NCBI GenBank assembly: GCA_016195025.1
Contig: JACQAL010000002.1
Coordinates: 6,477 to 70,476, forward strand
Direction of reading: 5' to 3'
Source: Bacteroidota bacterium
GTDB taxonomy: Bacteria; Bacteroidota; Bacteroidia; Palsa-948
Length of the DNA: 64,000 bases
In this document: piece after piece, positions 1 to 64,000 of the stretch
Layout of the letters: each line of letters begins with the position of its first letter
Position numbering within the stretch: position 1 is the first letter of the stretch
Notes under the pieces: model-generated
The model's database searches: none
What the model was told of the DNA's origin: nothing
Seen by the model: the letters and a program-made list of their open reading frames with translations, nothing else
Made by a program: the position numbers and the translations under genes

Positions 1-757
1 CAAAAGGATACATCGGCACCGGCTATGATGCTTCTGTAAACTACAGCGACTTTTATGAATATGACCCCGGAACCGACACATGGACACCGAAAGCCGCTTT
101 TGCAGGAGGCACGAGGCGCAATGCTGTTGGTTTTTCCATCGGCACAAAAGGATACATCGGCACAGGTTTTCCAAGTTCAAACGATTTTTGGGAGTACGAC
201 CCATCAGGAAATACATGGACGGCAAAAACTCCATTCGGAGGAACCGCAAGATACGGAGCTGTTGTTTTGCCTTTGGCGGAAAAGGATACATTGGCACAGG
301 CAATGATGCAAGTGGAAAAACAAATGATTTCTGGGAATGGGACCCAATGACAAATGTATGGACTGCAAGAGCTTCTTTTGCAGGAACAGCAAGAGTATAT
401 GCTGCTGGCTTTTCTATCGGCAGCAAAGGATATATTGGAACAGGGCAAGATGGTTCTCCTTATGTAAGCGACTATTGGCAATACAGCGCCATAAATGATG
501 CGGTGAATGAAATCAATCTTGATAATTATTTTTCTGTTTCCCCCAACCCCACCAGCGGAGTGTTTGAATTGCGGATTGCGGATTGCCAAAATTGCGGATT
601 GAAAATTTACAATACGCTCGGAGAAATTGTTCACCAATCCGAAATCCACACTCCGCAATCCAAAATTGATTTGAGCGCCTCGCCCGGTGGAGTTTATTTT
701 CTCCAACTCACCACCGATAAGGGAATTGCAAGAAAGAAAATTGTAATCAGCAAATAA
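1..757 (+). pseudogene. Kelch-like repeat protein with a T9SS type-A C-terminal sorting domain. It is 5'-partial (it runs off the window start) and carries an apparent -1 frameshift near position 265.
   Basis: Frame 3 from nt 3 and frame 2 from about nt 266 both encode repeated 'AVGFSIGxKGYIGTG...DFWEYDPxxNTWTxK' units. The two frames join only if one G is restored in 'gctgttgTTTTgcc' (compare 'gctgttggtttttcc' at 124-138). The C-terminus 'VSPNPTSGVFEL...GGVYFLQLTTDKGIARKKIVISK' is a Por secretion tail. Confidence 0.6.
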
Positions 758-846
758 TTTATATTTGTTCCCATTCAGTTTCGTACATTCGTTCCGCTAA
801 AAGGCGGAATCCGTCCTTTGGCGGATAAAAATTCGTATTCGTAGCT

Positions 847-1818
847 ATGAAAAGGAAATTGGTTTTCTTATTTATTACGATTAATTTTCCGGTTGTTCTT
901 TTTTCTCAGGATACTTACTTTTCTCAATACAATTCTTTTCCGCTTCAATTAGATAAATCATTGGCAGGAAGCGCAGGTTGTTCGCGTGCTCTGGCAGGAA
1001 CACGCCTGCAATGGCTGAATTTTGATGGCGGATACATCACCCGATATTTTTCTTACGACCAGTATTCAAGGCATATCTGTGGCGGATTGGGATTGGACTA
1101 CTCTCATTCTGATGAATCGAACGGAGTAATAAAAAATGATTTTGTTTACCTGACCTATTCTCCTTCCATCTCAATTGGAAAAAGAGATTCTTCCGATTCG
1201 CTCAGACCTGTTGTTATTAAACCTGCATTCAATGGAGGATATGTGCGGCATTGGTTTGATTATTCTCAATTAACTTTTGGAGACGAGATAGACCCTTATT
1301 ACGGATTTATCTATGGAACACGGGAAACACAAAACCAATACATAGTTAATGCGCTTGATTTTGGTGCGGGATTATCTGTGTATGGAAAAACTTTTGTTGC
1401 CGGATTTTACGCACATCATATTACGCAACCTGATTTGGCTTTTGTATACGGCAATGGCCCATTGTACATGAGAAAAGTTTTTCATGCTTCCTATCTGCTG
1501 AAGTGCAAATGGCTTGGCAAATTCACGCTTGTTCCTTCATGCGTATATGAAGCGCAGGGCAATGTAAGAAGAACTGAACTTTCATTGTCTGCAAAGTATG
1601 ATAAATATATTCTGGGAATCAGCCGCAGGTTTGCAAGTTCTGTTGTGTTCATGGCGGGCGTTGAATATAAATTTCTGAAGGTTGGGTATGCGTATGATTT
1701 GAACACAACGCCCATAAGCAAAATAGTTGGCGCAACGCATGAAATACTTTTATGTTCACGGTTTGCTTGCAGGGAGAAAAAGAAAAGAATAAGAACGCTG
1801 AAGTTTTTCGGAATGTAA
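847..1818 (+). CDS. T9SS membrane protein of the PorP/SprF family
   Basis: 323 aa with a signal peptide, then 'QDTYFSQYNSFPLQLDKSLAGSAG', which matches the conserved PorP/SprF N-terminal motif (QxxxFSQY...NPA.AG). The size (about 320 aa) fits and it sits next to T9SS cargo genes. Confidence 0.75.
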   Translation: MKRKLVFLFITINFPVVLFSQDTYFSQYNSFPLQLDKSLAGSAGCSRALAGTRLQWLNFDGGYITRYFSYDQYSRHICGGLGLDYSHSDESNGVIKNDFVYLTYSPSISIGKRDSSDSLRPVVIKPAFNGGYVRHWFDYSQLTFGDEIDPYYGFIYGTRETQNQYIVNALDFGAGLSVYGKTFVAGFYAHHITQPDLAFVYGNGPLYMRKVFHASYLLKCKWLGKFTLVPSCVYEAQGNVRRTELSLSAKYDKYILGISRRFASSVVFMAGVEYKFLKVGYAYDLNTTPISKIVGATHEILLCSRFACREKKKRIRTLKFFGM

Positions 1819-1819
1819 G

Positions 1820-2251
1820 TTACAGGAAGAGCGTGAACTTCCCCTGAAATTTATAATACTCACCGTTTTTGTCTTTCGCTTCAATGTAATAACCCAATGT
1901 CTGCATTGCCATACTATTTCCATCTGTTCCTCTTCCGTCAAACTTTGCCGGAGTGTTATACTTGACAATAATTTTTCCTGTCCTGTCAAAAATACTCAGG
2001 TGATAATCGGAAGAATCCAGTCCGCATGATTTTGGTTCCCAATAATCATTAGAGCCATCTCCATTTGGAGTAAATCCGGTTGGAACATAAAATGCAAAAG
2101 TTATGGGAGGTACGGTGCAACTGCAATTAACATTGTATGTTTTGGCAACCGTTTCATAAGTAATGAGTGAATCATAGTCCGGCTTCTGTTTTTCTTTTTT
2201 GCAGGAAGCAATTACAAGAACGAAAAGAAAAAATATAATCACGCGATTCAT
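1820..2251 (-). CDS. Small lipoprotein made up almost entirely of a T9SS type-B (gliding-motility-associated) C-terminal domain
   Basis: The internal start 'MNRVIIFFLFVLVIASC' gives a lipoprotein signal with a lipobox. 'FYVPTGFTPNGDGSNDYWEP...LSIFDRTGKII' is the hallmark FTPNGDGxND type-B CTD. The longer ORF-track start at 2473 runs back through the PIN gene region and is unlikely. Confidence 0.6.
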   Translation of the reverse strand: MNRVIIFFLFVLVIASCKKEKQKPDYDSLITYETVAKTYNVNCSCTVPPITFAFYVPTGFTPNGDGSNDYWEPKSCGLDSSDYHLSIFDRTGKIIVKYNTPAKFDGRGTDGNSMAMQTLGYYIEAKDKNGEYYKFQGKFTLFL

Positions 2252-2305
2252 GGCACTAAGATAAAACAAAATATTGGAATAATAATTTCTACATTTGCCT
2301 CCACT

Positions 2306-2398
2306 ATGAAAACCCTCCAATTCCGCGAAGCCCTCCGCGAAGCCATGAGCGAAGAAATGCGTGCCGTGTTCCTTAAGCGGACAAAATTTAATGATTAA
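2306..2398 (+). pseudogene. Duplicated remnant of the pdhB 5' end (MKTLQFREALREAMSEEMRA, then out-of-context residues to a stop)
   Basis: Nucleotides 2315-2366 are identical to 3057-3108, the first 52 nt after the pdhB start, and weaker similarity continues for about 15 nt. It is followed immediately by the inserted PIN cassette. Confidence 0.6.
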
Positions 2399-2400
2399 CT

Positions 2401-2856
2401 TTGTGCATGAGAATTTATATTGATACTTCTGTAATTGGTGGATATTTTGATGAAGAATTTGAGGAAAGTTCAAAAAAACTCTTTGATGAATTCAAGGCAG
2501 GAAAAAAAACAATGATTATTTCGGATGTTACGCTCAAGGAATTAGAAGATGCCCCTGTACGAGTACGCAGTTTACTTGACACGGTTTCCGATAAGCATAA
2601 AGAAATTGTTTTACTCGATGATGAAGCAAGAGAACTTGCCAACCATTATCTGAAAGAAAAAATTGTAACAGAAAAATCATTGGCAGATACCAGGCACATT
2701 GCAATTGCTTCCGTAAACCGCGCAGATGTTCTGGTGAGTTGGAATTTTAAACATATTGTGAACTATAAACTCATTCGCCTTTATAATTCTGTAAACTTAA
2801 AATTTGGTTACCCGATGCTTGAAATAAGAACACCTCAAGAAACAGTGGAACCTTAA
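2401..2856 (+). CDS. PIN-domain protein (VapC-like ribonuclease fold); the start may be M at 2407
   Basis: 'MRIYIDTSVI...' carries the N-terminal acidic Asp of the PIN fold. The segment 'TRHIAIASVNRADVLVSWNFKH' is typical of PilT-N/PIN proteins. Length is 151 aa. Confidence 0.65.
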   Translation: MCMRIYIDTSVIGGYFDEEFEESSKKLFDEFKAGKKTMIISDVTLKELEDAPVRVRSLLDTVSDKHKEIVLLDDEARELANHYLKEKIVTEKSLADTRHIAIASVNRADVLVSWNFKHIVNYKLIRLYNSVNLKFGYPMLEIRTPQETVEP

Positions 2857-2868
2857 AAAATAATACAA

Positions 2869-3027
2869 ATGAGAAAGAAAAAATTTGACTCCGTCAAAAT
2901 GATGCGTGAAATCAGGAATAAACTGAGTAAGCGCTGGGCAAAAAATCCTGAACAGGAAATGGCAGATTTGGAAAGGATAAGGAGCAAGTATAAAATCAGG
3001 AAAAGAACAAAAAAACACGCTGCATAA
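2869..3027 (+). CDS. Small basic ORF of 52 aa (MRKKKFDSVKMMREIRNKLSKRWAKNPEQEMADLERIRSKYKIRKRTKKHAA); possibly the partner of the PIN protein
   Basis: The ATG lies 13 nt after the PIN stop. It is Lys/Arg-rich, is not in the ORF track (under 60 aa), and lies inside the inserted cassette. Confidence 0.3.
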   Translation: MRKKKFDSVKMMREIRNKLSKRWAKNPEQEMADLERIRSKYKIRKRTKKHAA

Positions 3028-3047
3028 AATCAACCTAACTTATAACG

Positions 3048-4025
3048 GTGAAAGTTCTCCAATTCCGCGAAGCCCTCCGCGAAGCCATGAGCGAAGAAAT
3101 GCGTGCCGATGAGCGCGTGTTCCTCATGGGCGAAGAAGTGGCGGAGTACAATGGCGCTTATAAAGTGAGCCAGGGAATGCTTGCCGAGTTTGGCGCAAAG
3201 CGCGTGGTGGATACTCCCATTGCCGAACTCGGTTTCACCGGCATTGGCGTGGGTGCTGCCATGAACGGCTTGCGCCCCATCATCGAGTTCATGACATTTA
3301 ATTTTTCACTCGTTGCCATTGACCAGGTAATCAACAACGCGAGCAAATTATATAACATGAGCGGAGGGCAGTTTAATGTTCCCATTGTTTTCAGAGGACC
3401 CACGGCTTCTGCCGGGCAGTTGGCGGCACAGCACTCCAATGCGTTTGACAATTGGTATGCAAACTGCGCGGGGCTGAAAGTGATTGTGCCTTCCAATCCT
3501 GCCGATGCGAAAGGTTTATTGAAGAGCGCCATCCGCGATGATGACCCGGTGATTTTTATGGAAAGCGAACAGATGTATGGCGACAAAGGCGAAGTTCCCG
3601 AAGGAGAATACGTGATTCCGATTGGCGTTGCCGATATAAAAAGAGAAGGAAGCGATGTTACCATTGTGAGTTTCGGAAAAATTATTAAGGAAGCGTATAA
3701 AGCCGCGGACGAACTTGCCAGAGAAAATATTTCTGCCGAAGTGATTGACCTGCGCACCATCCGCCCGATTGATTATGCAGCGGTGGTGGAGTCGGTGAAG
3801 AAAACCAACCGCCTCGTGATTCTTGAAGAAGCATGGCCCCTCGGAAATATTTCCACAGAGATTACTTACCACATTCAGAAGAATGCGTTTGATTATTTAG
3901 ATGCTCCCGTCCGCAGGGTGAACTGCGAAGATGTTCCGCTCTCCTATTCCGCTCCGTTTGTGGAAGCCGCCCTGCCGAACATGAAAAAAGTGATTCGCGC
4001 GGTGAAGGAGGTAATGTATCTCTGA
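3048..4025 (+). CDS. pdhB: Pyruvate (2-oxoacid) dehydrogenase E1 component, beta subunit (transketolase-like), with a GTG start
   Basis: 325 aa beginning 'MKVLQFREALREAMSEEMRADERVFLMGEEVAEYNGAYKVSQGMLAEFG...'. This is the canonical E1-beta N-terminus, with the C-terminal transketolase domain 'VTIVSFGK...DLRTIRPID'. Confidence 0.9.
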   Translation: MKVLQFREALREAMSEEMRADERVFLMGEEVAEYNGAYKVSQGMLAEFGAKRVVDTPIAELGFTGIGVGAAMNGLRPIIEFMTFNFSLVAIDQVINNASKLYNMSGGQFNVPIVFRGPTASAGQLAAQHSNAFDNWYANCAGLKVIVPSNPADAKGLLKSAIRDDDPVIFMESEQMYGDKGEVPEGEYVIPIGVADIKREGSDVTIVSFGKIIKEAYKAADELARENISAEVIDLRTIRPIDYAAVVESVKKTNRLVILEEAWPLGNISTEITYHIQKNAFDYLDAPVRRVNCEDVPLSYSAPFVEAALPNMKKVIRAVKEVMYL

Positions 4026-4031
4026 TTTATT

Positions 4032-4068
4032 CCCCCTTAATGAAGGGGGCAATCCCGCTTTGCGGGAT
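4032..4068 (+). terminator. Two tandem GC-rich hairpins downstream of pdhB
   Basis: 'CCCCCTTaatgAAGGGGG' (4032-4049) and 'ATCCCGCtttGCGGGAT' (4052-4068), 7 nt after the stop. No strong T-tract follows, which is common in Bacteroidota. Confidence 0.45.
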
Positions 4069-4223
4069 GGGGGATGTCTTCTCATATCTTGTTAGCAACT
4101 TTCATCTTCCCTTCGGAAGAGAAAAATTTACATTCGCGTAAAATATTTCAGCACTCGTTCGTTACGTGCTCGTTTCTACAACCCGAAATTTGAACCATTA
4201 ACCCTAAACTTTCCAACTCTTCC

Positions 4224-5291
4224 ATGAAAAAACATTTCCTTTCTTTTTGCCTGCTGCTTACTGCCAACTGCCAACTTGTATTTTCCCAGATGGCCGGCAA
4301 TTCCACCTACAACCAGGCGGCAGAAAATTACAAATCATCCCTTTCTCTTCGCGGTAGCAGATCTAATTCCGAAAGTATAACAGGGTATGAAGCACCTAAA
4401 ATGTCAAATTACGATTATCAGCAGCAAACGCAAACCTATTACACTTCTTCCGTTGCAAATGCATGGGTGATTAGCGATACTGTTTTTGAATTGAGCGTGA
4501 ATGCGCTGATGAATGCGCACGCCAACTCGTATGTGGTTTCTCTCGGAGTTTCGCAGGCAGCGGGCACCATTGATTCCTGTCAGCAAATCATCAACGAGCG
4601 AATCAATAATTTCATTGCGCAACTTATGAAGTCAGGAATAAAGAAGGAAGATATATTTATTGATTTTGTTTCGCAGGTTCCCGTTTTCGAAGTTGCCATT
4701 GAAAAAAAGATTTTCAGCAAGCGCTATAACGAACTGCCCAGCGGGTTTGAACTCAAGAAAAATATTCACATCGCTTACAGGAAAAATGAAACGCTTGATG
4801 AAATTGTAACGCTTGCCGCCAAGAGCGAGATTTACGACATCATCAAAGTGGATTACATCATCAATACTATTTCTGCCGTGTACGACACGCTTCGCAATGC
4901 ATCCATAAAATTGCTGAATGAAAAAGCGGAGGACTATAAAAAACTCGGAATCAAATTTAATCCTAAGTTCCAGGTGATGGCGGAAGATGTGCAGGCGGTT
5001 TATCCGATTGAGCGCTATAAAAGTTATACTGCTTACAACAATTCATCTTTGCAGGCGCTGAAGAAAAGCGGAGTTTCTTCCACCAGCATTACTTACCAGC
5101 CCAAGCAAGCCACGCTTTACTACGATAAACTTCCCTACAACAATTATGATATAGTAATAAATCCGGTTGTGATTGAACCTGCCGCGCAGTTCACCTATAG
5201 TTTGAAAGTGCGTTATACTTACAAAGATGATTATGTTCCGAAAGAAAAAGTAACACCAATAACAACGACAGTAACTCCTCCTAAAAAATAA
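4224..5291 (+). CDS. Secreted protein of unknown function, possibly SIMPL/DUF541-like
   Basis: Signal peptide 'MKKHFLSFCLLLTANCQLVFSQ'. 'VVSLGVSQAAGTIDSCQQIINERINNFIAQLMKSGIKKEDIFIDFVSQVPVFE' loosely follows the SIMPL pattern. No catalytic motifs were recognised. Confidence 0.35.
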   Translation: MKKHFLSFCLLLTANCQLVFSQMAGNSTYNQAAENYKSSLSLRGSRSNSESITGYEAPKMSNYDYQQQTQTYYTSSVANAWVISDTVFELSVNALMNAHANSYVVSLGVSQAAGTIDSCQQIINERINNFIAQLMKSGIKKEDIFIDFVSQVPVFEVAIEKKIFSKRYNELPSGFELKKNIHIAYRKNETLDEIVTLAAKSEIYDIIKVDYIINTISAVYDTLRNASIKLLNEKAEDYKKLGIKFNPKFQVMAEDVQAVYPIERYKSYTAYNNSSLQALKKSGVSSTSITYQPKQATLYYDKLPYNNYDIVINPVVIEPAAQFTYSLKVRYTYKDDYVPKEKVTPITTTVTPPKK

Positions 5292-5304
5292 GGAAGACGT
5301 GGAA

Positions 5305-5345
5305 GAGCGGAAGATTGGTATTTGTCATTCTTCCGTCCTTCCCCC
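5305..5345 (+). terminator. Imperfect hairpin after the 4224-5291 gene
   Basis: 'GGAAGAGCGGAAGAttggtatttgtcaTTCTTCCGTCCTTCC' pairs over 13-15 bp with one or two mismatches. There is no T-tract. Confidence 0.3.
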
Positions 5346-5400
5346 TACAAGAAATTCGATTTCAAAAATATTTCCACCCACATAATTAAAATCTTAAAAC

Positions 5401-8400
5401 ATGAATCGCAAAATGATGCTCACGCTCACTGCGCTCGCAGTGATTGGAATTGTTTCCATTCCTTTCCTGAAAAAAAGCGGAACTGTTTCAGGCGCGCAGA
5501 AAGTAAATCCTGAATACAGCGAATATATTTCTGCATTCACTGCCGGATATATTTCTTCGGAAAGCACCATCCGCATTGTTCTCGCAAGCGAAGCGGAAGG
5601 CGAACACGAGTTCAACAAACCAACGGATGAAAAATTATTTTCCTTCTCTCCGAACATTGAGGGGACAACGGTGTGGATTGACAACCGCACGCTCGAATTC
5701 CGCCCGAAGAGTAAACTTCCTTCGGGACAGAAATACGATTGCACGTTTCATCTTTCGAAAGTCACAGGCGTCCCTTCCAACCTCGAAGATTTTGATTTCA
5801 CTTTTTCCACGCTCACGCAATCGTATGATGTGTATGTGGACGGAATGAAAACTGTTGACAAGAAAAATATGGTCTGGCAAAAAATTGCAGGGCAGATTGT
5901 AGTTGCCGATAATGTGGAGAACGATGCCGTGGAAAAAATGCTCAGCGCAATTGAAGGAGGAAGAAAATTAAAAATCACATGGGAGCACAGCGTTGAAAAC
6001 AAACACAAATTCTCGATTGACAGCGTGGAGCGCAAAGAAAAAGAAATGGAAGTTCTCATCGAATGGACAGGTGCGCCAATCGGTGTGGAAGGAGGCAACT
6101 CGCAGAAGTTTATGATTCCCGCTCTTGGAGATTTTAAAGTGATGGATATAAAAGTTATTCAGGAACCCGAACAATATGTTTCCGTTCAGTTCTCAGACCC
6201 GCTTCTCGAAAAACAAAATCTCGATGGATTAATTTCCTGTGACAACAGCGGAGTGAATGTAACTTTCAAATATATCATTGAAGACAACGAAGTGAAAGCA
6301 TATCCTTCCACGCGCCAGAGCGGAGTGAGAAATATAAATGTGGAACCCGGAGTGAAAAACATTCTCGGCTACGCGCTCAAATCAAAAATGACTATGGAAG
6401 TGATGTTCGAAGAACTCAAGCCGCAGGTGAGCATGACGGGCAAAGGCGTGATTCTTCCGAGTTCGAACGAAGGATTTGTTCTTCCCTTTCAGGCAGTGAG
6501 TTTGAAAGCGGTGGATGTGAAAGTGATTAAGATTTTTGAAAACAACATTGCGCAGTTTCTGCAGGTGAATGAACTGGGCGGAGAAAGAGAATTGAAAAGA
6601 GTGGGAAGAGTGATGCTCAAAAAAACCATTCAACTGAATCCGAAGAGCGAAGTGGATTTGCACAAGTGGTCAACTTACTATCTGGATTTATCCGATTTGG
6701 TGAAAGCCGAGCCGGGCGCTATATATAAGGTATCACTTGGTTTCCGCAAGTCGCAATCGGTTTGTCATTGCGAAGGCGAAACAAAAAATAAATCGAACAC
6801 GGTGGAAGTGGATGAGGAATTCAACGCGGACAATAACACGGATGACAATGTGCAAACTAATTATTATGATTATTACGGAGAAGATTATTATGGCGAAGGT
6901 TATTATGATGAAGAAGGCGGTGGTTATAATTACAGCGAGCGCGATGACCCGTGCAAGTCAAGTTTCTATCGCAGCAGCCACGAAGTAAGCCGCAATATTC
7001 TCGCGTCTGATTTAGGAATTATTGCGAAGAAAGGAACGGGCGGACAAATGACTTTTCTTGTAACCGATTTGAAAACCACCAAGCCGCAATCGGGAGTGAA
7101 CATCGAACTCTACAATTACCAGCAGCAATTAATTTCTTCTCTCAAAACAAACGGAGAAGGAATGGTGCAGATAGACAACATGAAAAAAGTTCCGTTCCTT
7201 CTCGTTGCGAAAACCGGAAATCAAAGAGGATATTTAAAACTGGATGACGGCTCTTCGCTTTCGCTTTCGATGTTTGATGTGGGCGGACAAACGGTGGAAA
7301 AAGGAATGAAAGGATTTATTTATGGCGAACGCGGTGTGTGGCGCCCGGGCGATTCGATTTATCTTTCCTTCATTCTCGAAGACAAACAAAAAACACTGCC
7401 TGCAAATCATCCCGTCACCATGGAATTAATTAATCCAAGATGGCAGACGGTAAAAAAACTTACTTCGACAAAAGGACTGAACGGCTTCTATAATTTTTCC
7501 ACTTCTACTTCGCAGGATGCTCCCACAGGAAACTGGACGGCAAGAGTAAAAGTGGGAGGTGCAACTTTCTCCAAAGATTTGAAAGTGGAAACCATCATGC
7601 CGAACCGTCTGAAACTTCATCTGGATTTTGGCGCGGAAAAAATTTATTCCAATGCAAAAGATGTAAAAGGCGAACTCGAAGTGAAATGGCTGCACGGTGC
7701 AATTGCGCGCGGGCTTGCCGCAAAAGTGGATGTTACGCTTGCGGAACAAGTCACCGAGTTCAAGGGTTTCGATGGATTTGAGTTTGATGACCCGACAGTG
7801 CATTTCGAAACGGAACAGCAGACAATTTTTGACGGCAATCTTTCGCAGGAAGGAAAAGCGACTGTGATTCCCAATCTGAAAACAAAAACTTCTGCGCAAG
7901 GAATGCTGCGCGCGAGTTTTGTGGTAAGAGTTTTTGAAGAAGGCGGAAATTTTTCCATAGATAGATTTTCTCTTCCGTATTCTCCGTTCCCTTCGTATGT
8001 CGGAATAAAATCTCCCGAAGGAGATAAATATTCCGGGATGATTATGACCGATACGAACAACGTGGTGCAGGTTGCGACTGTGGATGAAAACGGAAAACCG
8101 ATTTCCCGCGACAAACTCATTGTGAAAATTTATAAAGTGCAGTGGCGCTGGTGGTGGGATTCGTACGAAGAAAATCTCGGACAGTATGTGGGCGATGAAT
8201 ATCATCAGCCCTATCAGACGAAAGAAATTTCTACTGTGAATGGTAAAGGACAATTCATTCTCCGCGTGAACAAACCGGATTGGGGAAGATTTCTTGTTCG
8301 CATCACCGACCCTGTGAGCGGGCATTCCACCGGAAAAACAATTTACATTGACTGGCCTTCGTGGCGTGAGCGCGGAAACCAGGGCGACAATCAAGCGGCA

Positions 8401-11061
8401 ACGGTTCTTTCCTTCAATGCCGACAAGGAAAAATATAATGTGGGAGAAAAAGTAAAACTCACGATTCCTTCAGGCGAAGGCGGACGCGCATTAATTTCTT
8501 TGGAGACAGGTTCAAAAGTTTTGCAGGCAATGTGGGCGGAAACAAAAAAAGGAACTACCGAAGTTTCTTTCTCCGTCACGCCTGAAATGGCTCCGAATAT
8601 TTACGCGCATGTAACACTTGTGCAGCCGCACGCGCAAACGGTGAACGATTTACCTATAAGAATGTATGGCGTGATTCCGATTTCGATCGAAGACCCGAAC
8701 ACGCACTTGCGTCCGATAATTGAAACGGCACAGTCATGGCGGCCGGAAGAAAAAGCAAGCGTAACCGTTGGCGAAGAAAATGGAAAGCCGATGACATACA
8801 CGCTCGCGATTGTGGATGACGGCTTGCTCGACCTCACGCGTTTTCAAACACCCGACCCGTGGAAATATTTTTACGCGCGCGAAGCGCTCGGAGTGAAGAC
8901 ATGGGATTTGTTCGACAATGTGATTGGCGCGTATGGAGCAACCTTGCAACGGTTGCTTGCCATAGGCGGTGACGGTGAAGGCGCGGGCAAAGGCGGAGCG
9001 AAAGCGAACCGCTTCAAGCCGATGGTAAAATTTTTCGGGCCGTTCCATCTCGATAAAAATAAAAAGAACACTACGGAATTTATGATGCCGCAGTATGTCG
9101 GCTCTGTGCGCGTGATGGTGGTTGCAGGCGAGCCCGGAAAAAAATCGGGAGCGTCCTGCGCGTATGGTTCATCGGATAAAACAGTTCCTGTGAAAAAGCC
9201 GCTGATGATTCTGGCAACGCTTCCGCGCGTGGTGGGCCCGAACGAGATTGTGAATTTGCCGGTAACTGTTTTCGCGATGGAAAAAAATGTGAAGAGCGTG
9301 AATGTAAATGTGGAAGCGAATGAATTTTTCTCGCCTCTCGAAGGAACGAAGAAAAATATTTCTTTCAAAGAAATCGGAGATGAAGTCATCAATTTCCCTA
9401 TGAAAGTGAATCCGAAACTCGGAATCGGGAAAGTAAAAGTGCTGGCGACTTCCGGAAATGAAAAAGCAACTTACGATATAGAGATTGATGTGCGCAATCC
9501 GAATCCAAAGGTCACCGACTTCATTGAAACTGTGATCGAGCCGGGAAAAACCTGGAACTCCGATTATAAACCTGTGGGAATGTTCGGCACGAACAAAGGC
9601 ACGCTGGAGATCTCTAACATTCCTCCGATCAATTTGGATTATCGTCTGAAATATTTGATTCAGTATCCGCATGGCTGTGTGGAGCAAACCACTTCATCTG
9701 CTTTTCCGCAGTTGTATCTCACCGACATTATGGAACTCAACAGCGATTTTAAATCTGCGATTGATAAAAATATTAAAGCCGCTGTACTTCGCCTGCAGAA
9801 TTTCCAAACTTCCAGCGGAGGATTTTCTTACTGGCCCGGAGAAGTGGAAGCGAACGACTGGGCTTCTTCCTACGCGGGACATTTTCTTCTTGAAGCCGAA
9901 GCGAAAGGTTACGCGCTTCCCGCAGGAATTCTCGACAACTGGAAACGCTATCAGAAAAAATTGGCGAACGCGTGGACGTATAAAGCGCGCAACAACCGCT
10001 ACTGGTATTACAACGATGATTTGATGCAGGCGTATCGTTTATACACACTCGCGCTCGCGAAATCTCCCGAACTCGGAGCGATGAACCGCCTTCGCGAAGC
10101 CGGGGAACTTTCTACGAATGCGCGATGGAGATTGGCGGCTGCCTATGCGCTCGCAGGACAGCCCGAAGTTGCAAAACAGTTAGTGTACAACGCAACAACA
10201 AAAGTAAATCCGTATGCTGAACTTACTTATACTTACGGCTCCGGCTACCGAGATGAGGCGATGATTATCGAGGCGCTCTGTATCCTCAATGATTTCACCA
10301 AGGCTGCTCCTCTCGTGAAAGAACTTTCGCAGCAGTTGAGTAATAACAGTTATTGGATGAGCACACAAAGCACTGCATATTCTCTCATAGCGGTTTCACG
10401 TTTCGCAAAAGCGGGAGGAATGTCAAGCACGATGAGTTATTCTTTCGTGCAGAATAATTCTTCGCCTGAAAATAAAAATACAAAACTTCCCGTGTCGCAA
10501 ATCAATCTCGGAATCAAAGGAACTGACGCAGGAAAAATTTCTGTGACCAATAACGGAAAAGGAATTCTCTACGCAAGAATTATTCTGGAAGGAATTCCTG
10601 AAGAAGGCGATAAAACTTCTGCCGAAAGCAATCTCGGCATGAGCATTTCGTATCACACCATGGATGGAGGAAGCATTGATGTTTCCAAATTGGAACAGGG
10701 AACGGATTTCTATGCGGAAGTTACCATTTCAAATCCCGGAATAAAAAATTCGTGGTACAACGAAATGGCGCTCACGCAGATTTTTCCTTCCGGATGGGAA
10801 ATTCATAACACGCGCATGGATGAAAGCGAATCGGCAATAAAAAGTTCAACGCCCACTTATCAGGATATTCGCGATGACAGAGTTTACACTTACTTTAATG
10901 TGGGACAGCGCCAACCGGTAACTTTTCGCGTGATACTGAATGCTTCTTACATAGGAAAATATTATTTGCCAACGGTGCAGTGCGAAGCCATGTATGATAA
11001 TATGATCAACGCGCGCAAGCCCGGACAGTGGGTGGAAATTGTGAAGCCGGGGAATATTTAA
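5401..11061 (+). CDS. Bacterial alpha-2-macroglobulin family protein (large periplasmic or membrane-anchored protease inhibitor) with an intact thioester
   Basis: 1886 aa with an N-terminal signal anchor. The canonical thioester motif 'YPHGCVEQTTSSAFPQ' (CxEQ) is present, and MG-domain-like beta-rich repeats run throughout. It sits immediately upstream of pbpC, the conserved bacterial A2M-PBP1C pairing. Confidence 0.9.
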   Translation: MNRKMMLTLTALAVIGIVSIPFLKKSGTVSGAQKVNPEYSEYISAFTAGYISSESTIRIVLASEAEGEHEFNKPTDEKLFSFSPNIEGTTVWIDNRTLEFRPKSKLPSGQKYDCTFHLSKVTGVPSNLEDFDFTFSTLTQSYDVYVDGMKTVDKKNMVWQKIAGQIVVADNVENDAVEKMLSAIEGGRKLKITWEHSVENKHKFSIDSVERKEKEMEVLIEWTGAPIGVEGGNSQKFMIPALGDFKVMDIKVIQEPEQYVSVQFSDPLLEKQNLDGLISCDNSGVNVTFKYIIEDNEVKAYPSTRQSGVRNINVEPGVKNILGYALKSKMTMEVMFEELKPQVSMTGKGVILPSSNEGFVLPFQAVSLKAVDVKVIKIFENNIAQFLQVNELGGERELKRVGRVMLKKTIQLNPKSEVDLHKWSTYYLDLSDLVKAEPGAIYKVSLGFRKSQSVCHCEGETKNKSNTVEVDEEFNADNNTDDNVQTNYYDYYGEDYYGEGYYDEEGGGYNYSERDDPCKSSFYRSSHEVSRNILASDLGIIAKKGTGGQMTFLVTDLKTTKPQSGVNIELYNYQQQLISSLKTNGEGMVQIDNMKKVPFLLVAKTGNQRGYLKLDDGSSLSLSMFDVGGQTVEKGMKGFIYGERGVWRPGDSIYLSFILEDKQKTLPANHPVTMELINPRWQTVKKLTSTKGLNGFYNFSTSTSQDAPTGNWTARVKVGGATFSKDLKVETIMPNRLKLHLDFGAEKIYSNAKDVKGELEVKWLHGAIARGLAAKVDVTLAEQVTEFKGFDGFEFDDPTVHFETEQQTIFDGNLSQEGKATVIPNLKTKTSAQGMLRASFVVRVFEEGGNFSIDRFSLPYSPFPSYVGIKSPEGDKYSGMIMTDTNNVVQVATVDENGKPISRDKLIVKIYKVQWRWWWDSYEENLGQYVGDEYHQPYQTKEISTVNGKGQFILRVNKPDWGRFLVRITDPVSGHSTGKTIYIDWPSWRERGNQGDNQAATVLSFNADKEKYNVGEKVKLTIPSGEGGRALISLETGSKVLQAMWAETKKGTTEVSFSVTPEMAPNIYAHVTLVQPHAQTVNDLPIRMYGVIPISIEDPNTHLRPIIETAQSWRPEEKASVTVGEENGKPMTYTLAIVDDGLLDLTRFQTPDPWKYFYAREALGVKTWDLFDNVIGAYGATLQRLLAIGGDGEGAGKGGAKANRFKPMVKFFGPFHLDKNKKNTTEFMMPQYVGSVRVMVVAGEPGKKSGASCAYGSSDKTVPVKKPLMILATLPRVVGPNEIVNLPVTVFAMEKNVKSVNVNVEANEFFSPLEGTKKNISFKEIGDEVINFPMKVNPKLGIGKVKVLATSGNEKATYDIEIDVRNPNPKVTDFIETVIEPGKTWNSDYKPVGMFGTNKGTLEISNIPPINLDYRLKYLIQYPHGCVEQTTSSAFPQLYLTDIMELNSDFKSAIDKNIKAAVLRLQNFQTSSGGFSYWPGEVEANDWASSYAGHFLLEAEAKGYALPAGILDNWKRYQKKLANAWTYKARNNRYWYYNDDLMQAYRLYTLALAKSPELGAMNRLREAGELSTNARWRLAAAYALAGQPEVAKQLVYNATTKVNPYAELTYTYGSGYRDEAMIIEALCILNDFTKAAPLVKELSQQLSNNSYWMSTQSTAYSLIAVSRFAKAGGMSSTMSYSFVQNNSSPENKNTKLPVSQINLGIKGTDAGKISVTNNGKGILYARIILEGIPEEGDKTSAESNLGMSISYHTMDGGSIDVSKLEQGTDFYAEVTISNPGIKNSWYNEMALTQIFPSGWEIHNTRMDESESAIKSSTPTYQDIRDDRVYTYFNVGQRQPVTFRVILNASYIGKYYLPTVQCEAMYDNMINARKPGQWVEIVKPGNI

Positions 11062-11082
11062 AACAGAAGATGTAAATCTCTA

Positions 11083-11120
11083 AGGATGACATTGTGAAAA
11101 TGGTGTCATCCTTTTTATTT
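11083..11120 (+). terminator. Rho-independent terminator or attenuator between a2m and pbpC
   Basis: 'AGGATGACAttgtgaaaatggTGTCATCCT' is a 9 bp stem, followed by 'TTTTTATTT'. Confidence 0.6.
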
Positions 11121-11125
11121 AGAAA

Positions 11126-13510
11126 GTGAAAAATATTTTTCTATCAGGCAAGAAAAAAAAGATTTTGTTTGGAATCAGTTTTGTTTTTTTCATTTGGTTT
11201 ATTTTCTGCCTTCCCCGCCATCTTTTCAAAGATCCAACCTGCACTGTTCTTGAAGACAGGAACGGAGTTTTAATTGCTGCGCGCATTGCAGAGGATGAGC
11301 AGTGGAGATTTCCGTACAATGAAAAAGTTCCGGAGAAATTTCGGAAAGCAATCACGGAGTTCGAGGATAAATATTTTGAATATCATCCCGGAATAAATCC
11401 TGTTTCCATTCTTCGCGCGCTGTGGCAGGATGTTACTCACGGAAAAATTATCAGCGGAGGAAGTACGCTCAGCATGCAAGCCATCCGCATTTCAAGAAAA
11501 GGAAAAGGCAGAAACATTTTTGAAAAATTTATTGAAATGATTCTCGCCACGCGCGCGGAAATTTCCTATTCCAAAAAGACAATTCTCGCTTTGTATTCTT
11601 CCAACGCTCCGTTTGGCGGAAATGTGGTTGGATTGGATGCTGCTTCGTGGAGATATTTCGGAAGAAGTCCTGAAAAACTTTCATGGGCGGAAACGGCTAC
11701 ACTTGCAGTTCTTCCGAATGCGCCTTCATTAATTTATCCCGGCAAAAATCACAACAAACTTTTAGCAAAAAGAAATCGTTTACTTGACGCGCTCTGGAAA
11801 GATGGTGAAATAGATTCGCTCACTTGCATTCTTTCCAAATCCGAGCCGCTTCCCGAAAAACCTTTTCCGCTTCCGCAGCTTTCTCCTCACTTGCTCGACC
11901 GCGCTTTCAAAGAAGGAATGAGCGGACAAAAAGTTTTGACTGTGCTTGATGGAACTTTACAGGAACGCGTTGCCGATATAATTGAAAAACATTCTCTCAA
12001 ACTCCGCGGCAACCAAATCTGGAATGCAGCAGCAATTGTGGCTGATGTGGAAACTGGAAATGTGCTGGCTTACGTTGGAAATACTTCTCCCTCTCCTGTG
12101 GGAGAGGGACGAGGTGAGAGCAAAGATGAACACGGAAACTCTGTTGATGTTATAATGTCGCAAAGAAGCACCGGCAGCATTCTCAAACCTTTTCTTTATT
12201 CCGCAATGCTCAGCGAAGGAGAAATTCTTCCGAACACATTGGTGCCTGATATTCCCACGCAGATTGGAGATTTCTCTCCGCAGAATTATTATCTCACGTA
12301 CGATGGCGCAGTTCCTGCAAGAAGAGCGCTTGCGCGTTCGCTCAATGTTCCCGCAGTGAAAATGCTTCAGCAGTTTGGCGTGGACCGGTTTCATTACTTT
12401 CTGAAAAAACTTGGAATCACCACGCTGAATTTTTCTGCCGACCATTACGGGCTTTCATTAATCCTTGGTGGCGCAGAAGCAAAACTCTGGGACTTAGTCG
12501 GAATTTACGCAAGCATGGCGCGCACGCTGAATCATTCCAATCGCGAAGAAAATTTTTCCGAAGATTTATTTCCATTGAATTATTTTTCTTCCACATCATC
12601 CATCATCCATAAACCCTCAACCATTCCACTTGATCCCGCTTCCGTTTATTTAACCTTCGAAGCCATGTCGGAAGTGAACCGCCCGGATATGGATGCGAGT
12701 TGGCAACTCTTTTCTTCTTCTTCAAAGATTGCGTGGAAGACAGGAACAAGTTTTGGCTATCGCGATGGCTGGGCAATAGGGATCACTCCGAAATATGTGG
12801 TAGGAGTTTGGGTCGGCAACGCGAACGGAGAAGGACGACCGAACCTTACAGGAATCGGAACTGCCGCGCCAATTCTTTTTGAAGTTTTTGGTTTGCTGAA
12901 ATCGAATGAATGGTTCAGGATGCCGAAAGATGAGATGAAAGAAATTTTTGTCTGCAAGGAAAGCGGCTACCGCGCAACGGAACTTTGCGAAAATAAAATA
13001 AAAACTTTTGTGCAATCAGCAGGATTGAAAACTCCTCCGTGCCCGTTTCATCGCTTAGTTCATTTAGATGCTTCGGGAAAATTTCGTGTGAACAGCGAGT
13101 GCGAAGATGTTTCAAAGATGATTCACAAATCCTGGTTTGTGCTTCCGCCTTCGATGGAATATTATTACAAAACAAAAAATCCGACTTACAGCGAACTTCC
13201 TCCTTTCCGAAGTGATTGTAAAAGTTCTTCCGCAAGTTCAATGGAATTAATTTATCCGAAGCAGGACACAAAAATTTTTGTTCCGGTTGAACTGGATGAA
13301 TCTTCCGGCAAAACAGTTTTCAAAGTTGCTCATCGTAAACCGGAGACAACTATTTACTGGCATTTGGATGATAATTATATCGGCAGTACAAAGGGAATTC
13401 ACCAACTCGGATTTTCTCCCGAGCCGGGAAGACATAAACTTACTCTTGTGGATGAATTTGGCGAAACAATTTCGCAGCAGTTTGAAATTATCGGTAAGAA
13501 AACTAAGTAG
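11126..13510 (+). CDS. pbpC: Penicillin-binding protein 1C (transglycosylase plus transpeptidase)
   Basis: 794 aa with an N-terminal TM segment. GT51 motifs are present ('RFPYNEKVPEKFRKAITEFEDKYFEYHPGINPVSILRA...GGSTLSMQ'), and there is a transpeptidase 'SxxK'-type region ('STGSILKPFLY'). It is co-located with a2m. Confidence 0.85.
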   Translation: MKNIFLSGKKKKILFGISFVFFIWFIFCLPRHLFKDPTCTVLEDRNGVLIAARIAEDEQWRFPYNEKVPEKFRKAITEFEDKYFEYHPGINPVSILRALWQDVTHGKIISGGSTLSMQAIRISRKGKGRNIFEKFIEMILATRAEISYSKKTILALYSSNAPFGGNVVGLDAASWRYFGRSPEKLSWAETATLAVLPNAPSLIYPGKNHNKLLAKRNRLLDALWKDGEIDSLTCILSKSEPLPEKPFPLPQLSPHLLDRAFKEGMSGQKVLTVLDGTLQERVADIIEKHSLKLRGNQIWNAAAIVADVETGNVLAYVGNTSPSPVGEGRGESKDEHGNSVDVIMSQRSTGSILKPFLYSAMLSEGEILPNTLVPDIPTQIGDFSPQNYYLTYDGAVPARRALARSLNVPAVKMLQQFGVDRFHYFLKKLGITTLNFSADHYGLSLILGGAEAKLWDLVGIYASMARTLNHSNREENFSEDLFPLNYFSSTSSIIHKPSTIPLDPASVYLTFEAMSEVNRPDMDASWQLFSSSSKIAWKTGTSFGYRDGWAIGITPKYVVGVWVGNANGEGRPNLTGIGTAAPILFEVFGLLKSNEWFRMPKDEMKEIFVCKESGYRATELCENKIKTFVQSAGLKTPPCPFHRLVHLDASGKFRVNSECEDVSKMIHKSWFVLPPSMEYYYKTKNPTYSELPPFRSDCKSSSASSMELIYPKQDTKIFVPVELDESSGKTVFKVAHRKPETTIYWHLDDNYIGSTKGIHQLGFSPEPGRHKLTLVDEFGETISQQFEIIGKKTK

Positions 13511-13521
13511 TACATTTACAA

Positions 13522-13908
13522 ATGCGAAAATTAATTTTCATTTTTGGATTTTTCTCTTTTCTCTTTTCCTGTAACGCCCAGAAAACTCTTCCGCAGAAAT
13601 TAAACGGAGCTTATTGCGACAAAGTTCCGGGACTCATTGCATTTTGTCTGACCTTTGATGGAGATACTTTTCATTCAGCGCTTGCTTCAATGATGTTCGG
13701 TTACACCGGAAAAGGAACGTATGCGATAAAAAATGATTCGCTCATTCTTTATTATTGCAAAGCCGACAGCGGCTATTATGTGGATGGTACAACTCCTGCA
13801 GGCACAATTACAAAATATAAAATCAAAAAGGCGACTGAGGCGGAACTTATCATTAAAGGAACAGACGAAAAAGATTTCTCAACTTTAAAAAAAGAAAAAC
13901 ATGAATAG
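13522..13908 (+). CDS. Small lipoprotein, hypothetical
   Basis: 128 aa with 'MRKLIFIFGFFSFLFSCNAQ', a signal peptide with a lipobox Cys. Its 3' end overlaps the next gene by 8 nt. Confidence 0.5.
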   Translation: MRKLIFIFGFFSFLFSCNAQKTLPQKLNGAYCDKVPGLIAFCLTFDGDTFHSALASMMFGYTGKGTYAIKNDSLILYYCKADSGYYVDGTTPAGTITKYKIKKATEAELIIKGTDEKDFSTLKKEKHE

Positions 13909-14887
13909 AAAAGAGTTTCTTCTAAAATCTTCTCTTGCAATGGGAGCTATAGGATTGGTAACCCCGTCCCTAAAGGGAGAAGAAAAAAAATTATCGGCTG
14001 TTTCACCCTTTAGGGCTGGGGCTTCATTTCCTCTTGTGATTGCCACCTGGAATAATCTTGGCGCAACCGAAGCCGCATGGAAATCAATTCAGCAAAACGG
14101 AACTGCACTTGATGGAGTGGAAGCAGGTGTGCGCGTTCCCGAAGCTGACCCGGAAAATGATTCTGTCGGTTTGGGTGGTTTGCCCGACCGTGACGGACAT
14201 GTTACGCTCGATGCCTGCATCATGGATAAAAATGGAAACGCGGGCTCGGTAACTTTTTTGGAAAATATTGTTCACCCAATTTCCGTAGCGAGAAAAGTAA
14301 TGGAGAAAACTCCGCACGTAATGCTGAGCGGTGAAGGAGCGTTTAAGTTTGCAATTGATAACGGATTTAAAAAAGAAAATCTTCTCACGGAAAAATCGAA
14401 GAAGGCATGGGAAGAATGGAAAAAAACTTCCAAGTACGAACCGATTGTGAATTATGAAAATCACGATACGATTGGAATGCTCGCGCTCGATAAAGAAAAT
14501 AATATTTCAGGCGCGTGCACAACGAGCGGGCTTTCTTATAAAATGCACGGCAGAGTAGGAGATTCACCTATTATTGGCGCGGGCATGTTTTGTGATAATG
14601 AAGTGGGCGGGGCTTGTGCAACTGGCGTGGGAGAATTTGTAATGAAGACGCTTGGCTCTTTTTTGGTTGTAGAACTTATGCGCCAGGGAAAAACTCCGCA
14701 GCAGGCATGCGAAGAAGCGATTAATCGAATCGTAAAAAAATACGATTATAAAAAATTTCAGGTTGGATATCTTGCAGTGAATAAAAACGGAGAGACGGGT
14801 TCTTATTCAATTCAAAAAGGATTTACGTATTCCCTCTTTCTGAATAATGAAAATAAAATTTTTGATTCGGATTATTTTATGCATTGA
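13901..14887 (+). CDS. N4-(beta-N-acetylglucosaminyl)-L-asparaginase / isoaspartyl peptidase (Ntn-hydrolase, asparaginase-2 family)
   Basis: 328 aa. The autoproteolytic 'HDTIGMLALD' Thr nucleophile is present, along with the conserved 'GRVGDSPIIGAG...GGACATGVGE'. The N-terminal region holds a 60 nt palindromic insert (see the repeat feature at 13962-14021). Confidence 0.8.
   Translation: MNRKEFLLKSSLAMGAIGLVTPSLKGEEKKLSAVSPFRAGASFPLVIATWNNLGATEAAWKSIQQNGTALDGVEAGVRVPEADPENDSVGLGGLPDRDGHVTLDACIMDKNGNAGSVTFLENIVHPISVARKVMEKTPHVMLSGEGAFKFAIDNGFKKENLLTEKSKKAWEEWKKTSKYEPIVNYENHDTIGMLALDKENNISGACTTSGLSYKMHGRVGDSPIIGAGMFCDNEVGGACATGVGEFVMKTLGSFLVVELMRQGKTPQQACEEAINRIVKKYDYKKFQVGYLAVNKNGETGSYSIQKGFTYSLFLNNENKIFDSDYFMH
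13962..14021 (+). repeat. 60 nt inverted-repeat (palindromic) element sitting in-frame inside the asparaginase ORF
   Basis: Arms 'CCCCGTCCCTAAAGGG' (13962-13977) and 'CCCTTTAGGGCTGGGG' (14006-14021) are reverse complements at 14 of 16 positions, with a 28 nt spacer. The element is 60 nt, which is 20 codons (TPSLKGEEKKLSAVSPFRAGA), and lies between the signal region and the conserved 'PLVIATWNN'. The same 16-mer recurs at 47326-47341. Confidence 0.6.
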
Positions 14888-16160
14888 TAGACACGCTTCC
14901 ATTATTCACCACCCCAACAATTTTTCCTTTCAGTTTTTTCCCTATGAACGGAGTGTTTTTGGATTTTGAACGAATATTTTTTTCTTCCAACTTCCATTCT
15001 TTGTTCGGAAGGAATAAAGTGAGATTTGCTTTTTCTCCCGCTTTTATTTTCGAAACAGGCAATCCGAAAATTTCTCTCGGGCGGACAGAAAATTTTTTCA
15101 CGAGTTCATTTAACTTGAGATTGCTGTATGTATTTGCAATTGCAAAAGCGGTTTGCACTCCAATCATTCCGAAAGCAGCATAATCAAACTCCACATTTTT
15201 ATTTTCCACATCTTCGGGCGAGTGGTCGGAAGTGATTGCATCAATGGTCCCGTCAGTCAAACCTTTTTTCAGCGAGGCAATATCTTCTTTCGTTCTGAGC
15301 GGAGGATTCACTTTATAGTTTGTGTCAAAATCTTTCAGTAATAAATCATCGAGCGCGAGGTTATATGCATTCACCGATGCGGTTACTTTTAATTTTTTCT
15401 TTTTCGCTTCACGAATCAATTGTACCGAACCTGCTGTGGAAATGGAAGAGAAATGAATTCTTCCGCTCGTATATTCGCAGAGAAAAAGATTTCGCGCCAC
15501 CATCACTTCTTCGGCAAGCGCGGGAATTCCTTTCAGCCCGAGCGAAGTAGAAATTTTTCCTTCGTTCATTTGTCCGTTGAGAGAAATAGTTTTTTCATCG
15601 CAGTGCGTGAGTAAAAGTCCGTTGAAATTTTTTGCGTAGAGAAGCGCGCGCAGCAAAAGTCCGGAATCACTTACAGGTTTTTTATCATCTGAAAAAGCAA
15701 CCGCACCCGCGCTATGCATATCAAACATTTCGGATAGTTCTTTTCCATCGGTGTTTTGCGTGATTGCTCCAACAGGAAAAACATCTATAATATTTCCTGC
15801 TATTTTTCTTTTCACATATTCTATTTGCGATTTATTATCTATGGGCGGATGAGTGCCGGGCATCACTGCAACTCCCGTAAATCCGCCAGCACTTGCCGAA
15901 GCACAGCCGCTCAGTAAATCTTCCTTGTATTCATGTCCCGGGTCGCGGAAGTTCACCTGCATATCAAAAAATCCCGGAGAGATATGCAAGCCATCTGCTT
16001 CTATAATTTGTGTATTGGAACTTGAAACCTGTAACTTGTAACCTGAAACCTCTTTGATGATTCCGTTCTCAATAAAAATGCTGATTGTCTTGTTGTGATG
16101 AGGAGAGTTGGGGTCAACTACTTTCGCGGACTTTATGAGCAACTGCATTTCAAGTGGCAA
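14877..16160 (-). CDS. pyrC: Dihydroorotase-like cyclic amidohydrolase
   Basis: 427 aa. It has an amidohydrolase fold: 'ADGLHISPGFFDMQVNFRDPG', then 'LLTHCDE...', then 'AITSDHSPEDVENKNVEFDYAAFGMIG', which is DHxP-type metal binding. The length is typical of Bacteroidota PyrC. Confidence 0.7.
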   Translation of the reverse strand: MPLEMQLLIKSAKVVDPNSPHHNKTISIFIENGIIKEVSGYKLQVSSSNTQIIEADGLHISPGFFDMQVNFRDPGHEYKEDLLSGCASASAGGFTGVAVMPGTHPPIDNKSQIEYVKRKIAGNIIDVFPVGAITQNTDGKELSEMFDMHSAGAVAFSDDKKPVSDSGLLLRALLYAKNFNGLLLTHCDEKTISLNGQMNEGKISTSLGLKGIPALAEEVMVARNLFLCEYTSGRIHFSSISTAGSVQLIREAKKKKLKVTASVNAYNLALDDLLLKDFDTNYKVNPPLRTKEDIASLKKGLTDGTIDAITSDHSPEDVENKNVEFDYAAFGMIGVQTAFAIANTYSNLKLNELVKKFSVRPREIFGLPVSKIKAGEKANLTLFLPNKEWKLEEKNIRSKSKNTPFIGKKLKGKIVGVVNNGSVSINA

Positions 16161-16169
16161 AGATAAAAT

Positions 16170-18224
16170 TTATTTCCATAATCGGAGAAGAGCGGTTTCC
16201 ATAGCAAGAAACAGCAAAACAAAAAGAATGCACCACTTCCATAATTTTTTTCCTTGACCAATATCTGCAAGAACTTTGGTGATGTCTTTATTGCCCGCAT
16301 CAATGAGTGAAAAGTTTTTCAGGTTTGATTTTTCATAGAGAGAAATAAGTTCTTCGGGCATATACCGGCTCAGGTCAGATTCTTTTCTGTCATAGTTGAA
16401 AGAGATACCGGAAATTTTTTCTGCTCTGGCATAGAGTTCATAATTGCCTGCGTTTTTTATTTGGTCGTGTACAAAAATTGTGGGCTGCAAATCAACCATT
16501 CTGCTTTCAGGAATTACTTCAAAACCTGTGGTGAGCGGAGCCGAACCATCTCCTTTAATCTTGAAAACATTTTCCCCTGTTAATTTCGTTTTAACATCAA
16601 TCGAATTATCTTTTCCGATTGTGTAAAATAAATCTGATGATGGCTGGCTGTTCATCGCAATCTTATACATCAGCGGAACAAATATGGCATGCTTGGAAAG
16701 ATTGCTCCATTCAGAATTAAGCGGGACTGCGCTCAGATAAATTTTTCCTTTCTTGAAATTATATTTGGAAAAAAAAGGATTTCCATTTTTCATTTTCATC
16801 AGCACTTCTTCATTGGTTTTGCTTGAGTGTGATTGGATATAATGATTATGCACGACAGGCAAATCCAAATTCTCTCCTTTCTTTTCGAACACATCTGCAA
16901 AAATTTCGCTTTCGAAATTTGCCCAGTCAACTTTTGTGCCTGCTGTATCTTTTTTCAAATAAAAATTTGTCCCGAGAGAAGATAGAAATGCTTTGTAAGA
17001 ACTTGTATCGGTTTCCGCGGAAGGAAACACAATTAAACTTCCCCCATTCTGCGCGAAGCGCGTTAACTCCTGCGCAAGCCCGGAAGAAATTGATTTGAGT
17101 TCGCTGAGAATAATTACTTGTTGTGAAGGCAGTGAAGAGTAATCAATTTTATTTTCATCCTGAACAGTTAAAATAAATAATGAATCCTTTCCGAATAAAG
17201 TTTCAATTGGTTTAGAAGATTCCTTTCCAATATTCATTACGAAAATATTTTTTGCCACATCAAACGAGAAATAAAACTTGTCATCATACGTAACCGGATA
17301 ATCGGTGATTTCAATTCTTCCCTGCTGTATGCCCGGCTCTTTGATGACAAAAGAAAGTGGAATGTCTTTGCTTTCATTGGGCGCAATAGAAAAAGAGGAA
17401 GGAGTTTTCTGCTGGTTATTCAAAAAAAGTTTTACGGGAATATTTTCCAGATTATTTTCTGAAAGATTTTTTACCCGAATAAATAATTTTTCCGGTTGAT
17501 TCAATTGATGAACGGGCGATTCAAACCAGCACGAATCAATATATAAATTACTTTGCTGGTTGGCGGGAACGGGCAGAAGAATGGCTTTGATGCCCGTATC
17601 TGCTTTCACTTTCTCAAAATCTGAAATTGATTTCTGGAAGTCAGAAACAATAAATAACTTTTTGTTTTTCGTTTCTGATTTACTGAGCACATCGTTTTGC
17701 CTTGCACTTATTTCAGAAATCGTTCTCACCGCAGGAGAAATTTTCACTTCATCGAGTAGGATGAGAAATTCTTCGCGACTTACTAAGCGTTGGTGTTTTC
17801 CTTCGAAATCATTGGTGAGCAATTGAAATAAATCTGTTTGAGAATGAGCGAGCGCAATTTCACGCGCCATTTTTTTCGCTTCATCGAGCAGCATTCCGTT
17901 CTTGCTCACGTTTTCCATGCTGAAAGAATTATCTACATAAATGCTCACTGCCTGCGTTCCAACGATTGCATTTTTTTTATCGGAAGGAATAAATGGCTGC
18001 GCAAAAGCAAAAACTAAAAATGAAATTGCAAGAATCCGCGAGAGTAAAATCAAAAGATGTTTGATTCGATTTCTGTTCTGAGTTTGCTGTTTTACTTCTT
18101 TGAGAAAACGTATGTCAGGGAAATAAACTTTTTTGAATCTGCGGAAATTTAAAAGATGAATAATTATCGGAATAGAAATTGCGGACAACGCAAAAAGAAA
18201 ATATGGATAAACAAAACTCATCAA
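16170..18224 (-). CDS. BatA-like membrane protein with an N-terminal double-transmembrane anchor and a vWA-like (MIDAS) domain
   Basis: 'MMSFVYPYFLFALSAISIPIIIHLLNFRRFKKVYFPDIRFL...' matches the BatA-type double-TM N-terminal domain. 'IYVDNSFSM' is a DxSxS MIDAS motif. There is a C-terminal TM segment. Confidence 0.6.
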   Translation of the reverse strand: MMSFVYPYFLFALSAISIPIIIHLLNFRRFKKVYFPDIRFLKEVKQQTQNRNRIKHLLILLSRILAISFLVFAFAQPFIPSDKKNAIVGTQAVSIYVDNSFSMENVSKNGMLLDEAKKMAREIALAHSQTDLFQLLTNDFEGKHQRLVSREEFLILLDEVKISPAVRTISEISARQNDVLSKSETKNKKLFIVSDFQKSISDFEKVKADTGIKAILLPVPANQQSNLYIDSCWFESPVHQLNQPEKLFIRVKNLSENNLENIPVKLFLNNQQKTPSSFSIAPNESKDIPLSFVIKEPGIQQGRIEITDYPVTYDDKFYFSFDVAKNIFVMNIGKESSKPIETLFGKDSLFILTVQDENKIDYSSLPSQQVIILSELKSISSGLAQELTRFAQNGGSLIVFPSAETDTSSYKAFLSSLGTNFYLKKDTAGTKVDWANFESEIFADVFEKKGENLDLPVVHNHYIQSHSSKTNEEVLMKMKNGNPFFSKYNFKKGKIYLSAVPLNSEWSNLSKHAIFVPLMYKIAMNSQPSSDLFYTIGKDNSIDVKTKLTGENVFKIKGDGSAPLTTGFEVIPESRMVDLQPTIFVHDQIKNAGNYELYARAEKISGISFNYDRKESDLSRYMPEELISLYEKSNLKNFSLIDAGNKDITKVLADIGQGKKLWKWCILFVLLFLAMETALLRLWK

Positions 18225-18288
18225 AAGCGAATTTATACTAACATACGAATAAGAATTTATTTTTCAAATGCAAAAATCCGGAAAGAAA

Positions 18289-20820
18289 TTATTTCACAAC
18301 CGCTTTGATAATTTTATTTTGCCACGGTTTCCAATCTTTCGATTCAACATAGTTAATGATGATTCGCTTGTAAGCAGATTGTAAATAAAAAAATGTGAGC
18401 ACATCGCTTGCCGGTCCGCTCAAGCGGGAATTCGCGCTGAGCATTGCGTCAGTAATATATTCGATGGCAACATCATCGAGGTAATTTAATTTTTTCAGCG
18501 AGGTCATTGCGTTTGCGCGCGTGCGAAATTCATAGGAGGAACTGCAGAAACTCACGAGTTGGTCAACATATTTCGGATTGGTGAGCGAAGCAATCTCCAG
18601 CCATTTTATTTTTACGTTGCGACCGGGAAATCCTTCCACATCTTTTGTCTGCTCCAGATAAAAACCAATCTTATCAGGATTTGCAAACGCGAGATAATCG
18701 AGCACCTGCGTGATAATATCATAGGAAGGGTCTTTCAAAAGTTTTTCCACTTCGGGCAGCATATCTTCTTCGCGGAGTTCGCGGATGTTATCAATCACCG
18801 CTTTTCGCACATGCACATCGGCATCACTCAGCGCATTTTTAATCAGCGTCATTGATTGCTTGTGGTTGTCGTGCGAAAGTTGTTTTATGATTTCAGATTT
18901 CAGCGAATAAAAATCAGCTTTGTTATAAGCGGCAATCAGAAAATCGCGCTTGCGCTCTATGTCAATATCGTTCATTGCAACAAGCGCATCGTAGCGGTCA
19001 AGTACGCTGGCAGATTTCATTGCCTGCGCTTTCAGCATGTCAAAAGATTTATTGAAAGAAACATTTTTCAAAACTTCGTTATCGGGGTCGAACAAAGCAA
19101 AATCAATTTTCTTTCCTGCGGGAATTGGGAGGCGGATAATTTCTGTTTGCTGTTCAATCCGGATTTGTTTTTTGTCGAGTGTTCCATCGGTGTAATGAAC
19201 TTCAAACCAGATTGGCATTTTCCAAAGTCCAGATGGGGTTGCAGAATTATTTTCTTTTTCCTGAACAAACGGGTCGGATGAAACAGCATTTGATTTATTT
19301 CCTCCCGCTTGCGGAAGACCAGAGATTTCTGTTTGCTCCTGCACCTGCTGAACTAAAAATTCAGAATAGTGCAAAGCATTTTTATCTCCTGAATTTTCTG
19401 TGATGTCACGAAACACGACTTGAAAATTCGGTTCGCCTCCGCGGTAAATCCATTCATCCCAAAACCAATCGAGTTGCATGCCCGTGACTTCTTCACAGGC
19501 AACAAGTAAATCTTCCGAATCAACATTTGAATAAGAATGAGTTTCGAGATAATGCTTGATACATTTATTATAAACTTCTCTTCCGCCTAAAATATATTTC
19601 AGCATGTTCAGCACAAATGCGCCTTTCGGATAATGGCGAACGCTTCCGGCTTCGCTGTGCGCGATTGGAAAATAATTTTTCTTCGATTCCTCGAGAGAAT
19701 TTATTTGCGCGCCTCTGCGCGTCCAGTTAAAATTATTTTCTCCGAAAGTTTCTTTTTCAAAAAGCCAGTCATAATAAGTTGCAAAACTTTCCTGCAGCCA
19801 GTGATGTGCATCGCTTCTCGCTGTAATAAAATCTCCGAACCACTGATGCGCAAGTTCATGCGCGTTCACTCCGTAATAAGGGCGGTCAAGAAAAGCACGT
19901 TCATCGCAAAAAAGAAAATCTCCGAACACGGTTGCAGTTGTATTTTCCATAGCGCCATACATGAATTCCTGCACGGGAATCTGCGAATAACTTTCCCATG
20001 GATAATTCATGCCAATTTCTTTTTCGTAGAAGTCAACCATTTTTTCGCTCATCGTGTAACAGGTCTCTACACGATTTTTCCATTCAGGATAATAATATAA
20101 ATGCATTGGAATTCCCGAAGCGGATTTTGTTTCTTTAATATCATATTTTCCGATTCCAATCATAATAAGATATGGCGCGAACGGATGACTCATGCGGTAA
20201 TGCCACGTAAAAGTTCCGTTCGGATTATTTTTTTTGTCGAGCATTTTTCCATTTGATAAAACTTTATACGCAGTATCAAACGTGATAAAAGTTTCCGTAG
20301 TGATTTTATCGTTCATCTCATCGTACATCGGAATCCAGTTACGGTTGTCAACGCCTTGCCCCTGCGACCAGATTTGTTTTCTCGCAATTCCGGTTTTGTC
20401 ATTCCACCCGATGAAATAAAGCCCTTTGCGCGGAGTGCATTCATACGTAATCGTCATCGAATCTTTTTTCTCCCAAGAAAGAGAAGGGCAGTAAATAATA
20501 ATATTTAAACTATCACTTCGGAATTTTGCGGGCTTGCCGTTTAGAATAATTTCTTTTATATCCATATTGATTCCATCAAGAACAATTGAATCAACTTTTT
20601 GGCGGAGAGGAATAAATGTATGTGTAACTTTTCCTTTTACCAAATTTTTTTGCGGTTCGAAAGAAACTTCCAGTTTCAAATGCTGAAAATCTACGTTGTG
20701 TTCACGCGGAGCGAGGAGCGGGTCAATTATATAGGAACGGGTTTTGACTTGCGCATTGGAATTAAAAATTAAAAATGAAAAATTAAAAATGAAAAGACAT
20801 GCATGCAGGAGTTTTTTCAT
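18289..20820 (-). CDS. M1-family zinc aminopeptidase (aminopeptidase N-like) with a C-terminal HEAT/ARM-like region
   Basis: 843 aa with a signal peptide. The exopeptidase motif 'GAMENTT' and the gluzincin 'VNAHELAHQWFGD...E' (HExxH-x18-E) are both present. Confidence 0.85.
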   Translation of the reverse strand: MKKLLHACLFIFNFSFLIFNSNAQVKTRSYIIDPLLAPREHNVDFQHLKLEVSFEPQKNLVKGKVTHTFIPLRQKVDSIVLDGINMDIKEIILNGKPAKFRSDSLNIIIYCPSLSWEKKDSMTITYECTPRKGLYFIGWNDKTGIARKQIWSQGQGVDNRNWIPMYDEMNDKITTETFITFDTAYKVLSNGKMLDKKNNPNGTFTWHYRMSHPFAPYLIMIGIGKYDIKETKSASGIPMHLYYYPEWKNRVETCYTMSEKMVDFYEKEIGMNYPWESYSQIPVQEFMYGAMENTTATVFGDFLFCDERAFLDRPYYGVNAHELAHQWFGDFITARSDAHHWLQESFATYYDWLFEKETFGENNFNWTRRGAQINSLEESKKNYFPIAHSEAGSVRHYPKGAFVLNMLKYILGGREVYNKCIKHYLETHSYSNVDSEDLLVACEEVTGMQLDWFWDEWIYRGGEPNFQVVFRDITENSGDKNALHYSEFLVQQVQEQTEISGLPQAGGNKSNAVSSDPFVQEKENNSATPSGLWKMPIWFEVHYTDGTLDKKQIRIEQQTEIIRLPIPAGKKIDFALFDPDNEVLKNVSFNKSFDMLKAQAMKSASVLDRYDALVAMNDIDIERKRDFLIAAYNKADFYSLKSEIIKQLSHDNHKQSMTLIKNALSDADVHVRKAVIDNIRELREEDMLPEVEKLLKDPSYDIITQVLDYLAFANPDKIGFYLEQTKDVEGFPGRNVKIKWLEIASLTNPKYVDQLVSFCSSSYEFRTRANAMTSLKKLNYLDDVAIEYITDAMLSANSRLSGPASDVLTFFYLQSAYKRIIINYVESKDWKPWQNKIIKAVVK

Positions 20821-21015
20821 ATAGGAAATTTGATTCGCTAAAATACAAAAATGCAGGATGCAGAAAGATTGATTGGGATTCAGACGGGTAGAGAATTTTC
20901 TAACGGTTGCTCTGCGCTCTGTGCGTCTCTACGGGAAATCTTTAACATTTTTTAACGAAACCATTTCCCTCTTATCGTTGTTATACTCTTTGAAAAACAT
21001 TCTAACTTTACTCCA

Positions 21016-21690
21016 ATGAAATCAAAAATTTTTAATGCATTGATGACTGTTCTTTCTTTCTCATCATGCGCGCAAAATCAAAATAAAGAAGTACCAAAAA
21101 TGGAAACACAAAAAGCAGATACGGTTGTTAAACCTGAAACTTCAAAAACGAAACTTGAAACTGCCACATTCGGTGCCGGATGTTTCTGGTGCGTGGAAGC
21201 ACAATTTCAGATGCTCGATGGCGTGGTGAAAGTCGAGTCGGGATTTTCCGGAGGAAGCGTGAAGAATCCTTCCTATAAAGACGTTTGCACCGGAAGCACC
21301 GGTCACGCAGAAGTTTGCAATATCACTTACGACCCTTCAAAAATTTCTTACGAGGAAATGCTTTTTGCATTCTGGCAAACGCACGACCCGACTCAACTCA
21401 ACAGGCAGGGAAATGATGTAGGCACGCAATACCGCTCCGTAATTTTTTACCACAACGAAAAACAAAAACGACTTGCGGAAGAGTACAAGAAAAAACTGAA
21501 CGATGAAAAAGTTTTTGACAAGCCGGTGGTAACAGAAATTTCTCCGTTCACTGCTTTTTACAAAGCAGAAGATTATCACCAGAATTATTTTAACCAGAAT
21601 GGAGAAGAACCCTATTGCCAGTTTGTGGTTCGACCGAAGGTGGAAAAATTTCAGAAAGTGTTTAAGAATAAATTGAAGAATCAGCAGTAA
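21016..21690 (+). CDS. msrA: Peptide methionine sulfoxide reductase A (lipoprotein form)
   Basis: 224 aa. It has a lipoprotein signal 'LSFSSCAQ', the catalytic 'ATFGAGCFWCVEAQF' (GCFWC), and conserved 'HDPTQLNRQGNDVGTQYRSVIFY'. Confidence 0.9.
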   Translation: MKSKIFNALMTVLSFSSCAQNQNKEVPKMETQKADTVVKPETSKTKLETATFGAGCFWCVEAQFQMLDGVVKVESGFSGGSVKNPSYKDVCTGSTGHAEVCNITYDPSKISYEEMLFAFWQTHDPTQLNRQGNDVGTQYRSVIFYHNEKQKRLAEEYKKKLNDEKVFDKPVVTEISPFTAFYKAEDYHQNYFNQNGEEPYCQFVVRPKVEKFQKVFKNKLKNQQ

Positions 21691-21692
21691 AT

Positions 21693-21727
21693 AAAAAAGG
21701 GCTGCAATTGTTGCAACCCCTTTTCTT
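21693..21727. terminator. Bidirectional rho-independent terminator between convergent msrA and a T9SS cargo gene
   Basis: 'AAAAAAGGGctgcaattgttgcaaCCCCTTTTCTT': a GC stem flanked by an A-run and a T-run on either side. Confidence 0.6.
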
Positions 21728-21740
21728 AAGGATTTTTTTT

Positions 21741-22841
21741 CTATTCATCCTGTACCGATAATTTGCCTCTCTTAATAATTTGCGTTCCATTTCTTACTTC
21801 GTAAATATACATTCCAACCGGCAGTTGGTTTTTCTGAATGGTAAATTTATTTGTTGCGATACTTTCTGTTTTTCTAATCAAGTTTCCTACTAAATCAAAA
21901 ACATTAAATGAAAATCCCGCAGAAGATTTTTTAATATTATCAGAGATAAAAACTTCTGCAGAAGAAATCATCGGATTCGGATAAACAGAAACATTATTAT
22001 TATTATAAAGCTCATTCACTCCGTTGAAGCTTGTTCCATAAATTTTAAAAGGTAATCCTTGCGGTGCATCATCTCCGGGTCCTGCCTGCGCAGTGTCAAT
22101 AATTGAATTCCAAGTGCTGGTGTTAAATTGCATTGCATCGCCCGTAATGGTTGTTACACTATAAGAAACAGGCGGAGCCCACGGACCCGATGAAAGAGAA
22201 CCGCCTGTTTGCCAATCCACCCAATATTGCCCGGAGGTGAGTTGAAGAGACGGAGTTAATGTTTCAACAACATTTTTCATAATAGGGCGGCTGGTAGCGG
22301 TAAGTGTTGCAGAAGTTACACGGTAAATGCCCGACCAATAAGAAACGGTAAGAACATTTGAAGTGGTGTCGCCCCAAATAATTGCTGAAGGGTTTGCATT
22401 CGTCAAAGGATTGGCGTTGCGCACTGCTAAACGCACATCGGTCATCGTTGAAGTGTTCCCTGAGTTGGTTTGATAGGCATAAAAAATAAGCGAGTCAATG
22501 GTCCATGTTTGACCTGCAGGAACAGTAAAATCATCTGCTACTCTGTAGCCGGATGAAACTGCATGACCGAAACCATAGGTGATAAGACCATCGTGGGTGG
22601 CAGATGCATCTGCACCGCCAGCACCTTGTCCGGGAAAATTTGCCAGCGGACCGTTGTCATAAAGCAGCGAAGCGTTGTAAGGTTCCGGGTTTGTTTTTGC
22701 TACCGGAAGAATAGCATTTTCCGCAGGAGAGATGGCGTTAACATCCGTTTCACAATCAGCCGCAAAATTTTTTTCGTTCTGTGCGAAAGCGAAACCTGCA
22801 CCCGCAGTAATTAAACTGAGTAGAGTAAAAATTTTTTTCAT
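21741..22841 (-). CDS. Secreted protein with a T9SS type-A C-terminal sorting domain
   Basis: The likely start is the internal 'MKKIFTLLSLITAGAGFAFAQ' (signal peptide). The C-terminus 'VSVYPNPMISSAEVFISD...LPVGMYIYEVRNGTQIIKRGKLSVQDE' is a Por-CTD. Confidence 0.7.
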   Translation of the reverse strand: MKKIFTLLSLITAGAGFAFAQNEKNFAADCETDVNAISPAENAILPVAKTNPEPYNASLLYDNGPLANFPGQGAGGADASATHDGLITYGFGHAVSSGYRVADDFTVPAGQTWTIDSLIFYAYQTNSGNTSTMTDVRLAVRNANPLTNANPSAIIWGDTTSNVLTVSYWSGIYRVTSATLTATSRPIMKNVVETLTPSLQLTSGQYWVDWQTGGSLSSGPWAPPVSYSVTTITGDAMQFNTSTWNSIIDTAQAGPGDDAPQGLPFKIYGTSFNGVNELYNNNNVSVYPNPMISSAEVFISDNIKKSSAGFSFNVFDLVGNLIRKTESIATNKFTIQKNQLPVGMYIYEVRNGTQIIKRGKLSVQDE

Positions 22842-22931
22842 GAAAAATAATTTAGTTGATGTTGAAGAATTATTAGAGGCGATGAAGATATACAAAAAAA
22901 TTCAAAATGTTTTTTTTCTAAGAAGAAATTC

Positions 22932-24092
22932 TCAACTGTTATAAACAACTTTGATTTTCTCTCTCAAATTATATTGCGAAGCCATCACTTCTCCGTATGC
23001 GCCTGTTGTTCGGATGGCAATTAAATCTCCCCGCTTAGTTTGAGGAAGGATTACGGCTTTGCCAAAACAATCCGAACTTTCGCAGATGGGACCGACAACA
23101 TCATAGCGGATGGTTGATGGTTGATGGTTGATGCTTGATGGAGAAGAAATATTTTCAATCTTGTGAAAGGATTGATAAAGTGCCGGGCGAATCAATTCCG
23201 TCATTCCTGCATCGAGGATTACAAAATTTGTATTCACACCTTTTTTTACATAGAGCACTTTTGAAATCAAACTTCCGCATTGCGCGACAATTGCTCTGCC
23301 GATTTCAAAATGCAAAGTTTGTTTCGGGCGTAGTTCAAGGAATTGTTTGAACAATCCAAAGTAAGAAGTAAAATCAGGAATGGAATTTTTATCCGGCTGG
23401 TGATAATCAACGCCAAGTCCGCCACCAACATTTATATGTTCCAAAGAAATTTTATGGCTTACAAACCAACTCTGAATTTCATTCGCGCGGAGGCAAAGCG
23501 ATTTGAATGCATTCAAATCTGTAATCTGCGAGCCAATATGAAAATGTATTCCGCAAATTTTTATGTTCTTCAATTGCTGCGTGCGTTTCACCACTTCTTC
23601 CAGTTCCCAGAGATTTATTCCGAATTTATTTTCTTCCAAACCTGTTGTAATGTACTTGTGCGTGTTCGCATTCACATTCGGATTAATGCGGAAAGCAATC
23701 GGAGCAATCTTATTTTTTTTCTTTGCTAATTCATTTATCACTTCAATCTCCTGTAAACTTTCGCAATTGAAACATGAAATATTTTTTTCAAGCGCAACAT
23801 TTATTTCTTCATCGTTTTTTCCAACTCCGGCAAAAAATAGTTGCGCAAACTTATATTCGCTTGCTTTTTTTACTTCATTACCGCTCACACAATCTGCTCC
23901 TAAACCGGATTTCTGAATCATAGAAAGTATTTCATCATTTGCATTTGCCTTCAGCGCATAGTGAACGTGATAGCCGTATTTCTCCGATTCTTTTTTCAAT
24001 GCCTCAATCGTTCGAGTCAGCAAATCCAAATCATAATAATAGAATGGAGTGGAGATTGAAGAGAACTTTTGTATTGTATTTTTTGAAAACAT
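22932..24092 (-). CDS. lysA: Diaminopimelate decarboxylase
   Basis: 386 aa. It carries the PLP-dependent Orn/DAP/Arg decarboxylase motif 'YALKANANDEILSMIQKSGLGADCVSGNEV' and lies downstream of lysC on the same strand. Confidence 0.85.
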   Translation of the reverse strand: MFSKNTIQKFSSISTPFYYYDLDLLTRTIEALKKESEKYGYHVHYALKANANDEILSMIQKSGLGADCVSGNEVKKASEYKFAQLFFAGVGKNDEEINVALEKNISCFNCESLQEIEVINELAKKKNKIAPIAFRINPNVNANTHKYITTGLEENKFGINLWELEEVVKRTQQLKNIKICGIHFHIGSQITDLNAFKSLCLRANEIQSWFVSHKISLEHINVGGGLGVDYHQPDKNSIPDFTSYFGLFKQFLELRPKQTLHFEIGRAIVAQCGSLISKVLYVKKGVNTNFVILDAGMTELIRPALYQSFHKIENISSPSSINHQPSTIRYDVVGPICESSDCFGKAVILPQTKRGDLIAIRTTGAYGEVMASQYNLREKIKVVYNS

Positions 24093-24167
24093 CTATTTCA
24101 AATTAAATGACTGAATGGTTAGATGATTGGATGGTTATTTAACCATATAGCCATTCAACCATATAAC

Positions 24168-25496
24168 CTATAAATTAAACAGCCCTTTGTTAAGGGCAAT
24201 TAAAGCGTCCTTTTTATATTTCGTTCCCACCAGCATCGAAATATTATTTTCACTTCCGCCATAGGAAATCATTCTCAGCGGAATGTTTTTCAGCGCGTCA
24301 AATATTTTTACAGCCACACCTTGTTTTTCCGCAGTGAAACTTCCCACCACGCAAATGATGGTTTGGTCTTTATCAATTTCAACAGAACAAAATTCTTTCA
24401 GCTCTTTCACAATCGCGTCTAAATTTTTTAGGTTATCAATCGTAACAGATACTGCCACTTCCGAAGTGGTAATCATATCAATCGGAGTTTTGTAGCGCTC
24501 AAAAATTTCAAACACGCTGCGCAAAAATCCATACGCCAAAAGCATTCGAGCAGATTTTATATTCACGGCAATGATTTCATCTTTCGCAGCAACAGCCGTA
24601 ATTCTTTCTGTCGGTTTCATTTCTTTAATCACTGTTCCTTTTGCCTGCGGCTGCATTGTGTTCAGCAACCGAACCGGAACTTTTCTTTTCTGCGCGGGAA
24701 GAACACAAGTCGGGTGAAGAATCTTTGCTCCGAAATATGCCAGCTCTGCTGCTTCATCAAACGAAAGTTCAGTAACCGGAAAAGTTTTTTCTACGATGCG
24801 CGGGTCATTATTGTGCATTCCGTCAATGTCTGTCCAGATTTGAATTTCTTCGGAGTTAAGAGCTGCGCCAATCAACGTTGCAGTGTAATCGCTTCCTCCG
24901 CGTTTCAGATTATCTATTTCACCGAATGAATTTCTGCAGATGTATCCTTGCGTGATGAAAAGTTTTTTCCCGGAATACTTTTTCAATTCTGCTTTCAGAT
25001 TCTCCTCTATATATTTCAAATCGGGTTCATCATTTTCGTCAATGCGCATGAAGTTCAGCGCGGGAAGCAAAACAGAATCAATTCCGATTTCTTCCAGATA
25101 AAAATGTTCCATTGCGGTGGAAAGCAGTTCACCTTGCGCGAGAATCGCTTTCTCTTCATTCGCAGTGAACATATCGAGCGTAAATGAGCGGATAAACTCA
25201 AAATGATTTTTTACTAACTCCTTTCCTTTATTCAGAGAAGATTCTTTCGAGTAAAGTTCTTTCAGAACTCCTTCGTATTTTTTTTCAAGCGCGTCAATCA
25301 GTTGCTTTGCTTTGGCATTTTCTTTTGCGTACAAAGCGTTTGCAATTTCGACCAGAGCATTTGTGGTTCCGCTCATAGCGGAAAGCACAACAATCTTCGG
25401 CTCATCACTTTTAATAAGTGCGACAAGATTTTTCATCCGCTCAGCTGAGCCAACAGAAGTTCCTCCGAATTTTAAAATCTTCATAGCCGAATTCAA
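24168..25496 (-). CDS. lysC: Aspartate kinase
   Basis: 442 aa. It begins 'MKILKFGGTSVGSAERMKNLVALI', the amino-acid kinase N-terminus, and has C-terminal ACT-type regulatory domains. Confidence 0.9.
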   Translation of the reverse strand: MNSAMKILKFGGTSVGSAERMKNLVALIKSDEPKIVVLSAMSGTTNALVEIANALYAKENAKAKQLIDALEKKYEGVLKELYSKESSLNKGKELVKNHFEFIRSFTLDMFTANEEKAILAQGELLSTAMEHFYLEEIGIDSVLLPALNFMRIDENDEPDLKYIEENLKAELKKYSGKKLFITQGYICRNSFGEIDNLKRGGSDYTATLIGAALNSEEIQIWTDIDGMHNNDPRIVEKTFPVTELSFDEAAELAYFGAKILHPTCVLPAQKRKVPVRLLNTMQPQAKGTVIKEMKPTERITAVAAKDEIIAVNIKSARMLLAYGFLRSVFEIFERYKTPIDMITTSEVAVSVTIDNLKNLDAIVKELKEFCSVEIDKDQTIICVVGSFTAEKQGVAVKIFDALKNIPLRMISYGGSENNISMLVGTKYKKDALIALNKGLFNL

Positions 25497-25522
25497 ATAA
25501 GATTGCGAATATACAAACTCAA

Positions 25523-25657
25523 CTCACATCGGTCCCATAGGAGTTTGAATGGCTTTCTTGCCGTTGCATTTTCGGTAAGTGTGGCAGGATGAAAAAAGAA
25601 AAGAGATAAAAATGAAAACGAATGCAACTGTTGCTAAGTGAATAAGAATTTTTTTCA
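25523..25657 (-). CDS. Candidate small lipoprotein ORF of 44 aa (MKKILIHLATVAFVFIFISFLFSSCHTYRKCNGKKAIQTPMGPM), located just upstream of lysC
   Basis: Read by eye from the minus strand of the 161 nt lysC upstream gap. It has a signal-like hydrophobic stretch plus an 'FSSC' lipobox. It is under 60 aa and so is absent from the ORF track. Confidence 0.25.
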
Positions 25658-26911
25658 TCAGTCGAGAATTTTCACCTGCACCTGTTCAATAGTTGTGCCG
25701 GAGGTGCTGAGAATTTTGAAAACATAAGGAGAGATAACCACAATTTCATTTTGGTTGGGAATGCTTTGTCTGAGATGAAGAATTAATCCAGCCAGCGTGG
25801 TGTACTCATCCGACTGCGGGAGCGAAAGTTTATAGCGCTCGTTCAGATAATCAATTTCCAATCTCCCTGAAAAAACAAATTCATTGGAGGAAATTTTTTT
25901 CTCCGTCATTTCTTCTTTGTCGTGCTCGTCTTCAATCTCGCCAAAAATTTCTTCGATGATGTCTTCCATCGTGAGCATTCCTGCCGTTCCGCCAAATTCA
26001 TCCACTACCAGCGCCACGCTTTTATGCTGCTGAATGAAAAGCGTGAGCACTTCGTTTGCGGGCATAGATTCGGGAAGGATGATGACAGGTAGAAGAATGG
26101 ATAAAATGTTTTCAGGTTTTTTGAAAATTTCAGACGAGTGCGTGTAGCCGATGATGTTGTCCACGCTGTCGCGGTAAATTAAAATTTTTGAGAGACGCGT
26201 TTCGATGAACATTTTTTTTAGTTCTTCTACTGAATCGTCAATGTTGATAGCGGAAATTTCATTCCGCGGAATCATGCAGTCGCGGGCTTTCACTTTTGAA
26301 AATCCAAGTGCGCGTTTGAAAATTTTCACTTCATTCTCCAGTTCGTTGCGTTGCTTTGGAGAAGTGCTTTCACGGATGAAATGGTCGAGGTCAATTCTTC
26401 CGAACACAACTTTTTTTTCGGGGAATGAAGTGCCAAGTACGAAACGTAAAATAAATCGTGCAAGATTATTTGTAAGAAAAACTATCGGGTATAAAATCAG
26501 ATAGACAAGCAGAAGAGGAATTGCGAACACGGAAAGAATTCTGTTCGGGTTTATCCGGAAAAGATTTTTCGGAATGAATTCTGCGGTGACAAGAATGAAA
26601 ATGGTTGAGAGAACAGTTGTAAGAAGCAGAATCAAGATTTCCGAGGAAATATATTTTTTCAAATGCGGCTCTAAGATTTCTGCCATAAAAATACTGAACA
26701 CAACCAGCGAAATGCAATTTCCCACCAGCATAGTGCTGATGTAATGCGAAGAATTTTTTATGAAGTAAGAAAGAATCTGCGCGGGGAAAATATTCCGTTT
26801 TTTCAGCAGTTCAATTCTTAATTTGTTGGAGGTGAGAAAAGCAATCTCCAGCCCCGAAAAAAATGCGGAGAGGATGAGCATTACAAGAACAATAATCCAG
26901 GGGGTAGTCAT
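25658..26911 (-). CDS. HlyC/CorC-family membrane protein (DUF21-CBS-CorC_HlyC), GldE-like
   Basis: 417 aa. It has N-terminal four-TM DUF21 ('IAFLTSNKLRIELL'), a CBS pair, and the C-terminal CorC domain 'MLTMEDIIEEIFGEIEDEHD'. The architecture matches Flavobacterium GldE. Confidence 0.75.
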   Translation of the reverse strand: MTTPWIIVLVMLILSAFFSGLEIAFLTSNKLRIELLKKRNIFPAQILSYFIKNSSHYISTMLVGNCISLVVFSIFMAEILEPHLKKYISSEILILLLTTVLSTIFILVTAEFIPKNLFRINPNRILSVFAIPLLLVYLILYPIVFLTNNLARFILRFVLGTSFPEKKVVFGRIDLDHFIRESTSPKQRNELENEVKIFKRALGFSKVKARDCMIPRNEISAINIDDSVEELKKMFIETRLSKILIYRDSVDNIIGYTHSSEIFKKPENILSILLPVIILPESMPANEVLTLFIQQHKSVALVVDEFGGTAGMLTMEDIIEEIFGEIEDEHDKEEMTEKKISSNEFVFSGRLEIDYLNERYKLSLPQSDEYTTLAGLILHLRQSIPNQNEIVVISPYVFKILSTSGTTIEQVQVKILD

Positions 26912-26959
26912 CAGCGAATGCGAATCTTTTACGAATGTACGAATAAGAAAACGAAACCT

Positions 26960-27520
26960 CTACTTCACGCGCTCCACATATTCGCTCGTGCGGGTGTCAA
27001 TGCGGATTTTATCGCCTTGGTTTACGAAAAGAGGAACGTTCACTGTTGCGCCTGTTTCAACCGTTGCAGGTTTCATTGCGTTGGTTGCTGTGTTGCCCCT
27101 GACACCGGGTTCGGTGCGAATGATTTCTACTTCAACAAATGTTGGCGGTTCAGCATAAATGGGAGTTTCGCTTTCAATTCCTATTTTCACTTCCATTCCT
27201 TCCTTCAGAAATTTTGTGCCTTCGCCAAAAAGAGTTTTCGGAACATAAATTTGTTCGTAGGTAGCGGGGTCCATACAAACTAAGTTTGCGCCATCTTCAT
27301 AAAGGTATTGCATCATTTTATATTCGAGGCGGGCAACTTCCACTTCTTCGCCTGAGCGGAAACGCTGGTCGAGCATTTTTCCTGTGCGAAGGTTGCGCAT
27401 TCTCACCTGCACGAACGCGCGCTTGTTTCCCGGTGTGCGGTGCTGAAGTTCTGTAATCTGGCAGAGGTCGCCATTGTAGCGTATCACTGAGCCGTTGCCG
27501 ATATCTTGTGTGGTTGACAT
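26960..27520 (-). CDS. efp: Translation elongation factor P
   Basis: 186 aa from the internal M: 'MSTTQDIGNGSVIRYNGDLCQITELQHRTPGNKRAFVQVRMRNLRTGKMLDQRF...'. This matches the EF-P KOW and OB domains. The longer ORF-track N-terminal extension is antisense to the next gene and was rejected. Confidence 0.9.
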   Translation of the reverse strand: MSTTQDIGNGSVIRYNGDLCQITELQHRTPGNKRAFVQVRMRNLRTGKMLDQRFRSGEEVEVARLEYKMMQYLYEDGANLVCMDPATYEQIYVPKTLFGEGTKFLKEGMEVKIGIESETPIYAEPPTFVEVEIIRTEPGVRGNTATNAMKPATVETGATVNVPLFVNQGDKIRIDTRTSEYVERVK

Positions 27521-27604
27521 AGTTTTTTTGTTTTCGTTTAAATGGACGCAAAGATAATTTATTTCATAAGAGCGAGAAAAGGAGTTTTGTACATTCGTTC
27601 TGCT

Positions 27605-28336
27605 ATGAAAATTGCAAAGTGGATAGGCGTAATACTCGGTTGGATTTTGATTCACAACTTCTGGGGAATATTTTTGGGATTTATTATCGGGTCGCTCATT
27701 GACGAAGGACAAGTAAGAGTTTACAGCGGAAGTTCCGGCTCTTCGCCTTTCGGAAACATAAATGATTTCACCACTTCGCTGCTTTATCTTTCGGCTGCGG
27801 TGATGAATGCGGATGGAAGCGCGATGAAGTCGGAACTGGATTTTGTGAGAAGATTTTTCACGCAGCAGTTTGGAGAAGCGAAAGCAAATGCGGATATGCT
27901 TTTGCTCCGCGAAATTCTTCAGAAGGAAATTCCTGTGCAGGAAGTTTGCAGCCGGATAAAAAATTTTATGCCCTTTGCTTCCCGCTTGCAGTTGATTCAT
28001 TATTTATTTGGCTTATCGAATGCGGACGGACATCTTCATCCTGCAGAAATTTCTGTCATAGAGCAAATCGCTTACTATCTCGGAATTAATTCTGCCGACA
28101 TGAATTCGATAAAGGCAATGTACTGGCGTGATGCGGAGAGCGACTATAAAATTCTGGAGATAGAAAAGAATTCTACGGAGGCAGAAATTAAAAAAGCGTA
28201 CCGCAAAATGGCAAACAAGTTTCATCCTGATAAGGTAGCAAGCGAAGGAGAAGAAGTTCAGCGCGCGGCAACGGAAAAGTTTAAGAAGGTGCAGGAAGCG
28301 TATGAGAATATAAAAAAGCAAAGAGGTATAAACTGA
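27605..28336 (+). CDS. djlA: DjlA-like co-chaperone (N-terminal TM, TerB-like domain, C-terminal J-domain)
   Basis: The internal start 'MKIAKWIGVILGWILIHNFWGIFLGFIIGSLID' is a TM segment. 'NADGHLHPAEISVIEQIAYYLGI' is the TerB-like region. The C-terminal 'DYKILEIEKNSTEAEIKKAYRKMANKFHPDK' contains the HPD of a J-domain. Confidence 0.7.
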   Translation: MKIAKWIGVILGWILIHNFWGIFLGFIIGSLIDEGQVRVYSGSSGSSPFGNINDFTTSLLYLSAAVMNADGSAMKSELDFVRRFFTQQFGEAKANADMLLLREILQKEIPVQEVCSRIKNFMPFASRLQLIHYLFGLSNADGHLHPAEISVIEQIAYYLGINSADMNSIKAMYWRDAESDYKILEIEKNSTEAEIKKAYRKMANKFHPDKVASEGEEVQRAATEKFKKVQEAYENIKKQRGIN

Positions 28337-28384
28337 TAAGTCAAAAATCAAAAGTTAAAAGAGAAATACGATTACATTTGCGTT

Positions 28385-29566
28385 ATGCCGGTAGAAATAA
28401 AAGAAGTTAAAACGAAGAGTGACGCAAAGCAGTTTGTAAATCTTCCGTTTGAAATTTACAAAGGCAATGCCTTTTGGGTGCCGCCTTTGAAGGAAGGAGA
28501 AATGAAATCGCTTTTTCCCGAGACAAATCCCGCCTTTGATTTCTGCAAAGCAAAATTCTGGCTTGCGTTTAAGAATAAGAAATGCGTTGGAAGAATTGGC
28601 GCCATCATTAACGAAGCGTACAATAAAAAAACCGGAGAGAAGTTCGCGCGCTTTTCACGGCTGGAATTCTTTGATGACGAACCCCCCCCCCACTCCCCGA
28701 AGGGGGGAACACGGGAGAGTGGATTTCCTGATTTCCCCCTTCGGGGGACAGAGGGGGCTTTGCTTTCCACTGCCGAAAACTGGGCGAAAGAGAATAATTG
28801 CATAGGAATTCACGGGCCGCTTGGCTTTGCCAACCTCGATACTCAGGGTTTGCTGGTGGAAGGTTTTGAGCATTTGCAGGCGGTGGGTTCGGTTTATCAT
28901 CACGATTATTATCACAAGCACTTGGAAAAACTGGGCTATGAAAAAGAAATTGACTGGGTGGAGTTTCGTTTAACGCTGGGGCAGCAGGCGGTGGAAAAAG
29001 CAAACCGCGGTGCCGCGCTCATTCAGAAAAGATACGGCATTGAAGTTCTTCATTTCAAAAAGATGGACGAACTTCTTCCGCATTCCGACACTATTTTTAA
29101 AATACTGAACGATGCTTTCAGCGAACTTCCGTATGTAACGGAGTTTTCTGAAAGGATGATGGAGTTCTACAAAGAAAAATATATCAAACTTCTCAATCCC
29201 GAATTTGTGAAGATGGTAAAACTAAAAGGCGAGTTGGTTGGTTTTGTAATCGGGCTTCCTTCTTTATCCCATGCGCTGCAAAAAGCAAAGGGAAAACTTT
29301 TTCCTTTGGGGTTTCTTCACCTTTTAAAAGCGCGCAAGGGCGGAGAAGTGGTGGAGCAGTTGCTTACCGGAGTGAAAAAAGAAGTGATGTCAACCGGTGC
29401 GGGAGTTATTCTGATGGCTGAACTGCAAAAAGAAATGCTGAAGAAGGGAATGAAATATATTGAGACCACAGGCATTTTTGAAACCAACCAGAATGCAATT
29501 TCCAACTGGAAAAACTACGAGCATATTCAGCATAAAAGAAAGCGGATTTACCGCAAGATGTTTTAG
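28385..29566 (+). CDS. Acyl-CoA N-acyltransferase (GNAT-fold)-like protein of unknown specificity, carrying an in-frame GC-rich insert
   Basis: 393 aa, matching a Bacteroidota family of roughly 370 aa hypothetical GNAT-like proteins. Residues about 98-125 ('DDEPPPHSPKGGTRESGFPDFPLRGTEGA') are encoded by a GC-rich palindromic element. Confidence 0.45.
   Translation: MPVEIKEVKTKSDAKQFVNLPFEIYKGNAFWVPPLKEGEMKSLFPETNPAFDFCKAKFWLAFKNKKCVGRIGAIINEAYNKKTGEKFARFSRLEFFDDEPPPHSPKGGTRESGFPDFPLRGTEGALLSTAENWAKENNCIGIHGPLGFANLDTQGLLVEGFEHLQAVGSVYHHDYYHKHLEKLGYEKEIDWVEFRLTLGQQAVEKANRGAALIQKRYGIEVLHFKKMDELLPHSDTIFKILNDAFSELPYVTEFSERMMEFYKEKYIKLLNPEFVKMVKLKGELVGFVIGLPSLSHALQKAKGKLFPLGFLHLLKARKGGEVVEQLLTGVKKEVMSTGAGVILMAELQKEMLKKGMKYIETTGIFETNQNAISNWKNYEHIQHKRKRIYRKMF
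28682..28758 (+). repeat. GC-rich double-hairpin element sitting in-frame inside the GNAT-like ORF; includes a C10 homopolymer
   Basis: A C x 10 run at 28682-28691 is followed by 'CCCCgaaGGGGGG' (28695-28707) and 'CCCCCttcGGGGG' (28735-28747). The local GC is far above the roughly 40% background. It translates without stops. Confidence 0.6.
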
Positions 29567-29569
29567 AAA

Positions 29570-30427
29570 TTACTTCACCACCACCATCTTCTTTGTTCCC
29601 ACACTCCCCTTGCTGGTTTGCAGTTGGTAATAATAAACCCCCGCAGGAAGTTGCGTGTTATCAAGCAGCAAATCAGTAAATGTATCATCCACTTTATAGC
29701 GTTTAACCTCTGCGCCTTGCGTGTTGTATAAAATTATCTCTCCCTCTTTTTCTCCTTTGGGTAATTCATATTGTAAAGTTACCGCGCCATTGCTTGGGTT
29801 TGGGTATAAATTGCCTAAGCCCTGCGCCTGCATTAGCGCGGCATTGCCCTCCTGTATGCCGGTGCTTAGGGTGCCGGGTAAACTATATACAATTGCATCT
29901 CCTTTAGTTGTGCTTTGGTCGCTTAAAATCATTTTTGTTCCTTGCGAAGTATTGTATATAGGATATTGTTGTAACTGAATATTAAGTGTTATTAAAGGAG
30001 CCATACTATCTGCTGAAAAAATAATAGTCCCATCTTCTTTATATATTTGTGTGTGTACTCCACCGGCACAATCACCATAAATATACATAAATTCGATTTG
30101 CGCATCAGTATTAAATAATTGCTCAGAGAAATAAAGTATAGTTGCATATGGTCCATTACATCCAGGGAAGCCTGAAAGAGAAATTGTTTTAACTAAAGAA
30201 TGGTTTATATCATAGATGCTTATCATTTTTCCTGTTCTATTAATCTTAACATATCTTTCTCCAGATAATTCAAATTTTATTAACATTAGTTGAGATGAGG
30301 GAGCAGTATTAGTAGATGTATTGAATACGCCATAAGTAGAGGCACTATCATATTTGTGCTCCATAGTAATTTGTGCTTTTGTTTTGATAGCAAATGCAAA
30401 CAATACAAGAAGTAATATTTTTTTCAT
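29570..30427 (-). CDS. Secreted protein with a T9SS type-A C-terminal sorting domain
   Basis: 285 aa with signal peptide 'MKKILLLVLFAFAIKTKAQ'. The C-terminus 'LYPNPSNGAVTLQYELPKGEKEGEIILYNTQGAEVKRYKV...LPAGVYYYQLQTSKG' is a Por-CTD. Confidence 0.7.
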   Translation of the reverse strand: MKKILLLVLFAFAIKTKAQITMEHKYDSASTYGVFNTSTNTAPSSQLMLIKFELSGERYVKINRTGKMISIYDINHSLVKTISLSGFPGCNGPYATILYFSEQLFNTDAQIEFMYIYGDCAGGVHTQIYKEDGTIIFSADSMAPLITLNIQLQQYPIYNTSQGTKMILSDQSTTKGDAIVYSLPGTLSTGIQEGNAALMQAQGLGNLYPNPSNGAVTLQYELPKGEKEGEIILYNTQGAEVKRYKVDDTFTDLLLDNTQLPAGVYYYQLQTSKGSVGTKKMVVVK

Positions 30428-30532
30428 AGCATTCTACTTTTAGCAAAAGTAAAGATTTTATAGTAAAAGCCCATCTTTTTTCTTAATACGGGCTTTTACT
30501 ATAATTAGTTGCGTTGTTATTTACTTCTTCAG

Positions 30533-32935
30533 TTAATCCTTAATCATTTTTTTCGTCTCTATAACTTTTCCGTTTACAATAAGGGAATAAGAATAAACTC
30601 CTGCTGAGAGATTAGTGGCGGTAATATTCAACTGCCCCATTCCTTTTTCTTCCACTTTGTAAATCTTTAACTGAGTGCCAAACTCATCGTAGAAAACAAT
30701 TTGCGCGTTGGCATTATCGGGCACAAAGTATTTAATGGTTGTGCCATCGCCAAACGGATTAGGAGAATTTTGAAAAAGTACAGCAGTATTTGCGAGTTCA
30801 AGTTCATGAATGGAAGGAATATTTCCCTGCTCGGTATTTGTATTGCCGTTTGAATTATTTCCGCTGCCGTTTGTGCGCTGTCCGCCTGTGAGTGTGGAAA
30901 TTTGTGATTTCAATGCAGCAACAGTAGTTGTTAATGTATCAATCATTTTTTGCTGCTCTTGCATTGCTTTTACCATAGGAACAATAAATTTTGCATAACC
31001 CAAACTGTAATGGTCTTTTGAATTTTGTGGTCTGTAAACTCCATCAAAATCATATCCAAGTTTATTAGCAACGCTATCAACTTCTTGAGCAATAAATCCA
31101 GTACAAACCTTTTTTTCTGCTTTATCAAGTCCATCATTCATTTGCTGAATAAGGCTATCGCTTCTGCCAATAAATTTTTCTAAAGCATGGGCTTGAAAAT
31201 TATAAGTAATAGGTCGTAGTTTCATAATGAAAGCTAATCCGGGAACATTTTCTTTAATATTTGTTTTGAATCTACCATCAGAAAGAATTGACCAACCTGT
31301 TGTTGGATACCCGCCTATTGTCCCGCCTGTCATTGTAGAATTTCCTATAACTATTTTATCGCTTGCAGTCGATGAAGCAAGATATCCAAATGCACCTGCA
31401 TTTGTACCAGTCGCTCCCGCATCCGCGCCATAGCCCACGCAGGTATTATAAGTACCGGTAGTAATGCTTGCTCCCGTATTATATCCAATTGCAGTATTGC
31501 CGTCACCGGTGCTGTTGCTGCTTGCATTGCGTCCCACGCAGGTATTGTAACTCCCCGTGTTGGTGTAGCCGGCAGAAAAACCAATCATTGTGTTTGAGCC
31601 GCTGGTTGCATTGGAATAGCCCGCCTGATAACCCAAGTTTGTATTTCTTGAGCCGCTTGTATTGAGGTATCCCGCCCCGCTTCCTATAGAAGTTGCCCAG
31701 GACGCTGTGTTGTTATAACCGGACTGGTAACCCATCATAACAATATCGGTGGCGGTGGTTGATTTATATCCTGCCTGTGAGCCAAAAAAACAGTTATCAG
31801 AAAAAGAATTAGCAACCGTGCCTCCTCCTCCGCCTGCTTTATAACCGGTAATTGCATTATCAGTTCCGGTCTGGTTCCAGTAACCGGCATTATATCCAGC
31901 AATGGTGTTGTTTGTACCCGATGAATTACTTGCTCCTGCTAAACTTCCCACCATAGTATTGCTGGTTGCAGATGCCGCGCAACTAAATCCTGCCTCATAA
32001 CCGAGCAAAGTATTGTCATTTGCACCTGAAGCAAGATTTTGACCTGCATAATATCCGAAACAGGAATTATTGCTTCCGTTAGAATTGTTATATCCTGCAT
32101 TATTTCCTACAAAAACATTACCTGTGCCCGTTGTATTTAAGTCACCGGCATAATATCCAATAAAGGTATTTCCATTCACTGTATTATTTGATCCTGCAAG
32201 ATACCCGACAAAAACATTATTGCTCGCAGTTTGAGTGGTGCAAGTAGGACAATTACCTGCCGAATATCCTACATATACATTGGATGTGCCGGAGTAATTA
32301 TTAATCCCCGCATCTCCTCCTAAAAATGTATTGCCTGTAGCGCCTGAAGAGTTTTTGCCTGCGTCAACTCCCGCATAAATATTAGTATGAGTTCCATTAA
32401 TCCAAAGAACTTTTTGTGTTCCTAAAAAATACGCGTTTGACGTGCCTGTGGTTGTGCCGCCTGCATTTATATCTTGATCGACATCCAATCTATAAGTACC
32501 TGGAGAGTAATTAGTGCCAATGCCAAGATTACCGGTGCTATTTTTAAGAACCAATAAATCTGTATTGTCAGCGGCATTACTTACACGGAGTGAAAGAGAG
32601 CTTGCTCCGATTTTAATATAGGAGTGTTGATAGGTTGTGTTATAGTAACCAATCTCCAATTTTGCGCTTATATTATCATCTATATGAAGCCCTCCGTGAA
32701 GCGTTAATTTTCCATAAGTGGATGAGGAAGTGGTACCGCCAATTACAATTTTGCTGTTAGTAGCATCTTCATAAATTGGAGTGGCAGTGTTTCCTGCTGT
32801 ACTCCCCGTAGATGTAAATTTCGTTATGTAATTATTTGTACCGCTTCCAGTAATATTTTGTGCAAACATGCTGCCTGCGCTAAAGCACACCGCCACTCCC
32901 AGCAGCAATGCCTTTGTAAAAGTAGTTGTTTTCAT
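30533..32935 (-). CDS. Tail-fibre-like secreted protein: Gly/Asn/Thr-rich hemagglutinin-like repeats, a Peptidase_S74 (intramolecular chaperone) domain, and a T9SS type-A CTD
   Basis: 800 aa with a signal peptide. It has long runs of the repeat 'GxxAGxxNTxGxxNTxxGYxAG'. 'SDGRFKTNIKENVPGLAFIMKLRPITYNF...GFIAQEV...YAKFIVPMVKAMQEQQKMIDTL' matches the SDxRxKxNI chaperone-of-endosialidase domain. The C-terminus 'NSPNPFGDGTTIKYFV...SAGVYSYSLIVNGKVIETKKMIKD' is a Por-CTD. Confidence 0.7.
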   Translation of the reverse strand: MKTTTFTKALLLGVAVCFSAGSMFAQNITGSGTNNYITKFTSTGSTAGNTATPIYEDATNSKIVIGGTTSSSTYGKLTLHGGLHIDDNISAKLEIGYYNTTYQHSYIKIGASSLSLRVSNAADNTDLLVLKNSTGNLGIGTNYSPGTYRLDVDQDINAGGTTTGTSNAYFLGTQKVLWINGTHTNIYAGVDAGKNSSGATGNTFLGGDAGINNYSGTSNVYVGYSAGNCPTCTTQTASNNVFVGYLAGSNNTVNGNTFIGYYAGDLNTTGTGNVFVGNNAGYNNSNGSNNSCFGYYAGQNLASGANDNTLLGYEAGFSCAASATSNTMVGSLAGASNSSGTNNTIAGYNAGYWNQTGTDNAITGYKAGGGGGTVANSFSDNCFFGSQAGYKSTTATDIVMMGYQSGYNNTASWATSIGSGAGYLNTSGSRNTNLGYQAGYSNATSGSNTMIGFSAGYTNTGSYNTCVGRNASSNSTGDGNTAIGYNTGASITTGTYNTCVGYGADAGATGTNAGAFGYLASSTASDKIVIGNSTMTGGTIGGYPTTGWSILSDGRFKTNIKENVPGLAFIMKLRPITYNFQAHALEKFIGRSDSLIQQMNDGLDKAEKKVCTGFIAQEVDSVANKLGYDFDGVYRPQNSKDHYSLGYAKFIVPMVKAMQEQQKMIDTLTTTVAALKSQISTLTGGQRTNGSGNNSNGNTNTEQGNIPSIHELELANTAVLFQNSPNPFGDGTTIKYFVPDNANAQIVFYDEFGTQLKIYKVEEKGMGQLNITATNLSAGVYSYSLIVNGKVIETKKMIKD

Positions 32936-33021
32936 TATTATTTTTGTTTTAGAAATTTATTTTGCAGTTTTAAAAATCATTATTCAATAATCAATAATCA
33001 TTACACATTGGTCATTCCCCC

Positions 33022-33927
33022 TCACGACACCACCGCCCAGGCAGGCATGGAAAAAGCCCCCAGTTCGCCACGCGAGTTTTTCACGCGCGCAATGTACCAG
33101 GCGCATTTGCCAAGAGAGGTATTGTCTAAAACGCTTCTGAACAAGCCGCGGCTCGCATCGCCCGAATACTGGTAATCTGCCTGCGCGGGAATGGTTTGCG
33201 GGTTTAGTGTGAGCGCTATGTACACCTGAATTTCTTTCACTCCTTTTTCCTTGCCGCGTTTTTTATGCTCCACGCTGGTTACCAAAAGCACATGCAGCAA
33301 ATGTTTTATTTCGCGTATGGCAATGCTCACTTCTTTTCTGCCGGGCGCGGCAGTGCGTGTGAGGGTGGTATCCTGCAAAAGCGTTCCTTTCTTAATGCGG
33401 AAGGTTTCGCAGTCGCTCACCGTGCCGTTGAGGGCAATTTTATCGAGCAGGTGATGCCCCGTGTTTTTATCGTGGTCATACCTGAGCGTGTTCTTAATCA
33501 GAATAAGCAGTTGGTCTTTAATGTCGGTGTTCCGGTGCCGCTTGTCGGCATACTGCGCGTAAAGCGTATCGCTCTGGCTGCGGAAGGTATGCCAGTCAGT
33601 GCTTTCCTGCCCCGTCCAGCCCCAGTTCTGGAAGCGGTTGTTTTGCAGTTGATAGTTATCGGTGTTCACCATATAAGCGGCAAACTCCGAGGGTTTGTTG
33701 GGGATGCGTGTGGTGCAGGCAATGAATGGCTCACGGACGGCAATGAGTGATTTTTGGCAGGCAATGAGCGGCTCACGGACGGCAATGAACGATTTTCGGC
33801 AGGCAATGAGCGGCTCACCGCCTGCCATAAATGCCTTGCGGTTAAGAGAACCGCGTTTTTTGAATGATTTTGCTACCTTGCGGAGTGCCTCAGCCAATGC
33901 GCGAAGCAGAGCCGAAAGGAGGCGCAA
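33022..33927 (-). CDS. Hypothetical protein in a GC-rich island. The likely true start is the internal Met at 33672 (MVNTDNYQ..., 216 aa). Upstream, the ORF translation is made of tandem nucleotide repeats.
   Basis: The minus-strand ORF is 301 aa. The first roughly 85 aa (Ala/Leu/Arg-rich, 'EPLIACRKSFIAVREPLIACQKSLIAVREPFIAC') are the translation of the 42 bp repeats, so a start at 33672 is more plausible. No family was recognised. GC content is visibly about 50% against about 40% for the flanks. Confidence 0.35.
   Translation of the reverse strand: MRLLSALLRALAEALRKVAKSFKKRGSLNRKAFMAGGEPLIACRKSFIAVREPLIACQKSLIAVREPFIACTTRIPNKPSEFAAYMVNTDNYQLQNNRFQNWGWTGQESTDWHTFRSQSDTLYAQYADKRHRNTDIKDQLLILIKNTLRYDHDKNTGHHLLDKIALNGTVSDCETFRIKKGTLLQDTTLTRTAAPGRKEVSIAIREIKHLLHVLLVTSVEHKKRGKEKGVKEIQVYIALTLNPQTIPAQADYQYSGDASRGLFRSVLDNTSLGKCAWYIARVKNSRGELGAFSMPAWAVVS
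33715..33828. repeat. Tandem direct repeats of about 42 bp, roughly 2.7 copies
   Basis: 'GCAGGCAATGAATGGCTCACGGACGGCAATGAGTGATTTTTG', then 'GCAGGCAATGAGCGGCTCACGGACGGCAATGAACGATTTTCG', then a partial 'GCAGGCAATGAGCGGCTCACCGCCTGCCAT'. Each unit contains a 21 nt sub-repeat 'GGCAATGAnnGnnTnnnGgnn'. Confidence 0.8.
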
Positions 33928-33986
33928 ACGCGGGTGAGTGTAATAATAAGGAAGAAATAAACTTTGCTTATGAGAGCAGAAGAAGG

Positions 33987-34049
33987 GCTGGTCGCTGGTC
34001 GCTGGTCGCTGGTCGCTGGTCGCTGGTCGCTGGTCGCTGGTCGCTGGTC
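33987..34049. repeat. Perfect heptanucleotide microsatellite (GCTGGTC) x 9
   Basis: 63 nt of uninterrupted 'gctggtc' units, about 60 nt upstream of the 33927 ORF start, in the gap between two T9SS protease genes. Confidence 0.9.
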
Positions 34050-34210
34050 AAACGGTTTCATAGAGCGAACATAACTGATTGCCGTCAATTTATTGCAAGG
34101 AGAGAGGGAAAAGATACGATTTTTTGCAAACAAGTTTTCAACAATAAAAAAAACCCTGAATCTGCCTTAAACAGACAGTCCCGGGGTTTTCTGTGAGAGA
34201 ATTTTACCTT

Positions 34211-37135
34211 TTATTTCATCACACTGAATCTTTTCGTCAGCACTGCTTCGCCTGCTTTTAACTGGAAAAAATAATTTCCCGCGCTGAGTTTGGAAGCATC
34301 GAGGGTGAGCGTGTTTCTTCCCTGCTGAATGTTTTCATAGGTCATTACCACTTCGCCCAGTGAATTCATAATGCGGATGGCGGCATGCTCGTAGCCAATC
34401 ACGTTGTAGGCAATGTTCACGTTGGTGGTTGCGGGCGAGGGATAAGCATACGCCCAGAAGTTATCGGTTTCGCCATTTTCAAACACACCGGTGCTGCAGG
34501 AGTTATCCCATTTATCCTGCGCAGCGCAGGCGGTTGCCTGAATGTCGGCAAGGTTGTCTCCGCCAATGAGCGCGAAGGCAACGGTTACGCTGTCGCCCGC
34601 ATTTACGGTGAAGGGCCCGCTGCTCACGCAGTTCATCACATCTCCTCCGGTGGCAGAAAATCCATCGCTGGCGCGCAGAACGGAAAGGGCTTTGTATTTA
34701 TCGGCAGTGGTGAAATTGGTGGTGGGGTCAATGTCTCCATTTCCTCCCGAAACGTTGTCCACCACATGGCAGTTGGGAGGTGCGGAATTAGTTAAGACCT
34801 TCGTAGCCGCATATAAATTATTTCCCACCCAGTAAACGTATCCCATTTTGTTGGGCACATCCCAACTTGCTTTGTCCTGCCCCGAATTGGCATTGGGCAC
34901 ATCCCAGTCAGACATGATTCCGGCATACAAGCCGCTGAGCGTGCTTGCGCCCGTATTGGTGATTACATATTTCACAATCACAAATTTCCTGTAAGGCGCG
35001 GTTTGCCATGCATACGCATTGTGGTGAACGCTCACGGGAATGGGACCGCTGGTGGTGGCAGGCGCATCGTTGAAACTTCCATCCACATCAAAATCGGAAA
35101 CCGTTGCGGGAAGAACTTGTTTCACGCGAACGGTAGAACCAAAATCGGTGTTGCCCGTGCTTGCATCGCGGAACATATCAGAAACCTTTGTACTTGAAGC
35201 GCCAATCATCAAACTGGATTCATAGAGAAGCGCCTGGGGCGATGGGTTTTCGTATTCAACGCCAAGCCCGTTCACCTGCCCGTCATTGTTATAGCCAATT
35301 CTTCCTTTGCTGGTAATGGTGGTGTGCAAATCATTAATGGTAATATTAATGTAATCGGGGTTCACCAGAATATCAAAATACGTATCGCCCGTGAACGTTC
35401 CATCCGTAATATGAATTTTGAAACGCACGGTTTGATTAATGGGAGCGCTGGCAGAAAGCACCGCTGTAAAAGGCGAAGCATTGTTGTTGGTTGTTGCCAG
35501 CGTGGCAAGCGCGCCAATGGTGAAACTTCCGTTTGTAATAGTAGGATTGGGTCCCGCAGAAACCGAATAGGTGCTCAGCGTTGCCGTTGCGCTGGAAGAA
35601 GAAGGGTCAAGATAATTGGTGAATATTCCGCTGATGTCAATGGTTTCACCCACATCAAAAATGTTATCGTTATTGTCAGTAACTGTAACCGGATTTACCA
35701 AAATGGATTTTGCCGCCTGCGTGAGCGCGTTGTTGATGTCAATTCTTCCCTTGCCAAGTTTTCCTAAAGGATATTGCGTGGCGCTTGGCATAGGGTCGCA
35801 GGTTTGTTTCATCTGCTCTCCAATCTGGAAAGCATTGGTATAATTTTTCACCGACTGAATCAATGCCGCACCGCCTGCCGAAACCGGGCAAGCCATGGAA
35901 GTTCCGCTGGCTGATTGGTATCCTGCACCGCTCGTGGTTGAATAAACATTATTTCCGGGAGCGCAGTAGTCCACATCCAGCCCGTAAGAAGAAAAACCCG
36001 CCATGTTATCTGTGCTGGTGGAAGCCGACACGCGGTATATATTATTATAGGAAGAAGGATAGGTTTGGTCTTCCACTCCGTTATTGCCGGCAGAAGCCAT
36101 CACCAGAATATTATTGTTGATGGCGGCATAGTCAATAATGTTTTGCCCGTAAGAGCCGCCACCGCTTCCGCCCCATGAGTTGCTGATCATCTGAACAATG
36201 TTTCCATGCTTGGCAGAAAAATCGGCAAGCCATTGAATTCCCTGGTAGGCAGCCACCAGTGCACCGCTTGCATCGGCAATTTTGCACATGATAAATTTCG
36301 TATTGAAGCCGGGGCTTGAAACTCCCGTGCTGTTATTTGTAACCGCACAGGCATCTCCGCTTGTCATCACTCCGTGATTGTTTCCCTGCCAGGTGGGGTC
36401 GTTGTCATTCATTCCCACATCCCAGCCGTTGTAATCGTCTATATAACCGTCTGCATCATTATCACTGCCATCAACCGGGTCAGCGGTGTTGTGGTAAACA
36501 TTTGCGGCAAGGTCGGGGTGAGTGAGTTCTGTGCCGGTGTCGGTGATTCCCACTATAAAACTTGCGCTTCCGTTGGTGGTGCACCAGGCGGTTCCTTTCA
36601 CATCAATGCTGCCGGTAACATTTCCTTGGATATGATATTGGCTTCCTAAAGATGGGTCATTCGGAGTGCATACGGCATGAAGTTTGGGAACATACCAGGG
36701 CTCCACGTATTCAAAATAGCCGAGCGAAAGCATTCCGTTAATTACTTTTTCAAGATTCAAACCTGAGGTGAACTTGAAAGAATAAATAAGAGAGAGGTCA
36801 ACTAATTTTTGTCCGAGCGCATTTCTTTCCTGCGCGGGCGCTTCCACGTGAGGATAAATTTTTGCCACTTTAGTTGCGCCCACCGAATTAAGATAATCCT
36901 GAAGCGGAAGAATATTATCAACTGAATTTATTTTGCAGTTCTGCCGGTACTGGGGTTTTACTTTGAAGATAACTGTGGTTGGCAGATAATCTCCTTCGTG
37001 AACATTTGCAGCCAGTTTGAAATGCATGGGCGCATGGTTGCCCGGAATAATTACTTCGCATTTGTTGCCTGCGAATGTAAGCGCTGTGCCAGAGAGAAAA
37101 AGCGCAGCAGTAAACAGAGATGTAAATTTTTTCAT
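34211..37135 (-). CDS. Subtilisin-like serine protease (S8 family) with a T9SS type-A C-terminal sorting domain
   Basis: 974 aa with a signal peptide. The catalytic triad context is present: D ('VGITDTGTELTHPDL'), H ('NNHGVMTSG') and S ('GTSMACPVSAGGAALI'). The C-terminus 'YPSPATTNVNIAYNV...LSAGNYFFQLKAGEAVLTKRFSVMK' is a Por-CTD. Confidence 0.9.
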   Translation of the reverse strand: MKKFTSLFTAALFLSGTALTFAGNKCEVIIPGNHAPMHFKLAANVHEGDYLPTTVIFKVKPQYRQNCKINSVDNILPLQDYLNSVGATKVAKIYPHVEAPAQERNALGQKLVDLSLIYSFKFTSGLNLEKVINGMLSLGYFEYVEPWYVPKLHAVCTPNDPSLGSQYHIQGNVTGSIDVKGTAWCTTNGSASFIVGITDTGTELTHPDLAANVYHNTADPVDGSDNDADGYIDDYNGWDVGMNDNDPTWQGNNHGVMTSGDACAVTNNSTGVSSPGFNTKFIMCKIADASGALVAAYQGIQWLADFSAKHGNIVQMISNSWGGSGGGSYGQNIIDYAAINNNILVMASAGNNGVEDQTYPSSYNNIYRVSASTSTDNMAGFSSYGLDVDYCAPGNNVYSTTSGAGYQSASGTSMACPVSAGGAALIQSVKNYTNAFQIGEQMKQTCDPMPSATQYPLGKLGKGRIDINNALTQAAKSILVNPVTVTDNNDNIFDVGETIDISGIFTNYLDPSSSSATATLSTYSVSAGPNPTITNGSFTIGALATLATTNNNASPFTAVLSASAPINQTVRFKIHITDGTFTGDTYFDILVNPDYINITINDLHTTITSKGRIGYNNDGQVNGLGVEYENPSPQALLYESSLMIGASSTKVSDMFRDASTGNTDFGSTVRVKQVLPATVSDFDVDGSFNDAPATTSGPIPVSVHHNAYAWQTAPYRKFVIVKYVITNTGASTLSGLYAGIMSDWDVPNANSGQDKASWDVPNKMGYVYWVGNNLYAATKVLTNSAPPNCHVVDNVSGGNGDIDPTTNFTTADKYKALSVLRASDGFSATGGDVMNCVSSGPFTVNAGDSVTVAFALIGGDNLADIQATACAAQDKWDNSCSTGVFENGETDNFWAYAYPSPATTNVNIAYNVIGYEHAAIRIMNSLGEVVMTYENIQQGRNTLTLDASKLSAGNYFFQLKAGEAVLTKRFSVMK

Positions 37136-37230
37136 AGTGAAAATAGTTAGTTTGGTTTTAAAAGGGATGTAAAGGTAGAAATCTCCTAATCAAAACCAAA
37201 ATTTAGGTAAACTTTTTTTTACACTTAGAA

Positions 37231-37280
37231 CTCACCCCTAACCCCTCTCTTTCTGAAAGAGAGGGGAATTTAAGGGGAGA
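37231..37280. repeat. Intergenic GC-rich palindromic hairpin element, in a terminator position for the 37282-37731 gene
   Basis: 'CCCCTCTCTttctgaaAGAGAGGGG' has a 9 bp stem (37242-37266). It is flanked by 'cacccctaa...ttaaggggag'. The 'CTCTCCCC/GGGGAGAG' stem is shared with the holA insert. Confidence 0.55.
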
Positions 37281-37281
37281 G

Positions 37282-37731
37282 TTATTTGTACTCAGGAAAA
37301 TCTTTTAGAAATAAATGCTTTCCCTGTTCATAGTTCATTTCGCAGCAATAATGTTTCAAGCCGTTTGTTACCGCCAAAAATTTTGTTCTGAGTTTATTCG
37401 ATATATTGTAAACGGCAACCTGATTAAAAGTTTCCTGAGAAATTTTTACATCGGGTTTTTTGCATTCCACAATCATCCACACATTTCCTTTCCGGTTGTG
37501 AATTTTTATGTCGCTTCGCTTTTGAAGTTTGTTGTACTTCAATCCTGTTTCAACGGCAATAAGCGAAGCAGGATATTTTTTTTCTTCAATTAAATACTGA
37601 ATAAAATTCTGGCGCACCCATTCTTCGGGTGTGAGAGCGACAAACTTTTTGCGAATCGCATCAAAGATTTGATTTCCTTTTTCACCTTGTCGAATTCGAA
37701 AAGAATATTCGGGAAGATTTAATTTTAACAT
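37282..37731 (-). CDS. Stand-alone protein resembling the type I restriction enzyme HsdR N-terminal domain
   Basis: 149 aa. 'EEWVRQNFIQYLIEEKKYPASLIAVETGLKYNKLQKRSDIKIHNRKGNVWMIVECKKP' fits the HSDR_N fold pattern (E...R.DI...P...IE.K), which is common as a solo roughly 150 aa protein in Bacteroidota. Confidence 0.6.
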   Translation of the reverse strand: MLKLNLPEYSFRIRQGEKGNQIFDAIRKKFVALTPEEWVRQNFIQYLIEEKKYPASLIAVETGLKYNKLQKRSDIKIHNRKGNVWMIVECKKPDVKISQETFNQVAVYNISNKLRTKFLAVTNGLKHYCCEMNYEQGKHLFLKDFPEYK

Positions 37732-37829
37732 CTACTAAATACTAATTTTTACTAATGTACTAATTTACGAATCAGCGCACGGCTGTTTTGTCTAATTCGT
37801 AAATTCGTATTAATTAGTATTTAGTAGAT
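37730..37829. promoter_or_regulatory. Divergent promoter region with an 18 bp perfect inverted repeat, each arm directly abutting a start codon
   Basis: 'ATCTACTAAATACTAATT' at 37730-37747 is the reverse complement of 37812-37829 'AATTAGTATTTAGTAGAT'. The ATG of the 37282-37731 gene (minus) and the ATG of holA (37830) follow the arms immediately. The inner sequence 'tactaatttacgaat'/'attcgtaaattcgta' extends the imperfect palindrome. Confidence 0.5.
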
Positions 37830-38927
37830 ATGGATTTTGACAAAATAATATCCGACCTCAAGAACAAAGTTTACCATCCCGTTTATTTTTTAATGGGCGA
37901 GGAGCCGTTCTTTATTGATGAAGTTTCAAATTACATAGAGAAAAATATTCTGGATGATTCCGAAAAAGAATTCAACCAGACAGTTTTATACGGAGGCGAG
38001 ACAAACATTCTGCAGGTCATCGGCGAAGCCAAGAGTTATCCCATGATGAGCAATTACCGCGTGGTGATTATCAAGGAAGCGCAGAACATGAAAGACCTTG
38101 TGCCGAAGGAAAAATCAGACCCCTCTCCATCTCTCCCCAAAGGGGAGAGGGTTGAGCGCGCAAACTCCTCCCCTTCGGGGAGGTCGGGTGGGGTTGTTCA
38201 TCCGCTAGAAAATTATCTCGACAATCCCCAAAAGACAACCATTCTTGTTTTCTGCCATAAGTACAAAACCATTGACATGCGCACAGGGTTCGCAAAAAAT
38301 CTTTCCAAGCGCGCAGTGGTTTTGAAATCGGATACGCTTTACGATTACAAAGTGCCGAAGTGGATTGAAGAATTTATAGCGGATAAAAAATATTCCATTG
38401 AGCCGCGTGCGAGCCAACTGCTCACGGAATTTCTTGGAAATGATTTGAGCAAGATTGCCAACGAACTTGAAAAACTTTTCTTAAACATTCCTGAGAAAAG
38501 CAAAATTACTTCCGACCACATTCAAAAATACATCGGCATCAGCAAGGAGTACAACAATTTTGAATTGCAGGATGCCATTGGGAAAAAAGATTCGCTGAAA
38601 GCAAACCGCATCATCAATTATTTTTCTGCCAATACAAAGGATAATCCCATGGTGGTAACGGTTGCTTCGCTGGCAGGGTATTTCAGCAAGATGCTGCTGT
38701 ATCATATGGTAAAAGGAAAACCGCAGAATGAAATTGCAGCAACTCTCAAAGTGCCTCCGTTTTTTGTGAAGGATTATGCATCGGCTTCAAATAATTATCC
38801 TCCCGGAAAAATTTTCAGCGCCATTTCTCTCCTCCGCGAATACGATATGAAATCAAAGGGCTATGAAAATTCAAACATAGATGAAGGAGAACTGATGAAA
38901 GAAATGGTGTATAAAATAATGCATTGA
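37830..38927 (+). CDS. holA: DNA polymerase III delta subunit, carrying an in-frame GC-rich insert
   Basis: 365 aa. 'VYHPVYFLMGEEPFFIDEVSNYIEKNIL...VLYGGETNILQVIGEAKSYPMMSNYRVVIIKEAQNMKD' is the delta-subunit N-terminal clamp-loader fold. Residues about 95-125 ('SDPSPSLPKGERVERANSSPSGRSGGVVHP') are the inserted element. Confidence 0.8.
   Translation: MDFDKIISDLKNKVYHPVYFLMGEEPFFIDEVSNYIEKNILDDSEKEFNQTVLYGGETNILQVIGEAKSYPMMSNYRVVIIKEAQNMKDLVPKEKSDPSPSLPKGERVERANSSPSGRSGGVVHPLENYLDNPQKTTILVFCHKYKTIDMRTGFAKNLSKRAVVLKSDTLYDYKVPKWIEEFIADKKYSIEPRASQLLTEFLGNDLSKIANELEKLFLNIPEKSKITSDHIQKYIGISKEYNNFELQDAIGKKDSLKANRIINYFSANTKDNPMVVTVASLAGYFSKMLLYHMVKGKPQNEIAATLKVPPFFVKDYASASNNYPPGKIFSAISLLREYDMKSKGYENSNIDEGELMKEMVYKIMH
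38120..38183 (+). repeat. GC-rich double-hairpin element sitting in-frame inside holA
   Basis: 'CTCTCCCCaaaGGGGAGAG' (38131-38149) and 'CCTCCCCttcGGGGAGG' (38167-38183), with 'cccctctcc' also at 38120-38128. There is no stop codon. Confidence 0.6.
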
Positions 38928-39194
38928 AAATTTTTTATTCGAAAAAATTATACGCTTTTTCCAGATACTTTGTTTTCAGCGCAGCAATGCGGTTGCTGCC
39001 GAAAATACTTGACGGACTCGCAAAAATTCCCTGCAGAAGCGGAAAAACCCCGCACGGAATTGCTGAATAAACAGACGGGATGCCTGAATGAACGCGCGGG
39101 ACTTCAAAAAGAAGTTCAAGTTATTGATGAATCCCGCACCTGCATTTAAAATGAACACGCGGGAGGGCAGAAAAAATTTGCGTTATGTATGCGG

Positions 39195-39340
39195 AAACAT
39201 TCCCTTATGCAGCAGGAAGTTTTAGTAGTTGCACAGCAAGTTTTAGTTGAGCGCGCCAAACATTGCCTTATGCAGCAGGAAGTTTTAGCAGTTATACAGC
39301 AAGTTTTATTTCAACCTGCCGAACATTGCTTGCTGCGCGC
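39195..39340. repeat. Tandem direct repeat of about 63 nt (about 2.5 copies) with an internal periodicity of about 21 nt, inside a 530 bp intergenic region
   Basis: Unit 1 is 'AAACATTCCCTTATGCAGCAGGAAGTTTTAGTAGTTGCACAGCAAGTTTTAGTTGAGCGCGCC'. Unit 2 is 'AAACATTGCCTTATGCAGCAGGAAGTTTTAGCAGTTATACAGCAAGTTTTATTTCAACCTGCCG'. Unit 3 is partial. The sub-motif 'GCAGCA(G)GAAGTTTTAG' recurs four times. Confidence 0.8.
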
Positions 39341-39456
39341 CAAAGGAAAATTTTTTTCTGAAAATGTCAACTTCAGGCAAAAGGGTGCTTCGCCCTTCGG
39401 AATAATTTTTCTTTCGCTATTCCCATATCTCAATTATTTTTGCAGAAAAAAACAGG

Positions 39457-39858
39457 ATGAATTATTTCCTCGTCAAATCCGAACCCGAAACGTATTCATG
39501 GGAACAATTTGCCAAAGACGGCAAAACCATGTGGGAAGGCGTGCGCAACTTTGCCGCGAGAAAAAATTTACGCTCTATGAAAAAAGATGATTTGGTTTTG
39601 TTCTATCACAGCGGAGAAGATAAATGCGTGAAAGGAATTGCAAAAGTTACCAGAGAATTTTACCAAGACCCCACCACAAAAGAAGATTGGTCGGTGGTTG
39701 ACCTTGCTTCTGAAAAACCGCTGAAGAAACCCGTTACGCTGGCGCAAATAAAAGCAGAAAAAAAATTGCAGAACATTTATCTGGTGAGACAAGGAAGATT
39801 ATCCGTTATGCCGCTTGGCAAAGAAGAGTTTGAACTTATCGTTCGCATGGGAAGTTGA
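39457..39858 (+). CDS. EVE-domain (PUA-like) protein
   Basis: 133 aa. 'MNYFLVKSEPETYSWEQFAKDGKTMWEGVRNFAARKNLRSMKKDDLVLFYHSGEDKCVKGIAKVTREFYQDP' is the canonical EVE/DUF55 signature. Confidence 0.85.
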   Translation: MNYFLVKSEPETYSWEQFAKDGKTMWEGVRNFAARKNLRSMKKDDLVLFYHSGEDKCVKGIAKVTREFYQDPTTKEDWSVVDLASEKPLKKPVTLAQIKAEKKLQNIYLVRQGRLSVMPLGKEEFELIVRMGS

Positions 39859-39931
39859 AGCCAGTAGGCAATCGGCAGTTGGCAGTAGACAAAAAATTCA
39901 TTCGTACATTCGCAGAAATTCGTATTCGTAG

Positions 39932-40942
39932 ATGACCATTCAGGAAAACATTTCTCTTCGCAAATACAACACCTTCGGCATTGATGTTTCGGCAAAATAT
40001 TTTCTCGAAGCGAATTCTGTTTCTGATGTTCAAAACTATTTAGATGAAAAAAAATCTTCGCCTCTGCTTATCTTGGGCGGAGGAAGCAATATTCTTTTCA
40101 CAAAAAACTTTGACGGAGTTGTTCTGAAAAATAATCTCAAGGGAATTGAACTGCTCAGGGAAGATTCGGAAAATTATTTTGTGAAAGTTGGCGGAGGCGA
40201 GGTGTGGCATGAATTCGTTCTGCACTGCATAAAAAATAATCAGGCGGGCATTGAAAATCTTTCACTCATTCCCGGCTCGATGGGCGCAGCGCCCATTCAG
40301 AACATTGGTGCGTATGGCGTGGAGCAAAAGGAAACTTTTCACGAACTCGAAGCCGTCAATCTTCAGGAAAACAAAAAAGTTATTTTCAAAAATTCCGATT
40401 GTAAATTCGGTTACCGCGACAGTATTTTCAAACGCGAAGCAAAAAATAAATACATCATTACTTCCGTTACTTTCCGCCTGAACAAAAAACCAAAATACAA
40501 TACAAGTTACGGAGCAATCAATCAGGAGTTAGAAAAAATGGGGGTGAAAAAACTTTCCATCGCTGCCATTTCTCAGGCGGTGATTACTATCCGCAGAAGC
40601 AAACTGCCCGACCCTGCAATGATTGGCAATGCAGGAAGTTTTTTTAAAAATCCAATCGTTTCGAATGAGAAATATGAATTGCTGAAGAAAGAATTTCCGG
40701 CTATTGTCGCCTATAAAAACTCCAATAGCGAAATGAAATTGGCTGCCGGCTGGCTCGTTGAACAATGCGGATGGAAAGGAAAACGGTTCAACGCTCATGG
40801 CGTTCACAAAGACCAGGCATTGGTGCTGGTGAATTATGGAAACGCAAACGGAAATGATATTTATGAACTCTCGGAAAAAATTTTGCAATCAGTGAAAGAA
40901 AAATTCGGAGTAATGCTCGAAAGAGAAGTAGTAATCGTATAA
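39932..40942 (+). CDS. murB: UDP-N-acetylenolpyruvoylglucosamine reductase
   Basis: 336 aa. 'NISLRKYNTFGIDVSAKYFLEANSVSDVQNYL...LLILGGGSNILFTKNFDGVVLKN', then 'GIENLSLIPGSMGAAPIQNIGAYGVE': FAD-binding and MurB C-terminal motifs. Confidence 0.9.
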   Translation: MTIQENISLRKYNTFGIDVSAKYFLEANSVSDVQNYLDEKKSSPLLILGGGSNILFTKNFDGVVLKNNLKGIELLREDSENYFVKVGGGEVWHEFVLHCIKNNQAGIENLSLIPGSMGAAPIQNIGAYGVEQKETFHELEAVNLQENKKVIFKNSDCKFGYRDSIFKREAKNKYIITSVTFRLNKKPKYNTSYGAINQELEKMGVKKLSIAAISQAVITIRRSKLPDPAMIGNAGSFFKNPIVSNEKYELLKKEFPAIVAYKNSNSEMKLAAGWLVEQCGWKGKRFNAHGVHKDQALVLVNYGNANGNDIYELSEKILQSVKEKFGVMLEREVVIV

Positions 40943-41721
40943 TGATATTCAGCAAGCAGGTTGAACTTGGTTTTCGCTCTTACTTCAATGCCATCGGATT
41001 TATTTTTTCGAAAGGTTTGTGGTGGGCATTCTTCATTCCGCTCCTGCTGAATATTCTTTTATTCATAGGAGGATATTCACTGATTGAAAATCTTACAACT
41101 CATGTGCAGGATTGGTTAAAAGGAATTTTAGGATTGGACAGCGATTCTTTTTTCCTCTCGAAATATCTTGGCGTGTTTATCGCAGGATTTGTATGGATTT
41201 TTTTCCGCGTGCTTTTCTTTTTTGTGTTTGCTTATTACGGAGGATACATTATTTTGATTTTACTTTCGCCTTTGTTCGCGTACCTCTCTGCGAAGACCGA
41301 AGAAATCATCAGCGGAAAAAAATATCCCTTCGATGGCGACCAATGGATGCGCGACATGGTGCGCGGAATTTTAATTGTGCTGCGGAATCTTTTCATTCAA
41401 ACGGGCTGGATTATTTTAATGTTCGTTGCAGGATTTATTCCGGTGGTTGGATGGTTTTCGGCAATTGTTTTATTTCTTGTCTCCGCCTACTTCTACGGGT
41501 TTTCTTTTATTGATTACACCAGCGAAAGAAGAAAATTAAAAATCCATGAGAGCATTCAGTTTGTGCGCGCGAATAAATGGCTGGCAATTTCCAACGGATT
41601 TATTTTTTGCCTTTTTCTTCTTCTTCCGTTCTGTGGAATTTTATTCTCAGGGTTTGCGGCAATTGTTGCAGTGGTAGCGGCAACACTGGCTGTAAATGAA
41701 ATTTCTCCGGGCAGGGAATAG
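40942..41721 (+). CDS. EI24/CysZ-family integral membrane protein
   Basis: 259 aa, multi-TM. The N-terminus 'FRSYFNAIGFIFSKGLWWAFFIPLLLNILLFIGGYSL' parallels E. coli CysZ '[35 protein letters not shown]'. Its start overlaps the murB stop (TAATG). Confidence 0.55.
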   Translation: MIFSKQVELGFRSYFNAIGFIFSKGLWWAFFIPLLLNILLFIGGYSLIENLTTHVQDWLKGILGLDSDSFFLSKYLGVFIAGFVWIFFRVLFFFVFAYYGGYIILILLSPLFAYLSAKTEEIISGKKYPFDGDQWMRDMVRGILIVLRNLFIQTGWIILMFVAGFIPVVGWFSAIVLFLVSAYFYGFSFIDYTSERRKLKIHESIQFVRANKWLAISNGFIFCLFLLLPFCGILFSGFAAIVAVVAATLAVNEISPGRE

Positions 41722-41754
41722 TTCTTTAGAATAATTTACATTTGAATCCTTTTT

Positions 41755-42510
41755 ATGAAAAAATCTTCTCTGAGAATTTCTGCCGTATCCTATATAAACG
41801 CAAAGCCGTTTGTGTATGGAATTGAGCAAGGCGGGTTTCTGAAAAATTATTCTCTTTCACTCGATATTCCTTCTTTATGTGCCGATAAATTAATGAAAGA
41901 TAAAGTGGACATCGGGCTTGCACCTATAGCCGTTATTCCCCATTTGAAAAAATATTTTCTCTTTCCTGATTTCTGCATTGGCGCAAATGGTCCCGTGCGC
42001 TCGGTGATGCTCTACAGCGAAGCTCCGTTGAATGAAATAAAAAGAATTCATCTCGATAATCAATCGCGAACATCCGTTATGCTGCTGCAAATTCTGGCAA
42101 AACATTTCTGGAAAATTTCTCCTCAGTGGATTCAGGCGAAAGACGGCTATGAAAAAAATATTAACGGAAATGTTGCGGGATTAATTATTGGCGACCGGAA
42201 TTTTTCTTTCACAAAAAAATTTCAATATGCATTTGACTTATCCGAACAATGGAAATTATTCACCGGTCTTCCGTTTGTTTTTGCCTGCTGGATTTCAAAT
42301 AAAAAATTAGATGCGCAGCATGAAATTTCATTTTACAAATCCATGAAGTTCGGGCTGGAGCAGAAAGAAAAAGTAATTGAGCAATTAGACAAAGAGTTCG
42401 ATAAAAAAATAATGAGCGATTACCTGAACGAGTATATCATCTATTCTCTTGACCAGCCCAAAAGAATTGCCATGAATTTATTTCTGAAACTTTGCGCTAC
42501 CATTCGTTGA
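41755..42510 (+). CDS. mqnA: Chorismate dehydratase of the futalosine menaquinone pathway (MqnA family)
   Basis: 251 aa. 'LRISAVSYINAKPFVYGIEQG...VDIGLAPIAVIP...FCIGANGPVRSVMLYSEAPLNEIKRIHLDNQSRTSVMLLQIL' fits the MqnA/DUF178 periplasmic-binding-like fold. Confidence 0.75.
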   Translation: MKKSSLRISAVSYINAKPFVYGIEQGGFLKNYSLSLDIPSLCADKLMKDKVDIGLAPIAVIPHLKKYFLFPDFCIGANGPVRSVMLYSEAPLNEIKRIHLDNQSRTSVMLLQILAKHFWKISPQWIQAKDGYEKNINGNVAGLIIGDRNFSFTKKFQYAFDLSEQWKLFTGLPFVFACWISNKKLDAQHEISFYKSMKFGLEQKEKVIEQLDKEFDKKIMSDYLNEYIIYSLDQPKRIAMNLFLKLCATIR

Positions 42511-42589
42511 AAAATATTCTTTTTGGCTTTTAAATTCTATTCGTTATGTTTGCATCGTTAAAAAAATCCATGAACTAATTCGCATTGCT

Positions 42590-44230
42590 ATGAAAAAAAA
42601 TATTTTACTTATCGGTGTTATTTCAATTGTCATACTGAGCGGAGTCGAAGTATCCTTTTCTCAAAAAGGAGATGGCGGAAATGTTTTCAAAAAAGGGACC
42701 GATGAATATAAAATGTTCATGGCGAAGCAGGATTTTTTCGGAGGCGATTACCGCTCGGCTCTCAATAAATTTAAGGAAGTGGAAAAGAACCGCCCGAACG
42801 ATGGCAACATTCATTTCTGGATTGGCAACTGCTATTACATGATGAAAACCTATCAGGATGCGGTGGATGAATTGGAAAAAGCAAAATCACTCGACCCTAA
42901 TGCTTCTTCCGAATTAAGCTTGGCGCTCGGCAAGGCGTATCACGCGCGCGGCATGATTGACAAAGCGCTCGAAGAACTGAATGCTTACCGCAAAACCGTT
43001 GCCGACAGTCCCAAAAAAATTTCCGAGAGCGAAGTGGATGTGGAAATTGCGCAGTGCAACGTTGCAAAAGAAATGATGGCGCATCCGGTAAATGCCAAAC
43101 TTTCTTTTCTGATAGACCTCAATTCGCAATACGATGACAAAGGTCCCGTGCTTACCGGAGGCGACAAGGTGATGATTTTTACTTCGCGCAGGCCCGAAGG
43201 CGATAAATCAAAAACTGACAAGGAAGGCGATTACGGATATTTCGACAACGTGTATGAAAGTTTCTGGAGCGATGAAAAGAAAACCTGGCTGGCGGGTGAT
43301 TTAATTCGTGGTCCTATTAATTTGGATGGCGGCTATAATTCTGTTACGAGCATTTCTTCCGATGGAAATCAAATGTTCATTTACCGCAACCATGTTACCG
43401 AAGCGCACGGAGGAGAAATTTTTGTTTCCAAAAAAGCCACTTCCGGAAAATGGAAAACGCCCGAAATTCTTCTCAAGCCCGTTAATACGAGTTACTACGA
43501 AGATGCGGCAGTGCTTTCGCCCGATGGAAACACACTTTATTTTGTGAGCGAGCGACCGGGCGGATTAGGACAAGGAGATATATGGCTCTCAAAAAAAATG
43601 CCGGAAGGATGGGCAGAGCCCGTGAATATGGGTGCACCTGTAAATTCTCCCTTCGATGAAAACGGATTATGGCTTGCGCCCGATGGCAAAACACTTTTCT
43701 TCTGCTCGAACGGGCCCAACTCCATTGGCTCTTATGATATTTTTAAAACCACCATGGATGAAAAAGGAAAATGGAGCAACCCGGTAAACATCGGTTATCC
43801 GATTAACAGCGTAGGCATAGAATCAAAATTCGTGATGACTGCCGATAAAAAAACCGCTTACATTGCCACCGTGCGCGACAGCGGGCTGGGCGAACGCGAT
43901 ATTATTATGGTAGATATTTCCAATTACGATGTGATGAGCGGAGTGAGCAAGCCACTTTTGCAGACGGCTTCGCTTGCCGGAAAAATTACAGGTGCCGACA
44001 GCACACACAAAGCATTGCCTGCCGAAATTCGGATTCTTGACAAAGCCACCGGCATGCAAAGCGCCATGACTAAATCGGGAGAAGATGGTTCTTACATCAT
44101 TGATTTTCCTTGCAGTAAGCCCTGCCTTATAGAAGTTTCCTCAGAAGGATACCAGAAATTCTCGGAAGAAATTTCGCTGCCTGCCGGAAAAACCGAAACA
44201 AAAAATATTACGCTTTCGAAAAGCCAATAG
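42590..44230 (+). CDS. Secreted TPR-repeat / TolB-like (PD40 beta-propeller) protein
   Basis: 546 aa with a signal peptide. The N-terminal TPR is 'ALNKFKEVEKNRPNDGNIHFWIGNCYYMMKTYQDAVDELEKA'. There are repeated 'SPDGxxLYF/IxSxR...G..DI' PD40 motifs. Confidence 0.6.
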   Translation: MKKNILLIGVISIVILSGVEVSFSQKGDGGNVFKKGTDEYKMFMAKQDFFGGDYRSALNKFKEVEKNRPNDGNIHFWIGNCYYMMKTYQDAVDELEKAKSLDPNASSELSLALGKAYHARGMIDKALEELNAYRKTVADSPKKISESEVDVEIAQCNVAKEMMAHPVNAKLSFLIDLNSQYDDKGPVLTGGDKVMIFTSRRPEGDKSKTDKEGDYGYFDNVYESFWSDEKKTWLAGDLIRGPINLDGGYNSVTSISSDGNQMFIYRNHVTEAHGGEIFVSKKATSGKWKTPEILLKPVNTSYYEDAAVLSPDGNTLYFVSERPGGLGQGDIWLSKKMPEGWAEPVNMGAPVNSPFDENGLWLAPDGKTLFFCSNGPNSIGSYDIFKTTMDEKGKWSNPVNIGYPINSVGIESKFVMTADKKTAYIATVRDSGLGERDIIMVDISNYDVMSGVSKPLLQTASLAGKITGADSTHKALPAEIRILDKATGMQSAMTKSGEDGSYIIDFPCSKPCLIEVSSEGYQKFSEEISLPAGKTETKNITLSKSQ

Positions 44231-44340
44231 AGAAAGAATCGGATTTCTCTGCCGGAAAATGAAATTTCCATTTTGCTATTCAGATATTTTACTTACTTTC
44301 GCCCTCCGTTTTAACAAACACATAAACATAAAAATTAAAA

Positions 44341-44874
44341 ATGCCTGCAATCATTCGCCTCTCGCGCCATGGAAAAAAAGGACAAGCGTTCTATCACATT
44401 GTGGTAGCCGACAAACGCTTTCCGCGTGATGCCCGCTTCATTGAAAAAATAGGAACCTATAACCCGCGCACCAATCCTGAAACGGTGGTATTGAAATTCG
44501 ACCGCGCCATTGAATGGCTTCATAAAGGCGCCAAGCCATCGGATACTATGCGCTCCATTTTTTCAAGGCAGGGAGTGTTGTTTAAATCCCATTTGCTCAA
44601 AGGCGTGAAAAAAGGAGTTCTTACGCAGGAGCAGGCAGATGCAAAGTTTGCCAAATGGGTTTCTGAAAACGAAGCCAAAGTGAGCGGAAAAAAATCATCC
44701 TCTGAATCTTCTAAGCGTGATGCGTATAAAAAGCGCATGGCAACAGAGCAATCTGCCCGTGAAAGTCGTAGTGCAAAGCGCAAAGCGAAAGAGGCAGCCA
44801 GCATTTCTGCCGCAGAAACGCCTGTTGCTGCCGAAACTCCTTCATCGGAAACTACTGGAGAGCCAAAGGCATAG
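44341..44874 (+). CDS. rpsP: 30S ribosomal protein S16, with the long Lys/Ala/Glu-rich C-terminal extension typical of Bacteroidota
   Basis: 'MPAIIRLSRHGKKGQAFYHIVVADKRFPRDARFIEKIGTYNPRTNPETVVLKFDRAIEWLHKGAKPSDT' is the S16 core. Confidence 0.9.
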   Translation: MPAIIRLSRHGKKGQAFYHIVVADKRFPRDARFIEKIGTYNPRTNPETVVLKFDRAIEWLHKGAKPSDTMRSIFSRQGVLFKSHLLKGVKKGVLTQEQADAKFAKWVSENEAKVSGKKSSSESSKRDAYKKRMATEQSARESRSAKRKAKEAASISAAETPVAAETPSSETTGEPKA

Positions 44875-45002
44875 TTTCTCTTTACTTCTTTGGAGTTTTT
44901 CTCAGGTTTACTTCTTGTAACTATTTTATAGTTATTTTCGTATTAAGTCGAAAAGAGGGATTGGTACGCTTCTTTTCTTCTTTTATCCCAGGAAAAAAAT
45001 GT

Positions 45003-45710
45003 ATGCCGAAAACTACTTTTGCATTCAAGGAATTTGTTGTCCGTCAGGACAAATGCCCGATGAAAATCAGCACAGATTCTGTTTTGATTGGCGCGTGGGT
45101 GGATAGCGGCAAGGCAAAAAAAATTTTAGACATAGGCACCGGCACCGGAGTTATTTCATTGATGCTTGCCCAGCGCTCTTCCGCACAAATTGATGCCATA
45201 GATATTGATGCCAATTCCTGCAAGCAGGCAGAAATAAATTTTTCCCAATCGAAATGGAAAGAGCGGCTGCAGGCGCATCATTCTTCCTTGCAGGAATTTT
45301 TCCCGAAAGAAAAATATGACATCATCGTGAGCAATCCTCCGTATTTTCCCTGCCCGTTATCGCACGAGAAAAAAGAAGGCGCACAGGCGCGTTTTCGCCA
45401 TAAATTATCTTTTGTTGAACTGGCTGAAAATGTTTTGCGGCTGCTTGCTTCCAAAGGAAGTTTCTATGTAATTTTTCCCGTGCACGAAGGCGCTTATTTT
45501 ACCAACGAAGCGGAAAAAAGAAATCTCTTTCTTACCAATTATATGTGGGTGAAAACTACTTCCCGGAAAAAATTTCCCAAACGCATTCTCATGCGTTTTG
45601 AATTTTTCAAAAAAGAAATTCAAGATGATAATCTGCTCGTTATTCAAAGTGAAAACAATTTTACGAGTGATTACAAACAATTAACCAAAGAATTCTATTT
45701 GCATTTTTGA
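45003..45710 (+). CDS. trmN6: tRNA1(Val) (adenine37-N6)-methyltransferase (YfiC/TrmN6-like); an alternative TTG start lies at 44961
   Basis: 'FAFKEFVVRQDKCPMKISTDSVLIGAWV...ILDIGTGTGVISLMLAQRS...YDIIVSNPPYF...' parallels E. coli YfiC block by block, including the NPPY motif and the C-terminal '...FYL'. Confidence 0.8.
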   Translation: MPKTTFAFKEFVVRQDKCPMKISTDSVLIGAWVDSGKAKKILDIGTGTGVISLMLAQRSSAQIDAIDIDANSCKQAEINFSQSKWKERLQAHHSSLQEFFPKEKYDIIVSNPPYFPCPLSHEKKEGAQARFRHKLSFVELAENVLRLLASKGSFYVIFPVHEGAYFTNEAEKRNLFLTNYMWVKTTSRKKFPKRILMRFEFFKKEIQDDNLLVIQSENNFTSDYKQLTKEFYLHF

Positions 45711-45858
45711 TTTCCTTCTTTTCAGTACGAAAGAAAAAAAATATTTACTCCCGTAAAAACTTGTATATCTTCGCCAAAATTAAGATTAAGGATTAAGGAA
45801 TTACGATGTAGGATTTTTAAATTCCAAATCCTTAATCTAAAATCCTAAATTTATTTTT

Positions 45859-47337
45859 ATGTCGCTATTCAGAACAAAATCTCACGAACATTTATTGAAC
45901 GAAGCAGCGGAATCGGATAAAGGACTGAAACGTTCACTCACAGCACCAAGTTTGGTTGCACTTGGAATCGGAGCTATCATTGGTGCCGGGCTTTTTGTTC
46001 GCACTGCAGCAGCAGCAGGCGAGCATGCAGGCAATGGAGTTATCATGTCGTTTGTGATTGCCGCAGTGGGCTGCGCGTTCGCAGGACTTTGCTATGCAGA
46101 ATTTGCTTCTATGATTCCGATTGCGGGAAGCGCGTACACTTACGCTTACACAACCATGGGAGAATTGATTGCATGGATTATCGGCTGGGCGCTCATTCTT
46201 GAATATGCATTGGGCGCTGCAACCGTTTCCATTGCATGGAGCGAATACCTCAATAATCTTGTCGGAGGTTCAATTCCTTTTTCGTTATGTCATTCACCGT
46301 TTGAAGTTTCAGCAGCAGGCGAGCATGGCTTGGTAAATCTTCCCGCGCTTTTTATTTTGCTTTTGCTTTCTCTCATTCTCATTCGGGGAACGCAGGAATC
46401 GGCAATGGTGAATGCGGTGATTGTATTTGTAAAAGTTGCCATCGTTCTTATGTTTATTGGCATCGGCTGGAAATTTTTGAATCCGAGCAATCACACTCCA
46501 TTTTTAATTCCCGATAATGCTCCTCCGGTTGATATGGGAAACGGAAAAATGTATGATTACTCTCCCACGTTCAATCACGGGTGGATGGGAGTTCTTCGCG
46601 GAGCGGCAATTGTATTCTTTGCTTTCATCGGGTTCGATGCGGTTTCCACGGCAGCGCAGGAAGCAAAAAATCCCAAGCGCGATATGCCGATTGGAATTCT
46701 TGGTTCATTGGTGGTCTGTACTATATTATATATTCTTTTCTCCTGGGTATTAACAGGAGTTGCGCCTTACACCGATTTTGTAAAAGCCGGAAAAGAAGCA
46801 TCGGTCGCTTACGCCATTCAGCATTACATGGCAGGATATAACTGGCTGGCAACTTTTGTTACGGTTGCCATCCTCGCAGGATTTTCTTCTGTAATACTTG
46901 TAATGCTGCTCGGTCAGTCGCGTGTGTTTTATTCCATGTCGCGCGATGGATTGCTTCCAAAAACTTTTTCTGACATTCATCCGAAGTTCCGCACTCCTTG
47001 GAAATCAAATTTAATTTTGTTTGTCTTCGTAGGAATTTTCGGAGGATTTATTCCCGGAAGTGTTGCCGGTGATTTAACTTCCATCGGAACTTTATTTGCG
47101 TTTGTGCTCGTATGTATTGGCATTTGGATTATGCGCGTGAAAAATCCAACTATTCCCCGCCCGTTCAAAGCTCCTGTTGTTCCCATTACTGCAACGCTTG
47201 GCGTTATTGTATGTGGAGCAATGATTGTTTCACTCGATAAAATAACCCAACTCAGCGCTTTTGGCTGGATGATTGTCGGGCTCATAATTTATTTTGGTTA
47301 CAGCCGCACGCGAAGCAAACTGCACCCCCAGCCCTAA
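45859..47337 (+). CDS. APC-superfamily amino acid permease (cationic amino acid transporter-like)
   Basis: 492 aa with 12 TM segments. The N-terminus 'LKRSLTAPSLVALGIGAIIGAGLFV' is the APC consensus. The stop codon lies inside a copy of the 16-mer CCCCAGCCCTAAAGGG (47326-47341). Confidence 0.85.
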   Translation: MSLFRTKSHEHLLNEAAESDKGLKRSLTAPSLVALGIGAIIGAGLFVRTAAAAGEHAGNGVIMSFVIAAVGCAFAGLCYAEFASMIPIAGSAYTYAYTTMGELIAWIIGWALILEYALGAATVSIAWSEYLNNLVGGSIPFSLCHSPFEVSAAGEHGLVNLPALFILLLLSLILIRGTQESAMVNAVIVFVKVAIVLMFIGIGWKFLNPSNHTPFLIPDNAPPVDMGNGKMYDYSPTFNHGWMGVLRGAAIVFFAFIGFDAVSTAAQEAKNPKRDMPIGILGSLVVCTILYILFSWVLTGVAPYTDFVKAGKEASVAYAIQHYMAGYNWLATFVTVAILAGFSSVILVMLLGQSRVFYSMSRDGLLPKTFSDIHPKFRTPWKSNLILFVFVGIFGGFIPGSVAGDLTSIGTLFAFVLVCIGIWIMRVKNPTIPRPFKAPVVPITATLGVIVCGAMIVSLDKITQLSAFGWMIVGLIIYFGYSRTRSKLHPQP

Positions 47338-47481
47338 AGGGAAAAATCCCAAATGACAAATTCCAAAACACAAATAAATTCCAAACACAAAATTTCAAAT
47401 TCAAATAATTTGGAATTTTTGATTTAGATAATTGGTATTTGTTTGTTATCTGGTATTTGTGTTTTGGTGCTTAATGATTAA

Positions 47482-48933
47482 ATGGAGAATCAAAATCCCG
47501 ATACAGAATTAAAACGTTCACTCGGTCTCATTGATGCAACAATGATTGTTGCCGGCTCCATGATTGGCTCGGGAATTTTCATAGTGAGTTCGGATATGGC
47601 GCGCGCGGTTGGCTCTGCTGGATATTTAATTTTACTTTGGATAATTACAGGAGTGATTACCGTGTTCGCAGCGCTGAGTTACGGAGAACTGGCGGGCATG
47701 ATGCCCAAAGCAGGCGGACAATTTGTTTACATTGAACGCGCGTTCGGAAAACTTACTTCGTTTCTTTATGGCTGGACGGTCTTCACAGTAATTTCAACGG
47801 GAGTAATTGCGGCAGTGGCGGTTGCGTTTGCAAAATACTCAGCAATCTTCTTTCCCATTCTGAACTCAACTATTTTTTCAATCGGAGAAAAATTTTCTAT
47901 CACGCCTGGTCAGTTATGCGCCATCGCAATGATTGTTCTTCTTACTTATATCAACACGCGCGGGGTGAACAGCGGAAAAATGATTCAGGGAATTTTCACT
48001 TCGACAAAACTTCTTGCGCTCTTTGCGCTGATTGTTCTCGGAATTTTTTTCGGAATGAAATCAAACACGCTTGCAGAAAATTTTTCTCATCCGTGGGATG
48101 CATCCACAACAACTTTCAAGGATGGAATTCTGAATGTTGTTCCGCTTGCGGGGTTTGCTTTGCTTGGCGCGATGGGTTCCACAATAATTAATTCTCTTTT
48201 CTCTGCCGATGCGTGGAACAACGTTACGTTCATTGCCGGAGAAATTAAAGACCCGAAAAAAAATATTCCGCGTAGTTTGTTTCTCGGAACTTTTTTAGTC
48301 ACCACAATTTATGTTCTTGCAAACGTTGCATATCTCTCTTTGCTTCCGCTGAAAGGAAATCCTAATGCAGCCGATGTTGCAGGATTGGGAATGCAGTTCG
48401 CAACGAATGACAGAGTAGGAGCGAGCGCTGCCTATATGATTTTCGGAGATGCTTCGCTGTTCATCATGGCGGGATTGATAATGGTTTCCACTTTTGGCTG
48501 CAACAACGGACTCATCCTCGCGGGCGCGCGCGTGTATTATGCCATGGCGAAGGATAAATTATTTTTTCAGAAAGCAGCTGCGGTAAATTCAAAATCAGTT
48601 CCCGGAAATGCGTTATGGTTTCAATGCGCATGGGCGTGTGCATTATGTTTGACGGGCACGTATAAAGATTTGGTGAACTACTCCACCTTCGCCTCCATGA
48701 TTTTTTACATTGTAACTATCACCGGAATTTTTGTGCTGAGAAAAAAAGAGCCGGACACCGAGCGTCCGTACAAAGCATTCGGCTATCCGCTTGTTCCCGC
48801 GCTGTATATTCTTGCCGCACTTGCCGTTTGTATTATCCTTATTATATATGACGGAAGAAATACCGGTTTCGGATTGGTATGCGTTGCAGCAGGAATTCCG
48901 GTTTATTATCTCACCGTTGGCAGAAAAAAATAA
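47482..48933 (+). CDS. APC-superfamily amino acid permease (second, diverged paralog)
   Basis: 483 aa. 'LKRSLGLIDATMIVAGSMIGSGIFIVSSDM', with 12 predicted TM segments. Confidence 0.85.
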   Translation: MENQNPDTELKRSLGLIDATMIVAGSMIGSGIFIVSSDMARAVGSAGYLILLWIITGVITVFAALSYGELAGMMPKAGGQFVYIERAFGKLTSFLYGWTVFTVISTGVIAAVAVAFAKYSAIFFPILNSTIFSIGEKFSITPGQLCAIAMIVLLTYINTRGVNSGKMIQGIFTSTKLLALFALIVLGIFFGMKSNTLAENFSHPWDASTTTFKDGILNVVPLAGFALLGAMGSTIINSLFSADAWNNVTFIAGEIKDPKKNIPRSLFLGTFLVTTIYVLANVAYLSLLPLKGNPNAADVAGLGMQFATNDRVGASAAYMIFGDASLFIMAGLIMVSTFGCNNGLILAGARVYYAMAKDKLFFQKAAAVNSKSVPGNALWFQCAWACALCLTGTYKDLVNYSTFASMIFYIVTITGIFVLRKKEPDTERPYKAFGYPLVPALYILAALAVCIILIIYDGRNTGFGLVCVAAGIPVYYLTVGRKK

Positions 48934-49704
48934 ATGAAGCAATTCTTTAGAGATTATTTTACTTTCAACCGCAGAGAGCGCAACGGAGTTTTCATTTTGC
49001 TTTCAATTATTATTCTGCTTTTGCTTTATCTTTCTTTCTCTGATTTCTTTTTTCCGCAGGAGAAAACTGATTTTTCAAAGTTTGAAAAAGAAATTGCAGA
49101 GTTTGAAACCGCACAAAAGAAAGCCGCTGATTCCATTACTGATTCAAGGAAAAATTATTTTTCAGGAAATAGTTTGGTTTCTGACTCGGAAGAAACGGAA
49201 AAAGTTTTTACCAAAGAAAAGAAGTATCAAAAGTTTGAAAAGAAAAATAATTATGAGAAAACCGAAAAAATAGTTGAGAATAAATTCCCGAAGAAAAATG
49301 CAACTGTAATTGTTGAATTAAATTCTGCCGATACCACTTCGTTAAAGCAATTGAAGGGAATCGGTTCGGGTTTTGCAAAACGCATCGTGAAGTTTCGTGA
49401 CTTACTTGGCGGCTTTGTGAAAAAAGAACAACTGCTGGAAGTATATGGTTTCGATAAAGAAAAATTCGATTTGGTTTCTCCGCAACTGGAAATTGATTTA
49501 TCGAAAGTCAAAAAAATAAATATTAATTCTGCTTCGGTGGATGATTTGAAAAAACATCCTTATATGGATAAGAAAGCCGCAATAAAAATTTTCTGGCATC
49601 GCATTAACAAAGGTGATTATTCAGATGTGTCGGATATTATGAAAGATAATTTGGTGGATGGAGAAACCTTCAGTAAACTTGCGCCCTATTTGACTGTGAA
49701 ATGA
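48934..49704 (+). CDS. ComEA-like helix-hairpin-helix DNA-binding protein with an N-terminal TM segment and a Lys/Glu-rich linker
   Basis: 256 aa with two HhH-type motifs ('VELNSADTTSLKQLKGIGSGFAKRIVKFRD' and 'ININSASVDDLKKHPYMDKKAAIKIFWHR'). The stop overlaps the apt start (ATGA). Confidence 0.55.
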   Translation: MKQFFRDYFTFNRRERNGVFILLSIIILLLLYLSFSDFFFPQEKTDFSKFEKEIAEFETAQKKAADSITDSRKNYFSGNSLVSDSEETEKVFTKEKKYQKFEKKNNYEKTEKIVENKFPKKNATVIVELNSADTTSLKQLKGIGSGFAKRIVKFRDLLGGFVKKEQLLEVYGFDKEKFDLVSPQLEIDLSKVKKININSASVDDLKKHPYMDKKAAIKIFWHRINKGDYSDVSDIMKDNLVDGETFSKLAPYLTVK

Positions 49705-50234
49705 CGCAGGAAGAAAAAATAAAAAGCAGTATCAGAGATGTTCCCGATTTTCCAAAGAAAGGAATTGTTTTCAAAGACATAACCCCTATCCTGAAAGATT
49801 CAAAACTCTGTACGGAAATTGCAAACGGATTTATAAAACAATTAAAAGGAAAAAAGATTGATGCAATCGTAAGCACCGAAAGCCGCGGATTCTTTTTCGG
49901 ATTTCTTCTCGCAAATAAAATGGGAATACCTCTCATTCCGCTACGCAAACCGGGAAAACTTCCTTACAAAACCATTTCACACGAATACGAACTCGAATAC
50001 GGAAAAGCAAAAGTTGAAATGCACGTGGATGCACTGAAAAAAAACTGGCGCGTGCTCATTCACGATGATTTGCTCGCCACCGGAGGAACTGCTGAAGCAT
50101 CGGCAGTTTTAGTGCAGCGTCAGAATGCAAAAGTCGCGGGCTTTGCTTTTGTGGTGGAACTTGGTTTTCTTGGCGGAAGAAAAAAACTGGAAAGATATTC
50201 TGATAACATTATAAGTTTAGTAAGATACGGATAA
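49701..50234 (+). CDS. apt: Adenine phosphoribosyltransferase
   Basis: 177 aa. 'VPDFPKKGIVFKDITPIL...IDAIVSTESRGFFFGFLLANKMGIPLIPLRKPGKLP...VLIHDDLLATGGT' is the PRTase signature. Confidence 0.9.
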   Translation: MTQEEKIKSSIRDVPDFPKKGIVFKDITPILKDSKLCTEIANGFIKQLKGKKIDAIVSTESRGFFFGFLLANKMGIPLIPLRKPGKLPYKTISHEYELEYGKAKVEMHVDALKKNWRVLIHDDLLATGGTAEASAVLVQRQNAKVAGFAFVVELGFLGGRKKLERYSDNIISLVRYG

Positions 50235-50324
50235 CGAATGGCTGCGAAATTTCGAATTAATACAAAACAATAATTCGTAATTTCGTTATGTTTCGTTATC
50301 CGCATTAAAAATAAATTTTCAAGT

Positions 50325-51494
50325 ATGAGTACAACGGTTCACGAAGAAACAACAATGGAATTTTCTCTCAGCGAAAACCAGCAGATGATTGCGGAAATGA
50401 TTCGCAAGTTTGGAGATGAAAATATTCGTCCTCACATGATGGAGTGGGATGAGACGCAAAAATTTCCTGTGGAATGTTTTAAAAAATTGGGCGAACTTGG
50501 ATTAATGGGCGTTCTCGTGCCTGCTGAATACGGAGGAGCGGGATTTGGTTATATGGAATACGTAACAGTGATTTCCGAGATTGCAAAAATCTGCGGCTCG
50601 ATTGGATTATCCGTTGCCGCGCACAATTCACTTTGCACCGGACATATTCTCCAATTTGGAAATGAAGAACAGAAGAAAAAATATTTACCCAAGCTTGCAT
50701 CCGCAGAATGGATTGGCGCATGGGGATTGACTGAAGTAAACACGGGCTCTGACGCGGCAAACATGCTCACCACCGCAGTGAAGGATGGAGATTATTATGT
50801 GCTTAACGGTTCAAAAAATTTTATCACGCATGGTGTAAGCGGAAACGTTGCGGTTGTAATCGTGCGTACGGGAGAAAAAAGCGATTCGCACGGCATGACT
50901 TCTTTCATCATTGAAAAAGGCACTCCGGGTTTTCGCGGAGGAAGAAAAGAAAATAAATTGGGAATGCGCGCGAGCGAAACCACCGAATTGATTTTTGAAA
51001 ACTGCCGCGTGCATAAATCGCAGATGATGGGAAAAGAAGGCGATGGTTTTGTTCAGTCGCTGAAAGTTTTGGATGGCGGAAGAATTTCCATTGCTGCGCT
51101 TGGTCTTGGAATTGCGAAAGGCGCATACGAAGCGTCAAAAAAATATTCCAAAGAGCGCCAGCAGTTTGGAAAACCCATAGCGGAATTTCAGGCAATTGCT
51201 TTTAAGATTGCCGACATGGCAACAATGATTGAGGCTGCAGAACTTCTCACCTTCCAGGCGGCATATAAAAAACAGAAAGGAGAAAAGGTTACAAAACTTT
51301 CTGCCATGGCGAAATATTATACTTCGGAAGTTGCCTGCAAAGTTGCCAACGAAGCCGTTCAGATTTTCGGAGGATATGGTTATACAAAAGATTTTCCTGT
51401 TGAAAAATATTACCGCGATGCAAAACTTTGTACGATAGGGGAAGGAACTTCTGAAATTCAGAAATTAGTTATTGCAAGAGAAATTCTGAAATAA
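50325..51494 (+). CDS. Acyl-CoA dehydrogenase (short/medium chain or isovaleryl-type)
   Basis: 389 aa with the ACAD N, M and C domains, including 'LMGVLVPAEYGGAGFGYMEYVTVISEIA', 'GAWGLTEVNTGSDAANMLTTA' and 'QIFGGYGYTKDFPVEKYYRDAKLCTIGEGTSEIQ'. Confidence 0.9.
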   Translation: MSTTVHEETTMEFSLSENQQMIAEMIRKFGDENIRPHMMEWDETQKFPVECFKKLGELGLMGVLVPAEYGGAGFGYMEYVTVISEIAKICGSIGLSVAAHNSLCTGHILQFGNEEQKKKYLPKLASAEWIGAWGLTEVNTGSDAANMLTTAVKDGDYYVLNGSKNFITHGVSGNVAVVIVRTGEKSDSHGMTSFIIEKGTPGFRGGRKENKLGMRASETTELIFENCRVHKSQMMGKEGDGFVQSLKVLDGGRISIAALGLGIAKGAYEASKKYSKERQQFGKPIAEFQAIAFKIADMATMIEAAELLTFQAAYKKQKGEKVTKLSAMAKYYTSEVACKVANEAVQIFGGYGYTKDFPVEKYYRDAKLCTIGEGTSEIQKLVIAREILK

Positions 51495-51511
51495 AATGTT
51501 GTAACCGAAAA

Positions 51512-53848
51512 TTATTTGGCAATCGTAATCGTGCCGATGTAGTCGTATTTTTTATCTTTCAGGTCTTTGAGGTGCACTTTCCAAACGTAAACATCTTCCT
51601 GCACCGTGTCGCCATTGCGTTTTATTTTTCCGTCCCAGGTGCATTTAGAATCGCTCTGCGGGTTGCCGAAAGTATGGCAACTCCACACGAGGTTTCCCCA
51701 GCGGTCAAAAATTTCCATTTCAAATTCTTTGATGTAAGTTCCGAATGCGGTAAAGAAATCATTTATCCCGTCTGTTCTTCCCGGAGTAAATGCATTCGGA
51801 ATATAAAAGGTGAAAGGCGCTTCCACGCGCAGGCATTTCACGAGCGTATCCTTGCAAACTCCCGATGGATCGGCAATGGCAAGAGTGATGCAATAAATTC
51901 CCGTATCGGAATAGGTGTGTGTAGGATTTTGCAGCGAAGAAATATTGTTGGAAGAAAGCGAATCGCCAAAATTCCAGTTCCACATGCCCGTGTTTCCCAA
52001 CGAAGCATCGGAGAAAATCACAAGCGGGTCAAGCAGGTTCACCACATCAAATGGAGTGTAAGTGAAATTGGCAACGGGCGGTTTTCCTCCTCCAATGGTT
52101 ATGTTCTGCATTTGCGTGCATCCGTTTCCATCGGTAACAATTATCGTATAAGTGGAACCACCCTGCAGCCCTGTGGCAGTGGGAGTGGATTGAATGGGAT
52201 TGGTAAGCCATAAATAGGTATGCGGATTCGCTCCTCCGGTAATATTTGCAGTTGCTGTTCCGTTCGTTACTCCGCAGTCGGCAGGGGTAGAAGAAGTGGT
52301 GAGCGTGGAGGTGGCGGGAGATGTAATGGTTACGCTCGCAGTTTTTGTACATCCGTTCGCATCGGTAACAGTGACTATATAATTTCCGGCAGCAAGATTA
52401 TTTGCTGTGGCGCCTGATTGCGAAGGCGAAGTGCTCCACGAATAAGTGAGCGTTCCGTTTCCTCCGCTTCCGCTGGCAGTAGCCGAGCCGTTCGGATTGG
52501 AAGGAGGAGGGCAACTCACATTGGTGGAAGAAACAATGGAAGCAGTAAGCGCTGGCGGCTGAGTAATGGTAAAGGTTTGCGTAAAGGTGCAGCCGGTGGC
52601 ATCGGTAATGGTGCAGGTATAATTTCCTGCGGGAACATTGTTAATGCTTGTGCTGGTTTGAACAGGATTGGTGCTCCATGCATACGTGTATGGCGCACTT
52701 CCGCCAGTTGGATTTGTGATGGAAGCGCTGCCGTTGTTAGCCCCGAAACATTTTACATTTACCTGCGTGGGAGTTACTGTAAACCCTCCGCCAGTTGAAA
52801 TGGTTACACTTTGTGTTCCGCTTAAGCATCCGTTGGCATCAACAACATTAACAGTATAACTTCCCGGAGCGAGCCCTGTGGCGGTCTGTGTATTTTGCGG
52901 GGGAGTGGTATTCCATACGTAAGTGTAAGGCGACTGACCGCCCTGAACGCTGGTTACGGTTGCAGCACCGGTATTTGCAGAGCAAACAGAATTAGTATAA
53001 GTTGCCGCCACCGTAAGAGAAGTTGCGCATATGAGAGATTGCATGGCAAAAAAAACTCCGGTATCGTAAATATGGTCGAGCGCATCGGCAATGGCTAATT
53101 TAAAATGGTAATTGGTGCAGGGAACAACGCTAAGTGTAACCGTAACCGGCTTGGTGAACGCATCGTATTCCACAGTAGTTCCGGTGCAATTGTCTATATA
53201 AAAAGAGCAATTTGCACAAGGACCGGAAGGAGGACCAGGGCAAGAATAATTTCCATTGTTCACATTGTTGATAGAAACAGGAGTGCCCGGTGGCGCAGGA
53301 GGAGGAAGCAAAGCCATATTGTATCCGGTGTAGTTTGGTCCTGAAGGATTAGTGCCGGTAACAAAAATTCCAAACCCATCATTGAACGAACCGACAAACT
53401 CCGGATATTCTTCAGAGCCGAAAGAAAAAGTAAATGCAAGCGTGTTGCAGGTTGGCTTGGCATCAAACTCTAAAATGCAAACATCGTTTGTAAGGTTCGG
53501 GTCAATCGCCATTAAATCGGGGTCATTAAAAGTAAAATTATTATCTGCACCGGAACTTGGAGATATATTCGGACCCACTGCCCATTGAACATCTCCTGAA
53601 GTAAGCAGCACGCCTCCGGCAATTCCTATATTGCTCGATGTGCCTACAAATGTTCCGCTCGGATTGTTGGTGGGAGAACTTAAACTCGGGCAGTTCATCG
53701 TAGCCCCGGAAATAGTAACACCGTTGCCCGCCAATGTTTGCGCAAGTTGAGCGGGGTTGTTATTCGGTGTAACCTGTAATTGAGAAAATGAATCAGATGA
53801 AACCGCAAGCAGCGCTGAAAAGAAAATCAGTGAAAAAAAAATTCTCAT
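51512..53848 (-). CDS. SprB-repeat surface protein with a T9SS type-B (gliding-associated) C-terminal domain
   Basis: 778 aa with a signal peptide. It has multiple 'CxGxxNGSA...GG..PYTYxWxTxPxQ...AxGLxxGxYxVxVTDANGC' SprB repeats. The C-terminus 'FYIPNAFTPGRTDGINDFF...FDRWGNLVWSCHTF' is a type-B CTD. Confidence 0.8.
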   Translation of the reverse strand: MRIFFSLIFFSALLAVSSDSFSQLQVTPNNNPAQLAQTLAGNGVTISGATMNCPSLSSPTNNPSGTFVGTSSNIGIAGGVLLTSGDVQWAVGPNISPSSGADNNFTFNDPDLMAIDPNLTNDVCILEFDAKPTCNTLAFTFSFGSEEYPEFVGSFNDGFGIFVTGTNPSGPNYTGYNMALLPPPAPPGTPVSINNVNNGNYSCPGPPSGPCANCSFYIDNCTGTTVEYDAFTKPVTVTLSVVPCTNYHFKLAIADALDHIYDTGVFFAMQSLICATSLTVAATYTNSVCSANTGAATVTSVQGGQSPYTYVWNTTPPQNTQTATGLAPGSYTVNVVDANGCLSGTQSVTISTGGGFTVTPTQVNVKCFGANNGSASITNPTGGSAPYTYAWSTNPVQTSTSINNVPAGNYTCTITDATGCTFTQTFTITQPPALTASIVSSTNVSCPPPSNPNGSATASGSGGNGTLTYSWSTSPSQSGATANNLAAGNYIVTVTDANGCTKTASVTITSPATSTLTTSSTPADCGVTNGTATANITGGANPHTYLWLTNPIQSTPTATGLQGGSTYTIIVTDGNGCTQMQNITIGGGKPPVANFTYTPFDVVNLLDPLVIFSDASLGNTGMWNWNFGDSLSSNNISSLQNPTHTYSDTGIYCITLAIADPSGVCKDTLVKCLRVEAPFTFYIPNAFTPGRTDGINDFFTAFGTYIKEFEMEIFDRWGNLVWSCHTFGNPQSDSKCTWDGKIKRNGDTVQEDVYVWKVHLKDLKDKKYDYIGTITIAK

Positions 53849-53860
53849 AACATTCTTTTT

Positions 53861-56503
53861 TTATCTCACCATGCTCACATTCCCGATATATTTATGCTGT
53901 TTCTTGTTGGCATCGGTGAGTTCCACTTTCCATACATACACATCTTCCTGCACCAATTCTCCGTTGCGCTTTACTTTTCCATCCCACGAGCATTTCTTAT
54001 CGCTTTGCGGGTCGCCAAAGGTGTGGCAACTCCAGATTAAATTTCCCCAGCGGTCAAAAATCCACATGTTGAAATCAATGATGTAGGAACCCAGCCCGGT
54101 GAAATATTCATTGAAGCCGTCTTCATTCGGAGTAAAAGCATTGGGAGCGTAAAAGGTGAAGGGCGCTTCCACGTAAATGCAGTGCGTGATGGTATCCATG
54201 CATACGCCTCCCGAATCGGCAACGTAAAGCGTGATGCAATACACGCCCGTATCGGTATACACATGGAAAGGATTTTCCACGCTGCTCGTGGAAGGATTAT
54301 TCGGGTCGCCAAACGTCCAGTACCAGGTAGCCGTATTGTTGGAGGAGCCATTGAAACAATATACGGTTCCGTCAAGCAGGTTTACGGTATCGGGAGTGTC
54401 ATAGAAATTTGCAACGGGCGGACCTTTCTGCGGAACAACCACCGTCATTGATTGATTGCATCCGTTGCCATCCGTTACCAATACATTGTAGGTTCCACCG
54501 GAAATATTATTGAGTGTTTGAGTCATTTGCACAGGAGAAGTAAGCCACGTGTAAGTATAAGGCGAAGTTCCGCCCGAAGCGAAGGCGCTGGCAGAGCCGT
54601 TTGCCATTCCGCAGGAAGCAATGGCGGTGGAATTGGATAAAGTGAGTTGGGTGGGCTGCGTAATGTTTACGGTGGAAACTTTCGTGCAGCCGTTGGCATC
54701 GGTAATCATTACTGAGTAAGTTCCCACAGGCAGCCCCGTTGCCGCTTGCGTGGTTTGATTAGGCGAAGTAGCCCATAAATACGTATAAGGAAGTGTTCCT
54801 CCGCCTCCGTTCACCATGGCATTTCCATCGCTGTTGCCGAAGCACTTCACGTTGTTAAGCACGTTAGTAGCAGCAGTTAATGTGGGCGCCTGCGTGGTAA
54901 CAGAAACTGTCTGCGTTTTGGTGCAGCCATTGGCATCGGTTACGGTTGCTACATAGTTGCCAATGCCAAGCCCTGTTGCTGTCTGGGCATTCTGCACGGG
55001 AGATGTGTTCCATGAATAAGTATAGGGAGAAGTTCCGCCCGAGCCGGTGGCTGTAGCAGTTCCTATGTTTGCCGTGCATTGCGTGGGGGTGGAAGTGGTG
55101 GTTGCCGCCAAAGCCGGTGGCTGCGTTACCGCAACGGTGTAAGTGGCTTTGCAGCCCGAAGCATCGCTCACCTGAACGGAATAAGTTCCTGCCGAAAGCC
55201 CGGTGGCAGTGGTAGATGTTTGTATTGGAGTTGTTGCCCATGCATATGTGTAGGGAGCGTTTCCTCCAGTAGCAGTTAATGTGGCGGAGCCGTTGCTGCC
55301 TCCGCTGCATTTGGTGGCGGTGGTTGTAAATGTTACATTGGGACCGGGAGAAGTTGTAATTGTAAAAGTTGCCGAAACCGGACCACATCCGCCTGTACCA
55401 GTAACAGAAACAGAATAATTTCCTGCTGTAAGGTTACTGATGGAAGTTGTCGTGGCTCCTGTACTCCATAAATACGTATAAGGTTGTGTTCCTCCCGATA
55501 CATTTGCAATAGCAGAACCATTTGGAGCGTTGCAGGTGGAATTGGTGGGAGCAACAGTTAGGGAAAGAACATTACAACTGGATAGCTGATAATATACTCC
55601 CATATTTCCCCAGAGCCAGCAGTCGCTTCCTCCTCCATCTTGGGCGAATAGGGAAGTAGTTTGTCCACAAGTTAATGTTACAGGCGCTTCATCGTAGCAA
55701 TAAAAATCATTGGGGAAAGCAATGACGTTACCATTCAAGGTGGTATTATGCGTGGCGGCAACATTGTCCTGGTGGTCGGAAGAAGTTGCCCATGCGCGCG
55801 CAAGCGTAGGCGTTCCCGAAACAGTCAAGCCGGTCATGGTGTATGGTTTATACATGCCTGTTTGCCCGTCAGTCATTGCGCCATCCCAGATATCAAGAGA
55901 GCCCATGTAAGTAGCACCGGGATCAGTATAAATAATCATAAGTGTCATTCCGTCTATCTCCCAGTTGGGATTGGAGAAGCCGGAAACATTGAAGTTGTAA
56001 GTTCCGTTTCCGCTAACAGATGTAGTTACATCCCAGCGGTAAACGGCAGTGCCGGTTTCTCCCCAGCATTTGGGACCGTCTGTTCCAATGGGACCGCCCG
56101 ATGCGTAACTGGTGGTGGCGGCAGCGGGATTTGTAATGGTAACTGTTCCATTTGGAGCAGTGGCTGATTGATAGCCCGTCAGCGCCCAGACAAATGCCTT
56201 ATCCAAAACATAACCAGCAGGTAAACCAGCAATCGTCCATTTGGCAGGAAACCCGGAGCCATAGTAGCCGGAAGTAGTGTAGGTATTATATCTTGTTTCA
56301 GTCAACGTGGTGTCATACACATAATTTAATCCGCAGGCGGATTTATTGTAAATGGGTCCGCCCATAACACCGTTTCCGTTCATGGGAGAAATGGTAACAT
56401 TGTGTTTTCCGCAGGCGCCCGGCAGCCCTTGTGAAAATGTTTCGGGAAGCGATATTCCCATAGTGGCAGCGATGAAAAATAGTGAATGTAAAAAATACTT
56501 CAT
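53861..56503 (-). CDS. SprB-repeat surface protein with a T9SS type-B C-terminal domain; a tandem paralog of 51512-53848
   Basis: 880 aa. It has the same SprB repeat architecture, and the C-terminus 'FYAPNAFTPNEDGFNEYF...FDRWGNLIWSCHTFGDPQSD' is nearly identical in motif to its neighbour. Confidence 0.8.
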   Translation of the reverse strand: MKYFLHSLFFIAATMGISLPETFSQGLPGACGKHNVTISPMNGNGVMGGPIYNKSACGLNYVYDTTLTETRYNTYTTSGYYGSGFPAKWTIAGLPAGYVLDKAFVWALTGYQSATAPNGTVTITNPAAATTSYASGGPIGTDGPKCWGETGTAVYRWDVTTSVSGNGTYNFNVSGFSNPNWEIDGMTLMIIYTDPGATYMGSLDIWDGAMTDGQTGMYKPYTMTGLTVSGTPTLARAWATSSDHQDNVAATHNTTLNGNVIAFPNDFYCYDEAPVTLTCGQTTSLFAQDGGGSDCWLWGNMGVYYQLSSCNVLSLTVAPTNSTCNAPNGSAIANVSGGTQPYTYLWSTGATTTSISNLTAGNYSVSVTGTGGCGPVSATFTITTSPGPNVTFTTTATKCSGGSNGSATLTATGGNAPYTYAWATTPIQTSTTATGLSAGTYSVQVSDASGCKATYTVAVTQPPALAATTTSTPTQCTANIGTATATGSGGTSPYTYSWNTSPVQNAQTATGLGIGNYVATVTDANGCTKTQTVSVTTQAPTLTAATNVLNNVKCFGNSDGNAMVNGGGGTLPYTYLWATSPNQTTQAATGLPVGTYSVMITDANGCTKVSTVNITQPTQLTLSNSTAIASCGMANGSASAFASGGTSPYTYTWLTSPVQMTQTLNNISGGTYNVLVTDGNGCNQSMTVVVPQKGPPVANFYDTPDTVNLLDGTVYCFNGSSNNTATWYWTFGDPNNPSTSSVENPFHVYTDTGVYCITLYVADSGGVCMDTITHCIYVEAPFTFYAPNAFTPNEDGFNEYFTGLGSYIIDFNMWIFDRWGNLIWSCHTFGDPQSDKKCSWDGKVKRNGELVQEDVYVWKVELTDANKKQHKYIGNVSMVR

Positions 56504-57024
56504 GGTATTTGGCTTTACGAAGTTAATTTATGTGAGTGTGTTGAACAGAACATCTTTTTTGTTTAATGACAGGTCTGAGTTTTTCTATACAAGTTATCCT
56601 GGAATTCTAATTTTTATGCCGCTCAATGCCGGAATGCTGAAGTGCGGTGCAAAAATATAAAATAAAAACCACACATTGAGAGGATTTCCAAGGGTATTTA
56701 TGCACACTTTTTAAGAATCTTTGATTGCTGTTTTATACAAGACGCAATAGCGGAAAAAAGGTTGCCTTTGTGGAGAACTAATATTTTATACCAAAACAAC
56801 TCAGGTTTCAGGAATGTTCAGGAAGAATGGAATGATGGAAGATTGTCCCGAAGGGACTTCTTCGGAGGAAGATTGGCTGTTTCCCAACATTCCATTATTC
56901 CAACCTTCCAAATAATTTTCGGAAACCTGACTCTGCCTTCGGTATAGATTATGGTTTATGCTATGGTGGTTTTTTGCAGTTTTCACACTTATTTTCATAC
57001 TTTCTTCATGGAAATGCTCAGTAG

Positions 57025-57129
57025 GAGCACTCCTCCGGAGCGCAGGAGCACTCCTCCGCTCGTGAGGAACACTCCTCCGCTCGTGAGGAACACTCCTCCG
57101 CTCGTGAGGAACACTCCTCCGCTCGTGAG
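57025..57129. repeat. Tandem 21 bp repeat x 5 in the 680 bp gap upstream of the SprB-repeat genes
   Basis: Copy 1 is 'GAGCACTCCTCCGGAGCGCAG' (diverged). Copy 2 is 'GAGCACTCCTCCGCTCGTGAG'. Copies 3 to 5 are 'GAACACTCCTCCGCTCGTGAG', then 'GACACGCC'. Confidence 0.85.
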
Positions 57130-57185
57130 GACACGCCAAATCGTTTGAGAATTCTTCTCAAACGGAGTAAGAGGTATTTCAGGAG

Positions 57186-59003
57186 TTAATTTTCAAGCAT
57201 TAATTGCCGGATGTATTTCACCGGAGCGCTGCCATAACTGAGAAACTTCTCATTGAACTCTTTCAGGTTGAATTTCTCTCCAAGTTTTTTCTTCATCTCT
57301 TCCCTTAGTTCATAAATTTCGGTGAAGCCGGTGAAGTAAGAATCCAACTGAACTTGCGTGAGGGAAACCCGCTTCCATTTATTTTCGGCTTCCTGTTTTT
57401 GCTGGAAAGCATCTTCCACCAGAAATTTGATTGCATCTTCTTTGCTCATTCCGCGAACATGCACGCTGTAATCCAAAATGGTGTTGCATACAGAGCGCAA
57501 ATGCCATTTATAATACATCAGCCACATTTCAAGTGAATCGGGTCCTGCGCCAAAACCGTTTTCAAGCATGAGGCGTTCTGAATAAACCGCCCATCCTTCA
57601 ATCATTGCTCCGTTGCCGAATAAACTTTTCACCCTACTGGGCGATTGATTGCTGTAAATCAATTGCGCGTAATGCCCCGGAATGGCTTCGTGAATGGAAA
57701 GTATTTGCAGGATGTAATGATTGTATTCACGCAGATAACTTTCGGCTTCTTCTTTTGAATAATGAGCCAGCGAACCAACGTTGTAATAAGAATTTCCCTC
57801 TTTGTCATACGGACCGGGTGAAGACATGGAAGCGCCCGCAACTCCTGCCATGTAAGCAGGTTCTTTACGAACCACCAATGGTTTTGCAGGATCCATGTAT
57901 AATAGATTTTTGTCGCTCACGAATTTTGTAAGCATGGGAATTTGTTTTTCTATTTCGGTTTGAAAATCTCCGGGCTTCACATGCTTTTTAGAAATTTCGT
58001 CTATGAGCATTTTAACTTCCGATTTTGTGAAACCACTCAGTCGGATATTGGGAAAATAGTTGTGAAAAATCTTTTTAGTAATGCCCAGCATTTCTTTTTG
58101 AATCTCGTCCTTGCGCTGAACGGCTTTATTGTAAATTTCTTCGGCAGTAAAATGCGATTGGATATCGTACATAAATTTCTTCTCGTATAAATCTTTTCCT
58201 ATTCTGAAAGAACGCGCTTCAAATCCCCCTGCTTCGCTTTCCCCCTTTGAAAAGGGGGACTTAGGGGGATTCAACTTCGAGCGCAAATCTTTCAGCCAGG
58301 AAACATAATCGTCAATGACTTTCACAAAATATTTAATCTGCATTTCGATTATCTGAATTTCGTGTTCATCCATTTTGCATTTCGCCAGCGAATCCATCAT
58401 CATTCCCGTAAAAACTTCTTCTCCTCCTTTGTTTTGCTGAATCGCCAAATCGGTATGTTCAATGGTTGGATTCTTAATCATCTTTTTCGCATTTTCATAA
58501 TATGCTTTAATAGGTTTCATGCGCTGAGAAAGCGCGCGGAGTTTTTCTTCGTTCGGTTCATTTTTATTCTGAAGAATATCTGCAAAGGTTGAACTCACAT
58601 TATACGAAGCAGGATTCCATTCATATTCACGGAATTCATTTACATTAAAAATAATTCCGTTCAGCATGTTATCGAGAATGTGAAAATCTGTTTTGTTGGA
58701 AGAAGAAAGTTTTGTGATGTCCATTTTTTTCAGCGCTTCCAGCTTTTCATTTGCAAAAGCAATTTCTTTTTGATGAAACGCCTCATCGGTCACAACGAGA
58801 ACACTGTCATATTTATGATATCCTTGTGATGAAGCCCATCCGGGGTAAAGTTTCCATAAATCCTCTATGAAGTTGGCACTGAATTTTGAAAAAGAAGAAT
58901 CTGCATCTGGCGGGTTGATGAGTTGCCGGGTTGCAGAGGGGTTATTTTCACAGGAGAAAAATAGCAAGCCCGTGATGAAGAACAGAAAAATTATTTTTTT
59001 CAT
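57186..59003 (-). CDS. DUF885-family lipoprotein (putative HExxxGH metallopeptidase-like), carrying an in-frame GC-rich insert
   Basis: 605 aa with a lipoprotein signal 'LLFFSCENN'. It carries the 'SIHEAIPGHYAQ' motif characteristic of DUF885. The inserted element encodes 'KLNPPKSPFSKGESEAGGFE'. Confidence 0.65.
   Translation of the reverse strand: MKKIIFLFFITGLLFFSCENNPSATRQLINPPDADSSFSKFSANFIEDLWKLYPGWASSQGYHKYDSVLVVTDEAFHQKEIAFANEKLEALKKMDITKLSSSNKTDFHILDNMLNGIIFNVNEFREYEWNPASYNVSSTFADILQNKNEPNEEKLRALSQRMKPIKAYYENAKKMIKNPTIEHTDLAIQQNKGGEEVFTGMMMDSLAKCKMDEHEIQIIEMQIKYFVKVIDDYVSWLKDLRSKLNPPKSPFSKGESEAGGFEARSFRIGKDLYEKKFMYDIQSHFTAEEIYNKAVQRKDEIQKEMLGITKKIFHNYFPNIRLSGFTKSEVKMLIDEISKKHVKPGDFQTEIEKQIPMLTKFVSDKNLLYMDPAKPLVVRKEPAYMAGVAGASMSSPGPYDKEGNSYYNVGSLAHYSKEEAESYLREYNHYILQILSIHEAIPGHYAQLIYSNQSPSRVKSLFGNGAMIEGWAVYSERLMLENGFGAGPDSLEMWLMYYKWHLRSVCNTILDYSVHVRGMSKEDAIKFLVEDAFQQKQEAENKWKRVSLTQVQLDSYFTGFTEIYELREEMKKKLGEKFNLKEFNEKFLSYGSAPVKYIRQLMLEN
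58222..58271. repeat. Nested GC-rich palindromic element sitting in-frame inside the DUF885 ORF
   Basis: The outer arms are 'AATCCCCCT' (58222-58230) and 'AGGGGGATT' (58263-58271). The inner hairpin is 'CCCCCTTTgaAAAGGGGG' (58241-58258). Confidence 0.6.
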
Positions 59004-59132
59004 AGGGAAGTTTCAGCAAAGATAGAAGAATTGATGCCTTCTGAGGTTGCCGAAAAAAGTTTTTAACCTGGATTAATAAAATTTAAGTTGTATATATTTG
59101 ATTATAGTTTATCTTAGCAAAAAATAATCAAC

Positions 59133-59702
59133 ATGAAAAAACTTTTACTCTTTATCCTCTCGGGCACTTTTTCATCTTATCTTTTTTCTCAGGCGGCATC
59201 ACTCACGGTAACCGCCACGCATACCGATGCATCAGTTTGCACTGCGCCCTGCAACGGCTCGGCATCAGTAACGGTTACAGGCGGAAGTCCGCCTTACACC
59301 TACCAATGGGTGCCAAGTGGTGGCACCGGTCCGGTGGCTACGGGGCTTTGCCCGGGAACTTATTCCGTTGGAGTTAGCGATGGGTCTTTTAATTACGGAG
59401 GAACAACTGCAACCATTATTTGCGTGCAGGGAGTGCCTGAATATCTGATGAATGAATTTATCAGCATTTATCCGAATCCGGCAACAGAAAATCTTTCCGT
59501 CAATCTTTCTTATCCTAACGGAGGAACGGTGAAAGAAATTTCAGTGTATAATTCGGAAGGGAAAAAAGCGCTGAGCGAAAATTTTTCTTCCGCGAAGAAA
59601 TTTCCGAACACGCTTTCAGTGGCAAAACTTCCTGCGGGAATTTATTTTCTTGAACTGAAGGATGAAAAAAATCTTTACCGGACGAAGTTTTTGAAGGAAT
59701 AA
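59133..59702 (+). CDS. Small secreted protein with one SprB-type repeat and a T9SS type-A CTD
   Basis: 189 aa. 'CNGSASVTVTGGSPPYTYQWVPSGGTGPVATGLCPGTYSVGVSDG', then 'ISIYPNPATENLSVNL...LPAGIYFLELKDEKNLYRTKFLKE'. Confidence 0.65.
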   Translation: MKKLLLFILSGTFSSYLFSQAASLTVTATHTDASVCTAPCNGSASVTVTGGSPPYTYQWVPSGGTGPVATGLCPGTYSVGVSDGSFNYGGTTATIICVQGVPEYLMNEFISIYPNPATENLSVNLSYPNGGTVKEISVYNSEGKKALSENFSSAKKFPNTLSVAKLPAGIYFLELKDEKNLYRTKFLKE

Positions 59703-59706
59703 TAAA

Positions 59707-62001
59707 ATGAAAAAGGTTTTCACTTTAATTTCTTTTTTCTTCATTGCTCATTTTTCTTTTTTTGCTCAAACTTCAAAGCAGGGGCAGGATTTTTTCAAAG
59801 AGGAAACCGGTTTTTTCTTTTTCATTGGCGTTGACAATTATTCTTCCGTTCATTTGGTGTGGGATGAAATTCAAAATCCCGCGCTGAAGGAATTTATTCT
59901 TGAGCGAAGCGAAGACGGCAAACAATTTTCCGAAATCGCATCCCGTCAAATGTCTTCTGAAAAATTACCGGACCTTATGGGTTTATCGAAAACTCAGTTG
60001 CAAAAAATTATTGATGCACCGTACAATCAATTACTATACACTACCGAAACCGGCCCGGGAAGATTTATTTATAATCAAATTATTCCTGAGTTTATGGCCG
60101 GTAACAAAAAGTATCAATGGTACTACCGCCTGAAATTTATTTGGAAGGATGAAAAAATAACTTTCAGCGCTGTTCGCTCATTTGATTTCTATTTCGATTT
60201 CAGAAAACAAAACGGAACCAAAATCAATTCACAGAAAGAGAAAGAAAAACAAAATGCAAACGAGATAAAACTTTCAGAAAGAGAAACTATTTTTTCTCAG
60301 CAAGCCGATGCGCTTAAAACAGTTGCTCCTCCTGTGGTTTTTGGTCCTTGTCCTTCTATTCAGATTGCGCCTTCTGATTCCTGCCCGACAGGCAATAGTC
60401 AAAATTTTTCAGGCACTTGTTGTACGTGGACACAAGGAGAGTTTTTTGTTGAATCACCTGTGAACTGTGCCGGAAAATGCTGCTGCAATATTGATTGTAG
60501 CCCTGGCGGATATGATTCCTGTTGTGTTCACACTTGCTCCCAGCATAATATTTGCGGATGCACGCCATGGGTTTGCTGCTCCGGTGCAAATCAATGGGTG
60601 GTTACACAATCCACTTCCACTTCAACAATGAATATTACGATAAATACATACGGCAACTCCTGTCTTCCGAATGATTCGGCAACAGTAAATGTTTCAGGAG
60701 GCACACCGCCTTATTCTTTTTCATGGAGCAACGGGCAAACTACCCAAACCGCTACGGGATTAACTGCTGGCACTTATTCTGTAACAGTGAATGATAGTTC
60801 ATGTGTTGATACAAAAACTTTCACAATTACTCCGCCTGTTCAAATTAATTTATCAGGTTCCGGAACAAATCCTGTTTGTAATGGCGGAAATAACGGAAGC
60901 GCGAGCATTTCTGCATCGGGCGGAACCTTGCCCTATTCGTACAACTGGAGCAATGGAGGAACAACTCAAACTATTACCGGCCTTTCAGCAGGAAATTATA
61001 GTGTTGTAGTTGCTGATTCAAACGGATGTTCTGCAACAAATACAATTACAATTTCAAATCCTTTTGCAATTGTTGTTGCTCTTTCTGCTTTTACGAATTG
61101 TTCCTGCTATAATTCATCAGATGGAAGCGCTTCTGTAAATGCATACAATGGAACTTCTCCTTATACGTTTGTTTGGAGCAATGGACAAACAGGTCAGAAT
61201 GCTACCGGCCTTCAGGCAGGAAATTATATCGTTACAGTTACCGATAGTAATGATTGCACGGGAACACACACAATCACTATCTATAGCCCTTCACCTCTTA
61301 CTGCATCTGTTTCGGTGAATAATCCAGGTTGCTATAACGGTAATAACGGAACCGCTACTGTTAATGCAAATGGAGGAATTGCTCCGTATTCCTATTCGTG
61401 GAGCAATGGGCAAACTTCTCAAACTATTACAGGACTTTCTGCCGGCAATTATACAGTTACTGTTATGGATAATAATGGATGCACAAATATTGTTTCTGTA
61501 TCTGTTGCAAATCCTCCCGCGCTTTTGCTTTCTGTAATTTCCACTCCTGATTCCGGAAATTGCAACGGCACTGTTTCCGCAACACCTTCAGGAGGCAATC
61601 CTCCTTATACTTATTTATGGAATAATGGGTGCACCACTTCTTCCTGCTCCGGCTTATGTGCAGGCGCGTATGCTGTTAATGTTTGGGATTCGAACGGATG
61701 TTCCTGGAGTATTTCTATTTCTGTCGGTAGTTTCACCGGAATTGTTTCACCGAATGAAAACTCTGAGTATGAAATTTATCCCTCTCCTGCCACTTCAGAA
61801 ATTTTTATTGAGTTTTCCCGCCCTCAAGATGTTAAAGAAATAAACATTATTGATGTTCTTGCAAGAACTCTTCTTCATCAGGCATATGATACTTCTTTAA
61901 ATAAAATTCGAATAGATGTTAGTGCTCTTGCTTCTGGGTATTATTTACTTCTTATAAATTCTGCTGAAAGAAAACACCGGCAAGGCATTATTATCAAGTA
62001 A
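59707..62001 (+). CDS. SprB-repeat surface protein with a Cys-rich N-terminal module and a T9SS type-A CTD
   Basis: 764 aa with a signal peptide. The Cys-rich segment is 'CCTWTQGEFFVESPVNCAGKCCCNIDCSPGGYDSCCVHTCSQHNICGCTPWVCC'. There are at least six SprB repeats ('CNGGNNGSASISASGGTLPYSYNWSNGGTTQTITGLSAGNY...'). The C-terminus 'YEIYPSPATSEIFIEF...ASGYYLLLINSAERKHRQGIIIK' is a Por-CTD. Confidence 0.75.
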   Translation: MKKVFTLISFFFIAHFSFFAQTSKQGQDFFKEETGFFFFIGVDNYSSVHLVWDEIQNPALKEFILERSEDGKQFSEIASRQMSSEKLPDLMGLSKTQLQKIIDAPYNQLLYTTETGPGRFIYNQIIPEFMAGNKKYQWYYRLKFIWKDEKITFSAVRSFDFYFDFRKQNGTKINSQKEKEKQNANEIKLSERETIFSQQADALKTVAPPVVFGPCPSIQIAPSDSCPTGNSQNFSGTCCTWTQGEFFVESPVNCAGKCCCNIDCSPGGYDSCCVHTCSQHNICGCTPWVCCSGANQWVVTQSTSTSTMNITINTYGNSCLPNDSATVNVSGGTPPYSFSWSNGQTTQTATGLTAGTYSVTVNDSSCVDTKTFTITPPVQINLSGSGTNPVCNGGNNGSASISASGGTLPYSYNWSNGGTTQTITGLSAGNYSVVVADSNGCSATNTITISNPFAIVVALSAFTNCSCYNSSDGSASVNAYNGTSPYTFVWSNGQTGQNATGLQAGNYIVTVTDSNDCTGTHTITIYSPSPLTASVSVNNPGCYNGNNGTATVNANGGIAPYSYSWSNGQTSQTITGLSAGNYTVTVMDNNGCTNIVSVSVANPPALLLSVISTPDSGNCNGTVSATPSGGNPPYTYLWNNGCTTSSCSGLCAGAYAVNVWDSNGCSWSISISVGSFTGIVSPNENSEYEIYPSPATSEIFIEFSRPQDVKEINIIDVLARTLLHQAYDTSLNKIRIDVSALASGYYLLLINSAERKHRQGIIIK

Positions 62002-62007
62002 TATTTC

Positions 62008-63522
62008 TTATATCAAAATTTTTCCCGTCATCTCCTTCGGAATTTCAATTCCCATAATTTTTAAAATGGTGGGAGCAAGGTCGGCAAGTTTTCCGTTGGA
62101 AATCTTTTTGTAATCACTATCAATTAAAATACAGGGAACCGGATTAGTGGTGTGCGCTGTGTTTGGCGAACCATCGGGATTAATCATGTATTCCGCATTT
62201 CCATGGTCGGCAATAATGATGAACGAATAATTATTTTTTAATCCGGCTTCAACCACTCTGCGATTGCATTCGTCAACGGTTTCAATTGCTTTTTGTACTG
62301 CTGAATAAACTCCGGTGTGCCCAACCATATCGGGATTGGCAAAGTTCAGGCAGACAAAGTCAGGAGTTGGGAGTTTAGAGTTCGGAGAAATTTCTTTTAC
62401 CAAGGCATCGGTAACTTCTACTGCACTCATTTCGGGTTTTAAATCATACGTGGCAACTTTCGGAGAAGGAATCATGATTCGTTTCTCACCTTCAAATTCT
62501 TTTTCTCTTCCGCCCGAAAAGAAAAATGTAACGTGAGGATATTTCTCTGTCTCTGCAATTCGTAATTGCGTTTTGCCTGCTTTGCTCAGCACTTCTCCGA
62601 GTGTCATGCTCAGATTATCTTTTTCAAAAATCACATTCACATTTTTAAATGTATCATCATAGCGCGCCATGGTTACATAATGCAAAGGAATTGTTTTCAT
62701 TCCGAAATCAGGAAAATCTTTTTGCGTGAGCACGGTTGTAATTTCTCTGCATCGGTCTGTACGGAAGTTGAAACAAATCACGCAATCATCTTCTTTAATT
62801 TTTCCTTCATCGGAAACAATACAGGGCTTGATAAATTCATCCGTCACATTTTCTGCATAGGAACTTTTAACGGCTTCTTCCGCATTGGAAAATTTTTTTC
62901 CGGTTCCGTTCACGAGCATATCGTATGCAAGTTTGATTCGCTCCCAGCGTTTGTCGCGGTCCATTGCGTAATATCTTCCTATGACAGTTGCAATTTTTCC
63001 GGTAGAGTTCTTCAAATGATTTTCTAAATTCTGAATATGTTTCAATCCGCTTTTCGGGTCGCAATCTCTTCCGTCCATGAATGCGTGAATGAAAACTTTT
63101 TCAAGTTTATGTTCTTTCGCTAAGTCGCAGAGTTTGTATAAATGTTTTTCATGCGAATGAATTCCTCCGGGAGAAACTAAACCCATAAGATGAAGCGCTT
63201 TGTTATTTTTTTTTGCGTATTCGAGCGCCTGAATCAGCACCGGATTTTTGTCAATAGTTTTTTCACGGACTGCTTTATTTATTTTCGCTAGGTCCTGATA
63301 AACAATTCTTCCTGCGCCAATGTTCAGATGCCCGACTTCTGAATTTCCCATTTGTCCTTCGGGAAGTCCAACATTTTCTCCGTTGGTGAGAAGCTGCGAG
63401 TGCGGATATGTTTTCAGAAGATGATTGTAAAAAGGAGTTTTCGAATTTGCAATCGCATCTGCTTTGGAACCATCACCGATTCCCCAGCCGTCAAGAATTA
63501 TTAAGACAAGTTTTTTATTCAT
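62008..63522 (-). CDS. gpmI: 2,3-bisphosphoglycerate-independent phosphoglycerate mutase
   Basis: 504 aa. 'LVLIILDGWGIGDGSKADAIANSKTPFYNHLLKTYPHSQLLTNGENVGLPEGQMGNSEVGHLNIGAGRIVYQDL' is the canonical iPGM N-terminus. Confidence 0.95.
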   Translation of the reverse strand: MNKKLVLIILDGWGIGDGSKADAIANSKTPFYNHLLKTYPHSQLLTNGENVGLPEGQMGNSEVGHLNIGAGRIVYQDLAKINKAVREKTIDKNPVLIQALEYAKKNNKALHLMGLVSPGGIHSHEKHLYKLCDLAKEHKLEKVFIHAFMDGRDCDPKSGLKHIQNLENHLKNSTGKIATVIGRYYAMDRDKRWERIKLAYDMLVNGTGKKFSNAEEAVKSSYAENVTDEFIKPCIVSDEGKIKEDDCVICFNFRTDRCREITTVLTQKDFPDFGMKTIPLHYVTMARYDDTFKNVNVIFEKDNLSMTLGEVLSKAGKTQLRIAETEKYPHVTFFFSGGREKEFEGEKRIMIPSPKVATYDLKPEMSAVEVTDALVKEISPNSKLPTPDFVCLNFANPDMVGHTGVYSAVQKAIETVDECNRRVVEAGLKNNYSFIIIADHGNAEYMINPDGSPNTAHTTNPVPCILIDSDYKKISNGKLADLAPTILKIMGIEIPKEMTGKILI

Positions 63523-64000
63523 AACACTACTTCAAATATAGTTCCTCTCGGAGAACCGTGCCTGTCGGCAGGCAGGTTATCCTTCACTAAAATTTTTCCT
63601 CCGTGTTTCTCCACAAGATATTTCACAATGTATAATCCAAGACCTGTTCCTTTTGTCCTGCGTGTTTCTTCGCTACCCACTCTGTAAAATTTTTTAAAAA
63701 TATTTTCTTTTTCTTCTGCTGAAATTCCTGTGCCTTCATCCGCCACGGATAAAATTACTCCGTTGCCTTGCTCTTTCAATATGACTTTTATCATTGAATT
63801 CTCCGGAGAATATTTTACAGCATTTTCAAAAAGATTCAGAATGATGGAAGGAAAAATGGTTTTATCAATGCTGAAAGAAACATTCGGCTGAATATCTAGC
63901 ACAATTTTTTGCTTCGGCTGAAAAGTTTGAATAGTTTGCTTCATTCCTTCTTCAACATACTCCGAGAGGTTTACATTTTCTTTGTGCAGTTCAAAAGCCA
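63519..64000 (-). CDS. Sensor histidine kinase, C-terminal HATPase_c part only; the N-terminus lies beyond the window end
   Basis: 'NLFENAVKYSPENSMIKVILKEQGNGVILSVADEGTGISAEEKENIFKKFYRVGSEETRRTKGTGLGLYIVKYLVEKHGG' contains the N, G1 and G2 boxes. The frame stays open to position 64000. Confidence 0.75.
   Translation of the reverse strand, partial: AFELHKENVNLSEYVEEGMKQTIQTFQPKQKIVLDIQPNVSFSIDKTIFPSIILNLFENAVKYSPENSMIKVILKEQGNGVILSVADEGTGISAEEKENIFKKFYRVGSEETRRTKGTGLGLYIVKYLVEKHGGKILVKDNLPADRHGSPRGTIFEVVL

Follow-up and report, generated by a model that had tools for sequence, protein, structure and literature searches.

How did the gene for pyruvate dehydrogenase E1 beta, pdhB, come to begin twice, with two small genes lodged between its beginnings? 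The question arises at one locus of the window, by which we mean the whole 64-kb (64,000-nt) stretch analyzed here, taken from a Bacteroidota contig that belongs to a metagenome-assembled genome. Direct comparison across the window bore out the perfect duplication of the pdhB start reported in a preliminary description: nucleotides 2315–2366 and 3057–3108 form an exact direct repeat of 52 nt, found by exact-repeat search and given no strand. It is the longest exact repeat of the window and occurs there only twice, against a chance expectation of ~4e-22 for 64 kb of this composition. Two short tandem arrays are the window's only other exact repeats. Upstream, both copies also share TGAAA (2307–2311 and 3049–3053), and their start regions read ATGAAAACC on the left and GTGAAAGTT on the right. 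Downstream, the left copy has a 9-nt gap followed by a TGTTCCT match (2367–2373 and 3118–3124), after which homology stops. Including this gapped extension, the duplicated stretch of pdhB is ~70 nt long. The 9-nt indel described earlier is real, but the ~15 further nucleotides said to align around it were a generous count, with 7–9 nt matching exactly and ~11 of 15 overall.

Cassette-free relatives identify which copy is the original. Close relatives, three distinct ones spread over four contigs (L085, L086/L087 and L168), carry one pdhB start and no cassette, the empty site that the earlier description proposed looking for upstream of pdhB. Their start, ATG-AAA-AC(C/T), and their promoter box both match the left copy. 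That box, TACATTTG (2290–2297, forward strand), was found by motif search as a −7 element, and its spacing to the ATG is unchanged in L085, L086 and L168; TAnnTTTG is the Bacteroidota −7 promoter consensus. The MKT start of the left copy is shared with 34 of the 120 top pdhB homologues, is the commonest start among these 120 and is found in nearly all of the closest of them. Because cassette-free relatives have its promoter box and its ATG/MKT start, the left copy holds the native pdhB start, and the cassette is a derived insertion into the pdhB 5′ end, within the first 80 bases. The relatives are 92–93% identical to the window pdhB in amino acids and hence not of the same species. Neither an empty site in the same species nor a donor turned up; as the nearest pdhB is only 93% identical, we infer the exact pre-insertion sequence. 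A clean duplication does not account for two details next to the junctions: the right copy starts GTG-AAA, resembling the native start at 5 of 9 nt, and the left copy has the 9-nt deletion.

The insertion rewires a gene of central metabolism, placing pdhB apart from its promoter and native start codon. By alignment with intact pdhB and the empty sites, the truncated left copy (2306–2398, forward strand) consists of the native ATG and pdhB nt 1–61, the 9-nt deletion, nt 71–77 and then cassette sequence. As described earlier, it keeps an ATG and runs into a stop: the open reading frame translates as MKTLQFREALREAMSEEMRAVFLKRTKFND followed by the stop, 30 codons, and ends 8 nt ahead of the ATG of the first cassette gene. 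The box TACATTTG is predicted now to drive this left copy and the cassette. The intact pdhB (3048–4025, forward strand), assigned by NF006667 and homologue alignment, is full-length, covering positions 1–324 of the 327 in that model. Its GTG start and altered upstream context were also noted correctly; it begins GTG-AAA-GTT, which is non-native, and lacks its own promoter box. A motif search of the window found neither promoter box nor terminator between cassette and pdhB, so the suggested read-through transcription of pdhB from the cassette is plausible. Transcripts would come from the gene's own displaced promoter as well as from the cassette, making pdhB dependent on transcription through a toxin-type cassette. 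The junctions around the cassette are unique sequence, and the annotated open reading frames are intact.

The inserted cassette is compact and compositionally foreign. Its boundaries, set by alignment with the empty sites, enclose ~674 nt (2374–3047, forward strand): a 33-nt leader, a PIN-domain gene, a small open reading frame and a 20-nt tail. GC content is 34.4% in the cassette (2376–3047) versus 50.4% in pdhB and 42.1% in the window. The insert holds no genes other than the PIN gene and the small frame, and nucleotide homology to sister cassettes is confined to these two, from ~2385/2407 to 3017. A motif search placed a promoter-like box, TAACTTTG (2396–2403, forward strand), in the leader just 5′ of the PIN ATG, and similar boxes precede the PIN gene in two other loci of the family, L001 and L002.

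The two cassette genes are probably a toxin-antitoxin or addiction-type pair. Pfam, a structure model and homologues all bear on the first, a VapC-like PIN-domain gene of 149 aa (2407–2856, forward strand); GenBank chose the alternative TTG start at 2401 (MBI3500174.1, 151 aa). Its Pfam PIN match (E = 1.6e-4) lies under the gathering cut-off. The AlphaFold model (pLDDT 91) has VapC toxins as its best structural matches, with VapC2, VapC4 and VapC20 the top PDB structures (E down to 6e-5, TM 0.56–0.62). Across the family D8, E47 and D96 do not vary, no residue could be clearly assigned to the usual fourth acidic position, and NCBI labels the homologues ‘VapC family toxin’. The second gene (2869–3027, forward strand) encodes a basic protein of 52 aa, with 20 K/R versus 6 D/E and the conserved motif FDxVKMMREIRxKLS. 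Of 156 homologous loci, from bacteria and archaea alike, 148 have it directly 3′ of the PIN gene; partner proteins of the family are basic and 43–85 aa long, and the operon is tightly linked, often overlapping. Searches of Pfam, NCBIfam and PADLOC gave no family match for the small frame, and PADLOC, NCBIfam and PDB sequence searches gave none for either protein. The homology searches proposed for both genes returned a VapC-like PIN protein and a conserved partner of no known antitoxin family, and the toxin-first pair described earlier gains support from this conserved order, the VapC-like fold and the position next to rep on Leptospira plasmids.

A seldom noticed and apparently recombinase-free insertion footprint recurs in many unrelated copies of this PIN cassette family. 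Under a strict criterion for flanking direct repeats (at least 26 nt, at least 85% identity), 26 of 147 loci have them, as do 3 of the 180 controls with shifted positions (p = 2e-7 by Fisher's test); under a looser one (any E < 1e-3) the counts are 42 of 147 and 14 of 180. About 70% of the family loci show no flanking repeat. The survey draws on metagenome assemblies, and its single set of empty sites is moderately distant. In the 26 strict cases the repeats span 26–446 nt, and their length differs between independent events. They are specific to their locus in sequence as well as length, and often lie over the start or the stop of a host gene that is itself unrelated and stays intact, among others those of a molybdopterin oxidoreductase, an ABC ATPase, an MFS transporter, a hydantoinase and a DegT aminotransferase. 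In L112 the duplicated segment is instead internal to a gene. A recurrent target gene was considered and rejected: pdhB is the target in the window alone, and the only host gene recurrences across loci are ABC ATPase paralogues and three integrases. No conserved junction motif or cassette terminus was found at 32 junction pairs. Sister cassettes that are 84–95% identical sit in unrelated flanks and have only the leader and the two open reading frames in common.

Some flanking repeats elsewhere carry further information about their origin. Differences between repeat copies at other loci fall at third codon positions in 27 of 39 cases (p = 0.002 versus a decay model), so the copies look like two functional alleles and point to recombination with imported DNA. 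A clean target-site duplication followed by neutral decay is accordingly disfavored for those loci. Later allelic recombination could, however, mimic the third-position excess. A rough estimate put the longest exact core of the repeats not clearly above random expectation. Some repeats are structured array units rather than target duplications; such units were seen only in L053, L160, L079 and L060, those of L053 being attC-like. A plasmid or phage vehicle was rejected, with a homologue on three Leptospira plasmids only and on no phage. The 26-nt repeat near the Leptospira copy looks like iterons by the rep gene rather than a target duplication.

We favor, at a probability of roughly 0.6, a horizontally acquired two-gene cassette of ~0.67 kb that was inserted in codons 1–27 of pdhB with long target duplication. 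The event would have duplicated ~70 nt of target, with A-B-cassette-B-C as the resulting order. Incoming DNA would have been joined by the host's own recombination or replication functions, in a reaction that may have been illegitimate or homology-assisted, with the target stretch copied twice and neither transposase nor integrase taking part. Once formed, the repeats could be homology arms through which the cassette spreads to related genomes or is lost from them; that role in spread by recombination is a testable hypothesis arising from the allele-like divergence. Persistence would be explained by the cassette's addictive nature together with the preserved host gene.

Of the two mechanisms first proposed for this locus, duplication-mediated insertion is thus favored, and integration at an att-like site is unsupported because every locus has different repeats and the element ends show no conservation. 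That second reading has a tyrosine or serine recombinase act in trans on a small element lacking an integrase, with an attP that mimics the pdhB 5′ end, so that the 52-nt repeats are attL and attR, as in cis-mobilizable elements. Att sites that restore a gene end do typically have repeats of 26–60 nt, the non-native start of the right copy, GTGAAAGTT, looks as if supplied by an element, tyrosine integrases adjoin the cassette in L001, L078 and L156, and in L088 cassettes have accreted in tandem with one repeat unit between them. Yet the L001 integrase lies outside the repeat-bounded segment, and repeats spanning 26–446 nt and differing per locus would need a separate recombinase for each site. 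The earlier statement that no integrase remains holds for the whole 64 kb: tblastn queries, two of them integrases and one an IS1595 transposase, gave no credible hit in the window, and no integrase homologue is present. We regard site-specific integration as distinctly unlikely.

The tie between flanking repeats and the PIN cassette could also mean that the cassette mobilizes itself, the PIN nuclease, perhaps with the small basic protein, making widely staggered breaks or working as a homing endonuclease; the cassette would on this view move autonomously and produce its own long target duplications. The mobile unit is essentially two open reading frames, and the authors of a study of restriction-modification modules proposed the module's own DNA breakage as the driver (PMC2853133). 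Against this reading, the best structural matches are VapC toxins, known as RNases, and the distance from repeat to open reading frame varies from 1 to 650 nt. Intragenomic transposition bursts were rejected, since wherever one genome holds two copies these have diverged and share no nucleotide homology. Nor is the pattern specific to PIN genes: the repeat unit that brackets the PIN cassettes of L088 also brackets a DUF4160/DUF2442-like pair there, and a separate 61-nt repeat flanks a nucleotidyltransferase-like gene in L024. Self-mobilization is, on this evidence, very unlikely.

The same product could have arisen in two steps, by local tandem duplication of the pdhB start and later replacement of, or entry into, the junction by the cassette, or as a metagenome assembly chimera of two strain variants. 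A published proposal reaches such a product by this other route, tandem duplication and then recombination (PMC3457768). The contig's metagenomic source makes a chimera conceivable, and the allele-like repeat copies at other loci could likewise come from a collapsed strain bubble. However, many independent assemblies show this architecture, including contigs of 0.7–0.9 Mb (L073 and L057) whose record names and lengths suggest long-read origin. In the window the copies are identical over 52 nt, not allelic, and the unique junctions and intact frames also speak against an artefact. We give this pair of explanations low odds.

A broader claim is that PIN plus small-protein cassettes are widespread recombinase-free mobile cassettes of bacteria and archaea, spreading by self-made duplications or by portable homology arms. 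On the first route the cassette itself would create long target duplications of variable length, its nuclease taking part; on the second, duplicated host gene ends would travel along and recombine homologously into genomes sharing the gene end. We consider this claim unlikely as it stands. If true, a recombinase-free cassette class would explain how addiction modules, both toxin-antitoxin and restriction-modification, move without transposases or integrases.

Integron cassettes invite direct comparison. Like them, and roughly of their size, the PIN module is a compact unit found in unrelated contexts in bacteria and archaea, and in L053 it sits in an array with 145-nt imperfect, attC-like palindromes beside an Xer/IntI-type recombinase. 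The window cassette might then have escaped from such an array, placed at a secondary site by an integron integrase and losing its attC later; repeat arrays at other loci, and the ACCTAAC (3034–3040) after the small open reading frame, which fits RYYYAAC, agree with this. A 7-nt core match is, however, expected by chance at the few-percent level. Unlike an integron cassette, the window copy has no attC-like hairpin and no integron integrase next to it, only 20 nt separate the small open reading frame from pdhB, and the flanking repeat is unstructured pdhB coding sequence. An integron site in the window was rejected, as DNA folds of the cassette tail (z = +0.45) and of the repeat (z = −1.44) were no better than those of shuffles; the L088 repeat unit likewise folds no better than shuffles. 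To our knowledge, integron recombination does not duplicate tens of target bases, and we hold escape from an integron to be highly improbable. Toxin-antitoxin cassettes and transfer between domains do feature in discussion of integrons (PMC9668308).

The locus fits neither att-site integration nor transposition. Like att-site integrative elements, including integrase-less cis-mobilizable ones, the cassette has gene-end direct repeats and leaves the gene intact; unlike them, it has no integrase and no common core, and its repeats change in length and sequence with the locus. As to transposons and insertion sequences, no inverted repeat bounds the insert in the window, no junction motif is conserved, and the duplications are not of fixed length. 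The pair itself resembles VapBC in its VapC-type PIN fold, its invariant D8/E47/D96, its tight two-gene operon and its plasmid rep neighbor. It differs in that the toxin gene comes first, the 43–85-aa basic partner matches no antitoxin family and the Pfam PIN match is sub-threshold. No upstream antitoxin gene of VapBC type with a DNA-binding domain was found in the window.

Two systems in which gene ends travel with a module offer partial parallels. In fungal mitochondria, free-standing endonuclease frames carry a replacement C-terminus for the gene they adjoin. The PIN cassettes share with them a nuclease gene at a gene end, a partial duplicate beside it and allele-like copies. The nuclease family and genetic system are different, and homing there needs DNA cleavage. 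T6SS effector-immunity and Rhs C-terminal displacement arrays grow by homology-facilitated illegitimate recombination (PMC5361080): a module is anchored by a conserved host gene segment, joined illegitimately at its other end, and repeated gene-end fragments are left behind. Such a route would explain allele-like copies and arrays such as L088. Displacement arrays, however, grow at one dedicated locus via a constant anchor, whereas the PIN cassettes sit in diverse housekeeping genes, and the gene-internal duplication of L112 is not explained by a single anchor on an undisrupted donor.

The closest precedent is the long target duplication found with complexes of restriction-modification (RM) genes (Nobusato et al. 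2000, Gene 259:99; Furuta, Abe and Kobayashi 2010, PMC2853133), whose footprint is the same as that found here. RM complexes insert with unique 46–423-bp repeats, often over start or stop codons, and the inserts are low in GC and without mobility genes (PMC2853133). The pdhB locus and its family likewise combine a locus-unique repeat longer than 30 bp and of variable length, a single-copy empty site and no transposase or integrase. In both systems an addiction-type module lacking a mobility gene is framed by locus-specific repeats (46–423 bp there, 26–446 nt here) that are much longer than transposon duplications and single-copy at the empty site; the repeat often spans a host start or stop, the host gene survives, and insert GC lies below that of the genome. 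The cargo sets them apart: the module here consists of a VapC-like PIN gene and a small partner, and DNA double-strand breakage is not an obvious property of it. Among the papers listed for ‘long target duplication’, titles and abstracts yielded no such case for a toxin-antitoxin family, and how toxin-antitoxin modules pass from one chromosome to another has little explanation outside integrons, plasmids and islands. VapC family toxins are RNases. As such an enzyme is not expected to cut DNA, the RM-type footprint, enriched over ~150 copies of a VapC-like cassette family, argues for a general, host-mediated route by which small addiction modules enter chromosomes, rather than for breakage by a restriction enzyme.

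A 52-nt direct duplication of the start of pdhB brackets a two-gene cassette in the window. Nucleotides 2315-2366 and 3057-3108 are identical, a repeat with a chance expectation of ~4e-22 in the window, which bears out the duplication reported in the preliminary description; no other dispersed exact repeat of at least 25 nt occurs within the 64 kb. Upstream of the identical segment both copies share TGAAA, their starts reading ATGAAAACC on the left and GTGAAAGTT on the right. Downstream, the left copy lacks 9 nt; beyond this gap TGTTCCT is common to both copies, and homology ends there. The left copy opens an ORF of 30 codons (2306-2398), followed on the same + strand by the PIN ORF (2407-2856, 149 aa), a K/R-rich small ORF (2869-3027, 52 aa) and a full-length pdhB, encoding pyruvate dehydrogenase E1 beta, with a GTG start at 3048. 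The GenBank annotation of this 92.9-kb Bacteroidota MAG contig agrees for PIN (MBI3500174.1) and pdhB (MBI3500176.1).

Positions 1-757 encode a protein of Kelch-like repeats that ends in a C-terminal type IX secretion tail, and its blade repeats make up direct-repeat families D1 and D2 (134-144 nt). This ORF is frameshifted near 262-270, running in frame 3 to ...TARYGAVV and then in frame 2 as FAFGGKGYIGTG..., and is either a pseudogene or the product of a sequencing error. Tandem arrays lie at 33987-34050, a heptamer (GCTGGTC)n, and at 57049-57130, four copies of the 21-mer CACTCCTCCGCTCGTGAGGAA.

Cassette-free relatives indicate that the insertion is derived. The nearest pdhB relatives (92-93% protein identity) lie on four contigs, L085, L086, L087 and L168, all of which carry a single pdhB start and lack the cassette, thereby supplying the empty sites that the preliminary description had proposed to look for. 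Their upstream TTTCTA(C/T)ATTTG box and ATG-AAA-AC(C/T) start align with the left copy, whereas the 50 nt 5' of the right copy are unrelated to them. From this match, the left copy with its promoter box (2290-2297) is the native pdhB start, and two features are derived: GTG-AAA-GTT in the right copy and, in the left copy, the 9-nt deletion. MKT is the most frequent N-terminus among the top pdhB homologues (34 of 120) and is found in nearly all of the closest ones. GC content is 34% in the insert (~2374-3047), 50% in pdhB and 42% in the window. The reading of the cassette as an insertion with a duplicated pdhB start is, in our judgment, correct.

The insertion probably places pdhB expression under upstream control. 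The motif TAnnTTTG, which we take to be the Bacteroidota -7 promoter box, occurs on the + strand of 2000-4400 at 2290 and 2396 only, and no terminator-like sites were found within 2150-4250. Both observations point to transcription of pdhB by read-through from upstream, a local consequence, expression through the cassette, that can be tested. The stop of the left-copy ORF (2396-2398) sits 8 nt 5' of the PIN ATG (window 2306-2406). In comparison locus L011, too, the PIN ATG is found a few nucleotides past the host gene stop, and in locus L112 it overlaps that stop. These three arrangements suggest that cassettes may often be translationally coupled to the invaded host gene.

The cassette is best read as a putative addiction or toxin-antitoxin-type module, toxin first, given its VapC-like fold, conserved downstream partner and plasmid replication-gene neighbourhood. 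Against Pfam the PIN protein gave weak matches to PIN, PIN_12 and PIN_3, all under threshold. Its AlphaFold model, built with 33 homologues as input, reached a pLDDT of 91, and the PDB structures that it matches best are those of VapC toxins (R. felis VapC2, Shigella VapC, P. horikoshii VapC4 and M. tuberculosis VapC20). The family is large, with 7,670 matches at E <= 1e-3 and relatives in >589 GTDB species genomes from many bacterial phyla and several archaeal lineages; no phage record with a PIN homologue was found. Searches of Pfam, NCBIfam and PADLOC assigned the small ORF to no family. In 148 of 156 testable loci a homologue of it with the motif FDAVKMMREIRDKLS lies directly 3' of the PIN gene, frequently overlapping it, which together with the VapC-like model supports the toxin-first pair first proposed from sequence. 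Three Leptospira plasmids carry the pair immediately 3' of the replication initiation gene, with PIN annotated as a VapC family toxin. On one of these, L. interrogans plasmid pLiSL47 (L170, 2364-3780), PIN and a 63-aa partner come straight after that gene; iteron-like repeats of 22-28 nt lie 5' of PIN and again ~600 nt past the partner.

Flanking repeats are a trait of the cassette family. We collected 165 loci containing a PIN homologue and compared the 700 nt 5' of PIN with the region 3' of the small ORF, using virtual cassettes displaced 1.8 kb within the same loci as controls (n = 180). Direct repeats at E < 1e-3 flanked 42 of 147 testable loci versus 14 of 180 controls (Fisher p = 7e-7); repeats of at least 26 nt at 85% identity or more flanked 26 of 147 versus 3 of 180 (Fisher p = 2e-7), with a median length of 60 nt (range 26-446). 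The repeats frequently overlie a long host ORF at one of its ends. They cover 3' ends of a molybdopterin oxidoreductase (L011; 213 nt, 91%), an ABC ATPase (L073), hydantoinase B (L044), an HgmA-like protein (L071) and an MFS transporter (L135), and 5' ends of pdhB in the window, a DegT aminotransferase (L077) and host ORFs in L133 and L115. In L112 the repeated segment is internal to a Fer4_20/Pyr_redox_2 oxidoreductase gene, 100 nt 5' of its stop, and the layout is A-B-cassette-B-C. The pattern is present in 0.7-0.9 Mb contigs too (L073 and L057, long-read assemblies to judge by record names and lengths), which argues against a short-read artefact.

Long flanking duplications are not restricted to the PIN cassette. 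At control positions, copies of a 61-nt repeat of 90% identity bracket a nucleotidyltransferase-like gene (190 aa) in L024 (2740-3808), and copies of a 20-nt exact repeat bracket an IS4-like transposase gene in L018 (701-2174). Some repeats consist of cassette sequence: the first PIN codons recur 3' of the small ORF in L115 (2957-3011 and 3595-3649), and a small-ORF fragment occurs 5' of PIN in L003 (3956-3977 and 4483-4504) and likewise in L004. These suggest tandem cassettes that may have been partly deleted.

Site-specific integration at an att-like repeat, offered earlier as an alternative for a long duplication at a gene end, is not supported: the sequences of the flanking repeats differ among all loci, and no conserved motif was found at cassette junctions. 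No recurrent host gene was found among repeat-bearing loci. Cassettes 84-95% identical at the nucleotide level in unrelated flanks have only 620-770 nt in common, beginning 18-90 nt 5' of the PIN ATG and ending at or a few nucleotides past the small-ORF stop; the window cassette and its nearest relatives share homology over the two ORFs only. Repeat-to-ORF distances range between 1 and 650 nt, the repeat-bounded insert of L034 exceeds the shared cassette by ~200 nt, and two copies within one genome are divergent in every case. Together with the missing junction motif, these features speak against recognition of the element's ends by a dedicated transposase or site-specific recombinase.

The PIN cassette also travels in integron-like arrays. 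About 10 loci hold the repeat unit in at least three copies; the remaining ~25, the window included, are simple pairs of unstructured host sequence. In the integron-like L053 (1-4700), from a Lac Pavin Bacteroidetes MAG, a Xer/IntI-type tyrosine recombinase fragment is followed in the same orientation by Fic, TrmO-like, PIN-pair, 196-aa and other cassettes, separated by four 145-nt imperfect palindromes. L088, which contains the closest metagenomic relative of the window cassette, carries at 1236-3910 four copies of an unstructured 70-130-nt unit resembling the C-terminus of an FAD-binding dehydrogenase subunit. Between these units stand a PIN pair that is truncated, a full PIN pair accompanied by a 74-aa ORF, and a DUF4160/DUF2442-like pair; the contig shows no intact host gene. 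In L001 (2491-6020) the 26-nt repeat flanking the PIN cassette has a tyrosine integrase and an IS1595 transposase as its immediate outer neighbours; a third, degenerate copy of this repeat (5647-5676) comes after a methyltransferase gene, and beyond it are four or five tandem copies of a ~65-nt unit (5680-6020). L005 (1299-5855) and L091 (2397-4548), of Thermoplasmata type, hold PIN cassettes among 200-390-nt repeat units of 80-96% identity spaced ~2 kb apart, and may represent an archaeal cassette array.

Mismatches between repeat copies offer clues to the mechanism of insertion, which we infer. Assigned to codon positions of the host frame, they fall 9/11/35 at positions 1/2/3 over all cases (chi-square p = 1e-5). 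In four cleanly coding cases, 27 of 39 lie at third positions, against ~45% predicted by neutral decay of one copy (p = 0.002). By this excess the copies resemble two functional alleles, which points to recombination with imported DNA, during insertion or later. Both derived features of the window border cassette junctions: the right copy bears GTGAAAGTT at its left end, and the left copy bears the 9-nt deletion at its right end. Such positions would fit a crossover within a carried pdhB fragment and junction-proximal repair scars alike, and do not separate the two.

The architecture is that of the "insertion with long target duplication" type, defined for restriction-modification (RM) gene complexes; here it surrounds a VapC-like cassette. 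Its scope was later given as "RM systems and other DNAs" (PMC3457768). Among the titles and abstracts listed by a full-text search for "long target duplication", no case from a toxin-antitoxin family appeared, and a toxin-antitoxin review only cites the RM paper. In three bacterial species, 10-18% of small variable segments are repeat-flanked, mostly by repeats of <30 bp (PMC2884548). This type of insertion is known but little studied; the family survey adds that its footprint is found repeatedly, in many phyla, around a VapC-like cassette.

Follow-up and report, generated by a model that had tools for sequence, protein, structure and literature searches.

Short GC-rich hairpin repeats, REPIN-like in form and partly in frame within unrelated genes, in an uncultured Bacteroidota lineage

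Palindromic repeats lying in frame within genes have so far been best documented in Rickettsia, with scattered further cases among the intragenic REPs of a few bacteria. Rickettsia palindromic elements (RPEs; Ogata et al. 2000, as summarised in PMC10969869 and PMC3733652) are described in these summaries as repeats of ~100-150 bp in an alphaproteobacterial, obligate intracellular genus, and their inserts are thought to be compatible with the fold and function of the host protein. REPINs consist of two inverted short palindromic units and a spacer, forming one long hairpin (Bertels & Rainey 2011, PMC3116915, PMC3337134), and intragenic REPs, mostly dimers encoding 20-30 aa, have been reported in Opitutus terrae, R. 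conorii and others (Di Nocera et al. 2013, PMC3733652). MITEs, ~90% of which are intergenic (PMC11602168), include some that make in-frame fusions, for example Coxiella QMITE1, ERIC and the Anabaena MITEs (reviewed in PMC10969869). Our literature search found no description for Bacteroidota of the hairpin family presented here. Very short GC-rich mobile palindromes that nest and may sit in genes are also found in AT-richer genomes, namely the small dispersed repeats of cyanobacteria and the GC clusters or double-hairpin elements of fungal mitochondria; these differ from the present family in host and sequence, and other mechanisms have been proposed for the mitochondrial ones.

The DNA examined was a 64-kb stretch of a Bacteroidota genome, hereafter the window, in which an initial annotation had marked GC-rich palindromes within four ORFs and at three other positions. 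Inspection revealed the described sequence at each of these seven positions, with GC-rich nested hairpins in all four ORFs and the extra copies present at 4032-4068, 37231-37280 and 47326-47341 (Table 1). The list was incomplete, as a fifth in-ORF copy, at 12086-12120 in a PBP1C-like gene, had been missed. This segment forms a stable hairpin in the sliding fold and corresponds to a 9-aa gap (NTSPSPVGE) against PBP4 (PDB 3zg7), and its peptide SPSPVGEGR recurs in two holA orthologs (P0009, P0014); from these alignments it is probably an insertion. The motifs said to be shared between stems are genuine, 47326-47341 matching the reverse complement of 14003-14018 at all 16 nt. The former segment belongs to a half copy in which a TAA inside the unit serves as stop codon of the permease gene; since a single 16-mer match is close to chance level in 64 kb, the family membership of this half copy rests on its motif context. 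A hairpin near-identical to the 4027..4077 copy, TCCCCCTTAATAAAGGGGGA, sits after holA in a relative (L084), and the 37228..37283 element shares a subfamily with in-ORF copies in the second holA loop of L082, L083 and L086 (CTCACCCCCAACCCCTCTCC..GGAGAGGGG..GGGGAGAGG).

Table 1. Hairpin elements in the window. Fold z-scores are from comparison with dinucleotide shuffles; R1 is a covariance model built from six copies.
Element	Coordinates	Strand	Host ORF or neighbor	Location	Sequence or peptide	Fold	R1
PBP1C-like gene, single hairpin	12086..12120	+	ORF 11126-13510	in-ORF	sequence TCTCCCTCTCCTGTGGGAGAGGGACGAGGTGAGAG; peptide SPSPVGEGRGES		
Glycosylasparaginase, doublet	13962..14021	+	ORF 13901-14887	in-ORF, residues ~21-41	CCCCGTCCCTAAAGGG...CCCTTTAGGGCTGGGG	-27.9 kcal/mol, z -2.8	
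GNAT/YghO-like gene, 81-nt doublet, site A	28679..28761	+	ORF 28385-29566	in-ORF	peptide EPPPHSPKGGTRESGFPDFPLRGTEGA	-52 kcal/mol, z -4.5	79 bits
holA (DNA polymerase III delta subunit), 78-nt doublet	38117..38195	+	ORF 37830-38927	in-ORF	peptide DPSPSLPKGERVERANSSPSGRSGGV	z -4.3	72 bits
DUF885 gene, nested single element	58221..58272	-	ORF 57186-59003, minus strand	in-ORF	peptide PPKSPFSKGESEAGG	z -3.2/-3.6	E=0.015
Amino-acid permease, half (single-arm) copy	47321..47341	+	ORF 45859-47337	3' end of gene	CCCCCAGCCCTAAAGGG	no stable fold alone (47318-47350, z -0.16)	
Two small hairpins	4027..4077	+	starts 2 nt past stop codon of transketolase-like gene (ORF 3048-4025)	intergenic		weaker, z -2.0 (4026-4075)	E=0.023
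Nested single element	37228..37283	+	abuts stop codon of HSDR_N_2 gene (ORF 37282-37731, minus strand)	intergenic	ACTCACCCCTAACCCCTCTCT..AGAGAGGGG..AGGGGAGAGT	z -4.5	E=0.14

Comparison of the copies revealed a basic unit of ~30 nt, a palindrome with an outer C-run, then an inner stem and a 3-4-nt loop, in which the 5' arm of the inner stem is pure pyrimidine and the 3' arm pure purine. Units occur singly (35-55 nt) and more often as an inverted doublet. The common form is a REPIN-like doublet of ~81 nt with AGCCCC...GGGGCT ends, laid out as AGCCCCC..TCCCCCGAAGGGGGA..spacer..CCCCCCTTCGGGGGG..GGGGGCT; its two hairpins are reverse complements of each other and are enclosed by an outer stem GCCCCC/GGGGGC (alignment A2). 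The same ends, together with ~30-nt imperfect inverted arms, constitute terminal inverted repeats of the kind found in MITEs. Analysis of the flanks of 16 copies confirmed the AG/CCCC...GGGG/CT ends, with an A-rich 5' side. No direct repeat indicative of a target-site duplication was detected at these flanks, and the resolution of filled/empty comparisons is limited by the 77-82% nucleotide identity of the genomes compared. The conserved GTAG or CGTC tetranucleotide that marks the tagged REP superfamilies (PMC3733652) was not found beside the stems of the 16 copies. GACG was seen at the flanks only where it belongs to host codons, and the empty site has it as well. A GGAA repeat at GNAT site B was considered as a possible target-site duplication and rejected because it was inconsistent across copies.

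The resemblance to RPEs drawn in the initial annotation stood, in that these are many-copy palindromes of which a part lies in frame in unrelated ORFs (five to six in-ORF and two intergenic copies in the window). As RPEs are portrayed in the sources cited above, the likeness extends to palindromic repeats that are both intergenic and in frame in unrelated housekeeping genes, lineage-specific and patchy. In contrast, the elements described here are 35-105 nt long, probably belong to different sequence families, have homopyrimidine/homopurine stems and reside in free-living, uncultured Bacteroidota. Because length and host phylum differ, we class them as RPE-like in behavior only and describe them apart from the RPE families (RPE-1 to RPE-10). 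The common inverted doublet, the additional singlets and a unit that may supply the stop codon of a flanking gene are all REPIN-like, and the intragenic REP dimers of Di Nocera et al. match the pattern here. However, REPs and REPINs are overwhelmingly extragenic, whereas about half or more of the present copies lie within ORFs (5-6 of the 8 copies in the window, and 5 of the 9 in unselected flanking DNA of relatives). The missing stem-side tag also sets the family apart from REPs. REPINs have a cognate RAYT (Y1 transposase) gene in their genome, usually with REPs at its flanks; Pfam scans of ~45 ORFs of the 64-kb window identified no Y1_Tnp or other transposase. With MITEs the elements share small size, apparent non-autonomy, terminal inverted repeats, multiple copies and occasional in-frame positions in genes, but they lack a target-site duplication and most copies are much shorter than typical MITEs.

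Ortholog alignments showed that the in-ORF segments are lineage-specific. The view that the inserts interrupt conserved protein families held for holA, GNAT and DUF885, and failed for the asparaginase, whose element occupies the N-terminal linker joining a Tat-like signal peptide to the mature enzyme (the latter begins at residue ~43, and the alignment to the PDB enzyme starts only at residue 43). The holA insert is missing from the NJ sister ortholog (P0002, locus L167; 81% identical) and forms a gap against B. subtilis delta (PDB 3zh9), and within a tight holA clade four different filled/empty combinations occur at two loops. Most GNAT/YghO orthologs, that of the sister genome included, are 372 aa long and carry no insert; site A is empty in the sister genome (L168) and in L166 and L164. 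In collinear DNA, L166 carries elements at the aspartokinase site and at GNAT site B, both empty in the window, and the window carries one at GNAT site A, which is empty in L166. PDB 3u24 and 26 representatives, the 77%-identical P0419 among them, lack the 14 aa of the DUF885 insert. Clade orthologs of the asparaginase have variable versions of the segment, and distant orthologs (311 aa) have none; conservation of such segments in distant taxa, which would have contradicted the initial annotation, was not observed. Its estimate of 20-30 residues per insert was too high for DUF885 (14 aa), and because ~18-19 nt of host loop were replaced by the element in two filled/empty comparisons, the net gain relative to the sister genome is ~20 aa. 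Both GNAT sites are occupied in P0146, with near-identical left arms, and a nested 21-nt palindrome lies inside its site A copy. The central spacer of the window GNAT copy resembles the empty-site sequence of the sister genome, as if two hairpins had inserted separately on either side of host DNA; this was rejected as a general explanation because the site B spacer is similar in length and partly in sequence, although no host residues that could supply it are present at the empty site.

The same distribution bears on the proposal that the hairpins are kept by host selection at the RNA or DNA level, for example as terminators, attenuators, mRNA stabilisers, pause sites or protein-binding sites, and not by selfish mobility. 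Copies located directly after stop codons (4027-4077, 37228-37283 and, in L084, 5958 after holA) are in keeping with such a role, and REPs elsewhere lie mostly downstream of coding regions and have been proposed as RNA elements (PMC3733652). However, in-ORF positions differ between close relatives and the sister genome lacks the elements in the same genes, which speaks against a conserved role tied to particular genes; the hairpins at 4027 and 37228 lack a following T-run, and a search of Rfam 15 gave zero matches at the gathering threshold across the whole 64-kb window. We consider host selection of this kind improbable as the main explanation.

We also examined how far the family extends beyond the window. 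Model R1 retrieved copies on which it had not been trained in an aspartokinase ORF (L166, 66 bits), in holA of L083 and L003 and in a PFOR-like ORF (L003), as well as an intergenic copy (L083 5866-5975) on the same contig as an in-ORF copy; host genes of the further in-ORF copies in relatives are those for aspartokinase, a PFOR-like protein and Orn/DAP decarboxylase, plus holA (loop 2). In 1.33 Mb of distant Bacteroidota loci the best R1 match had E=0.42. Pyrimidine-loop-purine hairpins numbered 12.5 per 100 kb in the window and 14.3 in close relatives, compared with 0.45 in distant genomes. The palindromes are not unique, and only uniqueness would have undone the initial annotation on this point: close relatives have copies both within other genes and between genes, and none was found in the distant Bacteroidota loci scanned. 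A strict C4..G4 count, which found almost nothing in the six closest genome loci, had suggested a feature unique to this MAG; that count was too narrow, and the family in relatives emerged from fold scans and the covariance model. The nearest match to the window in the species-representative genome collection is 73%, and copy counts cover the 64-kb window plus the loci of relatives. One MAFFT alignment, misaligned with the L003 copy in it, was discarded.

These searches weigh heavily on a second alternative, in which the inserts are ordinary hypervariable, low-complexity surface loops that became GC-rich and palindromic by drift, with no mobile element. The holA loop and the asparaginase linker do vary clade-wide in length and sequence, including K/E/D-rich versions with no hairpin, and host loop is partly replaced at filled sites; some shared holA and asparaginase inserts could reflect old vertical inheritance and decay rather than repeated insertion. 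Yet the ~81-nt sequence recurs, with its AGCCCC/GGGGCT ends and its non-palindromic spacer, in unrelated genes and intergenic DNA, and a 29-nt degenerate pattern derived from the left unit has exact matches in contigs of separate metagenomes. Hairpin polarity is strongly biased: the motif C4+..N0-10..G4+ occurs six times in the window and the reverse order (G..C) zero times, pyrimidine-5'/purine-3' hairpins number 8 in the window against 1 of opposite polarity, and the overall ratio is 33:1 in the polarity-based census that was used in place of a second model from single-unit alignment A6 (two rows misaligned). The stems also covary, with CG<->UA double changes at 9/18 pairs and 92.6% paired cells versus 84% in shuffles and 61-81% for slid partners; the underlying alignment had been fitted to the model and contains the same loci on both strands. 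Drift is largely refuted by the R1 searches, and we regard it as very unlikely.

RNA folding and protein modelling gave results in line with the initial annotation. The four in-ORF elements it named are much more stably folded than their dinucleotide shuffles, as is the 37228-37282 copy (z -2.8 to -4.5); when the whole window was folded in sliding 60-nt segments, the GNAT, holA and 37228 elements ranked first, second and fourth in stability. The reading frame was preserved, as claimed, in all in-ORF copies observed, with no stop codon in the host frame; this is partly ascertainment, because broken genes are not retrievable as full-length proteins. Since their arms are pyrimidine-only or purine-only, the stems contain no stop codon in any frame or orientation. 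Four to five of the six frames are open in coding copies, 2-3 in the asparaginase, DUF885 and L003 holA copies, and 0, 2 and 4 in three intergenic copies. Encoded peptides differ between copies that retain the hairpin (SPEGGE versus SPKGGT, through a 1-nt shift), and we take the constraint to act on the nucleic acid. AlphaFold assigned pLDDT <50 to residues 96-105 and 109-120 of holA and ~53 to residues 100-120 of the GNAT protein, whose flanks have >90, in models with mean pLDDT of 85 and 90; the Pro/Ser/Gly/Glu segments are modelled as low-confidence, predicted disordered loops between well-predicted elements. The GC-rich 'byp' insertions of Magnusiomyces mitochondrial genes and the phage T4 gene 60 gap are precedents for ribosomal bypassing, and hairpins down to -52 kcal/mol within coding regions of a 42% GC genome recall them, but intact, stop-free frames (subject to the ascertainment just noted) make bypassing unnecessary, and that the elements go untranslated, through bypassing or mRNA removal, is the least probable reading of all.

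Taken together, these data indicate, with a probability we put at roughly 0.8, that the elements are copies of a lineage-specific, short, non-autonomous hairpin repeat family with REP/REPIN-, MITE- and RPE-like features, tolerated in loops. The family is dispersed, confined to one clade and patchy among close relatives, and its hairpins are kept by compensatory changes; we infer that the elements are 'selfish' and mobile. Copies would spread within the genomes of one uncultured (groundwater) Bacteroidota lineage without target-site duplication. A copy entering coding DNA would persist if it falls in a surface loop or linker, has a net length divisible by three and leaves the frame open, the last being likely because of the stop-free stems; intact frames predict translation as a flexible Pro/Ser/Gly/Glu/Lys-rich loop. 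Our leading guess for the mobiliser, a doubtful one, is a hairpin-recognising single-strand transposase of the RAYT or IS200-IS605 type. Replacement of host loop sequence, as opposed to mere addition to it, counts against simple insertion. A more far-reaching version, which we offer tentatively, is a REPIN-like family specialised for life inside genes: stems stop-free in six frames and an 81-nt (27-codon) doublet would yield a flexible hydrophilic peptide that fits any surface loop in either orientation at little cost, and the family would still be active, exchanged with phages across the uncultured lineage and a continuing supply of new protein loops.

Intragenic REP dimers and RPEs have been described before; the family reported here shows the same behavior in a new phylum. 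As a second dense case, in free-living environmental Bacteroidota, it shows that such repeats do not depend on a reductive intracellular genome, and it offers a simple rule for repeat survival in ORFs, namely that homopyrimidine/homopurine stems exclude stop codons. Such inserts inflate and fragment protein alignments, and 'PSP..KGEG/GGV' low-complexity segments in many MAG proteins can be read as their product. Shared units could help tie phages to this uncultured host group, and the presence or absence of inserts could serve as a strain marker; SPKGGTRESGFPDFPLR is an example of an insert-spanning peptide or read target.

Compact nested palindromes were confirmed in all four ORFs where the initial annotation had placed GC-rich palindromes, in a window of ~42% GC (see table). 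Relative to dinucleotide shuffles, these in-ORF elements folded with z-scores between -2.8 and -4.5, and a 60-nt sliding fold across the whole window ranked the GNAT element first, the holA element second and the intergenic 37228 element fourth in stability. Hairpins of the form C4+..G4+ occurred six times in the window, and none was found there in the reverse order. A fifth in-ORF copy was identified in the PBP1C-like gene, where the segment NTSPSPVGE corresponds to a 9-residue gap relative to PBP4 (3zg7). The two proposed intergenic copies were also borne out, both adjoining a stop codon. The sequence at 47326-47341 matches an arm of the asparaginase element exactly in reverse complement and contains the TAA stop codon of a permease gene.

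Coordinates of elements, host ORFs and neighbouring features (in the window unless a relative's locus is named)
Feature	Coordinates	Strand	Remarks
Glycosylasparaginase ORF	13901-14887		in-ORF element
GNAT/YghO-like ORF	28385-29566		in-ORF element
holA ORF	37830-38927		in-ORF element
DUF885 ORF	57186-59003	minus	in-ORF element
Copy in PBP1C-like gene	12086-12120		peptide SPSPVGEGRGES
Intergenic copy	4027-4077		
Intergenic copy	37228-37283		
Copy at permease gene stop	47326-47341		
Single unit, L169	4717-4745		IMG/VR contig
Single unit, L170	2699-2727		IMG/VR contig
Single units, L171	13455-13613		IMG/VR contig; two copies separated by 50 nt
GNAT site A of P0146, L162	3695-3793		21-nt palindrome CTGCCTGCCGGACAGGCAGGC
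Extra segment in Orn/DAP decarboxylase gene, L166	795-845		GC-rich, 39 nt (..CCCCTCCTTCAGAGGAG..)
Window ortholog of that gene	22932-24092		39 nt missing
Alpha-2-macroglobulin gene, then PBP1C-like gene	5401-13510		1886 aa (alpha-2-macroglobulin)
ORF	33022-33927		no Pfam match
42-nt tandem repeat	33715-33818		2.5 copies
Heptamer array (GCTGGTC)x9	33987-34049		100% identity
Extra intergenic DNA	38926-39456		~520 bp
Called ORF	39189-39590		no Pfam match; probably not a gene
63-nt direct repeat	39195-39329		2.1 copies
EVE-domain gene	39457-39858		
21-nt tandem repeat AGGAACACTCCTCCGCTCGTG	57044-57131		4.2 copies, 98% matches

The predicted further copies were found in both genes and intergenic DNA of relatives, using R1, a covariance model built from six copies. 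Matches outside its training set comprised the aspartokinase ORF of locus L166 (66 bits), holA of L083 and of L003, a PFOR-like ORF of L003, and an intergenic L083 copy whose contig also bears a copy from that subfamily within an ORF; on distant Bacteroidota loci (1.33 Mb) no score was better than E=0.42. Hairpins combining an all-pyrimidine 5' arm with an all-purine 3' arm had a density of 12.5 per 100 kb in the window, 14.3 in close relatives and 0.45 in distant relatives (1, 0 and 0 of opposite polarity, respectively). The common doublet reads AGCCCCC-TCTAAC-TCCCCCGAAGGGGGA-spacer-CCCCCCTTCGGGGGG-GGGGGCT, and a single, nested arrangement, CTCACCCC..CCCCTCTCC-loop-GGAGAGGGG..GGGGAGAG, is shared by the intergenic 37228 copy and by copies that relatives carry in frame at the second holA loop. 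Single units read within ORFs as APSNSPEGGE were present in three IMG/VR contigs; their viral classification could connect this uncultured lineage, as host, with phages or prophages.

Inserts were lineage-specific, as had been proposed, being absent from various orthologs of holA, GNAT/YghO and DUF885. The holA loop comprises ~28 residues in the window compared with 4 in B. subtilis delta (3zh9), and among 120 homologs the distant relatives have a short, K/E/D-rich version of it. The neighbor-joining sister P0002 (81% identity) carries no insert, close orthologs carry differing 'PSP..KGEG..GGV' inserts in the same loop and in a second one, and the two-loop combinations are patchy even inside a tight clade. 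GNAT/YghO orthologs are mostly 372 aa, with at least three insert sites; site B insert DNA of P0144, P0146 and P0160 matches the site A insert of the window. The 14-aa DUF885 insert is missing in PDB 3u24 and 26 representatives, one a 77%-identical fragment. The claim that each element interrupts a conserved protein did not extend to the asparaginase, whose copy lies in the linker from a Tat-like signal peptide to the mature enzyme, outside the conserved fold. Its orthologs at 74-87% identity have variable element versions or a different subfamily, and more distant ones (311 aa) a short linker. At the GNAT site A loop, P0123, P0125 and P0151 carry unrelated short inserts (GSPFDSAQGDKLTTG, GSTSPTMG and GSTPLTTG) that resemble translated copies of another repeat family. 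The small palindrome of P0146 is nested in the left arm of its doublet, which suggests that at least two families of palindromic repeats exist and insert into each other.

Filled and empty sites were compared in collinear relatives. The holA and GNAT sites are empty in the sister genome GCA_964625875.1 (L167, L168). Over 22.9-29.6 kb of the window, the three largest indels relative to L166 that are GC-rich and fold strongly are exactly family elements: the aspartokinase site and GNAT site B are filled in L166 and empty in the window, and GNAT site A is the reverse. The extra decarboxylase segment of L166, with peptide SRNSPLKEGQGG, probably represents another small copy within an ORF. Elements end AG|CCCC...GGGG|CT after an A-rich 5' flank, no target-site duplication was visible at the flanks, and ~18-19 nt of host loop were replaced in both sister comparisons (holA, GNAT).

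CG<->UA double changes were observed in 9 of 18 modelled pairs, in an alignment fitted to the model and including both strands of the same loci; paired cells reached 92.6%, whereas shuffles gave 84% and slid partners 61-81%. Shifts of 1 nt alter the encoded peptide and keep the hairpin. We read this as constraint at the nucleic-acid level, with a predicted loop as the encoded product; service of the hairpins to the host at the RNA level was ranked lower as an explanation, followed by plain loop drift. Stop codons are impossible in pyrimidine-only and purine-only arms. Four to five of six frames are open in coding copies, two to three in the asparaginase, DUF885 and L003 holA copies, and 0, 2 and 4 in three intergenic copies. 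AlphaFold models supported the expected loop placement, with low predicted confidence over the encoded segments: holA (mean pLDDT 85) fell below 50 at residues 96-105 and 109-120, between a strand and a helix, and GNAT (mean 90) to ~53 at residues 100-120. Skipping of the elements by translational bypass was also ranked lower.

Taken together, the family is dispersed, clade-restricted, patchy and hairpin-conserving. ORFs contain about half of its copies: 5-6 of the 8 in the window and 5 of the 9 from unselected flanks of relatives. The Rickettsia palindromic element-like reading of the initial annotation was upheld, with details corrected. The behaviour is that of those elements (PMC10969869), and the anatomy that of REP doublets, or REPINs (PMC3337134). 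Intragenic REPs are known from Opitutus terrae, R. conorii and others, mostly as dimers encoding 20-30 aa, with some units providing stop codons (Di Nocera et al., PMC3733652). The tags of the GTAG/CGTC superfamilies described there are missing here. MITEs are ~90% intergenic (PMC11602168), whereas this family is far more often intragenic. No Rfam family matched the elements, and literature searches found no published description of this family in Bacteroidota.

Copies would have spread by cut- or copy-and-paste leaving no target duplication, and those in ORFs would survive where the landing site is a loop, in frame, with the frame open. No transposase gene was found in the window. IS200/IS605-type and RAYT (REP-associated Y1 transposase) enzymes act on subterminal hairpins without target duplications. 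Because subterminal hairpins and absent duplications suit such enzymes, one of these is our leading, if weak, guess for the mobiliser.

Other repeats were also recorded. The perfect-looking 21-nt tandem repeat, the third most stable 60-nt fold, is intergenic between an SprB/CHU_C gene and the DUF885 gene. The heptamer array and nearby 42-nt repeat flank the start of ORF 33022-33927. The extra DNA 3' of holA, missing from the collinear sister genome, contains the 63-nt repeat. The PBP1C-like gene directly follows that for a bacterial alpha-2-macroglobulin, as these two genes are usually paired, and type IX secretion cargo is abundant in the window (Por_Secre_tail, CHU_C, SprB repeats, PorP/SprF).

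Follow-up and report, generated by a model that had tools for sequence, protein, structure and literature searches.

Rickettsia palindromic elements (RPE), described by Ogata et al. (2000; reviewed in PMC10969869 and PMC2229807), are short palindromic repeats of 105–150 bp that form a long stem-loop, occur as many dispersed copies, and belong to their own sequence families, restricted to Rickettsia (Alphaproteobacteria). They often lie in frame within unrelated conserved protein genes, where they are translated and tolerated, and they encode no transposase (PMC10969869, PMC2229807). In-frame ORF fusions are also described for the bacterial MITEs ERIC, Correia/NEMIS in its 107-bp form, and YPAL; classical MITEs are derived from insertion sequences with DDE transposases, carry target-site duplications that are clear and in many cases TA, and lie mostly between genes (PMC2229807). 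REP and REPIN sequences carry GTAG or CGTC end tags, are associated with a Y1 (RAYT) transposase, and are predominantly extragenic (PMC3733652). A further system that occupies host genes is represented by I-Bth0305I, an EDxHD/Vsr-like homing endonuclease that is a homodimer with a pseudopalindromic target (PMC3239194). Known members of this group are found in group I introns or between the halves of split inteins, where splicing restores the host product (PMC3239194, PMC2677866), the latter arrangement being known from "fractured genes" (PMC2677866).

The window studied here is a 64,000-nt stretch of a Bacteroidota contig, and all coordinates given are positions within it. It encodes an acetyltransferase interrupted by a GC-rich segment that is, in our judgement, probably an in-frame palindromic mobile element resembling both MITEs and RPE, likely a non-autonomous relative of longer units that encode DUF559 proteins, and now a tolerated loop (Table 1). 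The host protein (P0001) is 100% identical to HY063_00195 from a Bacteroidetes bacterium MAG (NCBI). The first-pass annotation had described an in-frame, GC-rich double hairpin after a C10 run in a GNAT-like ORF, and its account of the sequence, coordinates, reading frame, and peptide is correct. Absent from that annotation was the point that the element is one copy of a dispersed family of in-frame palindromes.

Table 1. Positions of the acetyltransferase gene, its palindromic element, and two further palindromes in the window
Feature	Position	Strand	Description
Host gene, GNAT-family (YghO-like) acetyltransferase	28385..29566	+	393 aa; PF00583
GC-rich palindromic element, in frame	28679..28759	+	81 nt, 27 codons; residues 99-125 of the host ORF, EPPPHSPKGGTRESGFPDFPLRGTEGA
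C10 run	28682..28691		
Left arm, TIR-like	28684..28709	+	CCCCCCCCACTCCCCGAAGGGGGGAA; inverted-repeat scan
Small hairpin	28695..28707		CCCCGAAGGGGGG
Inner mini-palindrome of left arm	28695..28705		CCCCGAAGGGG
Loop/spacer between arms	28710..28731	+	CACGGGAGAGTGGATTTCCTGA; fold prediction and alignment with L003
Right arm, TIR-like	28732..28757	+	TTTCCCCCTTCGGGGGACAGAGGGGG, then CT(T)
Small hairpin	28735..28747		CCCCCTTCGGGGG
holA (DNA polymerase III delta) ORF	37830..38927		
Second copy, different subfamily, in holA	38118..38195	+	78 nt, 65% GC, in frame, DPSPSLPKGERVERANSSPSGRSGGV
Asparaginase_2 ORF	13901..14887		
Probable third copy, decayed	13951..14032	+	AACCCCGTCCCTAAAGGGAGAA...CACCCTTTAGGGCTGGGGCTT, in frame in Asparaginase_2 ORF

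The element is 66.7% GC, compared with 42.1% for the window as a whole. Its two 26-nt arms are reverse complements at 77% of positions, the left one containing most of the C10 run together with an inner mini-palindrome. The loop between them forms some pairs within itself in the predicted fold; it resembles, at about 72% similarity, that of an element at the same site in the ortholog from locus L003. The minimum-energy structure is one long hairpin of -52.7 kcal/mol (z-score -3.7), versus -15.3 kcal/mol for a structure with two small hairpins. Each small hairpin is the reverse complement of the other, one mini-palindrome lying in each arm of a single palindrome. The core motif occurs four times in the window, where 0.5 occurrences are expected, and both arms fit the 22-nt family consensus GCCCCCTAACCCCCGAAGGGGG with 4 errors, where about 0 matches are expected by chance; 19 of 20 shuffled windows had no such match. 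The palindromy of the element is well beyond chance. Neither C-run nor G-run arm has a stop codon in the reading frame used.

Stable tetraloop hairpins had been proposed to give structure to the mRNA. A very stable fold is indeed possible, although the structure is one long palindrome and no independent pair of hairpins. Its stability, its placement between secondary-structure elements of the protein, and a C10 run that could slip would all fit an adaptive mRNA or DNA structure kept by selection, such as a translational pause that separates folding units, an attenuator within the gene, or a tract subject to phase variation. A terminator-like match at 28736–28757, in the right arm and followed by CTTTGCTTTC, might be read in the same way; we dropped it as a sign of function, the promoter and terminator scan having found four such matches where 2.2 are expected, which is within chance. 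Rfam covariance models run over the whole window gave no family at the gathering score and no structured-RNA or intron match. Nothing suggests that mRNA structure is the purpose of the element. The nearest orthologs of the host protein function in its absence, comparable elements are found in unrelated genes that share neither an insertion position nor a function, and its arms are decaying, as are the degenerate copies in orthologs, so that selection for the hairpin is barely credible. In the reading that we prefer, that of a mobile element, the strong DNA or RNA hairpin would be a by-product of terminal inverted repeats.

Comparison with orthologs indicates an insertion in a conserved protein. 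Typical orthologs have 372 aa, and the closest of these (P0002 and P0004, both 372 aa and 84–85% identical to the host protein) lack the 81-nt segment, as do all distant orthologs and, by alignment, those in loci L001, L002, and L005. The segment stands where orthologs without the insert have about 18 nt (AEVIS[T/K]), which lengthens the gene by a net 63 nt, or 21 codons. The earlier view that it splits an otherwise contiguous protein is therefore right as to insertion, but the replaced nucleotides mean that this is no simple split. A comparison with orthologs had been suggested in the first-pass annotation, and its outcome is mixed: homologs from other Bacteroidota orders have no segment at this position, whereas four close orthologs (P0026, P0003, P0005, and P0031) do. 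The segments in these four are GC-rich insertions confined to particular lineages, and one is clearly related to the window element; they are not a conserved feature of the protein. Among the close orthologs, related elements occur at two sites, present in some and absent from others, and in varying states of decay. At the second site, L003 has a clean 84-nt insertion with a duplication of at most GG; at the first, no target-site duplication was found, the replacement of about 18 nt being seen instead. Related copies occupy the first site in both the window and L003, yet the window protein is closer to P0002 and P0004, neither of which has an insert.

In the predicted structure of the acetyltransferase the segment has a beta-strand on one side and a helix on the other, and residues 100–118 are coil with pLDDT below 50. 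The 27 residues, rich in Pro and Gly, are thus predicted to form a disordered surface loop. Conservation of the frame suggests that the element is translated as part of the protein, and most likely it is now a tolerated disordered loop that does nothing useful.

Two more palindromes occur in the same window. The copy in holA divides the DNA_pol3_delta domain match into two stretches, and alignment with PDB 3zh9_B places query residues 97–122 where the solved structure has 3 residues, confirming that this copy is an insertion relative to that structure. The palindrome in the asparaginase gene encodes ...TPSLKGEEKKLSAVSPFRAGA... near the N-terminus, before the start of the Pfam domain at residue 55, and its 31-nt arms are 74% complementary with a fold of -35.8 kcal/mol. 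A blastn comparison of it against the other loci gave no match, so its membership relies on shared architecture, by which it is probably a third copy of the family. The arms and loops of the three window copies differ from one another, and all arms are imperfect (74–77% complementary); the copies are old, and any current mobility is hypothetical. The two additional copies on the contig also argue against the notion that the element is an assembly or sequencing artefact, that is, a chimeric read or homopolymer error. The sequence comes from a MAG, and a C10 homopolymer with strong palindromy is error-prone, but the reading frame is intact through the element and related elements, at the same and at other sites, are found in independent JGI, ENA, and NCBI assemblies. 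We regard the chance of an artefact as close to negligible.

A palindrome scan of the genome collection found the family in at least the loci listed, and supports no estimate of abundance. Among the matches listed, the extended arm consensus GCCCCC-N3-CCCCC-GAA-GGGGG is common to loci from many low-GC Bacteroidota. Many further matches come from high-GC genomes (Planctomycetota, Acidobacteriota, and others); these hairpins, of the GCCCCGAAGGGGCGACAGAA type, are unrelated and were left out of the family. Short family elements are 60–85 nt long, with true boundaries that are uncertain, and their hosts, essential genes among them, include MetH, ValRS, PurH, a TPP enzyme, and restriction-modification enzymes; a host fragment taken to be a helicase (P0125) was not confirmed by Pfam and was excluded from the evidence. 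Arms in L121 and L014 share 95% identity with the left arm of the window element over 20–21 nt. In a small sample of 21 two-armed copies, from metagenome fragments at 16 loci, 76% lie within open frames of 200 codons or more, compared with 81% of random positions; the family does not avoid coding sequence.

The doublet of inverted GC-rich mini-palindromes, folding into a larger hairpin, resembles REPINs, in which two inverted palindromes are moved as single-stranded DNA by the RAYT tyrosine transposase, and REPs have been reported within ORFs (PMC3733652), as is the case for this family. Neither the element nor the family consensus has a GTAG or CGTC end tag, however, and no Y1 transposase was found among the 46 window ORFs or beside the copies in other loci. 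Coding sequence is not avoided, and the enzyme found in association is a DUF559 protein. We therefore consider a REP/REPIN-type origin very improbable.

A regular-expression search for arm peptides in DUF559 proteins matched only 15 of 120. At the level of flanking DNA, the association with DUF559 was examined in 80 loci that were fetched without regard to palindromes and, like the short copies, are a small sample from metagenome fragments. Cores of the form C4+N3-4G4+ lie within 200 nt of the DUF559 gene in 47 of these loci, and on both sides of it in 31; they number 2.45 per kb close to DUF559 and 0.12 per kb elsewhere, an enrichment of about 20-fold. The left flank repeats the right in inverted orientation (score 0.56, against 0.17 when shuffled), most loci having exactly one arm on each side, 1–48 nt from the DUF559 ORF in the 14 loci examined. 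Units have a median length of 459 nt, and this arrangement of arms gives them a compact span of 420–561 nt. In 43 of the 80 loci the unit opens in frame into flanking coding sequence, with embedded units in MetH (three sites), ValRS, IspG, and others. One MetH linker, between the B12-binding_2 and B12-binding domains, is occupied in 14 of the 80, the host flanks being 54–79% identical. In Pfam searches the embedded units show host domains and DUF559 only, in a continuous frame, with no Hint or intein domain. The DUF559 profile matches the homing endonuclease I-Bth0305I (PDB 3r3p, E=2e-6) and 3hrl.

The terminal repeats of these units link them to the palindromes in the window. The right arm of the acetyltransferase element is 96% identical over 24 nt to a right terminal repeat located 29 nt downstream of DUF559 in L136 and L141, and it also matches L153. 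By blastn, 31 nt of the holA palindrome match the right terminal repeat of the L144 DUF559 unit at 94% identity, so that arms of the two copies match such repeats at 94–96% over 24–31 nt. In L121 the loop of the short copies matches the last codons of the DUF559 ORF together with its subterminal palindrome, as would be expected for an internal deletion of a long unit.

This association has no direction of its own: the palindromes may have come first and the DUF559 genes have invaded them later. The palindromes might then be an independent mobile or recombinogenic element, spread by another enzyme or by hairpin-driven errors of replication or repair, with DUF559 genes as parasites homing into their loops, and the window element would owe DUF559 nothing. 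Short copies far outnumber those bearing DUF559, which occurs in only 4 of 120 loci selected for palindromes. In L060 the DUF559 cassette lies between two complete palindromic elements rather than single arms, and the nested palindromes in L121 and L003 show that palindromes are themselves targets of insertion. The 46 ORFs of the window include no DUF559 gene or transposase, which would also suit an independent palindrome. This explanation is difficult to reconcile, however, with the single arm on each side in most DUF559 loci, the compact unit, and the DUF559 codons in the short copy of L121, and the loci examined revealed no other enzyme that could move the elements. On balance we think it unlikely.

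We instead favor a relationship by descent between the short and long forms. A miniature palindromic element without coding capacity would have inserted into the acetyltransferase coding sequence and persisted, its length preserving the reading frame and its stop-free arms yielding the Pro/Gly-rich segment. Short elements, composed of two terminal inverted repeats and a loop, would be non-autonomous relatives of the unit of about 460 nt in which the same repeats bound DUF559. We infer that mobilisation is by DUF559, a Vsr-like, EDxHD-type endonuclease and the best candidate for making the DNA breaks that could spread both forms. The repeats of both would double as coding sequence for flexible linkers, and for this reason the DNA could reside in conserved genes without splicing. 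A homing endonuclease accounts for recurrence at one site, as in MetH, and does not alone account for short copies being spread over unrelated genes. A partner DUF559 enzyme in this genome is a candidate only. More broadly, and with rather less assurance, the window element could be the miniature form of an undescribed class of selfish DNA, in which a DUF559/EDxHD gene bounded by translated hairpin repeats sheds derivatives consisting of terminal repeats alone across Bacteroidota and possibly other phyla, with the repeats next to E. coli ycjD as a possible instance; the claim has somewhat under an even chance of being right. Repeats translated as Pro/Gly-rich linkers would allow such a unit to live in frame in MetH, ValRS, IspG, and other conserved essential genes without an intron or intein.

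Compared with the described systems, the element is most readily set beside RPE. Both are palindromic with a predicted long stem-loop, here from 26-nt arms, and both occur as dispersed in-frame copies in unrelated genes, with absence from orthologs seen here for the acetyltransferase and, by the PDB comparison, for holA. Unlike RPE, the family is 60–85 nt long (81 nt here), very GC-rich in low-GC Bacteroidota, built on mini-palindromes of C and G runs that encode Pro/Gly-rich peptides, and provided with a candidate protein-coding partner, DUF559, that has common repeats; there is no sequence relationship. The window element is thus a functional Bacteroidota counterpart of RPE and no member of that group. 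It shares with MITEs its terminal inverted repeats, small size, lack of coding capacity, and in-frame residence in genes. Longer units with matching repeats occur in other genomes, and the element may derive from them or depend on them, as MITEs do on their longer relatives. In contrast to classical MITEs, those units encode a PD-(D/E)XK Vsr-like nuclease and no known transposase, target-site duplications are not convincing, and coding sequence is not avoided. The long form resembles EDxHD homing endonucleases in its homologous DUF559 domain and in occupying one essential-gene site, the MetH linker, in divergent hosts; it differs in having no detectable intron or intein and in being read through in frame with repeat-encoded linkers, and the window element has neither an ORF of its own nor an endonuclease. 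Fungal mitochondrial GC clusters, or double-hairpin elements, are GC-rich palindromic mini-elements of AT-rich genomes that are apparently mobile, sometimes in frame in coding regions (yeast var1) and sometimes beside free-standing endonuclease ORFs. They belong to eukaryotic organellar genomes and have no sequence relationship to this family, so the likeness is by analogy only.

Searches of literature available without subscription found no description of this family, and a 2024 review of MITEs considered in-frame palindromic elements outside Rickettsia merely "conceivable" (PMC10969869). In-frame palindromic selfish DNA, so far regarded as a peculiarity of Rickettsia, has a GC-rich, sequence-unrelated counterpart across free-living Bacteroidota, where it resides in housekeeping enzymes. 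For annotation, such elements would account for Pro/Gly-rich inserts of hitherto unexplained origin, for Pfam domains that are split, and for odd "fusion" proteins in MAGs; for protein evolution they offer a ready supply of new loops at the protein surface and of inserted domains. DUF559 is the first candidate enzyme partner for elements of this kind, which gives a large uncharacterised family a testable role. If the link to DUF559 is true, a homing-type nuclease could invade essential genes by way of repeats that encode linkers instead of by splicing, and DUF559 units would occupy the niche of inteins without splicing.

The GC-rich segment within the GNAT-like open reading frame (ORF) is an 81-nt imperfect palindrome, here the GNAT element, that encodes EPPPHSPKGGTRESGFPDFPLRGTEGA in frame as residues 99-125 of its host. 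The first-pass annotation had reported the segment's sequence, frame and peptide correctly, and had described two stable hairpins. Strong structure is indeed predicted, but as one palindrome: CCCCGAAGGGG is the reverse complement of CCCCTTCGGGG, and therefore the two "hairpins" are its arms. The region 28670-28770 is predicted to fold into one long hairpin (-52.7 kcal/mol, z = -3.7 versus dinucleotide shuffles), whereas the two small hairpins by themselves reach -15.3 kcal/mol. The element has a GC content of 66.7%, versus 42.1% for the window, which contains 4 occurrences of its core motif where 0.5 would be expected. Both arms match the 22-nt family arm consensus (GCCCCC-N3-CCCCC-GAA-GGGGG) with 4 errors, a match absent from 19 of 20 shuffles. 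No Rfam family matched the element. A mid-ORF C10 homopolymer (window 28682-28691) makes up the outer portion of the left arm; outer arms in this family typically have runs of 7-10 C or G (e.g. G10 in locus L003). The C10 tract could be a hotspot for slippage or frameshifting, or else a place where assembly errors arise.

The host protein belongs to the GNAT family (PF00583) and is 100% identical to one from an uncultured Bacteroidetes metagenome-assembled genome; typical orthologs have 372 aa. The segment is missing from the closest orthologs, P0002 and P0004 (84-85% identity overall; 89-90% over aligned columns), and none of the distant orthologs in the alignment has it, which bears out the earlier claim that it interrupts the protein. 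In DNA sequence, the empty site is GATGAT-GCTGAAGTAATTTCAACA-TTAATC, and in the window 81 nt stand in place of the 18 nt of GCTGAAGTAATTTCAACA (net +63 nt). In the AlphaFold model the segment lies between strand 87-95 and helix 122-136, and residues 100-118 have pLDDT <50 and no secondary structure; it is therefore a predicted disordered loop.

Palindromic elements and related features (window coordinates unless a locus is named)
Feature	Location	Strand	Host or carriers	Details
GNAT element	28679-28759	+	GNAT-like ORF	GAACCCCCCCCCCACTCCCCGAAGGGGGGAACACGGGAGAGTGGATTTCCTGATTTCCCCCTTCGGGGGACAGAGGGGGCT
Arms of GNAT element	28684-28709 and 28732-28757			77% complementary
Host ORF of GNAT element	28385..29566	+		393 aa
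Second palindrome	38118-38195		holA ORF 37830..38927	78 nt, 65% GC, in frame
Decayed palindrome	13951-14032		Asparaginase_2 ORF 13901..14887	in frame near N-terminus
Second GNAT site	between VKMV and K		P0024, P0026, P0035, P0039, P0040, P0031, P0022	related or degenerate Pro/Gly-rich inserts
MetH with DUF559 domain	L121:643-5010	-		in frame between GC-rich inverted repeats
MetH with in-frame DUF559			L121, L153, L157, L161, L166, L167 and 9 others	

A clearly related element occupies the same site (site 1) in the ortholog P0026 (L003:3690-3830). Its loop is about 72% similar to that of the GNAT element, and its 5' C-run contains a further small palindrome, CCTGCCTGCCGGACAGGCAGG. Nested insertions in L003 and in a second comparison locus, L121, indicate that the palindromes are themselves insertion targets. 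The site-2 insertion in L003 is clean, with 84 nt (28 codons) and a duplication of at most GG; neither there nor at GNAT site 1 is there a clear target duplication. Because the insert-free P0002 and P0004 are nearer to the window protein than P0026 and keep the ancestral AEVIS codons, the site-1 occupancy common to the window and P0026 points either to independent hits or to transfer of an allele. A different short GC-rich insert is present at site 1 in P0003, P0005 and P0031. In P0003 (L208:780-830) it is GGTTCGCCCTTCGACTCCGCTCAGGGTGACAAGCTCACCACAGGTTCT, encoding GSPFDSAQGDKLTTGS, with a weak hairpin of only 5 bp, and this type may represent a second repeat family at the same permissive site.

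Two other palindromes occur in the window. The holA palindrome encodes DPSPSLPKGERVERANSSPSGRSGGV, has arms of type CCCTCTCCCCAAAGGGGAGAGGG and splits the DNA_pol3_delta Pfam domain; relative to the solved delta subunit (PDB 3zh9_B), query residues 97-122 stand in place of three residues. The Asparaginase_2 palindrome, with cores CCCTAAAGGG and CCCTTTAGGG and the end GGGGCTT, follows a Tat-like N-terminal signal region. It had no sequence match at other loci and is probably a third copy of the family. Peptides from all three palindromes are of the x-P/L-K-G ... S-P-F/S-x-G type, and the window copies are old and imperfect. Intergenic CCCTCTCCCCAAAGGGGAGAGGG repeats in Enterobacter (L011, L017, L031, L081, L100, L125) match the holA-element arm without mismatch over 21-23 nt, a likeness that may come either from one shared family or from convergence of simple palindromes.

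The 46 ORFs of at least 90 aa surveyed in the window are typical of free-living Bacteroidota, with many T9SS cargo proteins (Por_Secre_tail, CHU_C, SprB repeats), PorP/SprF, an alpha-2-macroglobulin adjoining a PBP1C-like gene, EF-P, MurB and ribosomal protein S16. They include no mobile-element genes, whether DUF559, transposase or RAYT (the Y1 tyrosine transposase of REP/REPIN elements). Between a divergent HSDR_N_2-domain gene (37282..37731, minus strand) and the holA start codon, the gap is taken up by an AT-rich 36-nt inverted repeat (37730-37829; 28-nt spacer, 86% complementarity), which may be an operator or promoter structure. Tandem repeats comprise a perfect (GCTGGTC)x9 array (33987-34049), in which copy-number change would shift the frame of the surrounding 110-aa ORF (no Pfam match), and units of 21 nt x4.2 (57044-57131; 98% matches), 42 nt x2.5 (33715-33818) and 63 nt x2.1 (39195-39329).

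When one genome per species was scanned for CCCCRAAGGGG-N15-45-CCCCTTYGGGG, at least 120 loci were returned. Among the matches listed, many from high-GC phyla were unrelated hairpins. Those from low-GC Bacteroidota (Cytophagales, Saprospiraceae, Bernardetiaceae, Raineyaceae, Arcicella and Flavobacterium) have in common, among the matches listed, the longer consensus AAGCCCCC-yAr-CCCCC-GAA-GGGGG-A ... T-CCCCC-TTC-GGGGG-TTA-GGGGGCTT. Open frames of at least 200 codons contain 76% of 21 two-armed copies (16 loci) versus 81% of random positions; coding sequence is not avoided and frames stay open. The dominant single frame reads SPLTPEGGT...PPSGxGGL. Hosts of these short copies are unrelated (MetH, ValRS, PurH, a TPP enzyme, a PMT_2 protein, and Type ISP and Eco57I-like enzymes), and some host genes have 2-3 copies. 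The valyl-tRNA synthetase of L109 has at least two. In the same locus, a stop-to-stop frame (L109:833-4393, plus strand) joins an RloB-like domain (aa 28-227) to this synthetase; the domain may be an in-frame nuclease-like passenger, or an upstream gene with no stop between.

Longer, probably related units carry a gene for DUF559, a Vsr-like endonuclease-domain family. The MetH ORF of L121 includes, in frame, a left arm, another element nested there, a DUF559 (PF04480) domain, a small palindrome in subterminal position and a right arm. The DUF559 cassette of L060 has a full palindrome on either side and reads through within an 898-codon ORF, L099 has a stand-alone DUF559 gene with a full element to its left and an arm to its right, and several database homologs are fused to MetH fragments via arm-type peptides. 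In an unbiased sample of 80 metagenomic DUF559 loci, chosen by protein similarity alone, 47 loci have C4+N3-4G4+ cores no more than 200 nt from the gene, including 31 with cores on both sides; core density near the gene is 2.45 per kb, versus 0.12 per kb elsewhere. Left flanks match the reverse complement of right flanks at 0.56, versus 0.17 when shuffled, and the median arm-to-arm unit is 459 nt. Of the 80 units, 32 continue in an open frame on both sides and 11 on one side; their hosts are MetH (three distinct sites), ValRS (L199), IspG/GcpE (L130) and a polysaccharide-synthesis protein (L184). One MetH linker, between B12-binding_2 and B12-binding, holds 14 of the 80, with host flanks only 54-79% identical. 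DUF559 profile matches include PDB 3hrl (E=4e-33) and PDB 3r3p (E=2e-6); the latter is I-Bth0305I, a characterised homodimeric Vsr-like homing endonuclease with a pseudopalindromic recognition site (PMC3239194). In E. coli K-12 (L207, NC_000913.3 1351040-1351760), the DUF559 gene ycjD ends ...RRSPSP* within an arm-like palindrome, and farther downstream come a second copy of the gene's 3' end, ~47 nt long, and a CCCCTCGCCCCTCTGGGGAGAGGGTTAGGGTGAGGGG repeat; this region has no GC-rich arm upstream of ycjD. The locus hints that the DUF559-palindrome link reaches Enterobacteria.

The short family and the DUF559 units have terminal repeats in common. Over 24 nt, the GNAT-element right arm shares 96% identity with the right terminal repeat of units in L136 and L141; for the holA element the identity is 94% over 31 nt, with the right terminal repeat in L144. 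Short-copy loops in L121, TTGACGTATTAACGTCA (..D-x-x-TSK..), correspond to the DUF559 ORF 3' end, CTTGACACAATAACGTCAAA (..LDTITSK), a pattern that an internal-deletion derivative would show.

One member of a dispersed family, the GNAT element is a palindromic insertion that is in frame and restricted by lineage. Its hairpin marks it as selfish DNA and is not a feature designed for the mRNA. Rickettsia palindromic elements (RPEs) are the closest kind, alike in behavior but unrelated in sequence and different in size and host clade (PMC10969869, PMC2229807); the GNAT element is RPE-like in this sense. It lacks the defining GTAG/CGTC tag and so falls outside REP/RAYT elements. It only partly resembles a classical MITE: a target duplication is not clear-cut, and the partner is something other than a transposase. 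Nor is it itself a homing-endonuclease element, and its long DUF559 relatives have no intron or intein carrier. In the literature covered, which takes in few subscription journals, we found no account of GC-rich in-frame palindromes in Bacteroidota and no description linking DUF559 to terminal repeats.

Frame and stop-codon avoidance suggest that the GNAT element is translated. We hypothesize that short copies are non-autonomous relatives of DUF559 units and that the nuclease cuts DNA, the breaks providing a route of spread for both forms, through homing where sites are conserved and through some less specific process in the case of scattered short copies. It is a substantial possibility that the GNAT element is the miniature form of an undescribed class of endonuclease-bearing element. 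The repeats would have two roles, in DNA recognition or hairpin structure and in coding for flexible linkers. Other homing endonucleases need an intron or intein (PMC3239194); here, the linker-coding repeats may stand in for one.
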